52,202 nt of DNA from a virus. Location: IMG/VR virus record IMGVR_UViG_3300000154_000010, one strand, 5' to 3'. This document shows positions 1-52,202 of this stretch, in pieces; positions within the stretch are counted from its first letter, which is position 1; every line of letters begins with the position of its first letter. Under the pieces are notes generated by a model. It was not told the origin of the DNA and made no database searches. It saw only the letters and a list, made by a program, of their open reading frames with translations. The position numbers and the translations under genes were made by a program.

Positions 1-1266
1 TTCATTTACGGATTCTAATTTTTTAGTTCTATCATATTTTTTTATAAAATCTTTAAAGAATTTTTCTGCTTTATCGTGTTTATTAACATTTCCTGGCATA
101 TCAATATATTTTGTTACTTCACCTTTTTTACCATGAAAGACAATATAATATTTGTTATTACCACTATAATAAGACATTTGATTACCATCTGCAGTATAAT
201 CAGTTCTACCATAAACATCTTTTGAATTCTTTTTAACTTTCGTCAAAATACTTCCTGACAATCCTTCATTTACGGATTCTTTAACTACTCTCATTCCAAC
301 TTCGTGATATTTATCTGAATTAATTAATTTATTGTAAAGAATAACTCCTGCTCTTTTAGATTTAGCTTTTTTCACAATTTTTTCTTTACCATTTTCATCA
401 GCAACATATACTTCCCATTCAGAGTTTTTGTAATCTTCTGTAAGTTTTGTTTCATTTATAGATTCACTCATTTCATGCTTAGAAAGTTTATTAACTTTTT
501 TCAAAAGTGATTTCGCCTTTGATTTATTATCTGTTTTCAATGCAACCATCGCATCCCAAAGTGGGGTGGCTATATTATGATAATTCACATCTTCAAGAGA
601 ATGATGTAGTAATAATAATCTTTCTTCATCCATTCTCCAATCTACACTCATACCCCATTTTAGCATACCTTCATAATCAAAATCTTTACTCCATGAATCA
701 CCGAGTTTATATCTTTTAGCTTCATTTACGGATTCTTTCTTATATTTACCAATGGCCAATCTAAATTGACCGGTTCCACCTAAATTCACTATTTTACCTT
801 GTTTTTCAAGTCGTTTAGTGGCTCTAATATGTGCCTTCAATTCTTTAGAATCTGCCCCTCTACTATCTGGACCCATACCGAATGATGCGGCGTATAAATC
901 TGCGTCTGTTGGATGTTCTTTATCATTTTGGTGTTTTTTGAGATAATCTAATATATCTTTTTCATACACACCTTCATTTACGGATTGTAATTCTTCTCTA
1001 ATTATTTTACGGAGTGTATTACGTGATACCGTTTCTTTTTTCAATCTACTCTTTGTTGCCCCATTTACGGATTCTTCAAAGTATCCCTTTTGTCTTAAAT
1101 CTTCTTTACCCTTTTCAAGAGATTTTTTGTTTTTATGGATTTGCAGATCCCAAAAATCACTTCCGTCAGTATGTTTTGATTTACCGTTATGGAAACTGAT
1201 AACGTATTTAGCTCTACCTATATTATGTCCGATTCTAAATCTTTTTTGGCCTTCATTTACGGATTC
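1..1266 (-). repeat. Dispersed 15-nt repeat GAATCCGTAAATGAA (ESVNE), 4 exact and 3 variant copies
   Basis: ttcatttacggattc on + at 1-15, 265-279, 721-735, 1252-1266; variants at 451-465 (ESINE), 973-987 (QSVNE), 1060-1074 (ESVNG). Confidence 0.95.
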
Positions 1267-1737
1267 TTTTTTCAATCTGCTCTTTTCGGCTCTACCTCGA
1301 TTTTTTGATTCTGATTCAAATCCCACAATTTTTCCTCCCTTATGTGATGCATCTTTACCATCACCATTTCCATAAGTACCTTTCTTACGATTGTACTTAT
1401 TTAATTCAGCTCTATACTTTTTAGATTTAGTGGATGAACCATACTTTGCGTATTCTTTTTTGTAATCCCTCTCCGTTCCACGAGAATCTTTTTTCTTGGT
1501 TTCTTTTATATCACTTGTACCTGAAAGTTTATATCCCAAGACTTCGGCATTCTTTTTTCGTTGGTCATTCCACTCATCTGTGAATCCACCATCGTATTTT
1601 TCAAGTTCTTCTCGTACCATATCACTAAGATAGGCTGATAATCTTGATTTATATTCGTCCACAGGTTCTTCCTTATGTTTTACCCAAACTGGGTGTTCTT
1701 CACCACTATATGGTCAAGTGTGATGACCAGGTTTCAT
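1..1737 (-). CDS. Modular ESVNE-linker polyprotein-like ORF, runs off the left edge; in-frame TGA at codon 8 (1714-1716)
   Basis: Manual translation: ATG at 1737 overlaps the TAA of the upstream gene (TAATG); MKPGHHT*PYSGEEHPVW..., then I found no further stop to position 1 (579 codons). Absent from the ORF track because it has no in-window stop. Next in-frame ATG is 1620, with no obvious RBS. Seven E/Q-S-V/I-N-E/G linkers, all in frame. Confidence 0.85.
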
Positions 1738-1997
1738 TATCTAATATACTTTTTAAGTGATTTTACAAAATCGTTTTTTGCACCACCACCAAACTCTGTT
1801 TTAATTAGAAATGCAACACCTCGTGCAACTTCATCTAAACTAACACTACCACCACCTTTTTTCTCGGCCTTTTTGAATCCACCCAATACACCTTTGTATA
1901 CCCAAGTCCAAAGAGATTCATTTTCTTCGTTTAGTTTTTCATCAAGACGGAATTCTCTCCATTTCTTGTTCATTTCGTATATTTGTCTATCTTTCAT
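1737..1997 (-). CDS. Hypothetical protein (86 aa)
   Basis: ORF track; coupled to neighbours; contains KLNEE. Confidence 0.7.
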   Translation of the reverse strand: MKDRQIYEMNKKWREFRLDEKLNEENESLWTWVYKGVLGGFKKAEKKGGGSVSLDEVARGVAFLIKTEFGGGAKNDFVKSLKKYIR

Positions 1998-1998
1998 G

Positions 1999-2238
1999 TT
2001 ATAATCCCTTTTTAACTAATCTAACGTATCTTGCTAATTCATTAGCCTCAATACCAAGTGCAGTAACTACTTGACCTAAAATGGCACCAATTTTCTTTTT
2101 GTTTAAATTTGCACCTTTTGTGGCTTCGATAAACTTATTCATATGTCGTTTTACTTGTGCTGGGATTGGAGCGTCAAATGCATCACCTTCCTCAGATACT
2201 ATTTCTCTAATCATTTCTCTTAATTGTGTTTTTGTCAT
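1999..2238 (-). CDS. Hypothetical protein with TKTQLRE-type leader
   Basis: Starts MTKTQLREMIREIVSEE; GGAG RBS upstream. Confidence 0.8.
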   Translation of the reverse strand: MTKTQLREMIREIVSEEGDAFDAPIPAQVKRHMNKFIEATKGANLNKKKIGAILGQVVTALGIEANELARYVRLVKKGL

Positions 2239-2240
2239 TG

Positions 2241-2855
2241 TTACTCTCCTCTAATAATGTCGTTAATAATTTCTTCTACTTTACAGTATTTGTTACACGT
2301 TCTACCATCTTCTACTTTCTCTACTCCTTCTTTAAGTGGATATAAAAATGCACCGTGTGTGCTTGGATTACTGACAAAATCAAATGCAATTAACTCAAAA
2401 TCATCTCCTACTTGTTGACCATCACCCTCCTTTAGTGGTTCTACTGAACCCATACCTCTTGACGAAATACCTAATTTTATTCCTGCCTTAAATAATTCCG
2501 TTAGAATATTTCCTGATGGTGTCCCTAATACTTCTACTGTTCCTACTAAGTTTTTTCCTTCCCAATGCATTTCAGTAATATTGTGAGATACATTTTGTAA
2601 ATTTACCACGGATGATTCTGGATGGTCTAATTCACCCATTGCTCGTTTTTGATTAATAAATCCTTCAGAATATTTCGTTGCTTCACGAGCTAATATCTTG
2701 CCTGGATAAACTCTACCATTCTGGTTTTTTGCATCTGCTCGCTGTAATACTCCATGCACTACGAGACGACCCTGATTAGTTTTTAGTGATTCAGTTATTT
2801 GTTCCCGTGAAATTTCAAACGGGAGATAATCGACAATCAACTGCCTATTACTCAT
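2241..2855 (-). CDS. gp21: T4-like prohead core protease
   Basis: Motifs GVLQRADAKNQNGRVYP, GELDHPES, GISSRGMGS, FDFVSNPSTHGA typical of gp21-family proteases. Confidence 0.93.
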   Translation of the reverse strand: MSNRQLIVDYLPFEISREQITESLKTNQGRLVVHGVLQRADAKNQNGRVYPGKILAREATKYSEGFINQKRAMGELDHPESSVVNLQNVSHNITEMHWEGKNLVGTVEVLGTPSGNILTELFKAGIKLGISSRGMGSVEPLKEGDGQQVGDDFELIAFDFVSNPSTHGAFLYPLKEGVEKVEDGRTCNKYCKVEEIINDIIRGE

Positions 2856-3181
2856 TATATTCTCCTATTGATAATTCTATCATGTAATTCCGTGAAATTG
2901 TAACTTGATTTTTTTGATTCTGTAATTGATCTGTATTGTTTTCCGTTTACTGTGATTTCAGCACCATCGTCTACCTTAGCATCCTGTACTTTTTGTCTTG
3001 TTGAATGAGATTTAGTGTAAGTTGGTTGGTCTGCTCTATCTAAATCATCCCACCAATCTTCTTCTAATTTATTTATTTGATGTCGTTTCATTACATCTTC
3101 AAATGTAGGTAGTGGATCACCAAATTCCCTCTTTACAAAAAATCTCTCATAATTTTCTTGTAATATGTGTTTTTTTGTCAT
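2855..3181 (-). CDS. Hypothetical protein with FGDPLPT module
   Basis: Shares N-terminal (KREFGDPLPTFEDVMK..EDWWDD) and C-terminal (I.GKQ.R.I.E) motifs with 3191-3967. Confidence 0.8.
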   Translation of the reverse strand: MTKKHILQENYERFFVKREFGDPLPTFEDVMKRHQINKLEEDWWDDLDRADQPTYTKSHSTRQKVQDAKVDDGAEITVNGKQYRSITESKKSSYNFTELHDRIINRRI

Positions 3182-3190
3182 TTTAATCTC

Positions 3191-3967
3191 CTATCTCTTA
3201 AATCTTTTGTAAAACTCTGAAAATTCATATTTTGATTTTGGTTCTTTTTCCACTTCACTAATTCTACGAAACTGTTTTCCATCAATCATAAGTGTTTCTT
3301 GGTTTAATTCATTACCAGTTCTGGGGGATTTGGCACCAACTACCTTCTCCATGCGTCCGAGTTCTCTCCTACTTTTTCTAAATTCTTCTCTATCATCATC
3401 AACAATTGATTGAATCCTTGATATTTCTTCTTCATCACCCGTTTCTTTTGCATCGTCCAACTCCCCCTTTGAAAAAGTAAGGTTTTCTTCGGCGGTATCA
3501 TAATCATCTTCAATTTTTTCCTGATTAGCAGTATAATATGTTTTACGAGATGCAACGAATTCTTTTCTATCACCATCAACAATTGATTGAATCCTTGATA
3601 TTTCTTCTTCATCGCCCATTGCTTTTGCATCGTCCAACTCCCCCTTTGAAAAAGTAAGGTTTTCTCCAGCAGTAGCATAATCATCTTTAATTTTTTGTGG
3701 GTCTAATTTTTCTTCACCACTTGGTCCTTCACCACTCGGTTCTTCACCACCATCATCATCATCAGCTTGTTGTGCTTGTTTTGAACCTGGATGGGCTTTT
3801 ATATATTGTGCCTGTGCTGATGCATCCATATCATCCCACCAATCTTCTTGTAATTTACTTTCTTGATGTTGTTTCATTACATCTTCAAGTGTTGGAAGTG
3901 GATCACCAAATTTTCTTTTTGTGAATCCAGGTGTACTTTCGTTTATTAATTTTTTTAATTTTATCAC
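3191..3967 (-). CDS. Hypothetical protein with MIKLKKLINE leader, FGDPLPT module and internal tandem repeat
   Basis: GTG start; acidic; 59-aa-period internal duplication. Confidence 0.85.
   Translation of the reverse strand: MIKLKKLINESTPGFTKRKFGDPLPTLEDVMKQHQESKLQEDWWDDMDASAQAQYIKAHPGSKQAQQADDDDGGEEPSGEGPSGEEKLDPQKIKDDYATAGENLTFSKGELDDAKAMGDEEEISRIQSIVDGDRKEFVASRKTYYTANQEKIEDDYDTAEENLTFSKGELDDAKETGDEEEISRIQSIVDDDREEFRKSRRELGRMEKVVGAKSPRTGNELNQETLMIDGKQFRRISEVEKEPKSKYEFSEFYKRFKR
3380..3691 (-). repeat. Intragenic direct repeat, two copies of about 135 nt, period 177 nt
   Basis: IKDDYATAGENLTFSKGELDDAKAMGDEEEISRIQSIVDGDRKEF vs IEDDYDTAEENLTFSKGELDDAKETGDEEEISRIQSIVDDDREEF; aacaattgattgaatccttga at 3401 and 3578. 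Confidence 0.95.
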
Positions 3968-3968
3968 A

Positions 3969-4349
3969 TTACTTCTCCGTTTTCATAAAATCATATTCTT
4001 GATTTTTAAAAATTTGTTCAAATTCATCTACATAATCTTTTGCTAACATAATTCTTTGTCTCTTTGGAAATATGTCTCTATCGTTTCCACCGAACTCTTT
4101 AACATACTTCTTAGCTCCATCATTGACAAGATATACAAATCCTTTCATGGCTAATGATGAATTATACTTTCCCTTTTGTTTCTTTTTAGATAAATTCTTT
4201 AATATTGGAATATATGTACCATTATATAAACGAGAATCATTATCAATGTAGAGTTTTAATTCTTCCATTTCACCAGAAAGACTGCGTTCAGTTAATAGTT
4301 GAATTTCTTCTTTGATTATTTCTCTTAATTGTGTTTTGGTTATTTTCAT
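3969..4349 (-). CDS. Hypothetical protein with MKITKTQLREIIKEE leader
   Basis: Leader, then LLTE, then a distinct domain. Confidence 0.85.
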   Translation of the reverse strand: MKITKTQLREIIKEEIQLLTERSLSGEMEELKLYIDNDSRLYNGTYIPILKNLSKKKQKGKYNSSLAMKGFVYLVNDGAKKYVKEFGGNDRDIFPKRQRIMLAKDYVDEFEQIFKNQEYDFMKTEK

Positions 4350-4360
4350 TTTATTTGTTC

Positions 4361-4639
4361 CTATATACCATCGACATTAAATTTTATACCACTTCCTTTT
4401 AGGGCTTTATAAATTTTATCGGCTACACTTTTATCAATATAACCACTAAAATCAAAAAAAGTTGAAGTTTTTTCATATTTAACATTTGGAAACTGTTTCT
4501 TTAATAGTGATGATATTTTTATACTTTGTATAGAATTTTTAGCATCAATAGCAAAATTTGAATTATTTTCTATAAGATAAATTTCTTCTCTAATTATTTC
4601 TTTTAATTGTGCTTTAGTTAATTCCAATAATGTCTTCAT
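4361..4639 (-). CDS. Hypothetical protein with TKAQLKEIIREE leader variant
   Basis: MKTLLELTKAQLKEIIREEIYLIE; ATGA-coupled. Confidence 0.8.
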   Translation of the reverse strand: MKTLLELTKAQLKEIIREEIYLIENNSNFAIDAKNSIQSIKISSLLKKQFPNVKYEKTSTFFDFSGYIDKSVADKIYKALKGSGIKFNVDGI

Positions 4640-4878
4640 TTCATTTTCCCTATTATTTTAGTCAGCCGAGATATCATATCCAACATCCCAGGTACAGATC
4701 TATAGTATTTTTCAGCCCATCCTTCTACTTTACCTTTATATTTAGTTGCATTGAAAATCTCATTTCTCAACGTATTCAACCCATCAACTAACATCTTAGG
4801 TGCATCATCGGGATCTATATAAGCTTCAGTTACTTCTTCTTTGATTATTTGTCTTAATTGTGTTTTAGTTATTTTCAT
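4636..4878 (-). CDS. Hypothetical protein with MKITKTQLRQIIKEE leader
   Basis: Leader motif; ATGA overlaps at both ends. Confidence 0.85.
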   Translation of the reverse strand: MKITKTQLRQIIKEEVTEAYIDPDDAPKMLVDGLNTLRNEIFNATKYKGKVEGWAEKYYRSVPGMLDMISRLTKIIGKMK

Positions 4879-5063
4879 TTTGATTTCCCCATCATTATTT
4901 CATGTCTTAACTTTTCAAGTTTCTTAATCCACTTATTTAGTGAATCAATCATATAATTCTTATTTATATCTTTGTTTTGTATTTCGGTGTGCCATCGTTT
5001 TAATAAAGTAGAAATACTAAACAAAGAGTCCAAATAGGACTTTTTATTTTCTGTAAAGGGCAT
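4875..5063 (-). CDS. Hypothetical protein (62 aa)
   Basis: ORF track; ATGA-coupled to the next gene. Confidence 0.7.
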   Translation of the reverse strand: MPFTENKKSYLDSLFSISTLLKRWHTEIQNKDINKNYMIDSLNKWIKKLEKLRHEIMMGKSK

Positions 5064-5071
5064 TTTAGGCC

Positions 5072-5668
5072 TTAATACAGTTTCCCAATTTTATTGGATA
5101 ATTTCACCAATTTTTCACTAATCTTGCCCATGGCTTTGTGAGTGTTTTTCCAGTAGCTTCTGGAATCAATGGACAGCTCGGTTTTTAGTTTGACATTCAT
5201 CTTAACTAACTTATCTAACTCATTTAGTTTATCACGGACTTCTCTCATTGACTGACCAATTTTTTGTTTAGCACTCATCGATTCATCATTTCTGTAATCA
5301 TGATACTTTCCCTCTCTTACTTTTGATTTGTGATTTTTCATGATACCAGCTAAAGTTGGAAGTGGATCACCGAATTTCCTGTTGGTAAATCCTGGAGTTT
5401 TTGATTCGTTTATAGACTCTTTTCTCAATTTTGGGTTCTTTGTGACATATAAACCAGTTCCACGAGTTGGTTCTTCGTGACCTTTCGTGTATCCAGCCTT
5501 TCCTTTTTTAGTACCCTTTTTATTACTACCACTGAAAGCGTGTGGTGTATTATAACTACCACCTACACTTGCAGTTGAATTTGCCTCATCTAATTCTTGT
5601 TTAATAAGTTCACGGACGAGTTTTCGTATTAGACTTTCCCTATTTAACGACATTTCTAAGTTCTCCAA
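5072..5668 (-). CDS. Hypothetical protein with ESINE linker and FGDPLPT module (start may be 5653)
   Basis: LIRKLVRELIKQELDE, KLRKESINE, TPGFTNRKFGDPLPT. Confidence 0.8.
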   Translation of the reverse strand: MENLEMSLNRESLIRKLVRELIKQELDEANSTASVGGSYNTPHAFSGSNKKGTKKGKAGYTKGHEEPTRGTGLYVTKNPKLRKESINESKTPGFTNRKFGDPLPTLAGIMKNHKSKVREGKYHDYRNDESMSAKQKIGQSMREVRDKLNELDKLVKMNVKLKTELSIDSRSYWKNTHKAMGKISEKLVKLSNKIGKLY

Positions 5669-6506
5669 TAAGTGAATAATATCTCATTAGTGATACAACC
5701 TGCTTATCTCTAACAATTTTACCTTTTGTTAGAGTATCAGCTTGTGCTATAGATTCTTTTAACTTAATTTTAGTAATTTTATCAGTAATCTTTGGTAGTG
5801 ATTTAGTCAAAATCTCTTTTACCTTTTTAACTTCACCGTTGATAAATTCTCTTAATGAATTTGTATTAGAAATGTTATTTACATATTCTTTTAATAGATT
5901 TCGTTGCATTGAATTAAGAGTTTTATATTTACCATTAAAATTATCCACCATTAACTGATAAGACAACAATCGTAAATCTGTATCTTCTTTTTTGAATTCA
6001 GCAAGAGTTTTATTGTCTGTATTTCTCGGTTTTGTTTTATTTCGTGTGATGTGTTCCATTATAGTAAATGTACTATTTACTTCATCTGCTGGATCAAATA
6101 CCGGAGTAGTTTCTGCAAGAAATGACTTATATATTGAAGCATATACCTTGTAATTAGGTATTCTCACATTAAAAAAATCTTCTACTTTATAATTTTCTTT
6201 AATTTTCTTAATTAAATTATATTTTTCAGTTCGTAATTTTTTGTTCTGTAGTTTTTCCCTTGACTTTAAAACTACTTCAAGTAATTTTTCAGCTTTCCGT
6301 GGTGAATTATAATTTTCCTTTAATAAAACTTGATAGAGTTGATTCTCTTTACCTAACTCCGTTCCCTCATTGAAAAATTTCTTTAAAATTTCAACTGATT
6401 TGCTTTTCGCATTATCATTCATCACGTCTACTGTGATCTGACGAGATAGTAATTCGAAAAGTATCCCAGTATTCTTAATTTTACTATGACGTACTCTTTG
6501 ACTCAT
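5640..6506 (-). CDS. Hypothetical protein, probable head-assembly component
   Basis: 288-aa helical, basic ORF directly downstream of the portal gene with its own RBS; function inferred from position only. Confidence 0.55.
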   Translation of the reverse strand: MSQRVRHSKIKNTGILFELLSRQITVDVMNDNAKSKSVEILKKFFNEGTELGKENQLYQVLLKENYNSPRKAEKLLEVVLKSREKLQNKKLRTEKYNLIKKIKENYKVEDFFNVRIPNYKVYASIYKSFLAETTPVFDPADEVNSTFTIMEHITRNKTKPRNTDNKTLAEFKKEDTDLRLLSYQLMVDNFNGKYKTLNSMQRNLLKEYVNNISNTNSLREFINGEVKKVKEILTKSLPKITDKITKIKLKESIAQADTLTKGKIVRDKQVVSLMRYYSLIGELRNVVK

Positions 6507-6539
6507 AATTTAACTCCTAAATAAGTATATTTCTTCATC

Positions 6540-6547
6540 TATAAATA
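6540..6547 (-). promoter_or_regulatory. Putative late-promoter motif TATTTATA (coding strand)
   Basis: In the 6507-6563 intergenic gap, upstream of an AGGAG RBS; same octamer in three other gaps. Confidence 0.5.
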
Positions 6548-6563
6548 TAAAAACTTCTAATAA

Positions 6564-8423
6564 TCAATCATTTATTTCGTTACTTAACGATGATGATAAT
6601 TCATTTTTATATTCTTCTTCTACATCACTAGCTTCAAATAAAATCTTCCTATCTTCTTTACCAATTTTACCTAAACTTTTCTTTAATGTATCGTAGTGTG
6701 CTAATGCGAGTCCATATTTCGGACTACCACTACTTGCCTTTCTTTTATCATGTGACCCTAATGGATCACGACCTCTGATACTCGAATCTTTACCATATTT
6801 TGGACCTTCTTTTGGACGACCACTTCCTGGCCAACCGTCGTCTGGCATTTCCATATCTAATTCTTTTCCGGTTCTCCCAAATGGACTACCACCACCTTGT
6901 TGATCTTGACCTACCATAGCACCTTGAGTTCCAACTGCTTCCTCACTTTGAACTGGGTCATTTCCCTCTTGTTCTATCTGATCCCATCTGAATTTACGTT
7001 TTTGGTCTTTAATAATACCGAGTCTAACATTCTTCTTCTCTTCTTCTGTAAACTTGAAAATGTTATTGTAAATCCATTCTGTATCTGCTATTTTGGAGTC
7101 CATCATACTTGACGCAAGACTTTGTTTGTTGTTCCATAACTCTATCTTTTCTTCTTCGTATATTGTGGATGGGTTTGTAAGTTTCAATTCAAAATTGACT
7201 AGGTCAGCGTCAGTATAACCTTGTGCATATAAATGAACGATACCAATTTTAGTTAATTCACTTGTTACTATTCGTTGGAGTCGTTCTATTGTTCTTGCGA
7301 AACGAACATCTTCGGCTGCAAGAGTAGCTTTTCCACTTACGTTTTCATCATAACCAAGAAATGGTTTTGGGATTTTTAATGCTGCTAGGAGTTTATTTCT
7401 CAAATACTCTATATCGTCCACAGCTTCGTATGTAAGACCACTTAAAGTTTCTATTGACGTTCCACTATCGCCACCACGAACAGGGATAAAAAAGTCCTCT
7501 GTAAGATTTTGGATGTTGTATTTTAAATTGTAATCACCAGTTGCTGTATCCATAACTGGAGCTTTCTTCATTTTATTTGTAACTTTTTGCATGAAGTTAT
7601 CAACTTCTGCAGGTGGGATGTTTCCAATGTCAAATTTGAAAATTCTCTTTTCTGGTGCTCTCATAATACGATGGATTAACATAGCGTCTTCCATAAGTGA
7701 AAGTTGTTTCCAGATTTTACGACCACCTTCAATCATACTTTTACCATAAGGTAGGAAATTTGAATCTGATAGTAATCTGAAATGTGCCATTTCATAATTT
7801 TCCAATTCTTTGTTGCCATTCATATTTGAACTATGTCTCGCGTCACCGTGCTCCACTACGAACTGTGTCATGTATGGATTATCTGGATCTTCACCCTCTA
7901 TACGAGTAACATCATACGCTGAAAGTGGTACTATATTTGTAATGCCATATTTTTCCTTAATATCCAAATAAAGATAGAAGTCACCGTATTTGCACATATT
8001 ACGAACCCATGGCCAGAGATTGAATTCTATATTCAAAACATCGTAATATAAATTATGTAATATATCATGAATATTTTCATTTTCAGATCTAATTTCTAAC
8101 ACTTTACCATATTCGGATCGTAACGTACTTTCATCAGCATAAATATCCAATGCACTTGACAGGATTGCGTCATTATCCATTTCTTCATAATCTTTGAATA
8201 ATCCAAGACGTTGTGCTTGGAAACTAATTGCTTGAGCGTGTCCATATCCACCAGTTGTTAAATTGGTGTGTATTCTGGACCATCTGTCCACAAGACTGTT
8301 TCTTGTAGCGTTCTGAACTTGGTTTGTATCAGCAATTTTTAACTTTTTACCACCAGCGTGTCTAACGATAGCATTTGTGCTGAATAATCGGCGGAGACGG
8401 CTCCGTAAACTTTTATCTGCCAT
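6564..8423 (-). CDS. gp20: T4-like portal protein
   Basis: ALDIYADE, WVRNMCKYGD, EDAMLIHRIMRAPEKRIF, EDFFIPVRGG, YLRNKLLAALKIP, EDVRFARTIERLQ. Confidence 0.96.
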   Translation of the reverse strand: MADKSLRSRLRRLFSTNAIVRHAGGKKLKIADTNQVQNATRNSLVDRWSRIHTNLTTGGYGHAQAISFQAQRLGLFKDYEEMDNDAILSSALDIYADESTLRSEYGKVLEIRSENENIHDILHNLYYDVLNIEFNLWPWVRNMCKYGDFYLYLDIKEKYGITNIVPLSAYDVTRIEGEDPDNPYMTQFVVEHGDARHSSNMNGNKELENYEMAHFRLLSDSNFLPYGKSMIEGGRKIWKQLSLMEDAMLIHRIMRAPEKRIFKFDIGNIPPAEVDNFMQKVTNKMKKAPVMDTATGDYNLKYNIQNLTEDFFIPVRGGDSGTSIETLSGLTYEAVDDIEYLRNKLLAALKIPKPFLGYDENVSGKATLAAEDVRFARTIERLQRIVTSELTKIGIVHLYAQGYTDADLVNFELKLTNPSTIYEEEKIELWNNKQSLASSMMDSKIADTEWIYNNIFKFTEEEKKNVRLGIIKDQKRKFRWDQIEQEGNDPVQSEEAVGTQGAMVGQDQQGGGSPFGRTGKELDMEMPDDGWPGSGRPKEGPKYGKDSSIRGRDPLGSHDKRKASSGSPKYGLALAHYDTLKKSLGKIGKEDRKILFEASDVEEEYKNELSSSLSNEIND

Positions 8424-9204
8424 AACTTATATTACTCCTATTTAATTTAATTCGTATAACATCATATCCTAAACTTTCAAGATATGTTTGTCGTTTTATA
8501 TCCTTCTTTCTTAATTCACCATTCTTAAAATGATGACTTTCATCAACTTCTATAATTGTTTTTCTATTTTCATCTAATCCATCTGGATAATATCCACCTA
8601 TTCTTACTTCACCACCATTTTCTGCGTGTTGGAAGTTGTAGCCGTTTTCTTTTCCGTAGTTTTCTATTATTTTACAGGCGTCTGGGTTGTAGTTTGGTAT
8701 CAATTGACCTCCATTTAATTCAGTTCGTTCAATTCTTCTTATGGCAGATATTCTTTGTTTTTTCTTTGTTTTTTCTGTATGAATGTTTCCAGTATTTGCA
8801 ATACTTAATTTTTTTCTTGTTTCGTTACTCACTTCATGACCCATTCTTAATTTACTAAATTCTGGACGTTTCTTTCCATAAAATGGATTATTTTTTCCAG
8901 ACATTGATATACTTATATTTTTTATATGATCTTCAGATAAAATTCTACCTTTCTGTGAGCAACTCCTACACAAACTTTCATTTTTGATTGCTAAGTCTCG
9001 TCTATATTTGGTAGTATGTAAAACTTCCACAATACATTTTGGACAAAATCTCTCATATTTTTTTTCATTTAAAATTTTCATTTTTCCAATGTGAGAACAC
9101 GAATTGCAATTAGAATTTATTTTATTTGAATAAGTATATCCAGACGTACTTGTATAAGTTAATTTTTTATTACAAGTTGGACAATTTCTTTTATATTCTG
9201 CCAT
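8413..9204 (-). CDS. Putative free-standing homing endonuclease (CxxC ribbons, NUMOD3-like repeats, Vsr/DUF559-like PD-(D/E)xK C-terminus)
   Basis: Four CxxC pairs; MSGKNNPFYGKK, SNETRKKLS, HTEKTKKK repeats; YYPDG..IIEVDESHH..D..R..YL...GY.VIRI. Confidence 0.8.
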   Translation of the reverse strand: MAEYKRNCPTCNKKLTYTSTSGYTYSNKINSNCNSCSHIGKMKILNEKKYERFCPKCIVEVLHTTKYRRDLAIKNESLCRSCSQKGRILSEDHIKNISISMSGKNNPFYGKKRPEFSKLRMGHEVSNETRKKLSIANTGNIHTEKTKKKQRISAIRRIERTELNGGQLIPNYNPDACKIIENYGKENGYNFQHAENGGEVRIGGYYPDGLDENRKTIIEVDESHHFKNGELRKKDIKRQTYLESLGYDVIRIKLNRSNISYGR

Positions 9205-9216
9205 TTTACCCTCTTA

Positions 9217-10794
9217 TTATTTTATTAACCATGTTAAATTTTCTTTTTCTCCAGCAACTTCCATTTCCCAAGAATCATTTCTATTATCCATTGGTTGGTA
9301 AACTGCTTCGTAATCTAATGTTCTACTTAATACATCTTTCTGTAATGCTATTCCTTCTGATTTTAATCTTAATGCTGTATCTCTAACCCACATACCTATT
9401 GCAAGACTGATTGAAAGATCATCATTATATCCTTCCATTGCCTGTGCCTTAAAATTGTGGTAAATAAATACAAACAATTCTTCTATCAATCTAGATGAAT
9501 GAACTATTACAGTTTTTTCTCTAAAATACTCTTCTAATTTTGCTATTACTAATGGTCGTGTTTTCATGGTCATACTGAAACCCGGGACCATCTTTTGATC
9601 CATATTTCTATATTTATTTGATATTTGACGCTGAACATCCACGTAGTGTAAATCCTTACTCGTATAAAACAAATTATCATAATCTCTGTCTATAACTTGC
9701 TGTATTGCTGCCCAACCTATTGATGCATTTTCAATAACGAGTAACGCGTTGTTATATTCTACTGCAGTATTCATACATAAATTACCAAAATCTTTTGTGG
9801 ATATTTTTCCTTTATATTCCGCTACTTGTTCCATTTTCTGTACATCTATTACGTGGAATGCTGAAAAGTCATTACCATCACCACGGGCAACGTCAGCACT
9901 CAATACATAATCTTGTGTGTAATCTGGTGGTCTCCATATCCATAAATTACTATCAAATCCCCTTTTTTCCATTGGTTCTTCAATGTGGGTATTTTTATAT
10001 TCTTCAAGTATAACACCATCAATTACAGTTTGACCAGATGTGATGAATGAGCAATCACATTCTTGTGCTGCCATTGAAGGACCTAATAGTTTATCTTGGT
10101 CATCTCTCCAATCTTGTTCCCTATCTGGGTGTACTGTCCAATGGAGTTTAATGAAATTCCAATCATTTTTCCCTTCTTCAGCTCCAGCCCATGTTTTATG
10201 AAACCAATTTCCTACTCCATTGGGTGTGCTTAATGCAATACATTGACCACCAGTAGATAAGGTACTTTGTGCCGCTGTCCATATTGCATCAATTTTTGGA
10301 ATAAATGAGGCTTCATCGAGTATCAATAATGATAATGCTTCTGATCTACCACTATCTTCACCACTGGAAATTGCCTTTACTTGTGAACCATTTGAATATT
10401 TTAAAGATAATTTATTATCCTCCGTACAACTGGATTTTACCCAATTTGGAAGATTAGCATGCATAACTCGTATTTTTGTTACGAGATTTTTTGCTGTATC
10501 CTGTTTGGTAGCAATAACCAATATATTCTTGTCTGTTTGAAAGGTCATCATCCATAATGAATAACCAGCTACGAGAGTGGATATTCCTAACTGACGAGCT
10601 TTGAGAATAATATTATAATTGTGCTTATTAAAATCTTCTAATGTTTTTTCTTGGAAATCATATAAGGAAAATGGAATTTTACCGTCTATTGGATGTTGAA
10701 TGACAGCATACTTTTTTAGAAAGTATATTGGGTCTTTAGCACACTTTATGTATTCGGCTTTTATTATTTCTTTTATGTTTTGGCTATTACTCAT
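9217..10794 (-). CDS. gp17: T4-like terminase large subunit
   Basis: IILKARQLGIST, LLILDEASFI (Walker B), STPNG, QECDCSF, nuclease motif ADVARGDGNDFSAF. Confidence 0.96.
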   Translation of the reverse strand: MSNSQNIKEIIKAEYIKCAKDPIYFLKKYAVIQHPIDGKIPFSLYDFQEKTLEDFNKHNYNIILKARQLGISTLVAGYSLWMMTFQTDKNILVIATKQDTAKNLVTKIRVMHANLPNWVKSSCTEDNKLSLKYSNGSQVKAISSGEDSGRSEALSLLILDEASFIPKIDAIWTAAQSTLSTGGQCIALSTPNGVGNWFHKTWAGAEEGKNDWNFIKLHWTVHPDREQDWRDDQDKLLGPSMAAQECDCSFITSGQTVIDGVILEEYKNTHIEEPMEKRGFDSNLWIWRPPDYTQDYVLSADVARGDGNDFSAFHVIDVQKMEQVAEYKGKISTKDFGNLCMNTAVEYNNALLVIENASIGWAAIQQVIDRDYDNLFYTSKDLHYVDVQRQISNKYRNMDQKMVPGFSMTMKTRPLVIAKLEEYFREKTVIVHSSRLIEELFVFIYHNFKAQAMEGYNDDLSISLAIGMWVRDTALRLKSEGIALQKDVLSRTLDYEAVYQPMDNRNDSWEMEVAGEKENLTWLIK

Positions 10795-11169
10795 TTACTT
10801 TGCTACTTCCACAATTTTTATTCCAAAATACGTAGGTATAATTATAGATGCTGCTCCGTATGTGAAATATAGCCATTTATTTTCATACCACGAAGGCTTG
10901 GAAAGTTTCACTTGTTTTTCCAATAAATCATTACGTTCTTCTAATAATCCAATCTGTTCATCTTTCTTTAATAATAAAGTAGAATCGGTTTTAGCCTGTT
11001 CATTATAACCAACCAGTAATTCTTCGTATATTCCAAGTTGCACAGATTTAGTGCTATCAGAATACTGAAGTTCTTTTATTTGATTTGCTATAGCCACTAC
11101 CTGTTCGTCTGTAAAAGTCTGTTGCCCGAACAGAACAGTGGATAATAATACTATCCAAATATATTTCAT
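10795..11169 (-). CDS. Exported/membrane coiled-coil protein (possible lysis accessory)
   Basis: Signal-like MKYIWIVLLSTVLFG-QQ, coiled coil, C-terminal hydrophobic segment. Confidence 0.55.
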   Translation of the reverse strand: MKYIWIVLLSTVLFGQQTFTDEQVVAIANQIKELQYSDSTKSVQLGIYEELLVGYNEQAKTDSTLLLKKDEQIGLLEERNDLLEKQVKLSKPSWYENKWLYFTYGAASIIIPTYFGIKIVEVAK

Positions 11170-11170
11170 A

Positions 11171-11449
11171 TTATCTATGTAATACGTAGACTACACCGGT
11201 TTCACCAATTACTACTTTGTTTACTCCAATTGGATATAGTGTTTTCGTGTTTAATACTGTCGATGGTAGTGTTCCACCACCTGATCCGTGAACAACCACG
11301 TTTGTAGTATTTTCAACTATAAATGCAGCTCCAGCGTTTGATCCAGTGAATTCTACTGTTGTACTCGATAGTACTTTTGTTATACCATTGTAATCACCAA
11401 GCTTTTGGTCTGTTGGTAATGATCTGAACATTGTCCCTGCATCTGCCAT
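11171..11449 (-). CDS. Small beta-rich hypothetical protein (possible capsid decoration)
   Basis: G/T/V-rich 92 aa with GGAG RBS; function is a guess from composition. Confidence 0.5.
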   Translation of the reverse strand: MADAGTMFRSLPTDQKLGDYNGITKVLSSTTVEFTGSNAGAAFIVENTTNVVVHGSGGGTLPSTVLNTKTLYPIGVNKVVIGETGVVYVLHR

Positions 11450-11470
11450 TTAATTTCTCCTTATATATAA

Positions 11471-11785
11471 TTATTTACTTTTGGAAAATTTCCTTAAAAA
11501 TTCTGCTGCATCATCTGCGTCATCATTTTCAAAGGCTGTTTCCATTTTCTGGACATCTTTTTTAGTTTTAGTCAATTTCCGTTTTAATTTTGTTATTTCT
11601 TTCTTGTTTTTCTTCTTATTTTTCTGTAAAGTTTTTATTTCTTTTAGTACCACTTCTTCTTTTTTCTTGTTCTCTTTAATAACCCTCTTCAACTCTTTGG
11701 CTTCTTTTGATTTTTTTGCACTCAGTAATGTGCTCAACCCGAAAAGTCCTAAAATCGCAATAATTAACTTCTTTAACCATTCCAT
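11471..11785 (-). CDS. N-anchored Lys-rich coiled-coil membrane protein (inner-spanin-like topology)
   Basis: LIIAILGLFGLSTLL, then a K-rich heptad stretch. Confidence 0.55.
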   Translation of the reverse strand: MEWLKKLIIAILGLFGLSTLLSAKKSKEAKELKRVIKENKKKEEVVLKEIKTLQKNKKKNKKEITKLKRKLTKTKKDVQKMETAFENDDADDAAEFLRKFSKSK

Positions 11786-12093
11786 TATTCCATCTCCATT
11801 ATTTTTTTATAAGTAGACTTACCTTCTAACTTCTTAGTTTTTGACGGTTCATCAAATTCACTATCCATTGGTTCTTTATATTTACCATATCCTTCACTAT
11901 CACGTTTTATGTCCTCAGTAAAACCTTTGTCGAAAATATTTACAGTTTTAAAAAGTCTAAATTTAAGTGCTGGGCGATCATTTATCAATAAATCCCCCTT
12001 TTCATTCCATTTAATAGATTTAATTACTACTGGCTTATTCTTAAATTTACCCATTTTTACAGTGTCGCCTTTTTTAATCGGTAATTCAATCAT
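11785..12093 (-). CDS. Hypothetical protein (GKFKN family); apparent target gene of the adjacent homing endonuclease
   Basis: MIELPIKKGDTVKMGKFKNK resembles the stub at 12884-12967. Confidence 0.8.
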   Translation of the reverse strand: MIELPIKKGDTVKMGKFKNKPVVIKSIKWNEKGDLLINDRPALKFRLFKTVNIFDKGFTEDIKRDSEGYGKYKEPMDSEFDEPSKTKKLEGKSTYKKIMEME

Positions 12094-12206
12094 TTTTTGC
12101 TCCTACAATTATTGAAATGATATCGTTTCATATTAGTTACTCCTCCAGTTTTATCACAGTTAGGACAAGTATCTATTTTTTGTTTATGTATCCGTCCTAC
12201 AATTTT
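12090..12206 (-). pseudogene. Out-of-frame second copy of the endonuclease C-terminal Cys module
   Basis: Shifted frame reads KIVGRIHKQKIDTCPNCDKTGGVTNMKRYHFNNCRSKK*, paralogous to SRVECPSCGVVGGINLMHRYHFENCR; its TGA overlaps the ATG at 12093. Confidence 0.8.
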
Positions 12207-12882
12207 CAAAATGATATCGATGCATCAAATTTATTCCACCAACTACACCACATGATGGGCATTCAACTCTTGAAAATTTCATACCTGTTCTGCCAATGCT
12301 CATATTTCGACATCGTTCTTTAGATAATGGTATGCCCATTAACGCATCACTAATACTTTTACGATGAGATTCTGTTAATTTTTTTTCAGTAAGACCTTTG
12401 CTAATATTATTACAATGTTCTTCAGATTTAGTTACTCCAAACATTGTCTTACTAATATTTTTACGATGTTCATCAGATAAATTTCTACCCAGCAAGCCTT
12501 TACTAATATTCATAGAATGTTCTTTAGAACGAATTCTTCCTTTTAATGATTTGCCTTTTTTCTTATTTGATTCTTCCGAAAAAATATGATTAAATCCACC
12601 AGTAGTCATATTATATCCGGTTCCCTCATCCATAAAAGTATTATATTCTTTAATATAATATGATTCCATTTTATTTAACTCATCCATAGAATTACACTCA
12701 CATATAATACCCCACTTAAAATTTTCTATGCCATATTTACGAAGTGCATTATGAAAATAAAAATTTGAATTTCCATTAAATGCGCTCTGGCAATGACCTT
12801 TTTTTCTATCTTCCAATGTCTTAATCGTCTGACCAATATAAGATTTATCATTTATTTCATTGTGTGCTCGATAAATAATCAT
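12184..12882 (-). CDS. GIY-YIG homing endonuclease with NUMOD3-like repeats
   Basis: MIIY..NDKSYIGQT, ALRKYG, E..YIKEYNT..GYN; repeated (L/H)SEEH(R/C).NISK.L.G units; C-terminal CPSC..HFENC. Confidence 0.9.
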   Translation of the reverse strand: MIIYRAHNEINDKSYIGQTIKTLEDRKKGHCQSAFNGNSNFYFHNALRKYGIENFKWGIICECNSMDELNKMESYYIKEYNTFMDEGTGYNMTTGGFNHIFSEESNKKKGKSLKGRIRSKEHSMNISKGLLGRNLSDEHRKNISKTMFGVTKSEEHCNNISKGLTEKKLTESHRKSISDALMGIPLSKERCRNMSIGRTGMKFSRVECPSCGVVGGINLMHRYHFENCRTDT

Positions 12883-12883
12883 T

Positions 12884-12967
12884 TTAATTTCTCCAGCTTA
12901 TCATGAGATTTTTGAACTTCCCCGTTTTGATCACATCTCCCACGGAAACATCTATTGTAATTGCCAT
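12884..12967 (-). pseudogene. Orphaned 5' stub of the GKFKN-family gene
   Basis: TAATG-coupled ORF MAITIDVSVGDVIKTGKFKNLMISWRN*; similarity to 11785-12093 ends abruptly after GKFKN. Confidence 0.75.
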
Positions 12968-13647
12968 TATTTTTTCCCCTTTGGTAATAAATCAACTAAT
13001 TTATTTCCTTTCCATTCTCTACTATCTACTCTACCACCTATTCTATGGTCTACCCATTTTCCCCATAATTTTTCATTTTTAGCAAATATAGACTGACCAC
13101 CTTTTTGAACTTGTCTATATCCACTTGCACTTCCCATTTCCTTAGAACCCGGTTCTGGTGTTGGATCGATTCCACCACTTTTAGTTCCCTCTGGAGGTGT
13201 AGTTGGTTTAATCAAAGTTTCCGACGTTGAATGGAAGTTTGAGGTTTCTGGTGGAATTGTATATTCTTGTTTTCTATGAAATCCGTGGATTCCATACATT
13301 CTCTGTTTTGGTGCTAATGGTGGAGTGTCGTCTCGTAATTCATTTGCCATTATTGATGCGTATTCTTCTGGACCACTTAAATAACGATATACCATTGCTT
13401 TATCTCGTTCTGCCCGTTTTAAATTATTTAGACTTCCGTTACCACCGTAAATATTGTCCGATGCTGGAAAATCAATTTGTGTCATACCACGAGTTAAACT
13501 TGCAGGTCCCACTACTCGTCTCTCTCCACGTTTAGTGTAAAGACCGTCTGGCCATCCATCTCCAATTTCACCTAAACCTGTACCATGTCCACCAGCTGAT
13601 GACCCTTCATTTATAAGTTTTAACATTTTCGTTTCAAATTTATTCAT
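12967..13647 (-). CDS. Hypothetical Gly/Pro-rich protein with LKLINE leader-like start
   Basis: ORF track; MNKFETKMLKLINE-GSS. Confidence 0.75.
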   Translation of the reverse strand: MNKFETKMLKLINEGSSAGGHGTGLGEIGDGWPDGLYTKRGERRVVGPASLTRGMTQIDFPASDNIYGGNGSLNNLKRAERDKAMVYRYLSGPEEYASIMANELRDDTPPLAPKQRMYGIHGFHRKQEYTIPPETSNFHSTSETLIKPTTPPEGTKSGGIDPTPEPGSKEMGSASGYRQVQKGGQSIFAKNEKLWGKWVDHRIGGRVDSREWKGNKLVDLLPKGKK

Positions 13648-14217
13648 TCAATCTTCCAATAAGTTAGTCTTCCACCATTCAGGTGATAAATTCTCTACAT
13701 GAAGTCGCGGTCTACCTCCACTAAATTTTGGTGATTTCTTTGCGGGGTCTGATGTATTACGTATGTTATCTTCTATACGACCTTCAGCGTCAATTCCAGA
13801 TGCTACAGGTGGACCAGCAAATAATACATTCTTATCATCTACTCCCAACCATTTAATTACACTCCAACCTAAATTTTCTATCACATCACGTAATCTGTTT
13901 TTATATTTTTTCTTAGCTCCGTATGAAATTGCTGGAACTTCTCTGTAGTCCATAGTATAATCTTCTTCTGGATCCATTGCACCGTCACTTAAAATATATC
14001 CAATTACCTTATATCCTAAATCATTCTGTAATTGCTTAACCCAGTCTTTGGTTTCTTGTTTATATTGATCCAATGATTTGTAAAATGTTCCTGGACCGTC
14101 ATCTACTGGTGCTTTTCTGGTACCTGCACCTTCTTTTATGATAGAAATTATATCATTTTCTACTATAAAATCTCCTATTTTATCACCACTAAACTCATTT
14201 AAAATCTTTTTATGCAA
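13648..14217 (-). CDS. Hypothetical protein with KKILNE leader-like start
   Basis: TTG start with GGAG RBS. Confidence 0.75.
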   Translation of the reverse strand: MHKKILNEFSGDKIGDFIVENDIISIIKEGAGTRKAPVDDGPGTFYKSLDQYKQETKDWVKQLQNDLGYKVIGYILSDGAMDPEEDYTMDYREVPAISYGAKKKYKNRLRDVIENLGWSVIKWLGVDDKNVLFAGPPVASGIDAEGRIEDNIRNTSDPAKKSPKFSGGRPRLHVENLSPEWWKTNLLED

Positions 14218-14246
14218 TAATCTTCTCCAAGATATACTTTATCACT

Positions 14247-14254
14247 TATAAATA
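14247..14254 (-). promoter_or_regulatory. Putative late-promoter motif TATTTATA
   Basis: In the 14218-14263 gap, upstream of a GGAG RBS. Confidence 0.5.
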
Positions 14255-14263
14255 TCAATTTAC

Positions 14264-14821
14264 TTAACTATTAGACAATTCTTCCTCAACTTCTATTTTC
14301 ATTTTGAGTAAATCTTTGAGTGCGTCATCTGCCATTTCTTTTACTTTCTCGTCACTTTGAGTCCATTTCTCTTTCTCTATTTCTACTGACTGGACTCCAA
14401 CTTGATTGTAAAATTCGGGTGTGGTCTGTGTTTTCCAATCTTCTACACTTTCTATTTGTTCGTTTAACCATGAAAGTTTATTTTTCAACACTTTTTGATT
14501 TTCCCAATCTTCAAATGTTCCATCTACCCGAAGTTTATTCTCAAATTTTACTTGACAATCAAAACATTGATTGTATAATCTATACATCTTATCATCAAGT
14601 TTCAATTTCATTATTTTATCACACTTTGGACAAAACCATGGCATCTTTGCTTCTTGTAATACCTCCATTCTTCCATTTATTCTGTCTCTTTCGTCTTGTA
14701 TCTCTTTTTTACGAGCTTTCTTTTCTTTTTTATCTTCCGTGACCACCATTATTCTTTTATTTGGCGTTTCATTTCGTAAAATGGATTCTCTTGCCTCTAC
14801 GTGTCTTTGATGTTCTCCCAT
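14264..14821 (-). CDS. Hypothetical protein with two CxxC pairs
   Basis: WFCPKC...QCFDC. Confidence 0.75.
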   Translation of the reverse strand: MGEHQRHVEARESILRNETPNKRIMVVTEDKKEKKARKKEIQDERDRINGRMEVLQEAKMPWFCPKCDKIMKLKLDDKMYRLYNQCFDCQVKFENKLRVDGTFEDWENQKVLKNKLSWLNEQIESVEDWKTQTTPEFYNQVGVQSVEIEKEKWTQSDEKVKEMADDALKDLLKMKIEVEEELSNS

Positions 14822-14826
14822 AACCG

Positions 14827-15861
14827 TTACCTCAAATGTTTGTTTACTATTTTAACTGCCTCTAAAGCATGTTTTCGTGTTTGCTTTATCATTTCAAATG
14901 ACTCTGGCGTTTCTGCTTTCTTAAATTTTGAATTCGATAATTGTTTCTTTGTTTGTTTTGCGTAATTACTTCTAACATTCTTTATGAATTCCTTTGAGTT
15001 TTTCATATTACTCAATCCACCTTTACCAAGAACTCCATTTTGTTCTAATGTCTTTGCCATTCCTATAATTCCAATACAGAAACTTTTTATGGATACATTT
15101 TCGGTATCTATTCCCTTATACTTAATAAGTAGTGGGTCAATCTTTATTTCTTTAATATTTATTTTTGGGTCGTTTAGTTTAACTAAAAAACGAGTTGCGT
15201 GATACATAAACTTACCAATATCTGTTGAAATTAACTTAAACTCTATTCCTTTTCTATTTCTTGACGTAACTAAAATGTTATTCTTGAATCTTCCCAAAAC
15301 CCCCTCTGTTCCAAATGACATTGTTACTGTATTTCCAAGAGCACTATATAAATTTCCAATAGTAAACCCCTTTAATCCATATTGTGGCTTATATCTTCCA
15401 CTCATCCAGTCTGTATATGGTTTGAATGTCAATATCAAATCAACTTGACTATAAACTTCCTCTCCCAAATTGAAAATTACTGAATTTCCTTTGGTGTGTA
15501 ATGTATCAGTAATCTCTACGTTTTTTGGAGCCTTTGTTTTTACATAAGTAAGAAAAGTTTCAAGATATTTTCGTCTTATTGCATTTTCCTTCTTTCTAAA
15601 ATCTTTTTGGTCTATAACTGAAATTGGTATTTCTACCAACATATCAATATCACCATATATTTTATCAACTTTATGTTTCAAATCATGCTTATAGTAACTT
15701 GTAGATCCAACTGGAGTTAATTTACCAAGTGGTTGTAGTCCACTCGTTTTCAAAAAAACATTAAAATTTTTAACAAACCTCTCAAACTCTTTTACTGACG
15801 CCTTCACTATCATTGGAGTTAATTTAGTTTTCTGGGTTTTTACTGTTTCCCATCCGCCCAT
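14827..15861 (-). CDS. Pol-beta-superfamily nucleotidyltransferase-like protein
   Basis: PVGST...YGDIDMLV...SQVDLI (GS-x-DxD plus third Asp). Confidence 0.7.
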   Translation of the reverse strand: MGGWETVKTQKTKLTPMIVKASVKEFERFVKNFNVFLKTSGLQPLGKLTPVGSTSYYKHDLKHKVDKIYGDIDMLVEIPISVIDQKDFRKKENAIRRKYLETFLTYVKTKAPKNVEITDTLHTKGNSVIFNLGEEVYSQVDLILTFKPYTDWMSGRYKPQYGLKGFTIGNLYSALGNTVTMSFGTEGVLGRFKNNILVTSRNRKGIEFKLISTDIGKFMYHATRFLVKLNDPKINIKEIKIDPLLIKYKGIDTENVSIKSFCIGIIGMAKTLEQNGVLGKGGLSNMKNSKEFIKNVRSNYAKQTKKQLSNSKFKKAETPESFEMIKQTRKHALEAVKIVNKHLR

Positions 15862-15864
15862 TTT

Positions 15865-16764
15865 TTATAACTCCTTTGGAATTGGGAATTTATATCTTGT
15901 TAGTGTAGTTTTGTATGCATCAAATATTTTCCTATTCAACTTTTTAAATAAAAAGTCCTTTGACTTCATCAACTTATATAATTTTTCAAATGAATCAATA
16001 TCTTTAAACGTGCGTTTTGATCCGAATAAAAATTTTGCTAACTTATCCATATCCCCAATTACTTTTCTTATTTTTAGTTTAACTCGTTTTCCCTTTTCGT
16101 TTGTGGTAAAATCAACTAACTCTACACCATTTTTCCAATTCATTTGAAATTTTCTCTTAACGTCAGGATCTTTTGTTTTTAATATCGTTTGAGAAAAAAT
16201 ATCTGCAATTAATAAATTACGATATACTGCTTTGTATTTACTTCTATAATCTGATGCAGAAAGTGCTTTTTTCATGAATTCTAAATCACCAATCATAACA
16301 TCAATCTGAACATATCCAGGATCACCTAAATCATTTCCATCTTTATCTACAGCGTTTAGTTGAGTACCACTTTTATCTACAAGTGGGGTGATGAAGTGAG
16401 CCTGTTTTAATCCCTTATTAATTTTATGATCCTTAATTTTAGTTCTACCTAAAAACTTATCTAACTCTCCCCAAAATTCAGTTGCTTCACCGTTAAACTT
16501 CATAATTTTAGCCATGACTGATACATCTACTGCAATATCAATATCCCCTAAAAATGGTTTTTTATAGTTTCCTATGATTGTGTATTTTAATTTTTTTAGA
16601 CCAGCATCTACGAGAGATTTTTTGATTGTAGCATCCAGATGTTCACTTGGGACTACTGAATTTACATCACTAAAAACATTACCACCTTCAAGTAATAAAC
16701 GTTTAAAATGTCTCTTTATTTCTTCTCGTATTAATTTTCTTACACTATTTTCCGTTATCATCAA
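15865..16764 (-). CDS. Pol-beta-superfamily nucleotidyltransferase-like protein with leader
   Basis: Leader VRKLIREEIK..LLLE-GGNVF; IIGN..GDIDIAV...VQIDVM. Confidence 0.7.
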   Translation of the reverse strand: MMITENSVRKLIREEIKRHFKRLLLEGGNVFSDVNSVVPSEHLDATIKKSLVDAGLKKLKYTIIGNYKKPFLGDIDIAVDVSVMAKIMKFNGEATEFWGELDKFLGRTKIKDHKINKGLKQAHFITPLVDKSGTQLNAVDKDGNDLGDPGYVQIDVMIGDLEFMKKALSASDYRSKYKAVYRNLLIADIFSQTILKTKDPDVKRKFQMNWKNGVELVDFTTNEKGKRVKLKIRKVIGDMDKLAKFLFGSKRTFKDIDSFEKLYKLMKSKDFLFKKLNRKIFDAYKTTLTRYKFPIPKEL

Positions 16765-16772
16765 TTCTCTCC

Positions 16773-18476
16773 CTAATCTACATTACGGTCTAAATACATT
16801 TGAGATACAACTTCTGGAGTATTTTTCTTTAATAAGTTTTTCATATTCTTAATTCTATTAATTGTCAATATTATACTTTTTCGTGTATCTTCACGTTTCT
16901 TTGGAATGGTTACTAATTCATCACCATCACTTTTAAATTCAGCGGCTATTGATTTAACACTTGCTTCAAGTTTAACCAAATAACCTTCAAGTCCAGTTGG
17001 GTCTACCTTAATGCGTTTAACCAACTCTTTTTCTGCGTTCTGTAAATCATTCATGTATTTCCAATTGCGTTCTTTACGAGCAGTAAACTGATTTTTATCT
17101 ACTATCTTGACCACATTTCCATCAGGAACATATAATACAAGTCCTTCATCTTCTTCACCAAATGCACGTTGAAAATCTACTTTCAATACTTTACCTTTCA
17201 TCTTTTTACCAATCAAATTTGCTATTCTCTGTATTTGATATTTGATTTTTTTATGGTGTGGTTTTCTTGCTGGGGTATTTAATAAATTTCCATATTTTTC
17301 AATCATCTTACTTAACAAAATTTCATAACTTTCTTCAAAATGAACTTGTTTTAAATTTACTTTTGGATTTGAAAAGAATTTAATGGTAGTTTTCTTATTT
17401 GCTTCTTTAGCAAATACATCGTGAAATGCTATTGGAGTTTCTACACCATCAACTATTATTTTAAATAATACTACTATACCATCACCAATTTTTTCTGGAT
17501 CATATAATACTATATTGTAATCCCATGATGGTATTGCCTCACATTCAATAGATATGTTTTTAGTATTACCTTCAATGCCAAATTTCTTTGCATATTTATC
17601 TACTATTTTCTTATATGGAATTTTCTTTAATAATTTATGATACTTTACGAAATCTTCATAAAAATATAATGAAGGATAATCTTTTTCGTGTTTAACAGTT
17701 TTAGTTTTTGATCCTGAATAAAACCCTCCACCCCTTATTCCAAATTGGAAAAAGTGACCATCTACCTTTTCATTAACTTCAAATTTTGTATTGTCGGCAT
17801 TCCACAGTTTTAAGAAGTTTAATAAATCCTTTGGTTTCATATCCTCTATATGTTTAATACCTTCTGTTAAAACTCCCTCTGTGATACCAAATTTCGTCTT
17901 AAAGATACCATATACGGACTTATTAACTTTACCGTATAGAGTTTTAAATGCATCCTTTGGATTATCACCTTTGAATGCATTTCTAACAACAGTTCCACTA
18001 ATAGTTTTTCCATCAATTTTCATTTGAAGTTGTGGGACAGTAATTACATATCCTTTTGTTTCAAAACTTTCCATATCTTTACCTGTATATGGGTTATAAT
18101 ACTTTCCACTTAATCTACCAGCATCCTTTTCACCGAGACCAACTACCAACGCAGTAGTTTTCTCATCAAACTTAGACTTTATCTCTACAGTATTATATGG
18201 ATTTTTAACTTGAATGATGTTAGATTTTGGAACTTTAAACATTTTAGATATTATAGCTTCTTTTTCCTTAAAATCAAATGGTGATTTACCATCAGTTTTA
18301 TTTGAAGTTCCTATAAATACATTTTTCTTACCGAATTTTTTAACTAAGAATTCGTATGCGTGATGATGTCCTTTATGATATGGTTGGAATCTACCGGAGT
18401 ATACTGCTATGGTTTTTTTTATTTCACCAGTATCTTCCAATAATTCTTGTATTAACTGTGTTGCTAATTTACTCAT
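16773..18476 (-). CDS. HIGH-motif cytidylyl/nucleotidyltransferase fused to a putative KxDG ligase-fold domain
   Basis: YSGRFQPYHKGH at the N-terminus; after a GVLTE linker, VNEKVDG (motif I), ECEAI, EGLVL, VKIVDK. Confidence 0.7.
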   Translation of the reverse strand: MSKLATQLIQELLEDTGEIKKTIAVYSGRFQPYHKGHHHAYEFLVKKFGKKNVFIGTSNKTDGKSPFDFKEKEAIISKMFKVPKSNIIQVKNPYNTVEIKSKFDEKTTALVVGLGEKDAGRLSGKYYNPYTGKDMESFETKGYVITVPQLQMKIDGKTISGTVVRNAFKGDNPKDAFKTLYGKVNKSVYGIFKTKFGITEGVLTEGIKHIEDMKPKDLLNFLKLWNADNTKFEVNEKVDGHFFQFGIRGGGFYSGSKTKTVKHEKDYPSLYFYEDFVKYHKLLKKIPYKKIVDKYAKKFGIEGNTKNISIECEAIPSWDYNIVLYDPEKIGDGIVVLFKIIVDGVETPIAFHDVFAKEANKKTTIKFFSNPKVNLKQVHFEESYEILLSKMIEKYGNLLNTPARKPHHKKIKYQIQRIANLIGKKMKGKVLKVDFQRAFGEEDEGLVLYVPDGNVVKIVDKNQFTARKERNWKYMNDLQNAEKELVKRIKVDPTGLEGYLVKLEASVKSIAAEFKSDGDELVTIPKKREDTRKSIILTINRIKNMKNLLKKNTPEVVSQMYLDRNVD

Positions 18477-18625
18477 CTTCGTCCACCTTTATCAAAGTCC
18501 TTTGAAAACTTCTGTAATTTACCAAATGCTCTAAACTTTTTCATTTTCTCTTGTTTACTCCATTTCATTTTATCAAATACTTTCATTCTCTCCGTTAGTG
18601 GAAGTAGTGATGACAATTTAATCAT
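18473..18625 (-). CDS. Small basic protein (50 aa) with MIKLSSLLPLTE leader
   Basis: Manual translation; below the ORF-track cutoff; ATGA overlap with the next gene. Confidence 0.75.
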   Translation of the reverse strand: MIKLSSLLPLTERMKVFDKMKWSKQEKMKKFRAFGKLQKFSKDFDKGGRR

Positions 18626-19142
18626 ATTTTACCAACTGTGACTTCATTTTTATATGTGGATATTTCCGTTTTAATTTCTTTACTGCATTTACATTTTTAT
18701 TGGAATCATCGAAAAATGCTATATCATCGTATCCTTTTTTGATTTGGCCTTCTACCCAATCCGCTTTCTTTTGTGGATTTGCATCTGCAAGTGCTACTAC
18801 AAATACATCTCCGTGGCCACTATCCTTAAAAAATTGTCTGACTGGTTTATATTTTGATCTGGCTGTAAGTATAGTTAGACGACGATTTCCAACTGCACTA
18901 TGTATTCTCTTAAATACCTTAAACATACTTTTTATTTTTTTAGGGTCTATTACTTTATCAAATTCTGAAAAATCTATTTCATCACCTGGTTCTGGTTTAT
19001 ATACTGCGTATAGTCCTGGTGTCATTGTTATTTTCTTTCCATTACGCATTAAATAAACTTTAGAATTAGATTTTACTAGTGTATCATCAAAATCAAATAC
19101 TCGGAGTTTTTTTTCTATTAATAAATCTTTAAGTTTTATCAC
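18618..19142 (-). CDS. HAD-superfamily phosphatase with MIKLKDLLIE leader
   Basis: RVFDFDDTL (DxD), ILTAR, FFDDS..N motifs. Confidence 0.85.
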   Translation of the reverse strand: MIKLKDLLIEKKLRVFDFDDTLVKSNSKVYLMRNGKKITMTPGLYAVYKPEPGDEIDFSEFDKVIDPKKIKSMFKVFKRIHSAVGNRRLTILTARSKYKPVRQFFKDSGHGDVFVVALADANPQKKADWVEGQIKKGYDDIAFFDDSNKNVNAVKKLKRKYPHIKMKSQLVKYD

Positions 19143-19233
19143 TACCTAATTCCATCACATAATATAGTATTACAAACACCACCGCACTCAATAATAAAAA
19201 ATCAAATTTTGCTACTATGAAATCACTAAACAT
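19129..19233 (-). CDS. Small single-TM peptide (34 aa)
   Basis: MFSDFIVAKFDFLLLSAVVFVILYYVMELGSDKT; TAATG-coupled. Confidence 0.55.
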   Translation of the reverse strand: MFSDFIVAKFDFLLLSAVVFVILYYVMELGSDKT

Positions 19234-19595
19234 TACTTATCTAGCTTCCAACGTTTATCTGCTATTTTCTTCATACTTTTAAGAATAGTTTCTAATGCAA
19301 CTACACTCTGATAATTATGTTTCCAATTTGGTTTAACAAAATCTTTATTTGTCCTGTTGGCCGTATTAAATATTTTATTAGCATGACCAAGAACTGTTTT
19401 AGCATATATTCTAAATTTTTTAGTTAGTTCTTCCCTTCCACTTTCACTAATAATCTCTCTAATCTTTTTTCGTAATACTCGTTCTTGTAATTCATCTTTT
19501 GCCATCATCATCTCCCGTTTAGATATTTTAACTTTTTGTTTTCCGATTTCTCTCGGTTTGTCTATGTGAAATTGTGCTATTATTTTATATCCCAA
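19233..19595 (-). CDS. Hypothetical protein with internal LRKKIREIISE motif
   Basis: ORF track. Confidence 0.75.
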   Translation of the reverse strand: MGYKIIAQFHIDKPREIGKQKVKISKREMMMAKDELQERVLRKKIREIISESGREELTKKFRIYAKTVLGHANKIFNTANRTNKDFVKPNWKHNYQSVVALETILKSMKKIADKRWKLDK

Positions 19596-19816
19596 GTTTT
19601 AATAGATTTTAAAACATAAGTAAGCGTTCCAACCTCATAATTAAATGCCTTTGCTAATTTATCATTTTTAAGATGTAAAATCATTGAGTATTTCTTAAAT
19701 GTTTCTATTGAAGATTTAAGTGTTTTTACTATAGCCATTTTATTTCCAGCACCTGCATATTCATTCAAAAGTTCTTCTCTGATGAGTTCTCTTAGTTGTG
19801 TTTTAGTTATTTTCAT
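19580..19816 (-). CDS. Hypothetical protein with MKITKTQLRELIREELLNE leader
   Basis: Leader motif; GGAG RBS. Confidence 0.85.
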   Translation of the reverse strand: MKITKTQLRELIREELLNEYAGAGNKMAIVKTLKSSIETFKKYSMILHLKNDKLAKAFNYEVGTLTYVLKSIKTWDIK

Positions 19817-19838
19817 TTTATTTCTCCATTAAAGTGTA

Positions 19839-20099
19839 TCACTCAAATTTCATTGGTTCTTGTGCCACTTTGTCTGCAAGTGTACCTATACCAAAACTGA
19901 CCTGGGATAAAAGTTCAAGCCAAGAATCCAAATTTTCCTTTCCTTTTATTGAAGATTTTACCTCTTTGATAGCCTTACCCAACATCTTTTCATAAACCAG
20001 TAAATGTTTTAATAATTCCTTTTTCCTCGTTGGGTCATCCCACCCCTCATTTAACTCTTCCCGAATCATTTCTTTTAATTGTGTTTTAGTTATTTTCAT
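19839..20099 (-). CDS. Hypothetical protein with MKITKTQLKEMIREELNE leader (start 20099 preferred over 20114)
   Basis: GGAGG upstream of the ATG at 20099, which begins the shared leader. Confidence 0.85.
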   Translation of the reverse strand: MKITKTQLKEMIREELNEGWDDPTRKKELLKHLLVYEKMLGKAIKEVKSSIKGKENLDSWLELLSQVSFGIGTLADKVAQEPMKFE

Positions 20100-20103
20100 T
20101 CTA

Positions 20104-20385
20104 CTATCCTCCAAACCTACTGTTTTTCCACATCAACTTCTGCAATCTTTCATACTCACGTTGTTGTTCTGGTGATATTTTAATTGTTTTCAATGGCCCA
20201 AATATTCTTTGTTTTCTACTGTTTTGTTTATAAACATCATCCATCTTCTTTTCATCTTTATCTACTGCAATTACTTTTTTAAGGTTGCTACTTACCACTA
20301 TCCAATATCCAGCCTTTCTCATTTCTTGTGCCTTGTCAATAGTAATGTCTACTTTTTCGTTTAGTAAATCTATTAGTTTAATCAT
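20104..20385 (-). CDS. Hypothetical protein with MIKLIDLLNE leader
   Basis: Leader motif; ATGA-coupled. Confidence 0.85.
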   Translation of the reverse strand: MIKLIDLLNEKVDITIDKAQEMRKAGYWIVVSSNLKKVIAVDKDEKKMDDVYKQNSRKQRIFGPLKTIKISPEQQREYERLQKLMWKNSRFGG

Positions 20386-20939
20386 TTTATACCCATCAAC
20401 TCTAATTCTTTTTCCCAGAATAATCCGTATACGGCTAATGCATTGACTTTAACTAACACATTCATTGTGTTTCCAACGTGAAATACTTCTTGTTCATTTC
20501 TTTTTAATCCAACTTCTTTTCCAATCTTACCTAACCACTTATAATTACCAACAAAATTATTATCTATTTTAGTAATAATAATTGATTCTGGATAATCGGG
20601 CTTAGCATTATATTTAGCAAACTTTTGAGCTAAATCAAAATTATATGTAAATGATTGTACTGGTCGTCTTGACCTATACTTCATTTTTAAAAACAACCAT
20701 TTGTCATCTCGTTTAGCTATTTTTAGTTTTTTTAAATCTTTTTTAGATATAGCCGTTCCTCTATACACTTCACCACTAATCGGGTTTAATTCTTTTGAGT
20801 ATTTAGATTTTTTTGAATACAAAGATTTAATAGTAGAATCTATTTTAGTAGTTCTTTCACCGCCAGCTTTCATATACTTTTTTAACATTTCTATTTCAGT
20901 ATCTAAGTTTTCTGTCAATAAATATTTTAGTTTGATCAT
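20382..20939 (-). CDS. Putative ADP-ribosyltransferase (R-S-E clade) with MIKLKYLLTE leader
   Basis: VYRGT ... QSFT..F..AQKFA ... EQEV catalytic pattern. Confidence 0.65.
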   Translation of the reverse strand: MIKLKYLLTENLDTEIEMLKKYMKAGGERTTKIDSTIKSLYSKKSKYSKELNPISGEVYRGTAISKKDLKKLKIAKRDDKWLFLKMKYRSRRPVQSFTYNFDLAQKFAKYNAKPDYPESIIITKIDNNFVGNYKWLGKIGKEVGLKRNEQEVFHVGNTMNVLVKVNALAVYGLFWEKELELMGIK

Positions 20940-20975
20940 AATTTATCTCCTAATAATAAAAAGCTATGTTTAGTT

Positions 20976-21071
20976 TCAGTTCTTACAATATGTACGTACT
21001 TTTGCCAATTGCCGTTTTGTAATGATATCCGCATCTAATAATAGGTGCCCTAATTTTGCATCACCATTCAC
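20976..21071 (-). pseudogene. 31-aa ORF resembling one MshEN-like half motif, possibly truncated
   Basis: AGGAG RBS, GTG start, MNGDAKLGHLLLDADIITKRQLAKVRTYCKN*. Confidence 0.45.
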
Positions 21072-21086
21072 TTTACTTCTCCTTAT

Positions 21087-21356
21087 TTACCCCTTTAATA
21101 ATTCGTGATATAATTTGTCAAGCATAATTTTGGTAAAAGCGTCATATTCACTTAATGCACTTTTAATCAATTTATTTGAAGCACTCGAATATTCTTTTGA
21201 TTTGGATTTAGCGAACTTTTTTAATTCCTTACCAAAATCTTCAGCTTTATTTCCAATAGCCAAATACTCATCGTCATCATGTGGATGATAATAATCATTC
21301 TCATTCAAGAGCTCTTCCCGAATCATTTCTTTTAATTGTGTTTTAGATATTTTCAC
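21087..21356 (-). CDS. Hypothetical protein with MKISKTQLKEMIREELLNE leader
   Basis: GTG start; 35 nt (21312-21346) identical to 20055-20089. Confidence 0.85.
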   Translation of the reverse strand: MKISKTQLKEMIREELLNENDYYHPHDDDEYLAIGNKAEDFGKELKKFAKSKSKEYSSASNKLIKSALSEYDAFTKIMLDKLYHELLKG

Positions 21357-21357
21357 T

Positions 21358-21960
21358 TCATTTCTCCAATGAATTTACAATGTTCATAATGCCCTTATTT
21401 CGTTTTTGGGCTCCATTATGTGTGGATAATCCCTTTTTACCTGCAAAATTCTTTTCCAATGACTTGACTATTTTTGGGTATGCTATTCCACCACCACTTT
21501 CGGCCCATTTTCTACTTCCCCTTTCTATTAATTTAGAGGCTTTATTTAATTTCATCGTCATTATCTTGGAAGTCTTTTCATGCCAAAATTTAACTTCATT
21601 ATCTTCAATTTGTAATATGACTATTTTACTAATACCATTTAACTCAATCCAATATACAGTTAAGGGGGCAATATACATTGATTCATTTAATGTATTTTCT
21701 TTAACTAAAATTTTTGATATATACGTTGAAATTCTGAATTTAGTTCCGGCTACAGGGACCAAACCCTTATCTTTAACTTTCTGTGTAATATCATATTTAC
21801 CATTTCCCAATTCTTTAATGAACCAATCACTTTTACCGACTCTACCTTTCCATATTTGTTTTTCTATCATATGTTTAATGGCTCGCTTGTCGGTAGCGGT
21901 AAGGTGTCCGTCTAATACTTTTATCTTTATTTCATTGAGTAGGTCTTTGAGTTTAATCAT
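21358..21960 (-). CDS. Two-module hypothetical protein with MIKLKDLLNE leader and internal TLNE linker
   Basis: Leader motif; KENTLNE-SMY midway. Confidence 0.85.
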   Translation of the reverse strand: MIKLKDLLNEIKIKVLDGHLTATDKRAIKHMIEKQIWKGRVGKSDWFIKELGNGKYDITQKVKDKGLVPVAGTKFRISTYISKILVKENTLNESMYIAPLTVYWIELNGISKIVILQIEDNEVKFWHEKTSKIMTMKLNKASKLIERGSRKWAESGGGIAYPKIVKSLEKNFAGKKGLSTHNGAQKRNKGIMNIVNSLEK

Positions 21961-21972
21961 AATTTATTCCTA

Positions 21973-22881
21973 TTAAAAGTAGGCGTCACCACCTCTATCT
22001 GAAATCCATTTGTTGATGTCTTTGGGTTCATTTGTTATTTCTATTTTATTGCCAAACATCTTTTTAGCTTTTTCTATTTCTTTTCTTTTTTGTTTACCTT
22101 CAGTTGAATTATAGTCATCTTCAAATACTTCGTCGTCATAGTAATACATATCTTCTATATACCCCAATACATCCACTACCATAATTTTGTCAACCACTAA
22201 TTCGTTCCACCACCAATCACCTGTAAATGGGTGTGGTTCTCCGAAATGTTTATTTAATTGTTTTTGATGTGTCTTTATTACTTTGACAACACCCTTCTCA
22301 TATAAATTGAATACTTTTTTCACTCCCCTTTTATCTAACGTATTTCCATCTTTATCTTCTAAGTGACTAAACAGGCCGTGTACATTTCTTTTATATTTTA
22401 ACTTTAACTTGCGTATAATGTCATCAAAAATAAAAGTCATCTTTCCTTTTATTTTATCACCTATTTTACTATCTGATGCTTTATTTAATAAATAAGTCAA
22501 TGACGATGAAAATTGTGGTTCAGTTGATACCCACCTCATTCCAGTTTCATCTGGTCGAGACATTATATCATCGGAAGAAGCTATTTTCAATTTACCTATC
22601 ATATGGACAAGAAACCCACCATCGGTTCTAATTCCACTTAGATTTCCTATATTACTTTGAGAAGTTGTAGTAAATGTTGAAAGTGCCTTTGATGTACCTT
22701 GAAGTTTTTTTAGATTTACCAATCCTTTAAAATCCGTTACATGAAATGTTGGAATATCTACATCACCTACAATTACATCTACCACTTTTTTTGATAATGG
22801 AATCATAGTAGAATCCATCATATTTAGTTGAGAGTCTTCCCAAGATATTACTTCATATAATAAATCTTTTAATTTAATCAT
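21973..22881 (-). CDS. Hypothetical protein with MIKLKDLLYE leader (weak ART-like pattern)
   Basis: Leader is clear; FHVT..STFT..WNELVV is only suggestive of an ART fold. Confidence 0.75.
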   Translation of the reverse strand: MIKLKDLLYEVISWEDSQLNMMDSTMIPLSKKVVDVIVGDVDIPTFHVTDFKGLVNLKKLQGTSKALSTFTTTSQSNIGNLSGIRTDGGFLVHMIGKLKIASSDDIMSRPDETGMRWVSTEPQFSSSLTYLLNKASDSKIGDKIKGKMTFIFDDIIRKLKLKYKRNVHGLFSHLEDKDGNTLDKRGVKKVFNLYEKGVVKVIKTHQKQLNKHFGEPHPFTGDWWWNELVVDKIMVVDVLGYIEDMYYYDDEVFEDDYNSTEGKQKRKEIEKAKKMFGNKIEITNEPKDINKWISDRGGDAYF

Positions 22882-22884
22882 AAT

Positions 22885-23205
22885 TTATCTCGGTGGGTTA
22901 TAATCCCACGGTCCCCAATGTTCGTGTTTTAACATATTTATCATTGTTTCTTCAACTGAATATTTGTGAATCTTTTTACCATTCGCTGGTATTCCACCTA
23001 ACTCATAGTATTTCTTTTTATTAAGTATTATTTTTCTATTATTACTGAAATCTAATACCATCCCACCTTTCTCAATCCAACAATGACCGAATGGTTTGCC
23101 ATTAGTGGATAGTATCGCAAGACCATGACACAATACTAAATCTTTATCGTGTCCTTTACTAACAAATCTACCGTTAGCTTCGTAGCAATCACCTTTACCT
23201 GCCAC
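22885..23205 (-). CDS. Small papain/transglutaminase-like protein (putative Cys-His-Asp triad)
   Basis: GDCYE ... GHCWIE ... VLDFS. Confidence 0.55.
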   Translation of the reverse strand: MAGKGDCYEANGRFVSKGHDKDLVLCHGLAILSTNGKPFGHCWIEKGGMVLDFSNNRKIILNKKKYYELGGIPANGKKIHKYSVEETMINMLKHEHWGPWDYNPPR

Positions 23206-23981
23206 TATCTCTTCTTCAACATTTTTTGTTTTTCAATCCACTTTTTAGCTTGTCTATTCTTAATAGGTGCCTTTATAAATTTACCAATACCTTTACCGAC
23301 CAACATATTAAATTTACTTGTTGCTTGTTTTGTACTTAAATGTTTATTATTGTCAACTAATAGGAAATTGGCATTTCCAAATAACCCCTGGAAATAAGCC
23401 ATATTCTTTTGAACTGAATGCCAATATTTTTCAACAACATGAGCTGGTAATCTTCGTGGTCTTTCTTCATTTCGCTGTTGTGCAATTTCCAATGAAGTAT
23501 TTACAAATACCATGAATGTATCATATCCCAATTTCATTAAATCTTGTCGTTCATTCTTTACATCTTTAAATTTATGACCCGTACCATCAATAATAACACC
23601 CAATCTACCTTCTGTATAATTTTTTAGTCGTTGTTTACTTAATGCTTTTGTACGAGTTCTCATACCACTGTAATCATCGTATTCTGGGTCAGTAAGTTGT
23701 TTGAATAACTCTTCTGGCATATTGTCAATGTCGACAGTTCCAAAATATTTTTTCATAAATTTTTCTAATTCAGTATCTTGATTAACCATTTTTAATCCGG
23801 TATAGGATACGCTAACTTTTTTGGGTATTCCGAATAATTGAGATGCAACGTAGGTTTTGCCTGAATTGTGGACATTAACTTCTGATTTTCCCACATAATA
23901 ATTATGATTATTATTTATTCGTAAATCATATACATATTTTTTATCATATTTTATTAGCTTAATTGATTTAATTTTCACCAT
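23205..23981 (-). CDS. Split-intein C-fragment (39 aa) fused to the C-extein of a zeta-toxin/AAA_33-like P-loop kinase
   Basis: IntC block F VYDLRINNNHNYYV and block G VHN/S (23865-23981), then SGKT (rest of Walker A), VNQD and GVIIDGTG. Confidence 0.92.
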   Translation of the reverse strand: MVKIKSIKLIKYDKKYVYDLRINNNHNYYVGKSEVNVHNSGKTYVASQLFGIPKKVSVSYTGLKMVNQDTELEKFMKKYFGTVDIDNMPEELFKQLTDPEYDDYSGMRTRTKALSKQRLKNYTEGRLGVIIDGTGHKFKDVKNERQDLMKLGYDTFMVFVNTSLEIAQQRNEERPRRLPAHVVEKYWHSVQKNMAYFQGLFGNANFLLVDNNKHLSTKQATSKFNMLVGKGIGKFIKAPIKNRQAKKWIEKQKMLKKR

Positions 23982-24234
23982 ATTCTCCGTGATTTTTAAT
24001 AAATCTAATATTTTGTTTTTCTGACCAAAATATTTCTTTATTTTTTAATAGTGATTTTATATTTACCATTGATATATGACAATAATCACCATCCCATTTT
24101 TTACGTGAATTAACATAGCTACAGTAACGTCTATTATTAAATTTAAAATTACACCTATCACATTTATATGATATACTTTGACCTGTATGTGGGTTTCCTG
24201 TTTTAGTATAAATTAAATCAGTTGCTAATAACAT
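23968..24234 (-). CDS. Cys-rich ORF between the split-intein halves (possible endonuclease remnant)
   Basis: CDRC..RYC..YC; overlaps both flanking intein ORFs; different frame. Confidence 0.65.
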   Translation of the reverse strand: MLLATDLIYTKTGNPHTGQSISYKCDRCNFKFNNRRYCSYVNSRKKWDGDYCHISMVNIKSLLKNKEIFWSEKQNIRFIKNHGEYGEN

Positions 24235-24596
24235 AATACGTCATCACCATCTTTCAAATCCTTTGCCATAATCCAGTTACCATTCGATAGTCTTATTTCA
24301 TGATCTAATGTACAAACAACAGTTTCACCAGTTTCCAATTCTATATTTACCATTTCAGTATCAGCATCGTACTTAAAAAGTTCAACTACTTCTGAAATTT
24401 CTGATTTACCTTTTGTGTTCAATGTCCAAACTCTTTCACCTTTAATTACTTCAGATATTTTAGTATATCCAGTTTCAGTTTTTATTAATGTATTTTCATC
24501 GAAGCAACCTGGACCACCGGCAAGGAATACCGCTTTGAATATGCCTGGATCATTTACTCCCTCGTTTAATTGTATAAGATCTTTTAATTTAATCAT
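24225..24596 (-). CDS. Kinase N-extein (30 aa, MIKLKDLIQLNE leader, ..FLAGGPG) fused to split-intein N-fragment (93 aa)
   Basis: Block A CFDENTLI starts at codon 31 (24506); block B TLDH; ends KDLKDGDDVLCY*. Confidence 0.92.
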   Translation of the reverse strand: MIKLKDLIQLNEGVNDPGIFKAVFLAGGPGCFDENTLIKTETGYTKISEVIKGERVWTLNTKGKSEISEVVELFKYDADTEMVNIELETGETVVCTLDHEIRLSNGNWIMAKDLKDGDDVLCY

Positions 24597-24637
24597 TGTC
24601 CTTGTCCTTATTCATAAAAAATATATTATCCATCAAC

Positions 24638-24645
24638 TATAAATA
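24638..24645 (-). promoter_or_regulatory. Putative late-promoter motif TATTTATA
   Basis: In the 24597-24672 gap at the boundary between glycan and virion modules. Confidence 0.5.
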
Positions 24646-24672
24646 TAAGAGAATGGAAAAGTTAGATATTAT

Positions 24673-26163
24673 TTAGAATACTTTGACATCGTATTTTTTA
24701 GAAAACTGGAAGCCGTCCTGTTTAGTATTTACTATTGGATGCCCTTTTATGTTTAGACTTGTGTTTAAAACCATAGGACAACCTGTTTTCTCATAAAACT
24801 CTTTAATAAGTTTATAATAACCTGGATTATCTTCTTTACTGACTGTTTGAACTCTGGAAGTATTATCCACGTGACATATTGCCGGATACTTATCTGGCCA
24901 CTTACACTTTGCAGTGAATTGCATAAATTGGGATTTACGAACTGGCATATCAAAAATTTCATGAGCATGTTCTTCCAATACTGATGGGGCGAATGGTCTA
25001 AATTTTTGTCGATGCTTTATAACATTTACTTTATCTTTTATATCATCACCTCTTGGGTCTGCTAATAAACTTCTATTTCCAAGTGCTCGTGGACCAAACT
25101 CAGCTCGTCCATTTGCCACCCCTACTATGTTTCCTTTAAGTAGTTCATTTAATACTTTTTTAACTGGATATTTTCCATCTATGTTATGTCCTGTGAATGG
25201 AGTCTCCCAATTTATATGTTTTCCATAAACATATGCCGCAGAACCGAGTGATGAACCAGCATCACCAGGATTTGGTAATATCCATAAGTCAGGATAGTAA
25301 TCACGGGCTATAATAGAGTTAGCTACACAATTCAGTGCAACTCCCCCCATATAAACACAATTATTAGTTTCAGGAACAAGTTTTTGAGTGAGACTGAATA
25401 CCTTACGGATTTCTTCTTCGCATATCCATTGGACATTTGCTGCTATATTAAACTTCCAATCATCACTATCATCATCTGGGTAGTATTCTGGATTCCAATC
25501 TAAACAACCTCTATGTAAATTGTTCTTTAAATCAATCGGTTTATCGGAGTCATTAAAGAAATCTTCACGAATACTATTCTTTAGTTTGTGGTCTTGTGTT
25601 CCCCAACCTGCCATTCCCATTAAGATGTATTCATCTTCTTGTGGTTTTAATCCAAGTCGTTGTGTCATTGCACTATACCAAAGACCAAGTGAGTTTGGAT
25701 ATTTTAGTGTATATCGCTTCTCAAAATGACTTCCCCACGCATACCAAATACTACACGTCTCAAACTCACCTATTGCATCTATAACTACGATAGCTGATTC
25801 TTCATATGGACTTGTGTAGTATCCCGCCGCAGCGTGAGATTGGTGATGTTGAACATATTCTATTTCTACATTACCAACGTAATCTCGTAGATAATAAGAA
25901 GGTAAATTTTTACGAGATAAAACCTCTCCATATTGACCTGCTCTTAGTTGTCTTAACTTTTTTAAGTATGGTCTTTCAAAATATACTACCTTGTCTGGTT
26001 TACCACCAAGTCTATAACAATCGGCAAATAATGTGCTATTCAAATCTGAATCATTCTTGATTCCACTATATCTTTCACTGTGACCGGCAAACAAAATCTC
26101 ACCGTCTTGTATAAGTGTAACCGCTGCATCATGATTTAATGCATTTATTCCTAATATTTTCAT
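24673..26163 (-). CDS. Carbamoyltransferase (NodU/CmcH/TobZ family)
   Basis: HDAA, HHQSHAA, GGVALNCVAN, GDAGSSLG, EFGPRALGNRS, FRPFAP, RVQTV, LNTSLN. Confidence 0.95.
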   Translation of the reverse strand: MKILGINALNHDAAVTLIQDGEILFAGHSERYSGIKNDSDLNSTLFADCYRLGGKPDKVVYFERPYLKKLRQLRAGQYGEVLSRKNLPSYYLRDYVGNVEIEYVQHHQSHAAAGYYTSPYEESAIVVIDAIGEFETCSIWYAWGSHFEKRYTLKYPNSLGLWYSAMTQRLGLKPQEDEYILMGMAGWGTQDHKLKNSIREDFFNDSDKPIDLKNNLHRGCLDWNPEYYPDDDSDDWKFNIAANVQWICEEEIRKVFSLTQKLVPETNNCVYMGGVALNCVANSIIARDYYPDLWILPNPGDAGSSLGSAAYVYGKHINWETPFTGHNIDGKYPVKKVLNELLKGNIVGVANGRAEFGPRALGNRSLLADPRGDDIKDKVNVIKHRQKFRPFAPSVLEEHAHEIFDMPVRKSQFMQFTAKCKWPDKYPAICHVDNTSRVQTVSKEDNPGYYKLIKEFYEKTGCPMVLNTSLNIKGHPIVNTKQDGFQFSKKYDVKVF

Positions 26164-26264
26164 TTATATATAAACGGGTCTCGTTTTTTTAATTCTTTAA
26201 TTTTTCTTTTAAATTTGATATGTAATTTTAACCTCAAATACAAATTTTTAATCCATTTAATCAT
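26160..26264 (-). CDS. Small basic peptide (34 aa, ..KELKKRDPFIYK)
   Basis: Manual translation; ATGA-coupled to the carbamoyltransferase. Confidence 0.7.
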   Translation of the reverse strand: MIKWIKNLYLRLKLHIKFKRKIKELKKRDPFIYK

Positions 26265-26349
26265 AATAACATAACTCCCTTATAAAATCGAAATGTGACT
26301 TATCAAAAACAGGGCACTTTCTTTCTACATCATATAACCATTTTTTCAT
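26257..26349 (-). CDS. Small ORF (30 aa)
   Basis: MKKWLYDVERKCPVFDKSHFDFIRELCYYD*; fills the gap and overlaps the next start. Confidence 0.45.
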   Translation of the reverse strand: MKKWLYDVERKCPVFDKSHFDFIRELCYYD

Positions 26350-26376
26350 TATAACCCTTTTTAATTAAAATAGTTA

Positions 26377-26691
26377 CTATTCCACTTCTGTATTGTTTTC
26401 ATGATACCATGCACCATGATGATTTTGCCTGTTCTGACTAACTTCGCATTCACAGGAATCACACGCGATTAATATTTCGACTTCCATGTATGTAAGATTC
26501 TCACCATCGTCCCTTGCATCGCCACACCTTGGAGTATCTTTTCCTCCACTTGTACTATCCATTCCATTCTCATCGATACATTTATCACAGCATAATTCTC
26601 CTTTATTTCCTATCCCTGCTTCAGTTACAATACCTTCACTTATTAAATTTTCAAGTGCCATTTTTTTCTCCTTTAATTGGTTACGACTCAT
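26377..26691 (-). CDS. Acidic Cys-rich hypothetical protein
   Basis: CCDKC, CDSCEC; ORF track. Confidence 0.6.
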   Translation of the reverse strand: MSRNQLKEKKMALENLISEGIVTEAGIGNKGELCCDKCIDENGMDSTSGGKDTPRCGDARDDGENLTYMEVEILIACDSCECEVSQNRQNHHGAWYHENNTEVE

Positions 26692-26700
26692 TAATAAATA

Positions 26701-27390
26701 TCATACGTTTGCCCTTTTTAGTAATTTTTTATACTCTTGAGGATTTCTAACTTTATTAATTACATTTTGAGCAATCCCCGAATCATTACTCAAACCTATA
26801 TACTTTAAATAATGTGGAATTAAAGAATGTCCTATAGGTAACATATTGTAATCATCACTCAAATATAAATGATTATATATCGAAGAAAATATATCCATTG
26901 TTGATGATGTTCCATAAACTGCAGTATCCATAGTTCCTATGCCAAAAAATTCTTCTTCGTAAGTTATCTCTGATGAATAAAGAACCAATTCATCAAGTTT
27001 ATATGTTGAAATTTCTTTAATTAAATTTTTATCATGATAAACATCAGGTCTTGTCATTATTACACAATCATATTTAAAATCATTGTCTAATTCATATTGT
27101 GTTTTTAATAAATTACCCCTATGAACTAAATAATAATATTTTGGGATATTAAATTTAATTTTATTTTCTATTTCTCTTGATAAAAATTCATATCCCTTTG
27201 GATTGAATATCTCTAACATCTCATCATTTATATCAGAATTTCCGTGAAATTTATATGGGTAATTATCTTCCTCTCGATTAGTAGTATCCCAAGTCGATAC
27301 AAAGAAATCAACATCCCAATATTTATAAATGTGTTTCATAATTTCCCAATATCTCATTTCACCAGATATACACACCGCTATTTTACTCAC
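26701..27390 (-). CDS. Putative glycosyltransferase-like protein (AVCxxGxxR family)
   Basis: KIAVCISGEMR, FFVSTWD, YDCVIMTRPDV; paralog at 34616-35311. Confidence 0.6.
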   Translation of the reverse strand: MSKIAVCISGEMRYWEIMKHIYKYWDVDFFVSTWDTTNREEDNYPYKFHGNSDINDEMLEIFNPKGYEFLSREIENKIKFNIPKYYYLVHRGNLLKTQYELDNDFKYDCVIMTRPDVYHDKNLIKEISTYKLDELVLYSSEITYEEEFFGIGTMDTAVYGTSSTMDIFSSIYNHLYLSDDYNMLPIGHSLIPHYLKYIGLSNDSGIAQNVINKVRNPQEYKKLLKRANV

Positions 27391-27955
27391 AATTAAATCC
27401 TAATCTTTTTATATAATTTACAAATGGTAAGTATCTTCGTTGTTCTTCTGTTATCAGAGGTTTACCTTCAAATTCATACCAAGCATTCCATTGTTCTTGT
27501 GCAAATGTATCGTGATTACCTTTATAGTATTGAGATATAGCATTAAATTCAACTGAACCACAATACCACATATCTGGAGTAAATATAGTCATTGGAATAA
27601 AATTAAATAAATCCTTTATAATTTCATCACTCTTTTGTATATTACTTTGTAAAACTACTGTACTTGTTATTTTATCTGAACCTCCCGACTGTTCAACATA
27701 TTTAACATCACTCCATTGTTCAAAATCATTTCTAATTTTAATTGTTTTTTTATCAAACACCATGATAGTTTTTGGTCTTGGTTTAGTAATTTTATCTGGC
27801 ATTTCAACTCCATTTAAATATAAACAAATATCATACAAATAACCTTTTTGTAATTCAAGTTTATTTTTTTCGTGATTTAATTCTTCAAGAGACAAACCTT
27901 TAATCGTATCAAAATTATCTAAAGAATTATTACTAATTAATAATAATTTTTTCAT
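27383..27955 (-). CDS. Hypothetical protein
   Basis: ORF track; overlaps both neighbours. Confidence 0.7.
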   Translation of the reverse strand: MKKLLLISNNSLDNFDTIKGLSLEELNHEKNKLELQKGYLYDICLYLNGVEMPDKITKPRPKTIMVFDKKTIKIRNDFEQWSDVKYVEQSGGSDKITSTVVLQSNIQKSDEIIKDLFNFIPMTIFTPDMWYCGSVEFNAISQYYKGNHDTFAQEQWNAWYEFEGKPLITEEQRRYLPFVNYIKRLGFNCE

Positions 27956-28697
27956 TTTTCAAAAATTCCTTTTTTAACCCTCTATATATGTTTTCTTGTT
28001 TCATTTCCGATTCATCAGTAAACTTCTCTTGATTAATATTGTAGTATTCAATAACTTTATCTGTAATGTATTGTGGGAAAAACTCTTTGACATAATCAAA
28101 ATTATGTTTCATTGGTGGATGTCCGTCTCGACTACCATTATCTTGCCAAGTTATTTTTTCTTTCTCAAAATCATAGTTTTCATAACACCAATTTTCCATT
28201 ACTGGATATTTAAATAAATTCAAACAATAATCTAACTCTTGTTTTACATCTCCACGCATTTTAAAATTACCGTGACCAAAATTGTGTTTCATAGATTGTA
28301 AAAATTCATATTTAACATTTTTAGAATCTAATATTGACTTGATTGATTGTATCACAATACAACTATCATAAACTGCTGTTGCGAAATTGTAAGTTTTTCC
28401 CATTGGGTGATCTTTTAGATTATCATCAATAATGTCACCTAAGTTGTATATGTAGAAATTATTATTATCAACATAAGACATTCTATTGAAAGTTGTAAAC
28501 ATAACCATTACACAATCTTCTGATGTAAATTTATATTTTTTATCTGCTTGTAAAAATTTATATAGAATATTTTTATTATCTGCTCCACCAAGAGCAAAAT
28601 TATAGTATTCATCAAAACTTAACCCAATGTAGTCGTTCCAAGTCGGCCAAGACCATTTTGTAAAACTACAACCAAATGTAAATAATCTTTTATTCAT
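27933..28697 (-). CDS. SGNH/GDSL-like acylhydrolase or acyltransferase
   Basis: FGCSFT, GGADN, DGHP. Confidence 0.7.
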   Translation of the reverse strand: MNKRLFTFGCSFTKWSWPTWNDYIGLSFDEYYNFALGGADNKNILYKFLQADKKYKFTSEDCVMVMFTTFNRMSYVDNNNFYIYNLGDIIDDNLKDHPMGKTYNFATAVYDSCIVIQSIKSILDSKNVKYEFLQSMKHNFGHGNFKMRGDVKQELDYCLNLFKYPVMENWCYENYDFEKEKITWQDNGSRDGHPPMKHNFDYVKEFFPQYITDKVIEYYNINQEKFTDESEMKQENIYRGLKKEFLKNEKIIIN

Positions 28698-29463
28698 ATG
28701 ACTTTAACTTTCTTGTAATTGAATCGGCAATTACTTTACAACCTTTTGATGATAAATGTGTATCATCTACACCAGGTAAAACATCACATATTCTTAATTT
28801 ATCATCATTCTGAATAACATTTTTTTCTGTAATGCTCTCAAAACCATCATAAATGCTTCCTTTGTAGTTTATTGGTATAAAATTATTAGGATAATGTTTT
28901 TTTAACAATTTTCCCACATCATCCCTCCAAGATAATCCTATCCAGCTTGGGTAAGGATTTTTTGGATACTTATGATCTTTTAAATTAGGATCATCTCTAA
29001 TTGCTAAACTTTCAAGGTTTTCTGCAACAGTATCTATTTGATGTAAGATAGTATTATCTATCCATTTTTGCGTCGGTATTTCCTTTATATTACCGAAATA
29101 ACGTTGTATTTTTACATCAGCCACGTCTCGTAACCAATCAGAAAATTGTACTATTGTTGTAGTAATGGAATTTGTCCGGGATGTTCTGTGACAATGTTCA
29201 ATGCTATATAAAGTGGTGGTTAAGTTAGAACCACCATTGGTGTATGTTCCTATAACAAATGCCTTATTCATTTCTTTTGCAACTAAATTTGGCCAGTTAT
29301 TTTGTTTTCTATACTGATCGGCATTATAACTTAAATGTTCTAAATGATAGTTGTAGGGTAATACCTTATTTATTTCTTCGATTGACCAACCTTCTTCATT
29401 GTGAAGATACTCGTATTGTAAACCTGAACCCCAAGTGTAACTGCAACCTAAAAATAATATCAT
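28690..29463 (-). CDS. SGNH/GDSL-like protein
   Basis: LGCSYTWG, GGSN, DDTHLS..G...IA. Confidence 0.7.
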   Translation of the reverse strand: MILFLGCSYTWGSGLQYEYLHNEEGWSIEEINKVLPYNYHLEHLSYNADQYRKQNNWPNLVAKEMNKAFVIGTYTNGGSNLTTTLYSIEHCHRTSRTNSITTTIVQFSDWLRDVADVKIQRYFGNIKEIPTQKWIDNTILHQIDTVAENLESLAIRDDPNLKDHKYPKNPYPSWIGLSWRDDVGKLLKKHYPNNFIPINYKGSIYDGFESITEKNVIQNDDKLRICDVLPGVDDTHLSSKGCKVIADSITRKLKSYE

Positions 29464-29984
29464 TTTCCGTACTCCTCTGGATATTCAACCAATATAATTG
29501 GTTTTTTATTTTTATATGCCTTTTTATAAGTTTCATAAATATTAGACTTATCATAAAGATTTATTACTTCAATGTCACCTAACATACTTTTTAATCCTTC
29601 TGTGTAGTCTGCCTTGTGTTGAACACCGGGGTCTAATGGGTCATCACTTCCTTTTCCAACTCTAATAATAACGTGTGAGTCATAACCTGTCATATGTTTA
29701 AATTTATCTAAATGGTTAACCAATTGGTTAGTAGCACAAATTAAAAAATCCCATCTTGGATAAAAGGTAATAACACACATATTGGTCATACCTAAACCAA
29801 CTGACATACCCATTTGAACTTCTTCAAACACCGGAGTTTCAATTATTTTATCTTTTGGAACATCTAAAATTGTAGTGGACATTGGATTACCTGCAAATGC
29901 AGTTTGTTGTCCTATAAAAATAGTATTTGGTTTTTCTGATAAATACTTCATTGACTTTATCAATTCTTCTTTGTAAGTTAACAT
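29460..29984 (-). CDS. 2-oxoacid dehydrogenase E1 beta-like protein (pyrimidine-binding domain only)
   Basis: IFIGQ, IIETPVFEEVQMGMSVG, DFLICATNQLVN, GVQH; no C-terminal domain. Confidence 0.8.
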   Translation of the reverse strand: MLTYKEELIKSMKYLSEKPNTIFIGQQTAFAGNPMSTTILDVPKDKIIETPVFEEVQMGMSVGLGMTNMCVITFYPRWDFLICATNQLVNHLDKFKHMTGYDSHVIIRVGKGSDDPLDPGVQHKADYTEGLKSMLGDIEVINLYDKSNIYETYKKAYKNKKPIILVEYPEEYGK

Positions 29985-31183
29985 AGTGTCTCCAATAATT
30001 TTATTTTTTCTGTTTTAGTATTAATAAAATTTAGTAATGTTTTTTGATTGTGTTCTAATATTGGTAAAATATCTATCCACCAATCTCTTAGTTCTTGGTT
30101 TGATTTACTTCTAAATTTGTCCAGTTCGTCAAATATCATAGTCATTCTTTTTTTATGATTTTTTTCTAAATCATAAGATTCATCAATAAATGGACTAAAT
30201 GTTTTGAATCCCAATTCTTTTAACTTTTCCAAAAATAAAGGTGATGAAGTTACGATAAATGGATGCAAATTGTAAATTGGTTTTATTATTTTTTCAGAAA
30301 TAAAAATATTATCCAAATCAAAAATAGTTTCCGAAACTACACTCAAAAATGTTTCTTGATACAATTTCCATTCTGACGAAAACATTACATTAAAATTTGA
30401 TTTATTTGTTATTTGTTTAGTATCGAGTTCTACAATTTTCTTATCAATAACTTTTTTGTAAGATGAAAAGTATTTTTTATCTAATATCTCTGGAAAATCC
30501 GCTTGATTTGTATCCAACCCTGCCCTTAAAAAACTAATGTTGTTATTCCACAAGTTGTTGTACTCATAATAAGAAGCTAAAGCAATTCTATGTGGTCTCG
30601 CACAATTTCTCATAAAAGTTAAAAAATGTTTACTTTTAGAATCAATATCAATATCACTTACTTTTTTTACGACAAAACTATAATCAAAATTATCATCTAA
30701 TTCCATAGTATTATCTTTTAATTTATTTAATGCAAAAGAAATACCATCAACAACGTGAGTAGACTTTATTATATTGACTGGTGTTTCATTACCACTTGAT
30801 ACCAAATCTCCAGATAATAAATACACCTTTGATAAATCGTAATCAACTTTATTATTTTTATACCAATGATTTAAAGATTTTATTGATAATGTACCCTCAG
30901 ATTCATATCCAACAATTATTATGCATTTTTCCTTTTTTACTAACTCTTTTACTTTTTTTGGAATATTATTTAACACCAAATATAGTCCGTTTTCTTGTAT
31001 TAATTCAACAAGATAAATATATTTTTTGTTTTCTACTCTACCTATATTAGTTGAATTTACTTTAAATAAATCTTGTAAATCAGAACTATAAAATGATCCA
31101 GTTAAACACTTCATAAAGTAATCGTTTCTATTCTTGTTATAAAAGTGTTCATCACTATTTATTATATTTAAAATATTACCCAT
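29978..31183 (-). CDS. Putative glycosyltransferase-like protein (R.PHR..SEK..KP..HPFI family, copy 1)
   Basis: MRNCARPHR, FLSVVSET, SEKIIKPIYNLHPFI, GFKTFSPFIDESYD; activity inferred from context. Confidence 0.55.
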   Translation of the reverse strand: MGNILNIINSDEHFYNKNRNDYFMKCLTGSFYSSDLQDLFKVNSTNIGRVENKKYIYLVELIQENGLYLVLNNIPKKVKELVKKEKCIIIVGYESEGTLSIKSLNHWYKNNKVDYDLSKVYLLSGDLVSSGNETPVNIIKSTHVVDGISFALNKLKDNTMELDDNFDYSFVVKKVSDIDIDSKSKHFLTFMRNCARPHRIALASYYEYNNLWNNNISFLRAGLDTNQADFPEILDKKYFSSYKKVIDKKIVELDTKQITNKSNFNVMFSSEWKLYQETFLSVVSETIFDLDNIFISEKIIKPIYNLHPFIVTSSPLFLEKLKELGFKTFSPFIDESYDLEKNHKKRMTMIFDELDKFRSKSNQELRDWWIDILPILEHNQKTLLNFINTKTEKIKLLETLC

Positions 31184-31797
31184 TTGCCCGTCCCATAATG
31201 TGGATATTTAGATTTATAATTATAATGAATTACATCATCTGGTATATCTCGTTTTTTATTCCAAGTTGCTATTGTTGGTGTTTGGGTAGAAACTTCATTA
31301 TCCTCAACAATAAAATATAAAGGTAAATCAAAATTTCGTGCATATTTATGACACTCATAAAATATACCAGTTTCAAAAGTCATATCACCAACAAAACACC
31401 ACACTTTTTGAGATGAATTTTGTCTCTTTAATCCAATGGCAGTTCCAAGTGCTATGGATATAATACCAGTAACAATTGCTGATGAATAAAAATTATGGTC
31501 TAAATTACATAAAGTTATAGACCTACCTTCTAATATTTCATTTTTAATCCATTCTGGAGATATACCATGACACAATGCATGATAATGTGACCTCCAAGTA
31601 GAAAAAATATGATCATCATAACTAATACGAGAAAATACTTCAATCACTTGTTCTTCATTACCATTTGATAGATGTACTGGGGCATGAATATCTCCACCTT
31701 CCCAATGTTTAACTATATCACTTTCAAAATCAATTAAATTATCAATAGTTAAATCAACATCTCTTACCTTTTTATATTGTTCTAAATTTTTTATCAT
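31168..31797 (-). CDS. 2-oxoacid dehydrogenase E1 alpha-like TPP-binding protein
   Basis: HLSNGNE, STWRSHYHAL, FVGD...FIVEDN (TPP motif). Confidence 0.85.
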   Translation of the reverse strand: MIKNLEQYKKVRDVDLTIDNLIDFESDIVKHWEGGDIHAPVHLSNGNEEQVIEVFSRISYDDHIFSTWRSHYHALCHGISPEWIKNEILEGRSITLCNLDHNFYSSAIVTGIISIALGTAIGLKRQNSSQKVWCFVGDMTFETGIFYECHKYARNFDLPLYFIVEDNEVSTQTPTIATWNKKRDIPDDVIHYNYKSKYPHYGTGKWVIF

Positions 31798-31800
31798 TTG

Positions 31801-32514
31801 TTACCCTTTTGTTATTGTAAACCCATTATTGGTGAATGAAGCTTTTATATTTTTTTCTTTGGTAAATTTTTTCACATCATGTAATACAGGCTCATAGTGA
31901 ATATCATCACCACCAATTACGGCACCATTCTTTAGTTTTGGCCAATAATTTTTAAGATGATTATAGACAACATCATCTCCGTGATCTCCATCTATCCATA
32001 CAAAATTAAGTGAATTATCATCATATAATCTATGTGAATAAATTTCATCACAAGTAATAAAATTTACAAAATCTACTAAATCTAAATCCCGTAGTGGATG
32101 TTTGCATATATCCACAGGTGAAATAGTGAATTCTTTGAATCTATTATAATACTCTACAAATTGATAAGGATGTCCACATTCTTTATAGGCCTCTATGGTC
32201 ATTGGAATCATCCAAAATAAATCTATTGCATCAAATTTTATCTTTTTATTCGATTGTTTTATTAACTCTGCCATTCGTGTTGTAGATTGTCCAAAAAGTA
32301 CTCCTATTTCGACAAAATAATCACCATCTTTTGCGTTATTGACCATTTCCTCATAAATAAATTCTGCATCATTTATCCAACCAGGTATATCTGTATAAGA
32401 TTTTATTTGAAAAGGATATTTTGTTTTGAAATGAGCAGGATAGCAATGACAATCATCATACGATTTCCACCAACTTTCCTTTTTATGATTACAATTGATA
32501 TGTTTATTATCCAT
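31801..32514 (-). CDS. Class I SAM-dependent methyltransferase
   Basis: VEIGVLFGQS, WIDGDH, GAVIGGDD. Confidence 0.85.
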   Translation of the reverse strand: MDNKHINCNHKKESWWKSYDDCHCYPAHFKTKYPFQIKSYTDIPGWINDAEFIYEEMVNNAKDGDYFVEIGVLFGQSTTRMAELIKQSNKKIKFDAIDLFWMIPMTIEAYKECGHPYQFVEYYNRFKEFTISPVDICKHPLRDLDLVDFVNFITCDEIYSHRLYDDNSLNFVWIDGDHGDDVVYNHLKNYWPKLKNGAVIGGDDIHYEPVLHDVKKFTKEKNIKASFTNNGFTITKG

Positions 32515-32534
32515 TTAAAACCTTCTCTTTAATA

Positions 32535-32542
32535 TATAAATA
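32535..32542 (-). promoter_or_regulatory. Putative late-promoter motif TATTTATA
   Basis: In the 32515-32555 gap. Confidence 0.45.
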
Positions 32543-32555
32543 TTAATATAATGGG

Positions 32556-32972
32556 TTAATCGTTAAAAAAATCGCTACATATTCCAGCAACCTCAATAAT
32601 TGGTTTTTCTTTCGGCAATACGGCAATCGATTTATCTGTCAGTTGTTTATTTGGATATGTCCAAATATATCCTTTACTTGTTAAAGTCACATCATCTTCT
32701 TGATGAAAAAAACAATGTATATTTTTATTTAATAACATTTTATACAACCCTTCAATATTTTTAGCATGACACCAAAATTTTGGATTTTCTAAATAATATT
32801 CATCAACAAGATATTGAGGTTTATCGTGGCCTAACCAAAAACCAGTATCATCAATCCACCATACATCAATTTCTACATCAAACCCTTGATTTAATGCCTC
32901 TTGTATATATTCAGGATGATTCTCGTACGCAGATGCACCATTCAAATTTCCTCTATGTGATATCAGTATCAT
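32556..32972 (-). CDS. Glycerophosphodiester phosphodiesterase-like (PLC-like) protein
   Basis: ISHRG, EN, GFDVEIDV, LGHD, WCHAKN. Confidence 0.8.
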   Translation of the reverse strand: MILISHRGNLNGASAYENHPEYIQEALNQGFDVEIDVWWIDDTGFWLGHDKPQYLVDEYYLENPKFWCHAKNIEGLYKMLLNKNIHCFFHQEDDVTLTSKGYIWTYPNKQLTDKSIAVLPKEKPIIEVAGICSDFFND

Positions 32973-33691
32973 TTATTTATATAATTTAATAGCTTTTCCC
33001 CCCAAAGGTGGTGAGCTTCTTGGTTTGGATGCCATTTATCATGACAATATAGTTCATTATCTTTAGTCCACAGATCAAAATTAAAATTATTATCATCAAT
33101 ATAAAACCTATCTTTATTTATAAAAGACTCAAAGTAATCATAAGTAATCGTATCCGTTTGATTACTAAAATGACTTATCGAATCAAAAAATAAATAATCT
33201 GCATCATTAATATCCATAAAACTTTGTAGTCCAATTAATATTTGTATTTGAGATAATTTTAAATATGATTCATTTGATAAAAAATTATCAAAAAAATTTA
33301 ATCTATCTTCATAACTCCACTTAATTTTTTTATTATGTCCAATATCACCAAGATAATCACATGATAAATCTTCCTTTTCAATTAGTGATCTTGCATTAAT
33401 CCTAAACCACCTTTTTAATTTATCATACCAAAATTCTATCCTAAATTCTTGAGTAAGGCCTATTAAAAATAAAGTATCTTTAATATTTTCCTTATTATTT
33501 AAACTCCAATCATACAATTTTCTACATATTCTATAATTAGAAGTTCCACTTTTTGATAAATTAATAGAGTTTGCATCAAAATATTTTGCTATATAATCTC
33601 CATATGTATTATAAACGCCAGAATAATCTTTCATTGCAGCAGAAAAACTACAACCTATTGATACAACATATTTATAATTTTTTTTATACAT
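32969..33691 (-). CDS. SGNH/GDSL-like protein
   Basis: IGCSFS, SGTSN, HPNQEAHHLWG. Confidence 0.7.
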   Translation of the reverse strand: MYKKNYKYVVSIGCSFSAAMKDYSGVYNTYGDYIAKYFDANSINLSKSGTSNYRICRKLYDWSLNNKENIKDTLFLIGLTQEFRIEFWYDKLKRWFRINARSLIEKEDLSCDYLGDIGHNKKIKWSYEDRLNFFDNFLSNESYLKLSQIQILIGLQSFMDINDADYLFFDSISHFSNQTDTITYDYFESFINKDRFYIDDNNFNFDLWTKDNELYCHDKWHPNQEAHHLWGEKLLNYINK

Positions 33692-34619
33692 TTTGTAAAT
33701 GAGTTAATACTGGAACTAATTCTTTATATGAACAATTTTTACAATGGTCGGTTGGATTATTTGTTTCACATCCCTGTTTTACTTCTTGATATTTTTCATT
33801 CATTCTTATCTCATCAATTGAATTTTCAAATAAATTACCAAATGATTCTGTACCCGTATTTAAACAACACATTTTTACATCACCCTCGACTGTGGTGTAT
33901 AATCCATTTTTTACCCAAAAACAATCTGGAAAATCCCATTTAGATTTACCCATAATGTTTTCACTCCAATTATCTCTAAGATAATTTAATTGTTCGTGTG
34001 AATATCCTGATGTTGCAATGTCATCACTCATCTTTATATTCTCATCCCAAATCTGTGCTATATTTAATCTTAACATACCTAAATTATTTTCTTTTCTTAA
34101 TCTATCTATCTTTTCAATATCTTCTATATTATAAGCATTTACAACATAGTTCACAACCACATCACAATCATAACGATTAATTGTTTCAAAATCTTTTAAG
34201 AACTGAATTAATCTACTCCATTTTGCTGGTGCTCTATCTCTTTCATAATTTTCTTTATAACCATCTATTGAAAAATATAAAATATCAATGTACTTCATAC
34301 ACTCTTGAAACTTTCTTCTAAATTCCAATCCCTCTTTTATATTGTATTGACAATTTGTTGCAACAATTAATTTACACTTTGGAAATACTTCTTTAAATTT
34401 TCTACACACTCCATCAAAATGTGGATGTAATAATGGTTCTCCCATACCCATAAGTTTTACTTCTTTGATTGGGTGATGTTTTATTCCATCCAATAACTTA
34501 TCCCAATCCTCTAAACTCATATGTTTTAGTGGTCCTATTACATCTATTCTATTGCAAAAACTACAATCTAAATTACAATAATTTGTAGTTTCTAAGTATG
34601 CGTATGTTATTGGTTTCAT
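33684..34619 (-). CDS. Radical SAM protein with SPASM/twitch-like C-terminus
   Basis: CNLDCSFC, GMGEPLLH, C-terminal C..G.V..CC...C..C. Confidence 0.92.
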   Translation of the reverse strand: MKPITYAYLETTNYCNLDCSFCNRIDVIGPLKHMSLEDWDKLLDGIKHHPIKEVKLMGMGEPLLHPHFDGVCRKFKEVFPKCKLIVATNCQYNIKEGLEFRRKFQECMKYIDILYFSIDGYKENYERDRAPAKWSRLIQFLKDFETINRYDCDVVVNYVVNAYNIEDIEKIDRLRKENNLGMLRLNIAQIWDENIKMSDDIATSGYSHEQLNYLRDNWSENIMGKSKWDFPDCFWVKNGLYTTVEGDVKMCCLNTGTESFGNLFENSIDEIRMNEKYQEVKQGCETNNPTDHCKNCSYKELVPVLTHLQNV

Positions 34620-35311
34620 ACTTCTCTACCTTTATCTTTATCAAACAACAATAATGAATTAGCTAATCCATTACGAACATATACATCCAAATTACTATTT
34701 TTCAATAAATAACCATGATAATTATGTAAACCAGAATGATGTTCTTTCCATATATCACTTAATTTATAATATCTTTTCCAACCATTAGAATACAAATCAA
34801 ATGCCAAAGAAGTACCAGTAAAAATATAATCTGGAGATACTACTGAATGTTTCTTTGACTCATCCACCCCCACTCCACCATACACATCAAATTGATATTT
34901 TGTTGGATTATCACTTACTTCTTCCAGGTTCCTCAAAAATAAATCTAAATCTTTAGTGATATCATAATTACTTATGGTCATTAGAACATAATCAAAAATA
35001 AAATTATTATTAAGTTCATAATTTAACTTTAACATATTAACTCGTGTAATTAAATATGAAGCTCGTTCTGGGTTATGATGAACATTTGTCCCTACCTTTT
35101 TATCAAATTTACATATTTCTGGATTAATAAATTCTTTATCTGTGAAAAAATCAAAACAACTTTTATCTTCAAAATCATCCCAAGTAGATACAAAAAAATC
35201 AAATTGTAACTTATCAGATAATTTATTTAAAATTCTATAAACATTATTAATAATACTAAATGTTCGTGTCTGTCCATAAAAACAAACTGCTACTCTTTTA
35301 TTATCATCCAT
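34616..35311 (-). CDS. Putative glycosyltransferase-like protein (AVCxxGxxR family)
   Basis: RVAVCFYGQTR, FFVSTWD; paralog of 26701-27390. Confidence 0.6.
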   Translation of the reverse strand: MDDNKRVAVCFYGQTRTFSIINNVYRILNKLSDKLQFDFFVSTWDDFEDKSCFDFFTDKEFINPEICKFDKKVGTNVHHNPERASYLITRVNMLKLNYELNNNFIFDYVLMTISNYDITKDLDLFLRNLEEVSDNPTKYQFDVYGGVGVDESKKHSVVSPDYIFTGTSLAFDLYSNGWKRYYKLSDIWKEHHSGLHNYHGYLLKNSNLDVYVRNGLANSLLLFDKDKGREV

Positions 35312-35403
35312 TATAAAACCTCATAATATCCACCAATACCAAATGACATCTTAGTATTAATTGTTAAATGATTATTATCTATATCATATAAAATTTTATC
35401 CAT
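35311..35403 (-). CDS. Small ORF (30 aa)
   Basis: MDKILYDIDNNHLTINTKMSFGIGGYYEVL*; TAATG-coupled. Confidence 0.45.
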   Translation of the reverse strand: MDKILYDIDNNHLTINTKMSFGIGGYYEVL

Positions 35404-35408
35404 ACTCT

Positions 35409-36326
35409 TTAATATTTATCCATTTCATTCAAAACATTTTTTAATAGTGATTTTATTTCAAAATCTTTACAAAATATATCAGACCTTAATTTTGATTTTC
35501 GAATCAACTTTTCATCATCTCTCAATAGAATATCTATATAATCTTTCATTTCTGATATATCCAAGAATGTTACTAAATCTTTATACCTATTCTCATCTTT
35601 TGGATAGCTATGATCTGATATAACATAAATACCCGAAGATAAAAATGGTGCAAGACGAAGAGTTTCTAATCCTTTTCTACTTCTTTCTTGTTTACTTTCA
35701 CCTGAAGCTGGTTCCTGGTGAAGATTAATTAGAATAGGATATTTTGTAATATTAAAAGCATGATCATCAAAAGTAAAACAATTATCTATATTTTTAATAT
35801 TTGGCATATATCTCTTCAGTATTTTTGATCTTTTTTCATTATTATTATGTAAAAATGTTATAGGTTCTTTAAAATATTCTGTTCTATATAAGTTATGATA
35901 TCTATAATCGTAAATTTTAGAATATCCTGGTGCAAAATATATAACAGGAACATCAATTTTATCTTGTATAGTATCAATATTCAAATGAGTGTATGTCCAT
36001 ATAAAATCTAAATTATAAACACTATATTTTTTTTCAACTTCAGATTTATCTTTAAGTATTCTAGCCTCAGTTTCAAATATAACAGTTGTGATATTTTTTT
36101 GATTATTAATTTTACCAATTTCTTTAGTATTTTTATCTTCTGGATTTGCCATTACAATTAATAATGTTTCAACACCAGCATCAAATCTATAATCAATGTT
36201 ATCTAAAAATTGAGTATCATAATTTAATTGTAAAAATACATCTTTTAATGCCTCAATAAAAGGAAAACAATACCAATATAAATCGATTGGTGCAAAAATA
36301 ACTATTTTATCATACTTCTTCATCAT
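35409..36326 (-). CDS. Putative GT-B-like glycosyltransferase
   Basis: ILINLH, LETLRLAPFLSSGIYVISD; context. Confidence 0.5.
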   Translation of the reverse strand: MMKKYDKIVIFAPIDLYWYCFPFIEALKDVFLQLNYDTQFLDNIDYRFDAGVETLLIVMANPEDKNTKEIGKINNQKNITTVIFETEARILKDKSEVEKKYSVYNLDFIWTYTHLNIDTIQDKIDVPVIYFAPGYSKIYDYRYHNLYRTEYFKEPITFLHNNNEKRSKILKRYMPNIKNIDNCFTFDDHAFNITKYPILINLHQEPASGESKQERSRKGLETLRLAPFLSSGIYVISDHSYPKDENRYKDLVTFLDISEMKDYIDILLRDDEKLIRKSKLRSDIFCKDFEIKSLLKNVLNEMDKY

Positions 36327-36904
36327 TTATATATAAGTTGCTTACTTATACTCATTTTTTTGCAAATAGTAAATCCTGGATTAAACGGCAAAGTAACTTG
36401 TTCAAACTCATCACCAAACTTTTGTTTTATATAAAGAGCTGTAAGATAAACCGTATCTGAAAAATGTGGATCAATATACGATTCATCATATGGATAAGTG
36501 TCGTGAAAAAAAATAAACCCATCCTCTACTACTCTATCCTTAACATTCATAAAATCTTTTAATGATTGTTCGTGTGAATGGTCTGCATCAATAAATACAG
36601 CATCAAACATAATACCACTTTCTAATTGTTCAAAATATTCATCTGTACTCATTGATAAATATTTTATATTTTCTGGAACAAATACATTTCTTAAATACTC
36701 AGGAATTTCAGACCAAGGTATTAAATCAACACCAATCGCTTCTTTACAAAGCGGCACAACTTTTCTAAAACAATGTCCTCCTCTAACTCCAAGTTCTAAA
36801 TATCGTTCCGGTTTTAACCATTTACAAAACAATTCTAAAAATTCTGAATGATTGAGGGTTTCAGGAGGTGGTGGTATATTTCTAAGATGTATGGGGCTTA
36901 TCAT
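36323..36904 (-). CDS. Class I SAM-dependent methyltransferase
   Basis: YLELGVRGG, FIDADHS, FFHDT. Confidence 0.85.
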   Translation of the reverse strand: MISPIHLRNIPPPPETLNHSEFLELFCKWLKPERYLELGVRGGHCFRKVVPLCKEAIGVDLIPWSEIPEYLRNVFVPENIKYLSMSTDEYFEQLESGIMFDAVFIDADHSHEQSLKDFMNVKDRVVEDGFIFFHDTYPYDESYIDPHFSDTVYLTALYIKQKFGDEFEQVTLPFNPGFTICKKMSISKQLIYK

Positions 36905-38452
36905 TCAAATACCTTTCCAATTATTCTCCAGAATATTATAAAATTTAGTTATAATTCTTTTAATACTTTTACATTTCCACAATAATTCTCTATTATGATT
37001 CAAATCATCTTTGTTATTTTCAATAATACTTACAAGCTTGTCTCTATCATAACTCATTACTTTATTTACCTCTATAATGTTATGAATCATTCTTTTCCAA
37101 GTATTTTCCGTGTAGGTATTACCTTCCTCAACAATGTTATCTGAGCTCTCATCAAATAACCAATCATAAGATTTATATCCATATTTTTTAAAATATTTTA
37201 TAGTATGTCTGTGGCCAAACCATACAATTGGATGATAATTTAAAACTGGATTGAATGTAGATTGATTTAAAAAAACCATATTTGCGTGATCTGGAAGTGA
37301 AACAGACACCCAAGAAAAAATTGACTTTTTATATACATCATACGGAATGGCTTTATTTGAATGGTGTGTATTACTTATATATACACCATTTTTTTCAAAA
37401 TTACTCGCTATATATGGTAAATCTGAATCTATTTTATTAAATATTTTTTCATCCTCTTCCTTTATAGCTAAATTTGGTATAGTTCCGTGTGGTTCATTAT
37501 TTACAGCGAAATGGGCATCAAATATCTTTGAAATAAATGAAAAAGATTCATCTTTTTTTCCATATAATTTACCAGAATTACAGAAATTTCCATCGTAAAT
37601 TATATTTTTATAATCAAAATATTTATGTTCCACGATAGATTCTTCGAAGTATTTTAATTTATGTAAAATATATAACATCCAATCTCTCGTTGGGTGGGGC
37701 GTCCTATTTACTCGTAATAATTTAGATTCACATTTTTTTATATTTTTAATATACTCTTCTATTGGATAGTCTAAAGCATATTTATTAAATCCAGTAAATG
37801 TTCCCCCCATTTTTTGAAACGAAATAAATGATGCAAGTTCGATGGCACTATCGTGTATAACTTTTATTCTATATCTATCCTCATAGGCTTCTCCGAGTAA
37901 ATTACTACATAAAATTATGATTGATGACGGTGGTAGATTATATTCTTTTAAAATAGTATCGAATAAATCATAATACCCATTAAATTTATCTTTTGGAAAT
38001 GTTGATGTGGTAAAATTTTCTGCTTCCCATCCTTGATAAAAAAATAATGTTACCTTTCCATTTCTCATATTTTCTAAGATTTCACTATCTTGCAAAAGAA
38101 TATCAAAAAAATATGATTTTGTGACTTCGAAGGGATTTTCGAAATTCGTCACTGGATGTAAATCGAATTGAATGATAACTTTTCTATCTGAATTAAGTGC
38201 ATCTTCTAATCTGACATCATGGCATCCGAAGTTGCCGTCATTATCTTTATTATATTCTTTTAGAAATCTCACTACCTTTTCATCGTGGAAAACTTTTCTT
38301 TCTCCATATATTTCATACATCTCGTGATTAAGAATATTTGTAAAGAAATCACCAACACCTGCTATCAAATCACCATCCCTACTGAATTCTTTTGGAAAAT
38401 GAGTAAAGTAACAGTTGTCTATTATGTCCTTTACTATATCGACATAACTCAT
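36905..38452 (-). CDS. Putative glycosyltransferase-like protein (R.PHR family, divergent copy 2)
   Basis: VNRTPHPTR, PVLNYHPIV, GYKSYDWLFDESSD. Confidence 0.5.
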   Translation of the reverse strand: MSYVDIVKDIIDNCYFTHFPKEFSRDGDLIAGVGDFFTNILNHEMYEIYGERKVFHDEKVVRFLKEYNKDNDGNFGCHDVRLEDALNSDRKVIIQFDLHPVTNFENPFEVTKSYFFDILLQDSEILENMRNGKVTLFFYQGWEAENFTTSTFPKDKFNGYYDLFDTILKEYNLPPSSIIILCSNLLGEAYEDRYRIKVIHDSAIELASFISFQKMGGTFTGFNKYALDYPIEEYIKNIKKCESKLLRVNRTPHPTRDWMLYILHKLKYFEESIVEHKYFDYKNIIYDGNFCNSGKLYGKKDESFSFISKIFDAHFAVNNEPHGTIPNLAIKEEDEKIFNKIDSDLPYIASNFEKNGVYISNTHHSNKAIPYDVYKKSIFSWVSVSLPDHANMVFLNQSTFNPVLNYHPIVWFGHRHTIKYFKKYGYKSYDWLFDESSDNIVEEGNTYTENTWKRMIHNIIEVNKVMSYDRDKLVSIIENNKDDLNHNRELLWKCKSIKRIITKFYNILENNWKGI

Positions 38453-38970
38453 TTATCTCTCCAATTTAATATAGGATTTTTTATAGGCCAATCTATACCT
38501 ATATTTTCATCATTCCACTTTAAACACTTGTCTTGAGCCATCCAATCAACATAATCTTCTGGATAAGATTGTGTATAATGAAATAAACATTCTTCACTCA
38601 AACATAAATGTCCATTAGCAAATCCTGGTGGAACTAAAATACTCAAATGATTTCTTTCTGATATAATAAAACTATCCCACTCTAAATAATTTACTGAATC
38701 TGGTCTATTATCTACTACAACCAAATATATCTCTCCCCAAACACAAGTAATGTTTTTCCAAGTCACATTATCTCCGTGTAATCCACGAAGAACATTTTTT
38801 CTTGAACGAGTAAACTTAGAAATTTTCCATTCATGTCCAGGTGATAAAACTTCATTATCTTTTTCCCAAAAAGTCCACATCTCTCCCCTATAATCAAAGA
38901 AAGGATCGGGTTTCAATATCTTTACTTCTGGAAATACTTCTGATTCTGATATTTTTACATCAAATGTCAT
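38449..38970 (-). CDS. rmlC: dTDP-4-dehydrorhamnose 3,5-epimerase (RmlC-like cupin)
   Basis: DYRG, SRKNVLRGLH, VVDNRPDS, VPPGFANG, WND..IGIDWP. Confidence 0.9.
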   Translation of the reverse strand: MTFDVKISESEVFPEVKILKPDPFFDYRGEMWTFWEKDNEVLSPGHEWKISKFTRSRKNVLRGLHGDNVTWKNITCVWGEIYLVVVDNRPDSVNYLEWDSFIISERNHLSILVPPGFANGHLCLSEECLFHYTQSYPEDYVDWMAQDKCLKWNDENIGIDWPIKNPILNWRDK

Positions 38971-39932
38971 GTTGATACTCCATAACTTAAAGGAAATGAG
39001 TTTCTATAATGTGAACTTTCCTGTGGTACAATCATTTTATATGCTTCAATTAATTCTTCTATACCACAATCTAAACTGTATTTTGGTTTCCAACCCGTAG
39101 ATTCTATTTTACTATTACTCACAATATAGTTCCTTTTATCAGGATCAACAAAATAATCAGAATGTGTTACAGATGTATCTGGTATCTGTTTTTGTATTCT
39201 CTCCACCAATTGTTGTTTATTTATGTTCGTATCGGATAAACCAACATTGAATATTTCATTTTTATATGTTTCATAATTGTCTATCATAAACTCAAACACG
39301 GAACTCACATCTTGAATATGAATAAAATTCCTTATGAATTCATGTTCAAAAAGTGTTATATATTTATCAGTTAATAACTTATACACAAATTCATTTACTA
39401 ACAAATCTAACCGCATTCTACTCGATACTCCAAATACTGTAGCCAACCTAAATATTATTCCATTACTATAAGACTTAATATAATTTTCTGCATCACATTT
39501 AGTAACACCATAATGACTTATAGGAGTGAGTTTATTTTTTTCACTTACCTCACCATCGATTCTACTTCCATATCCACTATTTGTATTAGGAAATAATATT
39601 TTTTGATTTGGAGATAAGGTTTCAACAATATCTACAATATGCTTATAGTTTACATCGGTGGCCAATGTTTTATCATTCTCACATACTGGAAATCCTACTA
39701 AAGCCGCCAATGGTATTATCACATCACTTTTCTGAACTTCATCTTTTAATAGTTTAATGTTTCTGACATCTGAGTGAATAAATTTGAAATTCTTCAATCT
39801 ACACAAATCAATCAATGGTGCTTGATTATACATTAAATTATCGTATACAACCACATCATGATTTTTTATTAAGTTTCTTGTAAGAACACAACCTAAATAT
39901 CCAGCCCCACCTGTAATTAAAATTTTCATCAT
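38967..39932 (-). CDS. NAD-dependent epimerase/dehydratase (extended SDR)
   Basis: ILITGGAGYLG, YGVTK (YxxxK), RLATVFG. Confidence 0.92.
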   Translation of the reverse strand: MMKILITGGAGYLGCVLTRNLIKNHDVVVYDNLMYNQAPLIDLCRLKNFKFIHSDVRNIKLLKDEVQKSDVIIPLAALVGFPVCENDKTLATDVNYKHIVDIVETLSPNQKILFPNTNSGYGSRIDGEVSEKNKLTPISHYGVTKCDAENYIKSYSNGIIFRLATVFGVSSRMRLDLLVNEFVYKLLTDKYITLFEHEFIRNFIHIQDVSSVFEFMIDNYETYKNEIFNVGLSDTNINKQQLVERIQKQIPDTSVTHSDYFVDPDKRNYIVSNSKIESTGWKPKYSLDCGIEELIEAYKMIVPQESSHYRNSFPLSYGVST

Positions 39933-39941
39933 AATTCCTTT

Positions 39942-41381
39942 TTAATAATTATTTATTTTTCTAAACTTTGGTAAAAAAACAATATCTGACTTTGTAATAG
40001 TCAATAAATCCAATAACTCTAAATTGTATTCAGAATGGTGTTTTGCATACTCCATAAATAGCTCATAATTATAAATAAGAATATCTTTCATATTCCAGTA
40101 CCACTCATGAATTTCATCGATAGACATATTACCAATACGAATTATTTCTTTTTCAATAATACTAAACCTTTCCGTATTATCGAATACCAAATCGTAACTT
40201 TCATCTATAAATGGATGAAAAGTTTTAAATCCAAATTTTTTTAAAAACTCTAATGATTTCGGATTGCCAACTAAAATAAATGGATGAAAAAATGAAATAG
40301 GTTTCCAAGTTTTTTCTGATACGTATCCGGTAGGATTAGTAAAATCTGTTTCAGTTATGATGCTCAAATAAGTATTCAAATATGGTTTACAATTTTCCCA
40401 CCCATATCCATGATGGATCCCATCTTTTGCTTCCATTGCTATGGGATAATCTACATATTTAAATTTTTTCTCTTTTAATTCATGAAAATCCTTTTCATAA
40501 TAGTCTCTCTTTTCATCATCAAAAATTCTATGATTATGATCAGAAACATAATACGGACAATCATCAAAAATAAATTGAAAACTTATATCATTATTCTCTA
40601 TTAAATTATTTCTATTTAAAACACATAAAGTTGCCAATCTGTGTGGTCTCATTCGCCTATTCAAACACAAAAGATTACTTTTTCTATGATTATTTTTTGT
40701 AGAATTAAAATCTTCAATAGTCATTGCCGAATGTTTATGTTTTTTATACGGTTTACTCAAATCAAATATACCCGAATGTAAATTATTTAATATACAATAT
40801 ACTTCATTTGATTTTTCAAATAATGAATGAGAATACACTATAACATTAAACCTTTTTGTTTTGTTATTTTTATTAATCCAATTGGTATATCGTTGTGGTG
40901 CAAAATAATCATTTACGGCGACAATAGCATTTGTTATACCATATGTTTTTAATTGATAATGTAATTTTTTTAACTCTGAATCTTTTATGAAGGCCTCCTG
41001 TAGAAATCCATAATACAGTCTTAATTTGTTAGATTTAAGATATTGTTTTGCCGTATCACTCATATAATCAAATGCACTTTTATATTTTCTATTCCAGGCA
41101 TAATTATTTCCAAGTGACCTATCAGGTGAGGCAAATCCTTCAATTGGATAGATACCTAAGTAATTACTTTCATTATTATCTTCGATATCATCTACTAAAC
41201 ATAATTTAGCACCTTTGTGTTGATATAAATCACTTGGATATACTGCTGCATCAAATCCAATTTCTTCTCTAAATTCTACAGGATTAAATTGTGGTGAATA
41301 AAACTTTACCCATTCTTCTGGTATACCATTTGGCAATCTTTGTCCATCTATTATTCTATCATAAAAAATTTTAATCATCAT
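39942..41381 (-). CDS. Putative glycosyltransferase-like protein (R.PHR family, copy 3)
   Basis: LNRRMRPHR, YLSIITET, SEKTWKPISFFHPFI, GFKTFHPFIDESYD. Confidence 0.55.
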   Translation of the reverse strand: MMIKIFYDRIIDGQRLPNGIPEEWVKFYSPQFNPVEFREEIGFDAAVYPSDLYQHKGAKLCLVDDIEDNNESNYLGIYPIEGFASPDRSLGNNYAWNRKYKSAFDYMSDTAKQYLKSNKLRLYYGFLQEAFIKDSELKKLHYQLKTYGITNAIVAVNDYFAPQRYTNWINKNNKTKRFNVIVYSHSLFEKSNEVYCILNNLHSGIFDLSKPYKKHKHSAMTIEDFNSTKNNHRKSNLLCLNRRMRPHRLATLCVLNRNNLIENNDISFQFIFDDCPYYVSDHNHRIFDDEKRDYYEKDFHELKEKKFKYVDYPIAMEAKDGIHHGYGWENCKPYLNTYLSIITETDFTNPTGYVSEKTWKPISFFHPFILVGNPKSLEFLKKFGFKTFHPFIDESYDLVFDNTERFSIIEKEIIRIGNMSIDEIHEWYWNMKDILIYNYELFMEYAKHHSEYNLELLDLLTITKSDIVFLPKFRKINNY

Positions 41382-41389
41382 AAAATATA

Positions 41390-42202
41390 TTAAACATTCT
41401 TAAAACCTCTTTTTATATAATTGTGTAAATAAGTTGATAACCAGTTGTGTGCATCTTTACCTGGATGACCATCAGTTGCTAACCATTCATCTGGTGATTC
41501 GTGTGTTTGGTATCTACCATAAAGATATTCGTTCCAACTATCAATCACTTTTTTCTCGTTATAACTATATAAATAATTATCTTCAAAAGAAAGAAAGTTG
41601 GTATTTTTTCTTAAAAAATCTGTTAGTGTTATTGAATGTATGTCATCAGTAGTATCTCTTGGTAATCCCAACGAATTAAAAATAATTAAATCAATTTTAT
41701 TCTCTTTTAAATATAGCAATAACAAAGTAATTTCTCTTTTAATTTTTTCCACTCTCTCTTTATCAGAGTAAAAATATTGTAAATAAAACATTAACCATTT
41801 TAAAACTCTATCCCTACCTGTCTTTAGTGAAGTAATATGAGTTGGAACTTTTATTCCAGTATCTCCTTCCATTGGACCAATATGATTGTCTCCCAATGAA
41901 CTTAAATGTGAATCAACATATTGATTTATTTCATTCAAATAAAATTCAACTCGGGATGGATCAGTTAATCCTAAAATCAATAAAGTATCTTTGCATTTAT
42001 CTTTATTGTTTTCTACCCAATCAAAAGTAGTTCTAAATATTCTATCATTAGAAGCTCCTGTTTTTGATAAGTTTATATCTTCACATAATAATTTATTTGA
42101 TAATAAATTAGAAAACCTATATTTGAAGTGTTCTTCCGTATTGCCTAATCCATCACCAAAAACAAAACTACATCCATTTGTTACTAAATATTTATAACTC
42201 AT
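41390..42202 (-). CDS. SGNH/GDSL-like protein
   Basis: NGCSFVFG, GASN, DGHPG..AH. Confidence 0.72.
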   Translation of the reverse strand: MSYKYLVTNGCSFVFGDGLGNTEEHFKYRFSNLLSNKLLCEDINLSKTGASNDRIFRTTFDWVENNKDKCKDTLLILGLTDPSRVEFYLNEINQYVDSHLSSLGDNHIGPMEGDTGIKVPTHITSLKTGRDRVLKWLMFYLQYFYSDKERVEKIKREITLLLLYLKENKIDLIIFNSLGLPRDTTDDIHSITLTDFLRKNTNFLSFEDNYLYSYNEKKVIDSWNEYLYGRYQTHESPDEWLATDGHPGKDAHNWLSTYLHNYIKRGFKNV

Positions 42203-43013
42203 TTTTCAAATCCTTATATAATTCATCTGCCCACAATTGATGTCCATTTTCACTTGGATGAGGATCATTTTCACTCCACATATTTTTTTTATATTCTAAC
42301 TTTTTACTATCAGAATTTAAATCTAATAGAAAGTTTTTGAATGATATTGACTTAAAAATTCTCTCTCTTAATCTATAAAAATAATCTTTTGTATGAGAAT
42401 CATATATCTCCAAATCATCTTCAACTTGATAACCATGATGAAGTCCTAACATAGCATTACCATCTTTTTTCGTATAAAACGCATCAAAAAATAAGTGATT
42501 GATTTTATAATGAGATAGAAATTTGTGTAAATATAAATTTTGATGTATATACCTACTCATATACTCCCTTTCATTCCAAAAATATAAAAAATATGATTCA
42601 TAAAAATTATAAAGTTTTTCAGGTATATTTTTGTGCTGTTGTTTATCTAAAAACATATCTGGTCTCATGGTTTCCCAAAACTCATCATCTTCAAATTCAA
42701 AATAAAAATCTTTGCGTTCGGGTGATGTCCATCCAATAATAACAAAAATTTCCTGTTCATCATACTCCAATAATAATTTTAATGTATATTCTACGACATC
42801 ACGTACTATGGTATCGTTTGAACATCCTGCACTGGCACAATTGATAACTTTTGTATTTAATAATTTTCCTAACTTATGTGGCCAAACTTTTGGTAATCTA
42901 TAATTGTCATTTTTAACATGATTCACATAGGTGATTCCTTTTTTTTGTAATTTTGGATCTATAATATCACCTGATGTCCAACTATCGCCCCCACATAAAA
43001 GTATTTTCTTCAT
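42192..43013 (-). CDS. SGNH/GDSL-like protein
   Basis: GGDSWTSG, AGCSN, DPHPSENGH. Confidence 0.75.
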   Translation of the reverse strand: MKKILLCGGDSWTSGDIIDPKLQKKGITYVNHVKNDNYRLPKVWPHKLGKLLNTKVINCASAGCSNDTIVRDVVEYTLKLLLEYDEQEIFVIIGWTSPERKDFYFEFEDDEFWETMRPDMFLDKQQHKNIPEKLYNFYESYFLYFWNEREYMSRYIHQNLYLHKFLSHYKINHLFFDAFYTKKDGNAMLGLHHGYQVEDDLEIYDSHTKDYFYRLRERIFKSISFKNFLLDLNSDSKKLEYKKNMWSENDPHPSENGHQLWADELYKDLKNEL

Positions 43014-43759
43014 CTTTGATTAAGCTGCTTTGATACTGATTGTTCTTCTGATAAATCTATTACTTGAACTTCACTTGTACGAAATTTATTATTATCACCG
43101 GACACATCAACATTCCACAGATGATAATGGTTAATAATATAAGATAACATTTCTTCTTGTCTTTCAGTCAACGTATTAAATGTTTCAATGCTAAAATGGG
43201 GAGTGTCCAATAATTTATTAGCATGACCATATTCACCGCCACCACCGAATACTCTATCTCGATATGGACCAGATAGTCTAACAAGTTCCATATTTTTCAT
43301 AAACTTTTCCATTAATTTAGACAAATGTAAGTTATTACTTTTTTCATAATTTTGAGTCCTTTGCAATATTACAGGATCATCAACATTATGTCTTTGTAAT
43401 TCTAATGGATTCCAAAAATAATTTATAATATAATCCTTTTCCCTTTCCGTTTTATCTTTCATATAGTTATATATGGCCCAATTTAAAATTGTAAAATGTG
43501 AGGACCGTCTTGTAGAAACTGCTCTACCATCATCTGTTAACCACATTAAATTCAATCTTCCACTGATTTCATGTATAGTTCCTACATCGTATATTTTCCA
43601 AAATTTAGTAGGGTGTTGTTGTACATCAGTCAAATCATCAGACCGAAAAAAGAATCTATCATAAGTTTCTATAACTTTATCATCTCTTACATCTAATTCA
43701 GATAAACAACCCTTTAACAATGCGAATTTCATATCCTCTACTTCTATATTAAAACTCAC
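43010..43759 (-). CDS. Hypothetical protein
   Basis: GTG start with GGGAG RBS; ATGA-coupled. Confidence 0.7.
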   Translation of the reverse strand: MSFNIEVEDMKFALLKGCLSELDVRDDKVIETYDRFFFRSDDLTDVQQHPTKFWKIYDVGTIHEISGRLNLMWLTDDGRAVSTRRSSHFTILNWAIYNYMKDKTEREKDYIINYFWNPLELQRHNVDDPVILQRTQNYEKSNNLHLSKLMEKFMKNMELVRLSGPYRDRVFGGGGEYGHANKLLDTPHFSIETFNTLTERQEEMLSYIINHYHLWNVDVSGDNNKFRTSEVQVIDLSEEQSVSKQLNQR

Positions 43760-43796
43760 TTAAAAAAACTCCCTATATCTATTACATATTTACTCA

Positions 43797-44618
43797 TCAA
43801 ATCCACTCATCATTATATTTTACGAAATGATTACCATTGTTACTCTCATCATATATTTTAAAAGAATTAACTTCTTTTAAATTACTCATAAAAATAATTT
43901 CTCTATGACCAAAATCACCATCTTGATATGTACCACTAAAAAAAGATCCCAATGTTTTTCCATATGTAAATTGTGGAATAATATCCGTATCAACTTGCTC
44001 TTCTCCAGATTGACTAAATTCTCTTTCAAATTCTATTCTATCCTGTGAGAGTATATCATACAAAAATATACCAACACCACTTATTGTCCCCTTAAAATTC
44101 CACCGATATTCTGGTGGACACGTTGATAATCCATTACAACACCCTAACCAAATCATAGCATCAATATACTTAACCATATCTCCATCAATATCTCTTTCTA
44201 TATATTTATCATTCACTTGAAATTTAAGTTTTTGTTTATCTCTATCTACAACCATGACTATATTATACCAATCATCCTTTTTATCTACTTTCCAATGGGG
44301 ATCGTTTGATGTACCATCTTCTATTTTACAATATATAGAAACTGGGGTTTCAACTGATTTTTGTAATGCCCACATATCACATTGTAAAAATAAATCTCCA
44401 TTTTCCGTTTTTCTACATAAAATTCCAGTATGTTGTCCGTTTATTGCAAGCATTCCACCAACTTCATCGGATGCCATTTCATCCCAATCCACCTTTACCC
44501 TCATTGCAAATGAAAAAATTGATGATGTAAATAATTTTGATGGTAAAAGAGTACTTAAACCATGCTTATTACTTAATGGTAAAAAATAAGCATCCTCATC
44601 TCCCTTAAAATTTATCAT
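43797..44618 (-). CDS. Stand-alone LamG/ConA-like beta-sandwich protein
   Basis: FSFAMRVK, WYNIVMVVD, FKGTISGVGIF, IYDESNNGNH; resembles the inserts in the GT7 genes. Confidence 0.7.
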   Translation of the reverse strand: MINFKGDEDAYFLPLSNKHGLSTLLPSKLFTSSIFSFAMRVKVDWDEMASDEVGGMLAINGQHTGILCRKTENGDLFLQCDMWALQKSVETPVSIYCKIEDGTSNDPHWKVDKKDDWYNIVMVVDRDKQKLKFQVNDKYIERDIDGDMVKYIDAMIWLGCCNGLSTCPPEYRWNFKGTISGVGIFLYDILSQDRIEFEREFSQSGEEQVDTDIIPQFTYGKTLGSFFSGTYQDGDFGHREIIFMSNLKEVNSFKIYDESNNGNHFVKYNDEWI

Positions 44619-46075
44619 AAAGACATCTCCAATGTTGAATAATAAAAACTTTCTAATTCCGGAAAAACATCTACAAAGTTTGTTCCCCTTCTTCTATCAT
44701 GTTCTTTAAAAAACTTACCAAAATTATATCTCTGTACCTTTAACTCATCGGAATCTTGATCAACTGATATCATCCAATCGTAAATTCGTTTTAATTTTTG
44801 AGTTTCAATATCAGAAAATCCTATATTCCTATAATCAAATAAAGGAACAGACAAATAATCCATATATTGTGCCTGTTTAAAGATATTGTCTGACCATTCT
44901 GGTGGTAATACCTGCACGGTTTGGTGTGTTGGATGTCTCAAATAAGATGAATCCAAAAAAGTTGCAGATGGCCAATATCTATCTTCAGAACCATATGACT
45001 TCTTTAATTCATATATTCCATTAATTAGTTTTTTATAACTCGGAACTGATAGTGCATTGTAGGTACTCATAAAAGTTAAATTTACACGACTGCATTTTTC
45101 TAATATCTTATTACAATTATCCCAAAACCTATTAAATTCTAAACCATTTCTTATATATTCAGCCTGTGTTCCCCAAGCATCTACTGATGTATATACAACA
45201 AATTCTTTTACTCTGTTCTCATCTTCAATTCTTTGTATTCTTTGTATTAAATTATCTATTAAAACATCTGGTACTCCTAAATTAGAATTTAGAGATAAGG
45301 ATAATTCTTTATTTGGATTTGGTTCATCAATAATATAATCCAACACTTTCCACGTGTCCTTTGATAACAAAGGTTCTCCACCAGTTATTCTGAATGTATG
45401 TAGATTACGATACAGCGCTGGCCACCATTCCCAAAATGCCTCTACATATGGATTTTCTTCACGGTGTGGTATTGGCATTTTATCTTCATTTGTTATATAT
45501 TTTATGGAATTAAAATCTTCCGTTGTAGGATATCCACCATACTTTTGAGTTTCGTCCATCCAGGTAGATGAAAAAGCAGGGCCACAATAACTACATTTGA
45601 AATTACAGGCATTGGAGAATGCCACTTCAACATATTTAGGATTAAAATTTTCTTGTGGATCCATTTTCACAATTTCTTCAAGATGGGGATGAGACCATGA
45701 TGCTCCTGATTTTAAAACTCTATCAGAAAATCTATCCGAGTTATCTTCTATATTCCAACAATAATCACATTCCTTTGGACGTTTACCGTCCAACATTTCT
45801 TTTCGTTTTTCTTTTTTAAATTGTGTATTATGGAGTGCTGTAGGATTAACTTTTAATTCATTTAATGGTATCTTATGGGTGACCGGATGATGACAACTAT
45901 GAGTATGTCCTAAATGTAGATGCATAGTAACTTGTGTCCATTTTGCAAGACAGAATCCACATCCCGTATCATTTAGATCAGATTTTAATTTATCGTAAAA
46001 TGGATTATCACTTGTAAAATCACTTTCTCCGGGTTTTACTAATTCCAGTTGGACCTTTGTACCTTCTGATTGCAT
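44615..46075 (-). CDS. Radical SAM protein with N-terminal Cys/His-rich auxiliary domain
   Basis: CNFKCSYC, TGGEPLL; N-terminal CGFC..SCHH..CDYC. Confidence 0.92.
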   Translation of the reverse strand: MQSEGTKVQLELVKPGESDFTSDNPFYDKLKSDLNDTGCGFCLAKWTQVTMHLHLGHTHSCHHPVTHKIPLNELKVNPTALHNTQFKKEKRKEMLDGKRPKECDYCWNIEDNSDRFSDRVLKSGASWSHPHLEEIVKMDPQENFNPKYVEVAFSNACNFKCSYCGPAFSSTWMDETQKYGGYPTTEDFNSIKYITNEDKMPIPHREENPYVEAFWEWWPALYRNLHTFRITGGEPLLSKDTWKVLDYIIDEPNPNKELSLSLNSNLGVPDVLIDNLIQRIQRIEDENRVKEFVVYTSVDAWGTQAEYIRNGLEFNRFWDNCNKILEKCSRVNLTFMSTYNALSVPSYKKLINGIYELKKSYGSEDRYWPSATFLDSSYLRHPTHQTVQVLPPEWSDNIFKQAQYMDYLSVPLFDYRNIGFSDIETQKLKRIYDWMISVDQDSDELKVQRYNFGKFFKEHDRRRGTNFVDVFPELESFYYSTLEMSL

Positions 46076-47575
46076 TTATATCTCCACGTGATTTGGAATA
46101 TCTTGTTCACATCTAAAATCTATTATTTCATGTTCTGTATTAAATAAATATTCTCGTTTAACAATATTGTAATTTAAATCCGCGAGTCCATCTTCATCTG
46201 TATTTATCATTCCACCTTTCACTTCATCTATGAATCTTCTTTCATTTATACTTGTATCTTTTTGGTGAACGAATTTGTTTCCAACAATATCATTCCGTTT
46301 GTGGTGTTGTGAAAAATACCGACCTTTACGACTCCTATATGGTAATGTTGTGTTTGATATTTTACCTATCTCTTCATTTATTATACTACAACCATTTATA
46401 ATTCCATGATTTCCATTTCCACTTAAATCATATACTATGTCATTTTCTACTTTTGAAAAATCATAATATAATTTTGTATTTTCTGGGGTTGGAAAATCTG
46501 TTTTGTAATATTCTTGTCTTTCACTATCATCAAATATTCTATCCCACATACAAACTTGTGTAATATCACCTGCAAAGTAATTGGTGTAATCTGCTGTTTT
46601 TGGATCATTCACTCCAATGTAAAATGGATTTCCACCATATTTCTTTAATGGTGATTCAAATTTTAATGGTGATTCTGAACCATGTCCGAATCTGGAATCT
46701 GATTCTTCACCATTTAGATAAAATCTCATTTCCCCTTTATCAACATTTACCGTTATCATCAAATGTGTCCAGGTTTCTGGGTGTCGTTTTATCCACATAT
46801 AAGAATGATTATTCTTTTGATTAAATAAACCAAAAGAATATGCGTTAGAATTGTCCCATGCAAATCCCATTTGGTAACTTGGTCTCCCTAAAATATATTG
46901 ATGAATAAATTCTCTGTTTTCTACATCCCCAATTAAATATGTTGGAATATCAAATCTATCTTCTGCTTTTACTAATATTGATATTGTGAAATTACCACTC
47001 GTTAGTTCTCGTATAGAATCTGTTGGATTGATTTTGATGTAATTAGAAAGTCCATCAAATCGTGCGAAGTTTCGTGGTTCGTTTGATTCATTATTCATAA
47101 ATGTTGTTTTTGCAAGTCCTTTCTTCTTTACTCGATATAACAAATCATCATCTTCCATTCCCCAATTGAAATACCCATTTGAATATCCATTGATTTTTTG
47201 GTAATGTTCCTTTGTGAATAAGATTGCACCTCCGAAATACTCTTGATATTTTAGCCCATAGCCGAATTGAGCAACATTTACTGCTAAATGTTCTACTTTA
47301 TCAGGATAGGAATAATCACAAGTATCATCTTCTGGTAACATATCTATATCATGAAAACAGAAATAATCATATCCTTCCTTTTGGGCTACATCAAAAGCTA
47401 CATTTTTTGCAGTTCCTCTATTAAATCCACTTACCGAATCAGGATAAACTTGATTGGCAACAAATATCTTGTATTCTATATCTTTGTCCTTAAAAAATTC
47501 ATCCATATGTGGAATAAACTTTTTAAGATGTTCTTCTCTTTTGTAGTGTGGAACACATATTGCTAATTTCTTCAT
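46076..47575 (-). CDS. GT7 beta-1,4-galactosyltransferase-like protein with inserted LamG-like domain
   Basis: FNRG, FHDIDMLP, YFGG, INGYSNGYFNWGMEDDDL, LamG-like insert, then GRYF..H..DGLADL. Confidence 0.85.
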   Translation of the reverse strand: MKKLAICVPHYKREEHLKKFIPHMDEFFKDKDIEYKIFVANQVYPDSVSGFNRGTAKNVAFDVAQKEGYDYFCFHDIDMLPEDDTCDYSYPDKVEHLAVNVAQFGYGLKYQEYFGGAILFTKEHYQKINGYSNGYFNWGMEDDDLLYRVKKKGLAKTTFMNNESNEPRNFARFDGLSNYIKINPTDSIRELTSGNFTISILVKAEDRFDIPTYLIGDVENREFIHQYILGRPSYQMGFAWDNSNAYSFGLFNQKNNHSYMWIKRHPETWTHLMITVNVDKGEMRFYLNGEESDSRFGHGSESPLKFESPLKKYGGNPFYIGVNDPKTADYTNYFAGDITQVCMWDRIFDDSERQEYYKTDFPTPENTKLYYDFSKVENDIVYDLSGNGNHGIINGCSIINEEIGKISNTTLPYRSRKGRYFSQHHKRNDIVGNKFVHQKDTSINERRFIDEVKGGMINTDEDGLADLNYNIVKREYLFNTEHEIIDFRCEQDIPNHVEI

Positions 47576-49053
47576 ATTACTGATATAAACTCATGTTTAT
47601 CTAAAAATTCTTCGTTATGTGATATCTCATACTTCAATGAACTCAACCCATCTTCCTTTATTGAAGATAATCCACGTCTTACCTTATTAAAAAACCGTAA
47701 TTGATTTTCTCGTGTTTCCCAATGTGTAAACTTTGTCTGTGACCAACCATTTTCTTCGTGTTCTAAACAAGTAAACTTTCCATCTCGTCTGTTTGGTATT
47801 AAAGCCAAACTACCAATTCTCAATTCCTTTTCTTTCTGAAGTGCTCCGTGGATTTTTGCATGATTATCATTTCCACTCTTATCAATGACCATATCACCTA
47901 CTACATTATCAAAATTCCAATATCCTACAACGTCTTTTGCAGATTTATACTTTTCATTACCTTGTTTCCACCCATCAAATTGTTTATTATCTGTAACGTT
48001 TCGTGGAAATCCACCATTATATAGATACGAGGCCTCTTCGCTACTGACACAATTTGACCAAAGTGTAATTTGTGCAACATTTCCTTTGAAATATCCTCTA
48101 TCATCTGTTCTTGCATTTGGATTTGCACAACCAATATAATATGGAATGTTACTTGCTTCTTTGATTTTACCTAAATAATCCGTTGGTGACTCATTTACCT
48201 CTATACCGTTCACATACATCCGTAATCGTTTCAGGATGTGGTCTACCGTGTAGATCACTTGAACCCACTCGTTAGTGTGTCTATCTGAAACTACCATATA
48301 TTGTTCATTGGTATCATTCCAAATACCACCTTTGTATTGCATTCCACTTGTATATGCAATTCCTACGTGATGACCTGGTCTGGTAAATACATGAAATTCA
48401 TCGTAATCTTTATTTGGATCTAACTCTAAATCATCGGATGGTTCTACCCAAGCTTCTACTGAAAATGATGAATTGACTACTTTGTTTAATGAAAGTGTAT
48501 TTTTTATTTCAAGGTAGTCTCTGCCGTTAAATTCCATAACATTTATGTATCGTGGGGTTTTGTCTTTTGACGAACCAGTCCATTGTTCTTGTAATGGAAC
48601 TCCTTGTTTTCTACATCTGTATAACAAGTCGTCATCTTCAAATCCCCATCCCCAATATTTATTGGAAAATCCATTTATCCACTCAAAATGTTCTTTGTTG
48701 AATAATGTCACCCCACTAAAATACTCTGGATATACCAAACGGTAGTTGAATTTACTTAAACGGGATGCTAAGTGTGTAGGTTTATCTACCCAAGAATAAT
48801 CACAAGTTTTATCTTCAGGTAACATATCTACGTCGTGGAAACAAAAATAATCAAATCCCTGTTCCTTTGCAACCATATATCCTACGTTTATGAGCCAACC
48901 ACGGTTAAATGGTTTATCGTTTCCTTGTTCTATTACAAAAATTTTGTAAGGAATATCTTTATCACTTAAAAACTTGTCCATATGTGGTACAAATCGTGAT
49001 AAGTGATCTTCCCTTTCCCGGTAAGGAACAATTATTGCAAGTTTTGGGTTCAT
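47572..49053 (-). CDS. GT7 beta-1,4-galactosyltransferase-like protein with inserted LamG-like domain
   Basis: IVPYRER, FNRG, FHDVDMLP, NGFSNKYWGWGFEDDDL, LamG-like insert, then GKF..LEH..DGLSSL. Confidence 0.88.
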   Translation of the reverse strand: MNPKLAIIVPYREREDHLSRFVPHMDKFLSDKDIPYKIFVIEQGNDKPFNRGWLINVGYMVAKEQGFDYFCFHDVDMLPEDKTCDYSWVDKPTHLASRLSKFNYRLVYPEYFSGVTLFNKEHFEWINGFSNKYWGWGFEDDDLLYRCRKQGVPLQEQWTGSSKDKTPRYINVMEFNGRDYLEIKNTLSLNKVVNSSFSVEAWVEPSDDLELDPNKDYDEFHVFTRPGHHVGIAYTSGMQYKGGIWNDTNEQYMVVSDRHTNEWVQVIYTVDHILKRLRMYVNGIEVNESPTDYLGKIKEASNIPYYIGCANPNARTDDRGYFKGNVAQITLWSNCVSSEEASYLYNGGFPRNVTDNKQFDGWKQGNEKYKSAKDVVGYWNFDNVVGDMVIDKSGNDNHAKIHGALQKEKELRIGSLALIPNRRDGKFTCLEHEENGWSQTKFTHWETRENQLRFFNKVRRGLSSIKEDGLSSLKYEISHNEEFLDKHEFISVI

Positions 49054-49376
49054 TATTTACCGAACAATTTTCCTACTATTGATTGCTTTTCTTCTGGTTG
49101 ACTGTTACCAAGAGCCTTTGCAATTTCACTAGCGATGTCTGTTGTTGATACTTGTGGTTGTGAAACTTGTGGGACTGATGGTCCATCTGGATTACTTTCT
49201 ACATAATTTTTCATCATATTGTAGATTTCCCAAAGTTTCCAATCAATTGCTTCCACTTTTTCTTCTAAATTAGTAAGTGATTTTACTGCTATTGCTGTAA
49301 GCTCATTACCTTCAGTTGAATCTAATGTATCTCGTGCATCTGTTTTTTTTGTTTCTGTTTTTGTTTTTGTAGCCAT
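49053..49376 (-). CDS. Hypothetical protein
   Basis: GGAG RBS; low-complexity PQVSQPQVS. Confidence 0.7.
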   Translation of the reverse strand: MATKTKTETKKTDARDTLDSTEGNELTAIAVKSLTNLEEKVEAIDWKLWEIYNMMKNYVESNPDGPSVPQVSQPQVSTTDIASEIAKALGNSQPEEKQSIVGKLFGK

Positions 49377-49387
49377 AACTTTATCTC

Positions 49388-50866
49388 CTATATTACTACT
49401 TCAATAACTTCGTGTTTTTCCTGATAACTTTGTCTGTTTACTATCCGAAATCTTGTTGATGAAAGACCATCTTTGTCCATATCATCCATGTTGTTTCTAA
49501 TTTTTTTATTAAATAAATTACGATTTGTCATAATTTCTGGATGTTCACTTCTCATCATATTTTCTAAATTTGAAAAATCTTCTTTGGGTGAAATATAACC
49601 ATAATAACCATTCCTTCTATAAGGTAAATATCGTTCTGTTTTGTTTTTTAATGTTTTATTTTCAAAACCGACGTTGTAAAATCTTGCATGATTTCCATTT
49701 CCAGTTATATCAAAAGTTATATTGTCATATCCACCTTTAAAATCCCAAACTCCAACTGGTAATGTTGATGTCGTATATTCTCCTCTATTATTAACTATTC
49801 CTTTATTAAAAATTAACTCCATTTCATAATCTTTTATAGTATCATTCCATAACCCAACTTCTGAAACATTCCCTTTTAGAAAGTTTCTCCATACGTTTAT
49901 ATTTGGATCTCCAACTCCTATGTAATATGGTTTATTTAGATAATCTATTAACTCACCTTCGTATGTCTCTTTACCGGCTTCTTTTCCATCTATGAATAGG
50001 GTTAGAGTTTGAGCTTTATCATCTACAATCATACCAATGTGGTGCCAAATTGAATGTAGTAATGGAACTTGTATTATTACAGGGGATTTATCACTTGTTC
50101 CGTGGGATCTAACCCAAATTACACATTTTATAAATCCACCATGAGTATATGAAATTCCAGTGTGGTATCCAGAACGACCAAATATAAAATATTCACAGTT
50201 ATTTGTGTCTCTGTCTGCACTTGTTGGTGGTTCTCCGTCTGGATAAAACCAAGAACACACACTAAAACTTTTGTTTGTTGTATTCTTTATCTTTGCATTA
50301 TCTGTTGGAATTTCTATATAAGAATTTTGTCCGTTAAATGTACCATATGTTTTTGATATTTGATTTTCTATTTCTGTTCTAACTGGTAGTTGTTTTACTA
50401 CACATCGTAATAATAAATCATAATCTTCATATCCACTACCCCAGTATTCATTTGAGTAACCATTTATTTTTGCAAAGTGGTCTTTTGTTAATAATATAGA
50501 ACCACCAAAATATTCGTCATATGGTAAATTAAAATGATTAAAATTCTCTATTTTTTCTTGATCACCAAATTTTATATTTAAAAGACCCCCTACAAGACTT
50601 ATTGGTTTTTCTTCATATTCATAATTACATTCATCTGAAATTGGGATCATATCAATATCGTGGAAACAGAAATAATCAAATTTATCCTTATTTAAGAAAT
50701 ATCCTATATTGAATAACTTACCTTTGTTTAATGGTCTATTTGATTTTTGTTTCATAAAACATAAGTTATAATAAAACTTATCTTCATTTACCATTGTCAT
50801 AAAATGATTTGTAAAGTTTTCTATGTGATATTTATCGTATGGAAGTATAACTGCTAATCTTTTCAT
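49388..50866 (-). CDS. GT7 beta-1,4-galactosyltransferase-like protein with inserted LamG-like domain
   Basis: LNKG, FHDIDMIP, YFGG, INGYSNEYWGSGYEDYDL, LamG-like insert, then DGLSST. Confidence 0.85.
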   Translation of the reverse strand: MKRLAVILPYDKYHIENFTNHFMTMVNEDKFYYNLCFMKQKSNRPLNKGKLFNIGYFLNKDKFDYFCFHDIDMIPISDECNYEYEEKPISLVGGLLNIKFGDQEKIENFNHFNLPYDEYFGGSILLTKDHFAKINGYSNEYWGSGYEDYDLLLRCVVKQLPVRTEIENQISKTYGTFNGQNSYIEIPTDNAKIKNTTNKSFSVCSWFYPDGEPPTSADRDTNNCEYFIFGRSGYHTGISYTHGGFIKCVIWVRSHGTSDKSPVIIQVPLLHSIWHHIGMIVDDKAQTLTLFIDGKEAGKETYEGELIDYLNKPYYIGVGDPNINVWRNFLKGNVSEVGLWNDTIKDYEMELIFNKGIVNNRGEYTTSTLPVGVWDFKGGYDNITFDITGNGNHARFYNVGFENKTLKNKTERYLPYRRNGYYGYISPKEDFSNLENMMRSEHPEIMTNRNLFNKKIRNNMDDMDKDGLSSTRFRIVNRQSYQEKHEVIEVVI

Positions 50867-51714
50867 GTTCTATATTCTAATGCCTGTGTTCTTATTTTAT
50901 CCCAATGTGGATAATCAAAATAATCTTTACCACTTCTTTCTATCATAAACCTTTCATCATTAATATCAATAGTTCCATAATTATCAATTATATAATCAAA
51001 CATATCTCTATACTCTTTGTGAAAAGTATAATCTTCTTTAATACGAGAAACTTCTCTCAATCTACCTATTACAGTTATATCCCATTTAAAATGATGAACT
51101 TGGATAAAACAATCACCTACTGGATATCTTAAATCATTCATCCACCTATCACCATACGTATCTTCACCATCTATCATTGCGTAATGTTGTCCATTGGTAA
51201 CTTGTATATTACCCTTCATCACCACCGTTTTATTTGGACAGGCATTAGAAATTGGATATCTAAATGAACCTGCCAACGGAAACTCTTCCCAAATATCACT
51301 ATCATCAAATGGCAAGATTTTGGGAAATCTCCCGTTCTCACCAATTCTATCTAAAAATGCTCCTGTAATGAATTTATGACCTTTCTCATTACAATCTTCT
51401 ATAAGTTCATTTATTGGCCTTGGGTAAATGTGAAATTCATCATCGTCTGCTACTATCCACCAATCATCTGGTTTTAATAACTTTGTTTCATTATATAACT
51501 CTGTAACTCGTTCCCAATTAAATGGTTCTTCTACAGTTGTCTTGTGTATATCAATATTTAACTCTTTTGTAATTTCTTTAACTTCTGATAAAACTCTATC
51601 TTTGTCTGAAGATAAATATACCACCACATAGATTTCATCAACAAAATCCTTGTAATGGTTTAACATATGTCTTAACATTGTGGTATTGTGACCACAAACT
51701 GTAACTAAATTCAT
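50863..51714 (-). CDS. GT-A/GT2-like glycosyltransferase
   Basis: MLRHMLNHY, WWIVADDDEF, HHFKW. Confidence 0.7.
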   Translation of the reverse strand: MNLVTVCGHNTTMLRHMLNHYKDFVDEIYVVVYLSSDKDRVLSEVKEITKELNIDIHKTTVEEPFNWERVTELYNETKLLKPDDWWIVADDDEFHIYPRPINELIEDCNEKGHKFITGAFLDRIGENGRFPKILPFDDSDIWEEFPLAGSFRYPISNACPNKTVVMKGNIQVTNGQHYAMIDGEDTYGDRWMNDLRYPVGDCFIQVHHFKWDITVIGRLREVSRIKEDYTFHKEYRDMFDYIIDNYGTIDINDERFMIERSGKDYFDYPHWDKIRTQALEYRT

Positions 51715-52202
51715 ATTAATTTTTTACATGAATAATAAAAATCTTCCATTGCCGGAAAAGTTTCTAAGAAGTTTTTTCCTCGTCTTTTATCAAACTCATC
51801 AATATATAAAGCAAAATCTCTTCTCGTGTTCAATAACCACTTAATATCTTCAAGTGGAGAATTTACCCAATCTAATACTCGTCTTAACTTTTCTCTCTCG
51901 AAATCATAAAAACCACAATGGCCGTGTCCATATATATAAGTGTACTTCTCCTCTGCATATTTCTCCATTATTCCAACATCTTCTCTAATTTTTTCAGACC
52001 ATTCAGTTGGTAACATTCTTACAGATAAAAATTCTGGATGTCTTAAATATGCAGTATCTAAAATAATAGCATAATGTCTATATCGTTTTCCATTATAATG
52101 TTTCTTTTTCATTTCAAATACTTGTTCTATAACCTTATTATAACTAAATATACTTGTTATATTATAAGTGGCCATTATAGTGGCTTCAGGTTTTTGACAT
52201 TT
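51711..52202 (-). CDS. C-terminal part of a radical SAM protein, paralog of 44615-46075 (truncated by window edge)
   Basis: Frame is open to 52202; LDTAYLRHP and EFDKRRGKNFLETFP match LDSSYLRHP and EHDRRRGTNFVDVFP. Confidence 0.85.
   Translation of the reverse strand, partial: KCQKPEATIMATYNITSIFSYNKVIEQVFEMKKKHYNGKRYRHYAIILDTAYLRHPEFLSVRMLPTEWSEKIREDVGIMEKYAEEKYTYIYGHGHCGFYDFEREKLRRVLDWVNSPLEDIKWLLNTRRDFALYIDEFDKRRGKNFLETFPAMEDFYYSCKKLI

Follow-up and report, generated by a model that had tools for sequence, protein, structure and literature searches.

A viral polyprotein, probably phage-head cargo, with modules exchanged at a repeated 15-nt linker

The window analysed here, 52,202 nt of DNA from an uncultured marine relative of phage T4 (IMG/VR record IMGVR_UViG_3300000154_000010), opens within a reading frame that consists of unrelated modules strung on a short repeated linker. 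Sequence comparison and analogy with phage T4 suggest that this open reading frame (ORF) probably encodes a phage-head cargo polyprotein that is targeted by a leader, cut by an S77 protease at the linkers and reshuffled at the same linkers. In the proposed mechanism the conserved acidic leader of 54 aa would take the entire chain into the assembling prohead core, and the phage's S77 (gp21-type) protease would cut behind the Glu residues of the [V/I]-N-E linkers and of the leader-terminal I-K-E. Cutting would free mostly basic proteins of 3-10 kDa, which would remain with the DNA and probably pass into the host together with it, as T4 internal proteins do. Related phages reshuffle an open repertoire of modules, most simply via the ordinary short-homology recombination of T4-type phages. 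Since the linkers are alike in both sequence and reading frame, any linker-linker crossover keeps the frame and would restore a cut site.

The polyprotein ORF (1..1662, minus strand) encodes 554 aa in the window and is open at its 3′ end, at the window edge. Its frame is open from 1713 down to window base 1, and the first start codon is a GTG (1660-1662), which is aligned with the ATG of relatives. The earlier note on this DNA, made from the letters alone, had drawn the ORF from 1737 to <1; the ORF stands, with its start moved to the GTG at 1662, because 1737 is the end of the upstream gene. The seven in-frame ESVNE-type linkers that it described, four of them identical over all 15 nt, are all present, all on the minus strand and in a single frame. 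The exact 15-mer GAATCCGTAAATGAA is found in linker 1 (1252-1266), at 721-735 and 265-279, and in linker 7 (1-15), on which the window ends. The three variants are linker 2 (1060-1074, ESVNG, two mismatches), linker 3 (973-987, QSVNE, one mismatch) and an ESINE linker (451-465, two mismatches). Linker 2 lacks a Glu at the expected cut position and, judged from its sequence, probably stays uncut. Linker 3 is the left crossover of a three-module indel, and the linkers at 721-735, 451-465 and 265-279 lie within the 708-nt block concerned. Allowing up to two mismatches, the seven matches in the window compare with a mean of 0.31 in shuffled sequence, and 0 of 100 shuffles reached seven; at up to three mismatches the linker count alone is not significant (shuffle mean 3.61, with 8 of 100 shuffles reaching seven). 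The ESINE variant reads ..TCTATAAATGAA.. and contains TATAAAT, which resembles the T4 late-promoter core; this is presumably a coincidence of the Ile codon.

Upstream of the first module is an acidic leader (1501..1662; residues 1-54, pI 4.7) that is conserved, ends in S-D-I-K-E and marks the point (residue 54) at which homology with relatives breaks off. From its sequence, the leader is proposed to be a head-targeting propeptide. With its I-K-E end, at the place where homology stops, it may be a counterpart of the T4-type capsid-targeting sequence (CTS), which ends in L/I-x-E. Module 1 (1267..1500; residues 55-132; phrog_6437) is the most widespread module. Module 2 (1075..1251; residues 138-196, beginning GQKRF) lies between two copies of SRLKKE, and module 3 (988..1059; residues 202-225) consists of a second copy of the module-1 tail (ATKSRLKKE) followed by the leader-like TLRKIIREEL. 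Modules 4, 5 and 6 make up the 708-nt block (265..972; residues 231-466), and module 7 (16..264; residues 467-549, beginning GLSGS) is a confidently folded α/β domain in the AlphaFold2 model; leader and modules are all on the minus strand. The segments between linkers, given in the earlier note as unrelated and roughly 30-90 aa long, are 24-85 aa, or 29-90 aa counting the linker, and they are mutually unrelated: blastp finds similarity among them only in the SRLKKE duplication (E 0.007) and the linker tails. The duplicated stretches (1267-1284 and 1033-1050) are alike at 17 of 18 nt and flank module 2 plus its linker, as had been noticed, and the internal TLRKIIREEL (988-1017) does resemble the MKITKTQLREIIREEI leaders of small genes nearby.

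The seven predicted products range from 3.4 to 10.6 kDa, six with a pI of 8.9-10.4 and one with a pI of 7.1, and the polyprotein as a whole is basic (pI 9.5). The predicted products are thus small and basic, as are the mature internal proteins of T4. The AlphaFold2 model of the 554-aa polyprotein, built from an 85-row alignment, has a mean pLDDT of 63.8. All seven linkers and the leader end fall in segments with a pLDDT below 50, and modules 6, 7 and part of module 5 reach 83-94. Low-confidence linkers between folded modules are what a model of separable units, strung like beads, would be expected to show.

The linker is conserved as DNA. Among ESVNE copies taken from loci that were not chosen by the 15-mer, with unrelated contexts, 78 of 104 distinct-context copies (75%) are one 15-nt string, compared with an expectation of about 2% from the product of background codon shares; the identity at synonymous positions first remarked on in the window therefore holds among relatives. 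The linker Ser is TCC in 32 of 39 cases, the background shares being 7.9% (same ORFs) and 5.7% (other genes of the window), and the linker Val is GTA in 32 of 34 cases, against 42-44% in the background, where GTT is equally common. As the copies sit between unrelated modules, their likeness reflects descent or conversion, not convergence on a peptide motif. Rare linker variants with AGT or GTT keep the ESVNE peptide and are compatible, at the sequence level, with an added constraint on the peptide. Codon controls, which were conserved motifs inside homologous modules, have 25-93% string identity by common descent and did not sharpen the test. The fixed codons could also serve translation or RNA, for example through a rare-codon pause, with breakpoints reflecting selection against disrupted modules. 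A translational pause at domain ends is a known idea, the rarity of TCC (5.7-7.9%) in the background would suit it, and selection would likewise remove crossovers within modules; the fixed GTA, however, is not explained by a rare-codon pause, and the 16-nt crossover zone described below, lying between flanks that are 100% identical, needs homology at the DNA level. This explanation is very unlikely, and it can hold alongside the reading of the linker as a recombination joint.

Comparison of sequences directly supports the 15-nt linker as a joint for the gain, loss and exchange of modules. The linker DNA had been proposed as a recombination hub, with the expectation that breakpoints of module gain and loss in relatives would fall on the 15-mer; they do, and for one of them both flanks are 100% identical between the genomes compared. 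Two metagenome records (L150 and L151) and two protein clusters (P0005 and P0006) lack the 708-nt block (265-972) but otherwise match the window at 97-100% identity. For L150 and L151 the match is 100% over 730 nt on one side of the 708-nt indel and 278 nt on the other, and their two high-scoring segment pairs (HSPs) overlap by 16 nt, AATCCGTAAATGAAGG, at the linker, which defines the crossover zone; P0005 and P0006 have the same deletion junction at the protein level. The full-length form is represented by L149 (1283 aa, 14 linkers), whose match to the window holds at 99.8% identity for 1079 nt and ends 5 nt short of the ESVNG linker. Past linker 7, where the window ends, relatives have three different continuations. 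HSPs with at least 95% identity among 85 non-contained polyprotein ORFs have 207 internal end points; 103 of these are no more than 3 nt from a linker (5.4% under the null) and 127 no more than 10 nt (9% under the null). The end points are not independent events, and many of the remaining ones are at the leader junction. The deletion in L150 and L151 and these end points place crossovers within the motif itself, as in shuffling of the PeSL or GRM type.

The repertoire of modules is large. Greedy clustering sorted 188 linker-to-linker segments into 97 families, of which 60 are singletons; it was used in place of single-linkage clustering, which chained modules into one family of 102. Recurrent modules have nearly as many different neighbours as occurrences, and one module that occurs 10 times has 6 left and 7 right neighbour families. 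The position of module 1 varies widely among matching proteins of 94-854 aa. Scans with protein patterns found 17 viral loci and 80 metagenome loci, the 15-mer is present in at least 125 viral stretches, and a profile-free search with the polyprotein matched 1591 cluster representatives at E<=0.001.

All of the comparison sequences are metagenome assemblies, which raises the question of whether the shuffling is an artefact of chimeric contigs joined at a short repeat. Many contigs do end in the polyprotein region, and there are common stretches of 20-23 nt around linkers. Against this, the deletion form is found in two records and two protein clusters, and the architectures of L002/L003/L004 and of L007/L008/L009 recur across separate records. 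In Logan contigs from four runs of four studies the region is split into pieces of 148-486 nt; of the 24 loose ends listed, 21 are at most 6 nt from a linker and 3 are near the leader end. A repeat of 15-23 nt is shorter than the 31-mers of these contigs and cannot alone branch a 31-mer graph, yet branching at linkers was found in 4/4 runs, which suggests that the samples hold alternative neighbours at the joints. An assembly artefact is thus extremely improbable. Two joints (284>1250 and 738>2204) were set aside as repeat effects, their short sides being only 20-24 nt. Contig ends on linkers were dropped as evidence, since only 3 of 31 cases in L018-L097 lay within 16 nt of a linker. The first 1700 nt of the window were found in 20 marine or seawater runs from 15 named studies, 2012-2020 (at least 92% of sampled 31-mers), which makes this arrangement of modules, for all the shuffling, a widespread and persistent one; the four Logan runs are among these 20.

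A more speculative reading takes ESVNE to be dual-coded, as both head-protease cut site and recombination joint, so that several head-cargo genes would be in-frame cassette arrays, a protein-level analogue of integrons, through which co-infecting phages trade small injected anti-defence proteins. No promoter, ribosome site or targeting tag would then be needed for each protein traded, and identity at synonymous sites would be kept because only canonical linkers join in the exchange. This is put forward tentatively, as a possibility on the doubtful side of even.

The polyprotein ORF is placed among head genes. All window genes are on the minus strand, and the order in transcription is large terminase (9217-10794), portal (6564-8423), small genes, protease, two small genes and the polyprotein ORF. 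The prohead protease (2241..2855, minus strand) is a Peptidase_S77 of the T4 gp21 type with the motifs GELDHPES and ISSRGMGS (Pfam PF03420, E 1e-25; phmmer to T4 gp21 chain 5jbl_A, E 2.5e-14). A gp21 gene had been placed 500 nt upstream of the polyprotein; its identity is borne out by these matches, and the distance, from protease end to ORF start, is 579 nt. One small gene (1999..2238, minus strand), with the leader-like N-terminus MTKTQLREMIREIVSEE, is a candidate for a separate head cargo. Three others (3969-4349, 4361-4639 and 4636-4878, all minus strand) have MKITKTQLREIIKEE-type leaders ending in [LIV]-x-E. Dozens of small genes nearby have leaders of the MKITKTQLREIIREEIQxLNE type, and the leaders of small genes in the neighbourhood are 17-21 aa long and end in [LI]-x-E. 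A conserved head-region gene (5072..5668, minus strand) has an internal ESINE, and its C-terminal domain begins after V-R-E; homologues in L010 and L017 bear extra ESVNE-bounded cassettes at that domain boundary.

A complete relative of 216 kb (G001) encodes, in this order, the protease, a polyprotein of 675 aa, three leader-type genes, an acidic scaffold-like protein of 391 aa and the major capsid protein (MCP), and in this genome 5/5 linker matches are inside the polyprotein gene, compared with 0 for a reversed-pattern control. In a second relative (G002) two linker-bearing genes lie upstream of the terminase and portal, 11-13 kb from the protease and within the head-gene cluster. Two partial records (G003 and G004) gave no S77 match, and in both the linker gene is far from the MCP gene, by about 83 kb in G003 (42176-42445 and 125517-126875); the layout of these two records means that placement of the polyprotein beside the protease is not universal. 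By portal the nearest cultured phages are Microcystis phage Mel-JY01 (52.5% identical) and Flavobacterium phage immuto (51.2% identical), both of which have a short protease-to-MCP interval and gave no match to the polyprotein. With a separate scaffold-like gene, the S77 protease upstream and the portal and large terminase beyond, the context fits the head-cargo reading. Identity of the polyprotein with a gp22-like scaffold was considered and rejected, as the very acidic 391-aa protein of G001 is separate and directly upstream of the MCP gene; gp22-type proteins are acidic, helical and upstream of the MCP, and the polyprotein has a pI of 9.5 and mixed α/β modules.

A related alternative is that the polyprotein is cleavable filler of the core or scaffold, cut only for clearance from the head and with no role after assembly. 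As described in PMC5694885, T4 gp22, gp67 and gp68 are substrates of this kind, with several cuts per protein as the known pattern of T4 core proteins, and they resemble the present protein in having several L/I-x-E-type sites and in being encoded near the protease gene. The polyprotein differs from them in being basic, modular and hypervariable and in coexisting with a separate acidic scaffold-like gene. Its position next to the protease in the head-gene cluster, and the absence of any module with a recognisable function, would suit a filler. Several modules nevertheless fold confidently as compact domains of 60-90 aa, unlike short escape peptides; T4 IPI* and IPII* are of about that size. 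A filler also does not predict the fast turnover of modules (97 families) between 100%-identical genomes, nor the occurrence of module 1 as a free gene in podoviruses. This alternative is considered unlikely.

Several indirect lines of evidence fit cleavage at the linkers. T4 gp21 cuts after Glu in L/I-X-E (PMC9026906). In the N-arm of the MCPs of G001, Mel-JY01 and immuto the sequence is Q-[IL]-[IV]-x-E|A, with Glu-Ala invariant, and the C-terminal domain of the 5072-5668 head gene product starts after [VL]-[NR]-E in 6/6 sequences, cultured Mel-JY01 included. Where homologues of modules 2, 4, 5, 6 and 7 occur in other proteins, the residue before them is Glu in 44 of 52 distinct contexts, against a Glu frequency of 5.4% in the database. 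The modules there come after [VLI]-x-E, in sequences such as ESVNE, SKLNE, HLLNE and KKLQE, many of them different from ESVNE. One module follows SDIKE in a polyprotein but a QSIRE-ending leader in a separate gene. The junction rule requires only a hydrophobic P3 and Glu at P1, so that the E-S of the linker is surplus to it; the fixed E-S together with the fixed codons exceeds what cutting needs, in keeping with an additional role as DNA. Motif class, junction rule and the exposed linkers of the model agree, indirectly, with ESVNE-type linkers being predicted sites of the phage's S77 protease. A complex prediction for the protease with polyprotein residues 118-157, run without controls, gave no verdict (score 0.00).

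The same features bear on whether the polyprotein is instead an uncleaved multi-domain protein, beads on a string, in which ESVNE is a flexible spacer or a motif that binds DNA or capsid. The modules are, however, also found as the first cargo after cleavable-type leaders ending in [LI]-x-E, the linker belongs to the same motif class as the conserved MCP site and the domain boundary in the conserved head gene, and a spacer gives no reason for Glu in so many unrelated contexts (44 of 52). Such a protein would account for a linker that is longer and more fixed than the three-residue rule of T4 demands and for the one copy without Glu, and cleavage has so far been predicted from sequence. On this evidence an uncleaved protein is distinctly unlikely.

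No known family or fold was found for any module. Searches of Pfam, PHROGs and the ESM Atlas with the polyprotein or module 1 returned only phrog_6437, which has no assigned function, and unnamed viral clusters. Pfam found no family in the window ORF, and for ten polyproteins it gave no family at E<=0.01 in nine and one sub-threshold coiled-coil match in the tenth. Fold searches used one whole model of 554 aa (>400 residues): Foldseek against the PDB gave nothing at E<=0.001, BFVD gave two matches, uncharacterised or coiled-coil, with TM <=0.24, and VIA-align against 48,161 chains gave a best Z of 6.4, which is in the range called common. Two anti-CRISPR entries (Z 5.0 and 4.8) and ClpS (Z 4.8) among the weak VIA-align matches are leads only. 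As no module matched a known family or fold, an effector role is pure analogy; the modules may be effectors in the way that T4 IPI is.

Module 1 is a free small gene in T7-like cyanophages. These account for all 28 phage records matched in the polyprotein search, and in 28/28 the match covers module 1 only. In P-SSP7 (L229, 2471-2719) the module 1 gene, of about 80 aa, lies between small-terminase-like and HNH endonuclease genes. Module 1 is thus a small protein common to a myovirus and a podovirus, and its free-standing form in podoviruses implies that modules need not be capsid cargo. The T7-like cyanophages that carry it are not known to have an S77 protease.

The closest known system is that of the T4 internal proteins. 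IPI, IPII, IPIII and Alt combine a capsid-targeting sequence with processing by gp21, as given in PMC3012670, PMC9026906 and PMC5694885. Common to both systems are a T4-type head, an S77 protease, small proteins that are basic and rich in lysine, an N-terminal address ending in [LI]-x-E (cleavable in T4, predicted to be so here) and a cargo set that varies strongly among related phages. In T4 each cargo has a gene, a CTS and a cut of its own, whereas here many cargo units would share one frame, with a single 54-aa leader and a fixed joint of five residues or 15 nt, and the present system is known from sequence. The polyvalent proteins of Iyer et al. (2017, PMC5512222) contain between 2 and 15 recognisable domains, effector or enzymatic, per polypeptide and, like the present ORF, unite many unrelated units and are encoded among virion and packaging genes. 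PMC5512222 regards them as probably delivered along with the DNA, and some are proteolytically processed, which is also what is proposed here; their domains are recognisable enzymatic or anti-defence ones, often with an MPTase peptidase of their own. The present units are 24-110 aa, no known domain was found by Pfam in ten polyproteins, and cutting is presumed to be done by the head-maturation protease at a repeated linker.

The closest parallels for the exchange of modules are PeSLs and GRMs, in which short conserved sequences flank variable modules and crossovers fall inside them between near-identical genomes. T4-type recombination needs only small patches of homology, which resembles exchange at a 15-nt joint. 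PeSLs are described as intergenic promoter-terminator units of about 100 bp, and GRMs as structural core motifs of one adhesin domain. The present joint differs in being only 15 nt long, in frame inside the coding sequence of one ORF, without a promoter and terminator cassette, and in doubling as a presumed protease site.

A literature search found no linker-jointed head-cargo polyprotein and no mention of ESVNE, Immutovirus or Mel-JY01, a weak negative as few subscription journals were covered. The many-cargo, linker-jointed form of T4-type internal proteins appears to be new in so far as no description was found. If the polyprotein is cut and packaged, it would represent a cargo-loading strategy for dsDNA phages of which no description was found. 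One leader would bring into the capsid an exchangeable set of many small proteins, and recombination that preserves the frame, at a joint that regenerates its own cut site, would rebuild this set. This would explain how a large pool of small phage proteins lacking an assigned function is deployed; the pool comprises 97 module families among 85 genes, and 1591 cluster representatives match this one polyprotein. The modules would then be candidates for early-acting factors of host takeover or anti-defence, and the joint could be a natural design for multi-cargo packaging in T4-type heads. The window contributes an exact crossover located between genomes of 100% identity, evidence from synonymous sites, and branching in contigs of four further studies.

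Further leader families were observed. A second conserved leader, MIKLKKLINE..FTKRxFGDPLPTxxDVMKxHQ, heads otherwise different proteins in the window (2855-3181 and 3191-3967, minus strand), in L013 (2509-3398) and in L146 (13122-13493), and some of these proteins also have a common C-terminal tail, ..YxFxELHDRxINRRI. In P0060 this leader ends in K-L-Q-E where it is joined to module 5. More ESVNE polyproteins begin with a leader of a third family, MPFKSEKQRKWMxAxxPxMAKKWEKEE (L013, 3761-5263; L006, 5572-7737; L146, 13493-14173), which implies that several acceptor genes per genome use the same joint. The protein encoded at 3191-3967 in the window is acidic, 258 aa long, and has an internal tandem duplication of about 45 aa in which DDYxTAxENLTFSKGELDDAKxxGDEEEISRIQSIVDxDRxEF occurs twice.

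Other observations concern genes outside the polyprotein. The portal gene of L007-L009 (L007:2-1942, plus strand) seems to contain a large insertion with a Cys start and an HN|S end, just before the conserved KATLAAEDVRFARTIER stretch; from its sequence it appears to be an intein with an endonuclease-like middle. The insertion is missing from the window portal (6564-8423, minus strand), and the L146 portal (6239-8062) was also in the comparison. A GIY-YIG homing endonuclease (12184-12882, minus strand; phrog_314, E 1.2e-33) lies among the small genes upstream of the terminase. The region 44615-50866 (minus strand) is a run of genes of about 490 aa, at least two of which (47572-49053 and 49388-50866) look like paralogues, with a common ..YFCFHD[VI]DM[LI]P.. 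and a long C-terminal part in common.

Follow-up and report, generated by a model that had tools for sequence, protein, structure and literature searches.

Two families of short leader peptides (types A and B) recur on the genes in one half of the window, that is, the whole 52,202-nucleotide stretch of viral DNA analysed here (IMG/VR record IMGVR_UViG_3300000154_000010). We consider it fairly probable (roughly 60%) that these leaders are removable propeptides of the kind called capsid targeting sequences in phage T4. They are short, charged and amphipathic, end in [LIV]-x-Glu and occur on at least 20 genes of this phage. Judging from sequence, the leader system is most likely a much enlarged version of T4 capsid protein loading, a reading that is well supported but circumstantial.

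Both motifs are real: all 17 gene starts listed in the earlier note bear a type A or type B leader, and all of its coordinates hold. The leader genes of the window are all on the minus strand. Those starting at 2238, 4349, 4878, 19816, 20099 and 21356 open with type A (MKITKTQL[KR]E[MIL]I[KR]EE..); at 4639 this motif is offset, and 5653 and 16764 have it in looser form. Type B (MIKL..L[LI]..E) opens the genes starting at 3967, 18625, 19142, 20385, 20939, 21960, 22881 and 24596. Across the whole window, the type B core IKLxxL[LI] occurs nine times on the coding strand, in eight cases directly after a start codon, compared with a mean of 0.125 in the shuffled proteome; the type A core was observed seven times and never in shuffles, and neither core is present on the opposite strand of the window. 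Both are confined to its 1-25 kb half, where leaders stand on 17 of 40 genes versus none of the 31 genes in 25-52 kb (Fisher p about 1e-5). If looser forms are included (3181, 13647, 14217, 19595 and a polyprotein), the number of leader genes in 1-25 kb rises to 22 of 40. A third leader type, F..F[LI]VEN, is found on gene 14217, which makes at least three types in all. The sequences behind the leaders had been described as unrelated, and BLASTP bears this out except for an FGDPLPT module common to genes 3967, 3181 and 5653.

The ends of the leaders resemble protease sites. Both types end in [LIV]-x-Glu, the type of site cut by T4 gp21, and this Glu (residue 10 of the first sequence) is the sole nearly invariant column when 72 non-redundant leader proteins are aligned. 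The P1' position holds Ser, Ala or Gly in 45% of type B leaders versus 18% in the background (p 1e-6), and the same residues follow internal [LIV]NE sites in 46% of cases versus 8-11% after [LIV]ND or [LIV]NK. Because the tripeptide [LIV]-x-E is common in this Lys/Glu-rich proteome, the motif alone would not mark a cut site; the argument draws on its position, its invariance and the bias at P1'. A leader of 10 residues ending in Glu, as originally proposed, describes type B (10-12 residues) but not type A (16-24 residues), where the leader extends past Glu 10 and has its last site at residue 16-24. The leaders do stand at gene starts, but they are not strictly N-terminal, since the same sequences also serve as internal polyprotein linkers.

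The enzyme that we propose to cut leaders and linkers after Glu is encoded at 2241..2855 (minus strand) by a prohead maturation protease gene of the T4 gp21 family (Peptidase_S77; Pfam PF03420, 1e-25; phrog_207, 8e-52; match to PDB 5jbl). The protein is 31% identical to T4 gp21, with the His (DHP), Ser (SSRG) and Asp of the triad aligned, and is a head protease of gp21 type that is apparently active. Related loci were found via this protease, so that co-occurrence of leaders and protease among them is given by construction.

Leader genes surround the protease gene (in the following, a slash marks the junction behind the leader). A multi-module polyprotein of at least 554 aa (1..1662), which runs off the window, contains ESVNE/ESINE linkers and one internal type A-like leader (..TLRKIIREELQSVNE/G); six [LIV]NE junctions lie at residues 137, 230, 314, 404, 466 and 554, and its GTG start at 1662 is preceded by an AGGA ribosome-binding site. 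Type A leaders are carried by 1999..2238 (MTKTQLREMIREIVSE/E; 79 aa), by 3969..4349 upstream of the protease (..EEIQLLTE/R; 126 aa), in variant form by 4361..4639 (MKTLLELTKAQLKEIIREEIYLIE/N; 92 aa) and by 4636..4878 (..IIKEEVTE/A; 80 aa). An FGDPLPT adaptor follows a loose leader in 2855..3181 (MTKKHILQE/N; 108 aa) and a type B leader in 3191..3967 (MIKLKKLINE/S; 258 aa). Gene 5072..5653 (193 aa), whose position is kept in all relatives, combines a loose type A leader (..LVRELIKQELDE/A) with an internal ESINE/S before an FGDPLPT module. The 288-aa protein adjoining the portal (5640..6506, minus strand) is without a leader, syntenic in phages immuto and Mel-JY01 and without a match in Pfam or PHROG; it is a possible prohead-core partner, a candidate by inference only.

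Several leader genes at 12-25 kb encode recognisable enzymes. A type B-like leader is embedded in 12967..13647 (MNKFETKMLKLINE/G; 226 aa), whose cargo is headed by MKKLKNLLKE/G in the relative L026, and the neighbouring 13648..14217 (..IGDFIVE/ND; 189 aa) has the third leader type in common with Flavobacterium phage immuto (FDLKKFLVENKL). A loose type A leader (..KRLLLE/GG) precedes a Pol X-like nucleotidyltransferase at 15865..16764 (299 aa; AF2 model with pLDDT 90; Foldseek matches to Pol beta/lambda/mu, E 4e-6), in which the leader forms a detached, low-confidence helix. Its E/GG junction is invariant in 17 homologues, and the immuto homologue, which starts MGGNVF, is among those cargo homologues that begin exactly after the leader Glu. 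The type B gene 18473..18625 (MIKLSSLLPLTE/R; 50 aa) is followed by 18618..19142 (MIKLKDLLIE/K; 174 aa), a HAD phosphatase with its DxDxT motif directly after the leader and a match to phrog_415 (2e-8), the phosphatase part of polynucleotide kinase. Next to these are a 120-aa protein with an internal type A-like motif (19233..19595; ..VLRKKIREIISE/S), two type A genes (19580..19816, ..REELLNE/Y, 78 aa; 19839..20099, ..REELNE/G, 86 aa) and a type B gene (20104..20385, MIKLIDLLNE/K, 93 aa).

Gene 20382..20939 (185 aa) places a type B leader (MIKLKYLLTE/N) on a protein of ADP-ribosyltransferase fold. YRG, QSxT and ExE, the R-S-E class motifs, are found in order and are invariant in 14 homologues. 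In the AF2 model (pLDDT 90) residues 1-8 are disordered, so that here, as in the Pol X-like protein, the leader lies outside the fold at low confidence. The top fold match is Vis toxin (Foldseek prob 0.99; VIA Z 7.3, rmsd 3.2 over 134 residues), and ADP-ribosyltransferases make up most of the top 50 entries. By these motifs and the modelled fold it is a predicted, toxin-like ADP-ribosyltransferase of the R-S-E class. At higher coordinates lie a type A gene with GTG start (21087..21356, ..REELLNE/N, 89 aa) and two type B genes (21358..21960, MIKLKDLLNE/I, 200 aa; 21973..22881, MIKLKDLLYE/V, 302 aa). The last leader, of type B (MIKLKDLIQLNE/G), is on a P-loop kinase (23205..24596; AAA_33 and polynucleotide-kinase-like matches) in which intein halves (Hint/intein domains) and a small ORF split the Walker A motif; the orthologue in the relative G003 is uninterrupted and retains the leader.

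Comparison with relatives characterises the leader as a separate portable module before unrelated folded domains. The type A gene 3969..4349 has type B orthologues in seven related contigs (L005, L012, L013, L016, L018, L021 and L023), and a cargo with the sequence GTRWLVGIE is found behind type A, type B, type B plus adaptor, or an internal ..ITE/ linker. The two address codes envisaged in the earlier note are unsupported, because one gene can bear A in one genome and B in another, both types have the LLxE end, and at least a third type exists; we regard A and B as interchangeable versions of one signal. Polyprotein modules are joined by the same junction that ends leaders (ESVNE). In homologue P0029, a fused module of the 1..1662 polyprotein precedes the Pol X-like cargo, and the cargo of 1999..2238 stands behind an internal leader within a 160-aa protein in the relative L003.

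The source phage is uncultured, marine and T4-like; no close cultured relative of it was found, and a literature search returned no paper describing this leader system and no virion proteome for it. The leader-profile scan that had been suggested retrieved, for type A, 2033 protein clusters worldwide at E <= 0.001. Among the best 150 of these, a copy is N-terminal in 141 and at least two copies are present in 109, with the Glu at residue 18-19 or 21-22 and G, A or S at P1' in 47%. The T4 late-promoter motif was not enriched. Among 80 related contigs, which hold 72 non-redundant cargo families, leaders are present on 29-40% of the distinct proteins encoded between the portal and scaffold genes, on 12% of those upstream of terminase and on 4% of those after the capsid gene. 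In an 81-kb relative, an ORF list read by eye gave about nine leader-type starts in the last 17 kb and no strict MIKL-type leader in the first 63 kb; on contig L089, two adjacent type A genes lie amid methylase and ligase genes.

The concentration of many leader genes between the portal and scaffold genes, which is the site of gp67 and gp68 in T4, also fits another reading, according to which the leader proteins and the polyprotein are an expendable prohead core or scaffold (like T4 gp67, gp68 and gp22) that is targeted, cut, degraded and expelled and is not payload. Many leader proteins are indeed small, charged and helical without a recognisable domain, and several have multiple [LIV]xE sites. 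We nevertheless consider this unlikely: the ADP-ribosyltransferase, Pol X-like, kinase and HAD phosphatase cargos are confidently folded with conserved catalytic residues, which would be odd for a disposable scaffold, and leader gene content is hypervariable among close relatives, which fits accessory cargo better than structural parts.

It is decidedly unlikely that the conserved unit is a DNA-level cassette, in which ribosome-binding site, start and leader form a joint for recombination or optimise the start of translation and the peptide has no targeting role. The DNA upstream of leaders is not conserved, and conservation is in the peptide, whose residues are fixed while start codons (ATG, GTG or TTG) and synonymous codons vary, with Leu4 using four codons among 62 distinct type B leaders. 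The motif persists in immuto, although the terminase of that phage is only 53% identical, and its in-frame copies within proteins could not serve as a translation start; conservation extends to the Glu and to the small residue at P1'. These observations outweigh, in our view, an identical 35-nt stretch at 20055-20089 and 21312-21346, the A-rich codons and the shuffling of cargo modules exactly at leaders and linkers, all of which a cassette would explain.

Recognition of the leaders by some other enzyme or pathway is very improbable: a RiPP-like radical-SAM/SPASM maturase with many substrates, suggested by the radical-SAM/SPASM protein encoded at 33684-34619 of the window and by a CxCGxxCC motif just after leader B in some relatives, has its gene within the glycan island, with 9 kb between it and the nearest leader gene, and failed the co-occurrence test because that gene is missing from the leader-rich 82- and 81-kb relatives (G002, G003) and the complete immuto genome, as it is from that of Mel-JY01, while for a host protease acting on a timed-removal degron nothing links the leaders to a host degradation signal. 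A Sec, Tat or lipoprotein signal was rejected, as the leaders are charged and amphipathic without a hydrophobic core, and no leader read from the window has a hydrophobic stretch after a basic N-terminus.

Under the capsid-loading reading, the leader would bind the scaffolding core during head assembly, by which the protein would become enclosed in the prohead. The protease would cut after the Glu that ends each leader and in linkers of the ESVNE type, freeing the mature modules; the leader fragments would exit, and the cargo would stay with the DNA and enter the host at infection. The likely cargo includes four enzymes, namely the ADP-ribosyltransferase, which has its parallel in T4 Alt, the Pol X-like nucleotidyltransferase, the P-loop kinase and the HAD phosphatase, together with many small orphan proteins, which may, by analogy with T4 IPI*, inhibit host defences. 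The conserved leader-coding DNA probably doubles as a joint for shuffling cargo cassettes. Some leader genes lie away from the head module, among them the 18.4-24.6 kb cluster of the window and the L089 pair, which we counted against capsid loading; the ip genes of T4 are dispersed as well.

In T4, targeting peptides have a role in capsid loading and are removed by gp21 (PMC3012670, PMC5694885). Its propeptides, read from the genome, are MKTYQEFIAE/A (IPII and IPIII), a 19-aa peptide ending ..ITE/A (IPI), MAKINELLRE/S (gp24) and MELITE/L (Alt). Like IPI, IPII, IPIII, gp24 and Alt, the proteins described here bear an N-terminal peptide of 10 or about 19 residues on unrelated proteins, with an [LI]-x-Glu end followed by a small residue; the protease is of the same family and encoded in the same head gene cluster, and one window cargo has the ADP-ribosyltransferase fold of the packaged T4 Alt. 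Type B and the MAKLKDLLNE of relatives equal gp24 MAKINELLRE in length and agree with it in 5-6 of 10 positions, and a sequence similar to MKTYQEFIAE, MRYFKTFESFVNE, is present in some homologues, all of these peptides being too short to establish homology. Types A and B themselves are without similarity to MKTYQEFIAE. The present system further differs from that of T4 in its scale (at least 20 genes in half a genome and 2033 type A clusters versus a handful), in having at least three interchangeable leader types, in the reuse of leaders as internal polyprotein linkers, in the extra FGDPLPT adaptor and in enzyme cargos of DNA/RNA-repair type. To our knowledge, T4 offers no precedent for packaging a kinase, a phosphatase or a polymerase-like enzyme.

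The internal-protein loci of T-even phages encode diverse proteins in which only the targeting sequence is conserved (PMC3012670). There, as in our system, a conserved leader precedes unrelated cargo that is hypervariable and believed to act against host defences, but in the T-evens this is one small locus per genome, whereas here several clusters and polyprotein arrays occur in a distant marine lineage. In phiKZ and SPN3US, head and ejection propeptides are cut by an S80 prohead protease at A/S/G-x-Glu (PMC5694885). There, too, many head-internal proteins are cut after Glu, paralogues share N-terminal stretches and multiple cut sites occur; the protease, however, is of another family, and the propeptides are mostly longer than 100 residues, without a short portable tag on dozens of unrelated proteins. 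The cargo-loading peptides of encapsulins usually sit at the C-terminus, are not cleaved off by a protease and have no link to DNA packaging or ejection; they are comparable by analogy only, in that a short portable address steers diverse enzymes into an HK97-fold shell.

According to our analysis, the two leader motifs described in the earlier note, type A (MKITKTQL[KR]E..) and type B (MIKL..L[LI]..E), are present at every gene start that it named. On the coding strand there are nine copies of the type B core IKLxxL[LI], of which eight immediately follow a start codon; a shuffled proteome gives 0.125. Seven copies of the type A core are present in the window and none in shuffles, and neither core was found on the window's other strand. 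Leaders head 17 of the 40 genes in 1-25 kb (22 with looser forms) and, as had been claimed, none of the 31 genes in the glycan half. The portions behind the leaders, here termed cargo, are unrelated in sequence as that note had held, except that three proteins have an FGDPLPT module in common. Searched against Pfam and PHROGs, almost all leader proteins are orphans.

The window appears to span an entire contig of 52 kb. All of its genes lie on the minus strand, with a T4-type head module in the left half and a glycan-synthesis island in the right half (25-52 kb). The head module begins with the large terminase (9217-10794), followed by a homing endonuclease, the portal protein gp20 (6564-8423), a conserved 288-aa protein (5640-6506), a run of small genes, the prohead protease (2241-2855, Peptidase_S77), two further small genes and a long multi-module polyprotein (1-1662) that runs off the window edge. 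For the 288-aa protein, a Protein Atlas search returned only weak helical look-alikes, which were treated as chance. Among cultured phages, Microcystis phage Mel-JY01 and Flavobacterium phage vB_FspM_immuto (immuto) are nearest, with terminases ~53-54% identical and the same gene order; no cultured phage was matched by the window DNA in a nucleotide search or by a type A protein in tblastn. A related protease is found on at least 589 IMG/VR contigs (74-94% identical among the 80 fetched), and the window belongs to an abundant uncultured marine lineage. Names such as Pelagibacter MAG in databases are binning labels and were not counted as host evidence. In L003, the closest relative, the portal ORF (3059-7372) encodes 1437 aa versus 619 aa in the window and probably carries an intein or other large insertion. 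Relatives also encode a ribosomal protein S21-like gene in the head module (L003:19660-19926, L008:15702-15965, L020:16968-17231), immediately before the gp22-like scaffold gene, which spans 16122-17483 in L008; Mel-JY01 is annotated with such an S21-like gene at that place too.

On the related contigs, 29-40% of the distinct proteins encoded between the portal and the gp22-like scaffold gene start with a leader, compared with 12% of those upstream of the terminase and 4% of those downstream of the capsid gene. The portal-scaffold region is hypervariable: its cargos of 90 residues or more fall into 72 non-redundant families, and hardly any of these has a Pfam domain. In an 81-kb relative (G003), no strict MIKL-type leader was found in the first 63 kb, which are mostly glycan island, and about nine leader-type starts were read by eye from the ORF list of the last 17 kb, adjoining the head module. 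Leader genes also lie away from the head module, in the window cluster at 18.4-24.6 kb, and an unrelated 64-kb contig (L089) carries two adjacent perfect type A genes amid methylase and ligase genes. Because the T4 ip and alt genes are dispersed as well, such positions speak neither for nor against capsid loading. The earlier note had proposed scanning the whole genome and relatives with leader profiles. A type A profile built from the seven window leaders, searched against 1.84 billion representatives (E <= 0.001), matched 2033 clusters, and the system is wider than first stated; all cluster members looked up were metagenomic. An N-terminal copy is present in 141 of the best 150 clusters; the Glu occupies position 18-19 or 21-22 and is followed by G/A/S in 47%. 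Of these 150, 109 contain at least two copies, and those 109 are polyproteins in which leaders act as joints.

The 2241-2855 protein is 31% identical to gp21, the T4 head protease, with the triad His, Ser and Asp aligned. When 72 non-redundant leader proteins are aligned, Glu is the sole nearly invariant column. The residue after the Glu is S/A/G in 45% of type B leaders, compared with 18% in the background (p ~1e-6). The same residues follow internal [LIV]NE in 46%, versus 8-11% after [LIV]ND or [LIV]NK. Type A leaders are longer than previously held: besides the sites at residues 10 and 14, a final [LIV]-x-E falls at residue 16-24. As the related loci were gathered via the protease, co-occurrence of protease and leaders in them arises by construction. 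The T4 late promoter TATAAATA gave 13 matches where 15 were expected, and therefore carries no information on timing.

Several cargos resemble enzymes. The product of gene 20382-20939 has an ADP-ribosyltransferase (ART) fold with YRG, QSxT and ExE invariant in 14 homologues; its top match is the Vis toxin (Foldseek probability 0.99; Z 7.3, rmsd 3.2, 134 residues), and ADP-ribosyltransferases make up most of the top 50 entries. T4 Alt is a packaged, gp21-processed ADP-ribosyltransferase, so this cargo lends independent support to capsid loading. Gene 15865-16764 is Pol beta/lambda/mu-like, and gene 18618-19142 encodes a HAD phosphatase resembling the phosphatase half of polynucleotide kinase. 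A leader-tagged P-loop kinase (23205-24596, minus strand) is split by an intein inside Walker A; a small ORF (23968-24234) in another frame separates the intein halves. In the 81-kb relative (G003:63385-64161), the orthologous kinase has no interruption and retains its leader. Another large cargo may be the 567-aa cytidylyltransferase-like protein (16773-18476), which starts MSKLATQLIQELLE with the predicted cut before D; leader-like starts ending in Glu are likewise present on its counterparts in G003 and Mel-JY01. That the leader proteins might instead be disposable scaffold fits the small helical proteins among them, but it is at odds with the enzyme cargos and is considered unlikely.

The leaders are portable. 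Gene 3969-4349, upstream of the protease, has a type A leader in the window and in L003, and its orthologues in seven relatives begin with type B; the two types join at a common LLxE. A further swap is seen in the ART-like protein, some homologues of which have a T4-like leader instead (MRYFKTFESFVNE). The cargo domain GTRWLVGIE... is found behind type A, type B, type B plus an FGEPLPT adaptor, or an internal linker ending in ITE or INE, and the cargo of gene 1999-2238 lies in L003 inside a longer protein, behind an internal leader. The polyprotein has junctions of the ES[VI]NE type at six positions and a single type A-like leader in its interior. In the Pol X-like cargo (15865-16764), the junction of Glu with Gly-Gly is invariant in 17 homologues, one of which has a module of the window polyprotein fused upstream with the leader serving as linker, while the immuto homologue begins MGGNVF, exactly past the junction. 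Apart from the latter, P0017 is the only leaderless orthologue in the related loci that stands, and it may be a truncated gene call; most apparent cases were artefacts of start-codon choice or of an over-strict pattern. In AlphaFold models, neither leader type forms part of the folded domain: the ART-like protein is disordered over residues 1-8, and the leader of the Pol X-like protein is a detached low-confidence helix with pLDDT <50 at the junction. An adaptor, ..K[RE]FG[DE]xLPTLxxVMKxHQ, is conserved in the window (2855-3181, 3191-3967, 5072-5653) and in 42 unique proteins of the related contigs L003-L082, ~7 residues past a [LIV]-x-E and behind leader B or an internal ESINE; it could act as an additional docking element or form the functional N-terminus of mature proteins. 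In several relatives, a small Cys-rich insert (CxCGxxCC) separates leader B from an S[VI]NE junction (L065:3890, L046:9826, L073:11765, L079:12856 and others); this insert could bind metal.

Immuto has type A-like leaders (MKKSQLREIIRKEL) despite a terminase only ~53% identical, together with a third type (FDLKKFLVENKL; F..F[LI]VEN) that it has in common with window gene 14217. Within 41 kb of immuto, about 11 genes bear a leader of one of these two types. Two separate address codes, as once suggested, are not supported, since types A and B replace each other on the same gene, end alike and coexist with at least this third type; they are one signal. The 62 distinct type B leaders begin with ATG, GTG or TTG, and codons vary where residues are fixed (four for Leu4, three for Ile2); DNA upstream of leader genes is not conserved. 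Judging from these codons, selection works on the leader peptide. That the shared starts stem from a purely DNA-level cassette conflicts with this variation, with the in-frame copies inside proteins and with the conservation of the Glu. A role of the DNA is nevertheless favoured by two type A genes whose leaders are identical over ~35 nt (20055-20089 and 21312-21346), which suggests recent copying or gene conversion and that leader DNA also mediates cassette exchange. It is improbable that the leaders serve as tags for the radical-SAM/SPASM maturase encoded in the glycan island (33684-34619; also in G001 and G005, 83% identical), an idea we rejected as the enzyme is absent from the leader-rich relatives G002 and G003 and from the complete immuto genome.

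We therefore consider T4-like capsid loading the best explanation of the leaders, with a probability of roughly 0.6; no published description of this leader system was found in the literature. More tentatively, and at somewhat below even odds for all parts together, we posit a combinatorial capsid cargo system in an abundant marine T4-like lineage. Interchangeable leaders would load hundreds to thousands of unrelated proteins into proheads, singly or as polyproteins, and the head protease would free the cargo. This fast-evolving arsenal for a first strike would be injected along with the DNA and would include an ADP-ribosyltransferase as well as a Pol X-like enzyme, a kinase and a phosphatase as a set for DNA/RNA end repair; leader-coding DNA would also be the joint for cassette swapping. 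If so, a large pool of orphan phage proteins, probably including new inhibitors of bacterial defences, would gain a testable role in delivery with DNA, ADP-ribosyltransferases and DNA-repair-type enzymes could be pre-packaged, and protease-jointed polyproteins would be a way of packing several cargos together. As candidate tags, the short leaders could serve to load foreign proteins into phage heads, and the [LIV]-x-E junction rule may aid the annotation of mature protein ends in metagenomic phage genomes.

In T4, propeptides have a targeting role and are removed by gp21 (PMC3012670, PMC5694885). Read off the T4 genome, they are MKTYQEFIAE before A in IPII and IPIII, 19 residues ending in ITE before A in IPI, MELITE before L in Alt, and MAKINELLRE before S in gp24. 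The last resembles type B, which has 10-12 residues ending in L-x-E and takes the form MAKLKDLLNE in relatives. On the capsid-loading reading, the three-protein "load and clip" signal of T4 would be the small end of a far larger strategy of abundant ocean phages.

Follow-up and report, generated by a model that had tools for sequence, protein, structure and literature searches.

The window, a stretch of 52,202 nucleotides of viral DNA (IMG/VR record IMGVR_UViG_3300000154_000010), stems from a marine T4-like phage and carries, on its minus strand, a kinase gene that is split within the Walker A motif. The two pieces are separate open reading frames (ORFs), each of which continues at the break into one part of an intein (IntN and IntC), and a third, short ORF lies between them (Table 1). 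The intein halves are 243 nt apart and lie in one shared frame, in which six stop codons separate them, and the residue following the intein (+1) is a serine.

Table 1. Features of the interrupted kinase gene, in coordinates of the window
Feature	Position	Strand	Description
N-piece ORF	24225..24596	-	123 aa: 30-aa N-extein and 93-aa IntN, closing LCY-stop
N-terminal leader	24561..24596	-	First 12 N-extein codons, MIKLKDL..LNE, with L-x-E end; resembles the T4 capsid targeting sequence (CTS)
N-extein	24507..24596	-	30 aa; its last residues, GGPG, open Walker A
IntN	24225..24506	-	93 aa and TAG stop; Cys1 (block A), T-L-D-H (block B); 20 D/E against 10 K/R
88-aa ORF, endonuclease relic	23968..24234	-	Shares 10 nt with IntN and 14 nt with IntC
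Deletion junction in relic	24024..24093	-	About 600 nt missing relative to L016; tblastn segments abut
GGAG ribosome-binding site for IntC gene	23985..23988	-	Inside the relic ORF, at its 3' end; read from the sequence
C-piece ORF	23205..23981	-	258 aa: 39-aa IntC ending VHN, then SGKT... of the 219-aa C-extein
IntC	23865..23981	-	39 aa (ATG 23981) or 38 aa (GTG 23978); block F V-Y-D-L..H-N-Y, block G V-H-N; 8 K/R against 3 D/E
C-extein	23205..23864	-	219 aa and stop; begins with Ser+1 of S-G-K-T and supplies the remainder of a Zeta/AAA_33/Pnk-like P-loop kinase

The break in Walker A and the two intein halves

Contiguous orthologues of the kinase gene in HTVC008M, in Melnitz and at locus L004 (L004:2650-3399) run uninterrupted across GGPG/SGKT and thereby fix the junction exactly. 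The N-extein can be aligned with the HTVC008M and Melnitz orthologues as far as GGPG and is identical to the L004 orthologue in 27 of its 30 residues (90%), and the C piece matches the contiguous HTVC008M and Melnitz genes at 38-40% identity from query residue 39/40 on; this position, the start of the extein, is also where nearly all matches to 1656 representatives of the kinase family begin. Walker A is whole only once the N- and C-exteins are joined, and all 16 invariant and all 22 near-invariant kinase positions are present across the two of them. A preliminary description of the locus had proposed that splicing rebuilds a zeta-toxin/AAA_33-like kinase of 249 residues, with which our data agree: the predicted spliced product and the contiguous L004 orthologue are both 249 aa long, and the C piece alone matches AAA_33 (PF13671) with 28.7 bits (cut-off 27).

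The same description had divided the N-piece ORF into an N-extein and a 93-aa IntN with twice as many acidic as basic residues, and recomputed lengths and charges reproduce these values. For IntC it had given 39 residues and a GGAG ribosome-binding site of its own; the ribosome-binding site and the count of acidic and basic residues stand, and it is the length that probably needs revision. The GGAG lies 3 nt upstream of the ATG and 6 nt upstream of the GTG listed in Table 1, and the GTG is the likelier start, which would leave an IntC of 38 residues, because relatives start with M-K-[VI]-K-S and because 74+33 contigs record the C piece in a 257-aa form.

Each intein half can cover just part of a HINT or intein profile model. 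The N piece matches the N-terminal part of the HINT models in Pfam, with 28.9 bits for PT-HINT (cut-off 27.7) and 35.3 bits for Intein_splicing, just under the cut-off of 35.8, and IntC matches positions 121-155 of the 155 positions of the Pfam Intein_splicing model, followed by AAA_33. Together with the anatomy of the locus, these Pfam matches are far above chance expectation. Cys1 directly follows GGPG and is kept in P0003-P0006, in P0201 and in the cis alleles described below; the T-L-D-H of block B is the same in 4/4 alleles of the window's lineage and lost only in a decayed copy at locus L003, and the block B histidine is retained in P0201 (T-E-N-H) and P0053 (T-K-G-H). Towards the other end, V-Y-D-L..H-N-Y..V-H-N/S is present in the window and at L015, L016 and L013, so that 4/4 diverged split alleles keep the complete set of splicing residues (Cys1, T-x-x-H, block F, terminal H-N and Ser+1). 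Four IntN alleles, at 56-99% identity, all stop at the identical residue. Purifying selection acts on IntN and IntC alike (dN/dS 0.09-0.30), with values of 0.17-0.30 for IntN and of 0.09-0.13, the lowest of the locus, for IntC; dN/dS of the C-extein is also well below 1.

The contiguous orthologues, the conserved splicing residues and the purifying selection bear out the initial proposal of a split intein inside the Walker A motif of a kinase, and support the view that a naturally split class-1 intein sits between the G and the S of this motif in a Zeta/AAA_33-type P-loop kinase. This intein is probably able to splice. Splicing activity is not transferable to it from a close relative, because characterised split inteins resemble its fragments only distantly; among PDB sequences NrdJ-1 matches best (E 1.7e-4 over 43 residues).

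IntC is predicted to dock on IntN, with a model score of 0.76, against 0.00 for the best of 3 controls, although this pass may echo likeness to solved split-intein complexes rather than binding by the window's copy; model runs share at least 89% of contacts, with a partner pLDDT of at least 68. The mark was reached by 58/80 solved complexes and 2/110 mismatched pairs, counts that apply only roughly here because our own alignments went into the model. The halves might be non-covalent docking domains that hold the kinase fragments together without peptide ligation, much as an endonuclease-split phage nrdA is reported to assemble non-covalently through interaction domains (PMC3045599). Locus L003 fits this too: both its ORFs persist despite the loss of Walker A, of Cys1 and Ser+1 and of two histidines (that of block B and the penultimate one), which shows that the arrangement can outlast the splicing residues and Walker A. 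However, the window and three other alleles keep all residues of the splicing chemistry, IntC is the most constrained part of the locus, and a HINT domain remaining in the Walker A loop would part GGPG from SGKT, with ATP binding unlikely as a result. We thus regard docking without ligation as very improbable, and trans-splicing as the better reading of the two halves.

The ORF between the halves

Judging from its alignment to intact relatives, the 88-aa ORF is what an in-frame deletion has left of a PD-(D/E)xK (TnsA-like) homing endonuclease. An intact free-standing endonuclease of 289 aa, which matches phrog_15427 'endonuclease', lies between the halves at L015 and L016, and another of 346 aa at L017. 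In tblastn searches with the 289-aa endonuclease P0028, residues 1-55 map to 24234-24076 and residues 248-285 to 24093-23980, i.e., the window ORF corresponds to the two ends only and the nuclease core, of about 192 aa, is absent; when the window locus is compared with L016 by blastn, 48 nt remain unaligned opposite 642 nt. The relic shows dN/dS of 0.34-0.87, indicative of relaxed constraint, against 0.24 for intact endonuclease genes, and at L013 it is down to 28 codons. As for the family of the intact enzyme, P0028 and P0029 match Tn7_TnsA-like_N (PF08722) with 32.2 and 33.4 bits, respectively (cut-off 26.5), and have R-P-D-F..E-V-K-P, a D...E-x-K core, in common with P0202, in a region that is missing from the window relic. 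A relationship to the Vsr-like/EDxHD family (Dassa et al., 2009) is not supported, as the Pfam match is to Tn7_TnsA-like_N and Vsr and I-Bth0305I were both missing from the matches, up to E 10, of a phmmer search with P0028 against all PDB sequences. A PDB sequence search with the endonuclease gave no match below E 0.3, and its predicted structure has a pLDDT of 49. Across the window, tblastn found no further intein and no second copy of a P0028-type endonuclease.

The interruption is real. An indel that hides one contiguous intein ORF, which the preliminary description had named as the result that would speak against a split, is in practice excluded, as is an assembly artefact, because the exact pieces are recorded on more than 100 concordant, independent contigs each (N piece 183, middle ORF 156, C piece 124). 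Readthrough or frameshifting that would join the three ORFs was rejected as well, given the stops in the IntN/IntC frame and an endonuclease that, in all alleles, is read in another frame from a start of its own.

A relic in the middle of a broken gene also calls to mind a decaying pseudogene pair, inactivated by endonuclease invasion and unused by the phage, the more so as the endonuclease is under relaxed constraint and the kinase gene is not universal among related phages, being absent from some. This is most unlikely: the N- and C-piece ORFs are intact and contain every invariant residue of the family, dN/dS is far under 1 for the intein halves and the C-extein, identical kinase-piece sequences are abundant across many samples, and genuine decay looks like L003. 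The functional, split gene remains our preferred reading. Because the ORF between its halves is the relic of a free-standing homing endonuclease, the window can be classed as a fractured gene (Dassa et al., 2009), and because only a relic with preserved ends remains there, as one at a post-endonuclease stage.

Alleles at the same site and the proposed origin of the split

The same insertion point, GGPG/C...HN/SGK, is used by three cis alleles of the kinase family, the mini-inteins P0053 and P0050 and the LAGLIDADG intein P0135. P0053 is 45% identical to the window pieces in its N part and 39% in its C part, and its alignment spans the split point, adding a few linker residues. The cis alleles are single polypeptides with a short linker or a LAGLIDADG domain at this point, where in the window a stop codon is followed by the relic ORF and a new start. 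The Walker A site of the family hosts, in addition, another fractured lineage and a split that has decayed. In this one family we thus find a LAGLIDADG intein, cis mini-inteins, splits with an intact free-standing endonuclease, with the 88-aa relic and with the 28-codon relic, and abutting decayed halves. Because cis-splicing and LAGLIDADG inteins share the site, the split form represents one state of the ordinary intein life cycle, and a single gene family that covers nearly all proposed stages of this cycle offers a natural test bed for the origin of split inteins by endonuclease invasion.

We consider it very likely that the window arose along these lines, from a mini-intein through endonuclease invasion and core deletion to a fractured gene whose products trans-splice to the 249-aa kinase, and infer the order of events, the joint transcription and coupling, and the docking and splicing as follows. 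The starting state would be a mini-intein in Walker A (GGPG/SGKT) of a phage P-loop kinase, which a free-standing PD-(D/E)xK homing-endonuclease gene would have entered at the canonical endonuclease-insertion point, giving the upstream half its stop codon and the downstream half its ribosome-binding site and start. A later in-frame loss of about 600 nt would have removed the nuclease core and left the 88-aa relic, still overlapping both halves. The three ORFs would probably lie on one transcript and be translationally coupled. The 123-aa N piece, made up of the leader, 18 more N-extein residues and the acidic IntN, would then meet the 257/258-aa C piece via charge-complementary strands to form one HINT domain, and class-1 trans-splicing would begin with an acyl shift at Cys1, continue through transesterification to Ser+1 and cyclisation of the terminal Asn, and close with an O-to-N shift, yielding a 249-aa kinase with an intact P-loop.

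Between 22800 and 24800, 16 sigma-70-like promoters were found against 12.6 expected, which is not beyond chance, and there were no intrinsic terminators. The T4 late-promoter motif TATAAATA was found 13 times against 15.4 expected, i.e., without enrichment, and its copy at 24638-24645 is on the wrong strand. The predicted RNA fold of the region between the halves is unremarkable (z = -1.86).

Fractured genes with split inteins are well known from marine phage metagenomes, where gp41-1 to gp41-8, NrdJ-1, IMPDH-1, NrdA-2, DnaE-2 and others were described (Dassa et al., 2009, PMC2677866). They share with the window the order of N-extein-IntN, free-standing endonuclease and IntC-C-extein on one strand, a break in the canonical endonuclease-insertion region, an overlap of the 3' end of the endonuclease with the start of IntC, and the charge pattern of the halves (PMC2677866). 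[quoted passage not shown] The P-loop, or Walker A motif, is itself an intein hot spot, with inteins in DnaB, MCM, RFC, RecA and other ATPases (Novikova et al., 2016, PMC4760082), yet those are mostly contiguous inteins in replication and repair ATPases, unlike the split intein in a kinase described here, and kinases are not among the hosts in that survey (PMC4760082).

The split inteins of Ssp and Npu DnaE are likewise natural class-1 inteins with Cys1, the same structural break point, an acidic IntN and a basic IntC. The halves of cyanobacterial DnaE measure about 100 aa (IntN) and about 36 aa (IntC). In contrast to the window, with its halves 243 nt apart and a Ser at +1, the DnaE halves are far apart in the genome, have no endonuclease and are followed by a Cys at +1.

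The preliminary description did not know of an intein in this kinase family, and our literature search found no publication reporting one either. The host protein is thus new for split inteins, and other phage genes show the same arrangement; as P-loop inteins and fractured genes of marine phages are so well established, the finding comes as less of a surprise than was first implied. With it, the hosts of natural split inteins and fractured genes come to include a small Zeta/AAA_33/Pnk-type P-loop kinase. The pair of 93 and 38/39 aa, with Cys1, Ser+1, Gly at -1 and Ser-Gly-Lys past the junction, could also reasonably be considered as an orthogonal ligation tool, because it is remote from the characterised fast split inteins and occurs in four natural variants.

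The kinase and its N-terminal leader

The contiguous orthologues match both Zeta_toxin (PF06414, 41-50 bits) and AAA_33 (38-55 bits) above the cut-offs. By fold and profile, the extein family comes closest to the Zeta/PezT toxins and to the Clostridium thermocellum Pnkp kinase domain (Foldseek E about 5e-7, profile 1e-5 to 1e-4), although its identity to these is only about 16% and the TM-score about 0.5. Functional Zeta toxins are UDP-GlcNAc kinases paired with an antitoxin, and no antitoxin partner was noticed here. The profile match to PSTK is stronger, at 2e-7, and the matches as a whole are scattered, with adenylate kinases among them besides Zeta toxin, Pnkp kinase and PSTK.

The leader at the head of the N-extein recurs in similar form at the head of the ORFs starting at 22881, 21960 and 20385, and many members of the kinase family have such leaders immediately upstream of a conserved EGVxDPG block; that of one member is nearly the same as the T4 CTS (sequence taken from PMC8442874). 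Like the CTS-tagged internal proteins and cargo of T4 (PMC8442874, PMC3012670), the N piece begins with an amphipathic leader of about 10-12 aa ending in Glu. The window leader is, however, a diverged variant of the T4 CTS, and the internal proteins of T4 are small and basic and include no kinases. Because the window also encodes a gp21-type protease (2241..2855; Peptidase_S77, 90.8 bits), it is plausible that the leader acts as a capsid-targeting signal for the spliced kinase, with processing of the gp21 type. If it is a true targeting signal, the kinase family would represent injected cargo of T4-like marine phages.

As the N piece alone bears the leader and the C piece alone the catalytic body, the split could have been co-opted as a gate, in which trans-splicing switches on a potentially toxic Zeta-like kinase and allows its loading into the prohead, as a timing or safety device. 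The resemblance of the leader to the T4 CTS, the protease encoded in the window and the presence of Zeta_toxin among the best family and fold matches are compatible with this, and a break within Walker A would leave zero activity before ligation; the kinase would then be injected into the next host, and the locus would be a natural case of intein-controlled cargo loading. We nevertheless hold such a role to be very improbable. Most relatives, among them the L004 gene with its 90% identical N-extein, are contiguous and carry the same leader, so that the intein is dispensable for kinase function, and the allelic series is consistent with the life cycle of a selfish element.

A fractured kinase gene and its intein halves

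The window carries a fractured phage gene interrupted by a genuine, naturally occurring split intein, which is very probably splicing-competent. Every gene of the window lies on the minus strand; the N piece and the C piece share a common frame in which six stop codons separate them, and the 88-residue ORF between them overlaps the former by 10 nt and the latter by 14 nt (see table). IntN begins with Cys and ends in L-C-Y-stop. In Pfam, the N piece matches the N-terminal part of HINT/intein models, and the start of the C piece matches Intein_splicing over its final 35 positions, with AAA_33 coming next. A recount of charges (IntN, 20 acidic and 10 basic; IntC, 8 basic and 3 acidic) agreed exactly with the preliminary description, which had also given the IntC gene its own GGAG ribosome-binding site. 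The GGAG is present (23985-23988), but the proposed start of a 39-residue IntC is the less likely of two, ATG 23981 (spacing 3 nt) and GTG 23978 (6 nt), both within 23976-23981; the GTG is likelier because relatives begin with M-K-[VI]-K-S and because gene callers recorded the resulting 257-residue form on 107 contigs.

Features of the split locus, the surrounding window and related kinase-family proteins and loci
Feature	Length (aa)	Location	Strand	Description
N piece	123	24225..24596	minus	30-aa N-extein ending GGPG, then 93-aa IntN
Middle ORF	88	23968..24234	minus	frame differs from outer ORFs
C piece	258	23205..23981	minus	39 residues ending V-H-N, S-G-K-T, then 215 residues
Leader-bearing ORFs		20104-22881 (starts 22881, 21960, 20385)	minus	nearly same leader as N-extein
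HAD-type ORF		18618..19142	minus	'polynucleotide kinase' phosphatase-like
Cytidylyltransferase-like ORF	567	16773..18476	minus	looser version of the leader
GIY-YIG homing endonuclease gene		12184-12882	minus	phrog_314, E 1e-33
Large terminase gene		9217..10794	minus	
P0053	383			cis-splicing mini-intein, exactly at the window's insertion site
P0050	387			cis-splicing mini-intein, exactly at the window's insertion site
P0135	617			LAGLIDADG-containing intein, same site, after GGPG
P0177	621			LAGLIDADG intein after G-K (GGPGSGK), three residues further downstream
P0097		L017		C piece of second split lineage
Second fractured gene		L017:482-2749		136-aa N piece, 346-aa ORF, P0097
Divergent split		L003:1437-2587		N and C pieces
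TGA-rich locus		L013:1-4933		same split intein
Long ORF	1437	L012:460-4773		matches IntN residues 79-121

Exact sequences of the pieces recur on many contigs in the NCBI, JGI, ENA and Logan assemblies (N piece, 183; 88-residue ORF, 156; C piece, 124, to which the GTG-start form adds its 107), and these 124-183 occurrences, together with the six stops, bear out the earlier claim of a naturally split intein as opposed to one contiguous intein ORF. A database of 5.8 billion proteins holds four more IntN-bearing proteins (99, 75, 65 and 56% identity), all of which stop at the same residue. In their loci (L016, L015 and L013/L014) a matching IntC-kinase gene lies downstream of the IntN gene, and these alleles and the window do not differ at Cys1, T-L-D-H, the block F and G residues, the terminal H-N or Ser+1. 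Pairwise dN/dS of the intein halves (IntN, 0.17-0.30; IntC, 0.09-0.13) is no higher than that of the C-extein (0.09-0.44). Together these comparisons show a split that is real and maintained. A model in which residues 21-123 of the N piece dock with residues 1-55 of the C piece scored 0.76 (best of three controls, 0.00), with at least 89% contact agreement between runs and a partner pLDDT of at least 68. Among solved complexes 58 of 80 attain this mark, as do 2 of 110 mismatched pairs. Since the alignments were our own and solved structures of split-intein complexes already exist, this pass shows likeness to those complexes and is not proof of binding.

The host protein and its leader

A tblastn search of phage genomes yielded uninterrupted homologues in Pelagibacter phage HTVC008M, Methylophilales phage Melnitz, Agrobacterium phage Atu_ph07 and Ralstonia phage RsoM2USA, and all of the alignments begin with the first extein residue (query residue 39 or 40). 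The HTVC008M and Melnitz proteins have an uninterrupted GGPGSGK[TS] at the intein site, preceded by a D-P-x-I-F-K-A block that is also found in the window's N-extein. Splicing had been predicted to rebuild a 249-residue kinase through GGPG/SGKT, and the viral contig L004 encodes an orthologue of exactly this length that is contiguous there and agrees with the window's N-extein at 27 of 30 residues and with its C-extein at 124 of 217 aligned ones. An exhaustive profile-free search yielded a kinase family of 1656 representatives, nearly all aligning from query residue 39/40, and in an alignment of 45 family members every invariant column (16) and every near-invariant one (22) is kept in the window's exteins. 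The two exteins are halves of one gene.

The contiguous orthologues pass both Zeta_toxin and AAA_33, the family profile matches PSTK (2e-7), Zeta toxin (1e-5) and the Clostridium thermocellum Pnkp kinase domain (1e-4), and the model of the L004 orthologue (pLDDT 91.3) has Zeta toxin, Pnkp kinase and adenylate kinases as its nearest folds (TM about 0.5, 16% identity). Profiles and model together identify the extein protein as a putative P-loop phosphotransferase of the Zeta/Pnk/PSTK group. In some relatives (P0037, P0040) the kinase domain lies inside proteins of 1200-1500 residues with a cytidylyltransferase-like domain, and in the window the two are separate genes with about 5 kb between them, a hint that they share a pathway.

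The N-extein opens with a 12-residue leader ending in L-N-E, shared in nearly the same form with three window ORFs without a Pfam or PHROG family match; in many kinase-family members a similar leader immediately precedes a conserved E-G-V-x-D-P block, and one member, P0161, starts with an almost identical version of the T4 capsid targeting sequence (PMC8442874). Among the window's genes are those for a prohead protease of the T4 gp21 type (Peptidase_S77, 90.8 bits), for a T4-type portal and for a large terminase. It is reasonable to infer that the leader targets the capsid and is cleaved after Glu, in agreement with known T4 internal proteins (PMC3012670); if so, leader and kinase body would be joined only in the spliced product. 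The presence of the same leader in contiguous relatives argues for the intein as a selfish passenger rather than a gate that the kinase requires.

A relic homing endonuclease between the halves

Between their halves, L015 and L016 have, in the same overlapping layout, a 289-residue ORF that matches Tn7_TnsA-like_N, a PD-(D/E)xK nuclease domain (32-33 bits, cut-off 26.5), and phrog_15427 'endonuclease', and whose core resembles 'endonuclease'-annotated genes adjoining or inside terminase genes of T4-like phages. The window's 88-residue ORF aligns with residues 1-55 and 248-285 of this protein, having lost about 192 residues, among them the R-P-D-F .. E-V-K-P core; about 600 nt are absent at the DNA level, with the deletion junction at about 24024-24093. 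Its dN/dS against intact endonuclease genes is 0.34-0.87, as against 0.24 between intact genes, and therefore indicates relaxed constraint. The 88-residue ORF is accordingly a dead homing endonuclease. In L013 the relic comprises only 28 codons, its first four residues as in the window, and the halves of L003 adjoin directly. The 3' end of the window's relic holds the ribosome-binding site and overlaps the IntC-gene start; the same overlap occurs at 15 loci of Dassa et al. (PMC2677866), who read it as a downstream start supplied by the invading element. A second mobile nuclease of the window, of the GIY-YIG type, is encoded by a gene that, in gene order, comes just before that for the large terminase.

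Intein states in the kinase family and known systems

The search for kinase-family representatives also recovered five intein-bearing proteins (P0053, P0050, P0135, P0177 and P0097). The insertion points of P0135 and P0177 differ by three residues, and several intein lineages therefore target the Walker A loop. Residues 1-123 of the window's N piece align with P0053 at 45% identity, and the C piece aligns with it from residue 4 at 39%; because only a few linker residues separate these alignments, the window's split point is the canonical endonuclease-insertion point. In L017, whose N piece is 43% identical to the window's, the C-terminal half of the 346-residue ORF is homologous to the 289-residue nuclease, whose core it shares (35% identity, E 2e-26), its N-terminal region being different and containing repeats; the same endonuclease family therefore appears to have fractured two intein lineages of the kinase. 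L003, on a GC-richer viral contig, has pieces 33% identical to the window's, with replacements at Cys1, the block B His, the penultimate His, Ser+1 and the Walker A G-K-[ST]; it is a decayed split with both ORFs still present, possibly a non-covalent two-subunit derivative.

The locus shares its arrangement, break point, overlaps and the pattern of a negative IntN and a positive IntC with the fractured genes that Dassa et al. described (2009; PMC2677866). [quoted passage not shown] Insertion into the P-loop is well known as a hot spot for inteins, and no kinase is listed in the survey documenting it (PMC4760082). Full-text searches on inteins with zeta toxins or with pelagiphages turned up no publication describing a natural intein in this family, and the preliminary description had named no member of it among the hosts of natural split inteins. 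IntN bears only a distant resemblance to solved inteins (NrdJ-1, E 1.7e-4 over 43 residues; gp41-1, E 0.08). The locus thus adds a new host protein for natural split inteins and fractured genes, within a family that offers an unusually complete series of evolutionary stages and natural variants that are candidates for testing as ligation tools.

L013 and L014 have 20 in-frame TGA codons over eight genes, two of them at conserved IntN Trp positions, and zero in-frame TAA or TAG in these genes; they appear, from this codon usage, to belong to a T4-like phage reading TGA as Trp (code 4). The long ORF of the viral contig L012 appears to carry two intein-like insertions.
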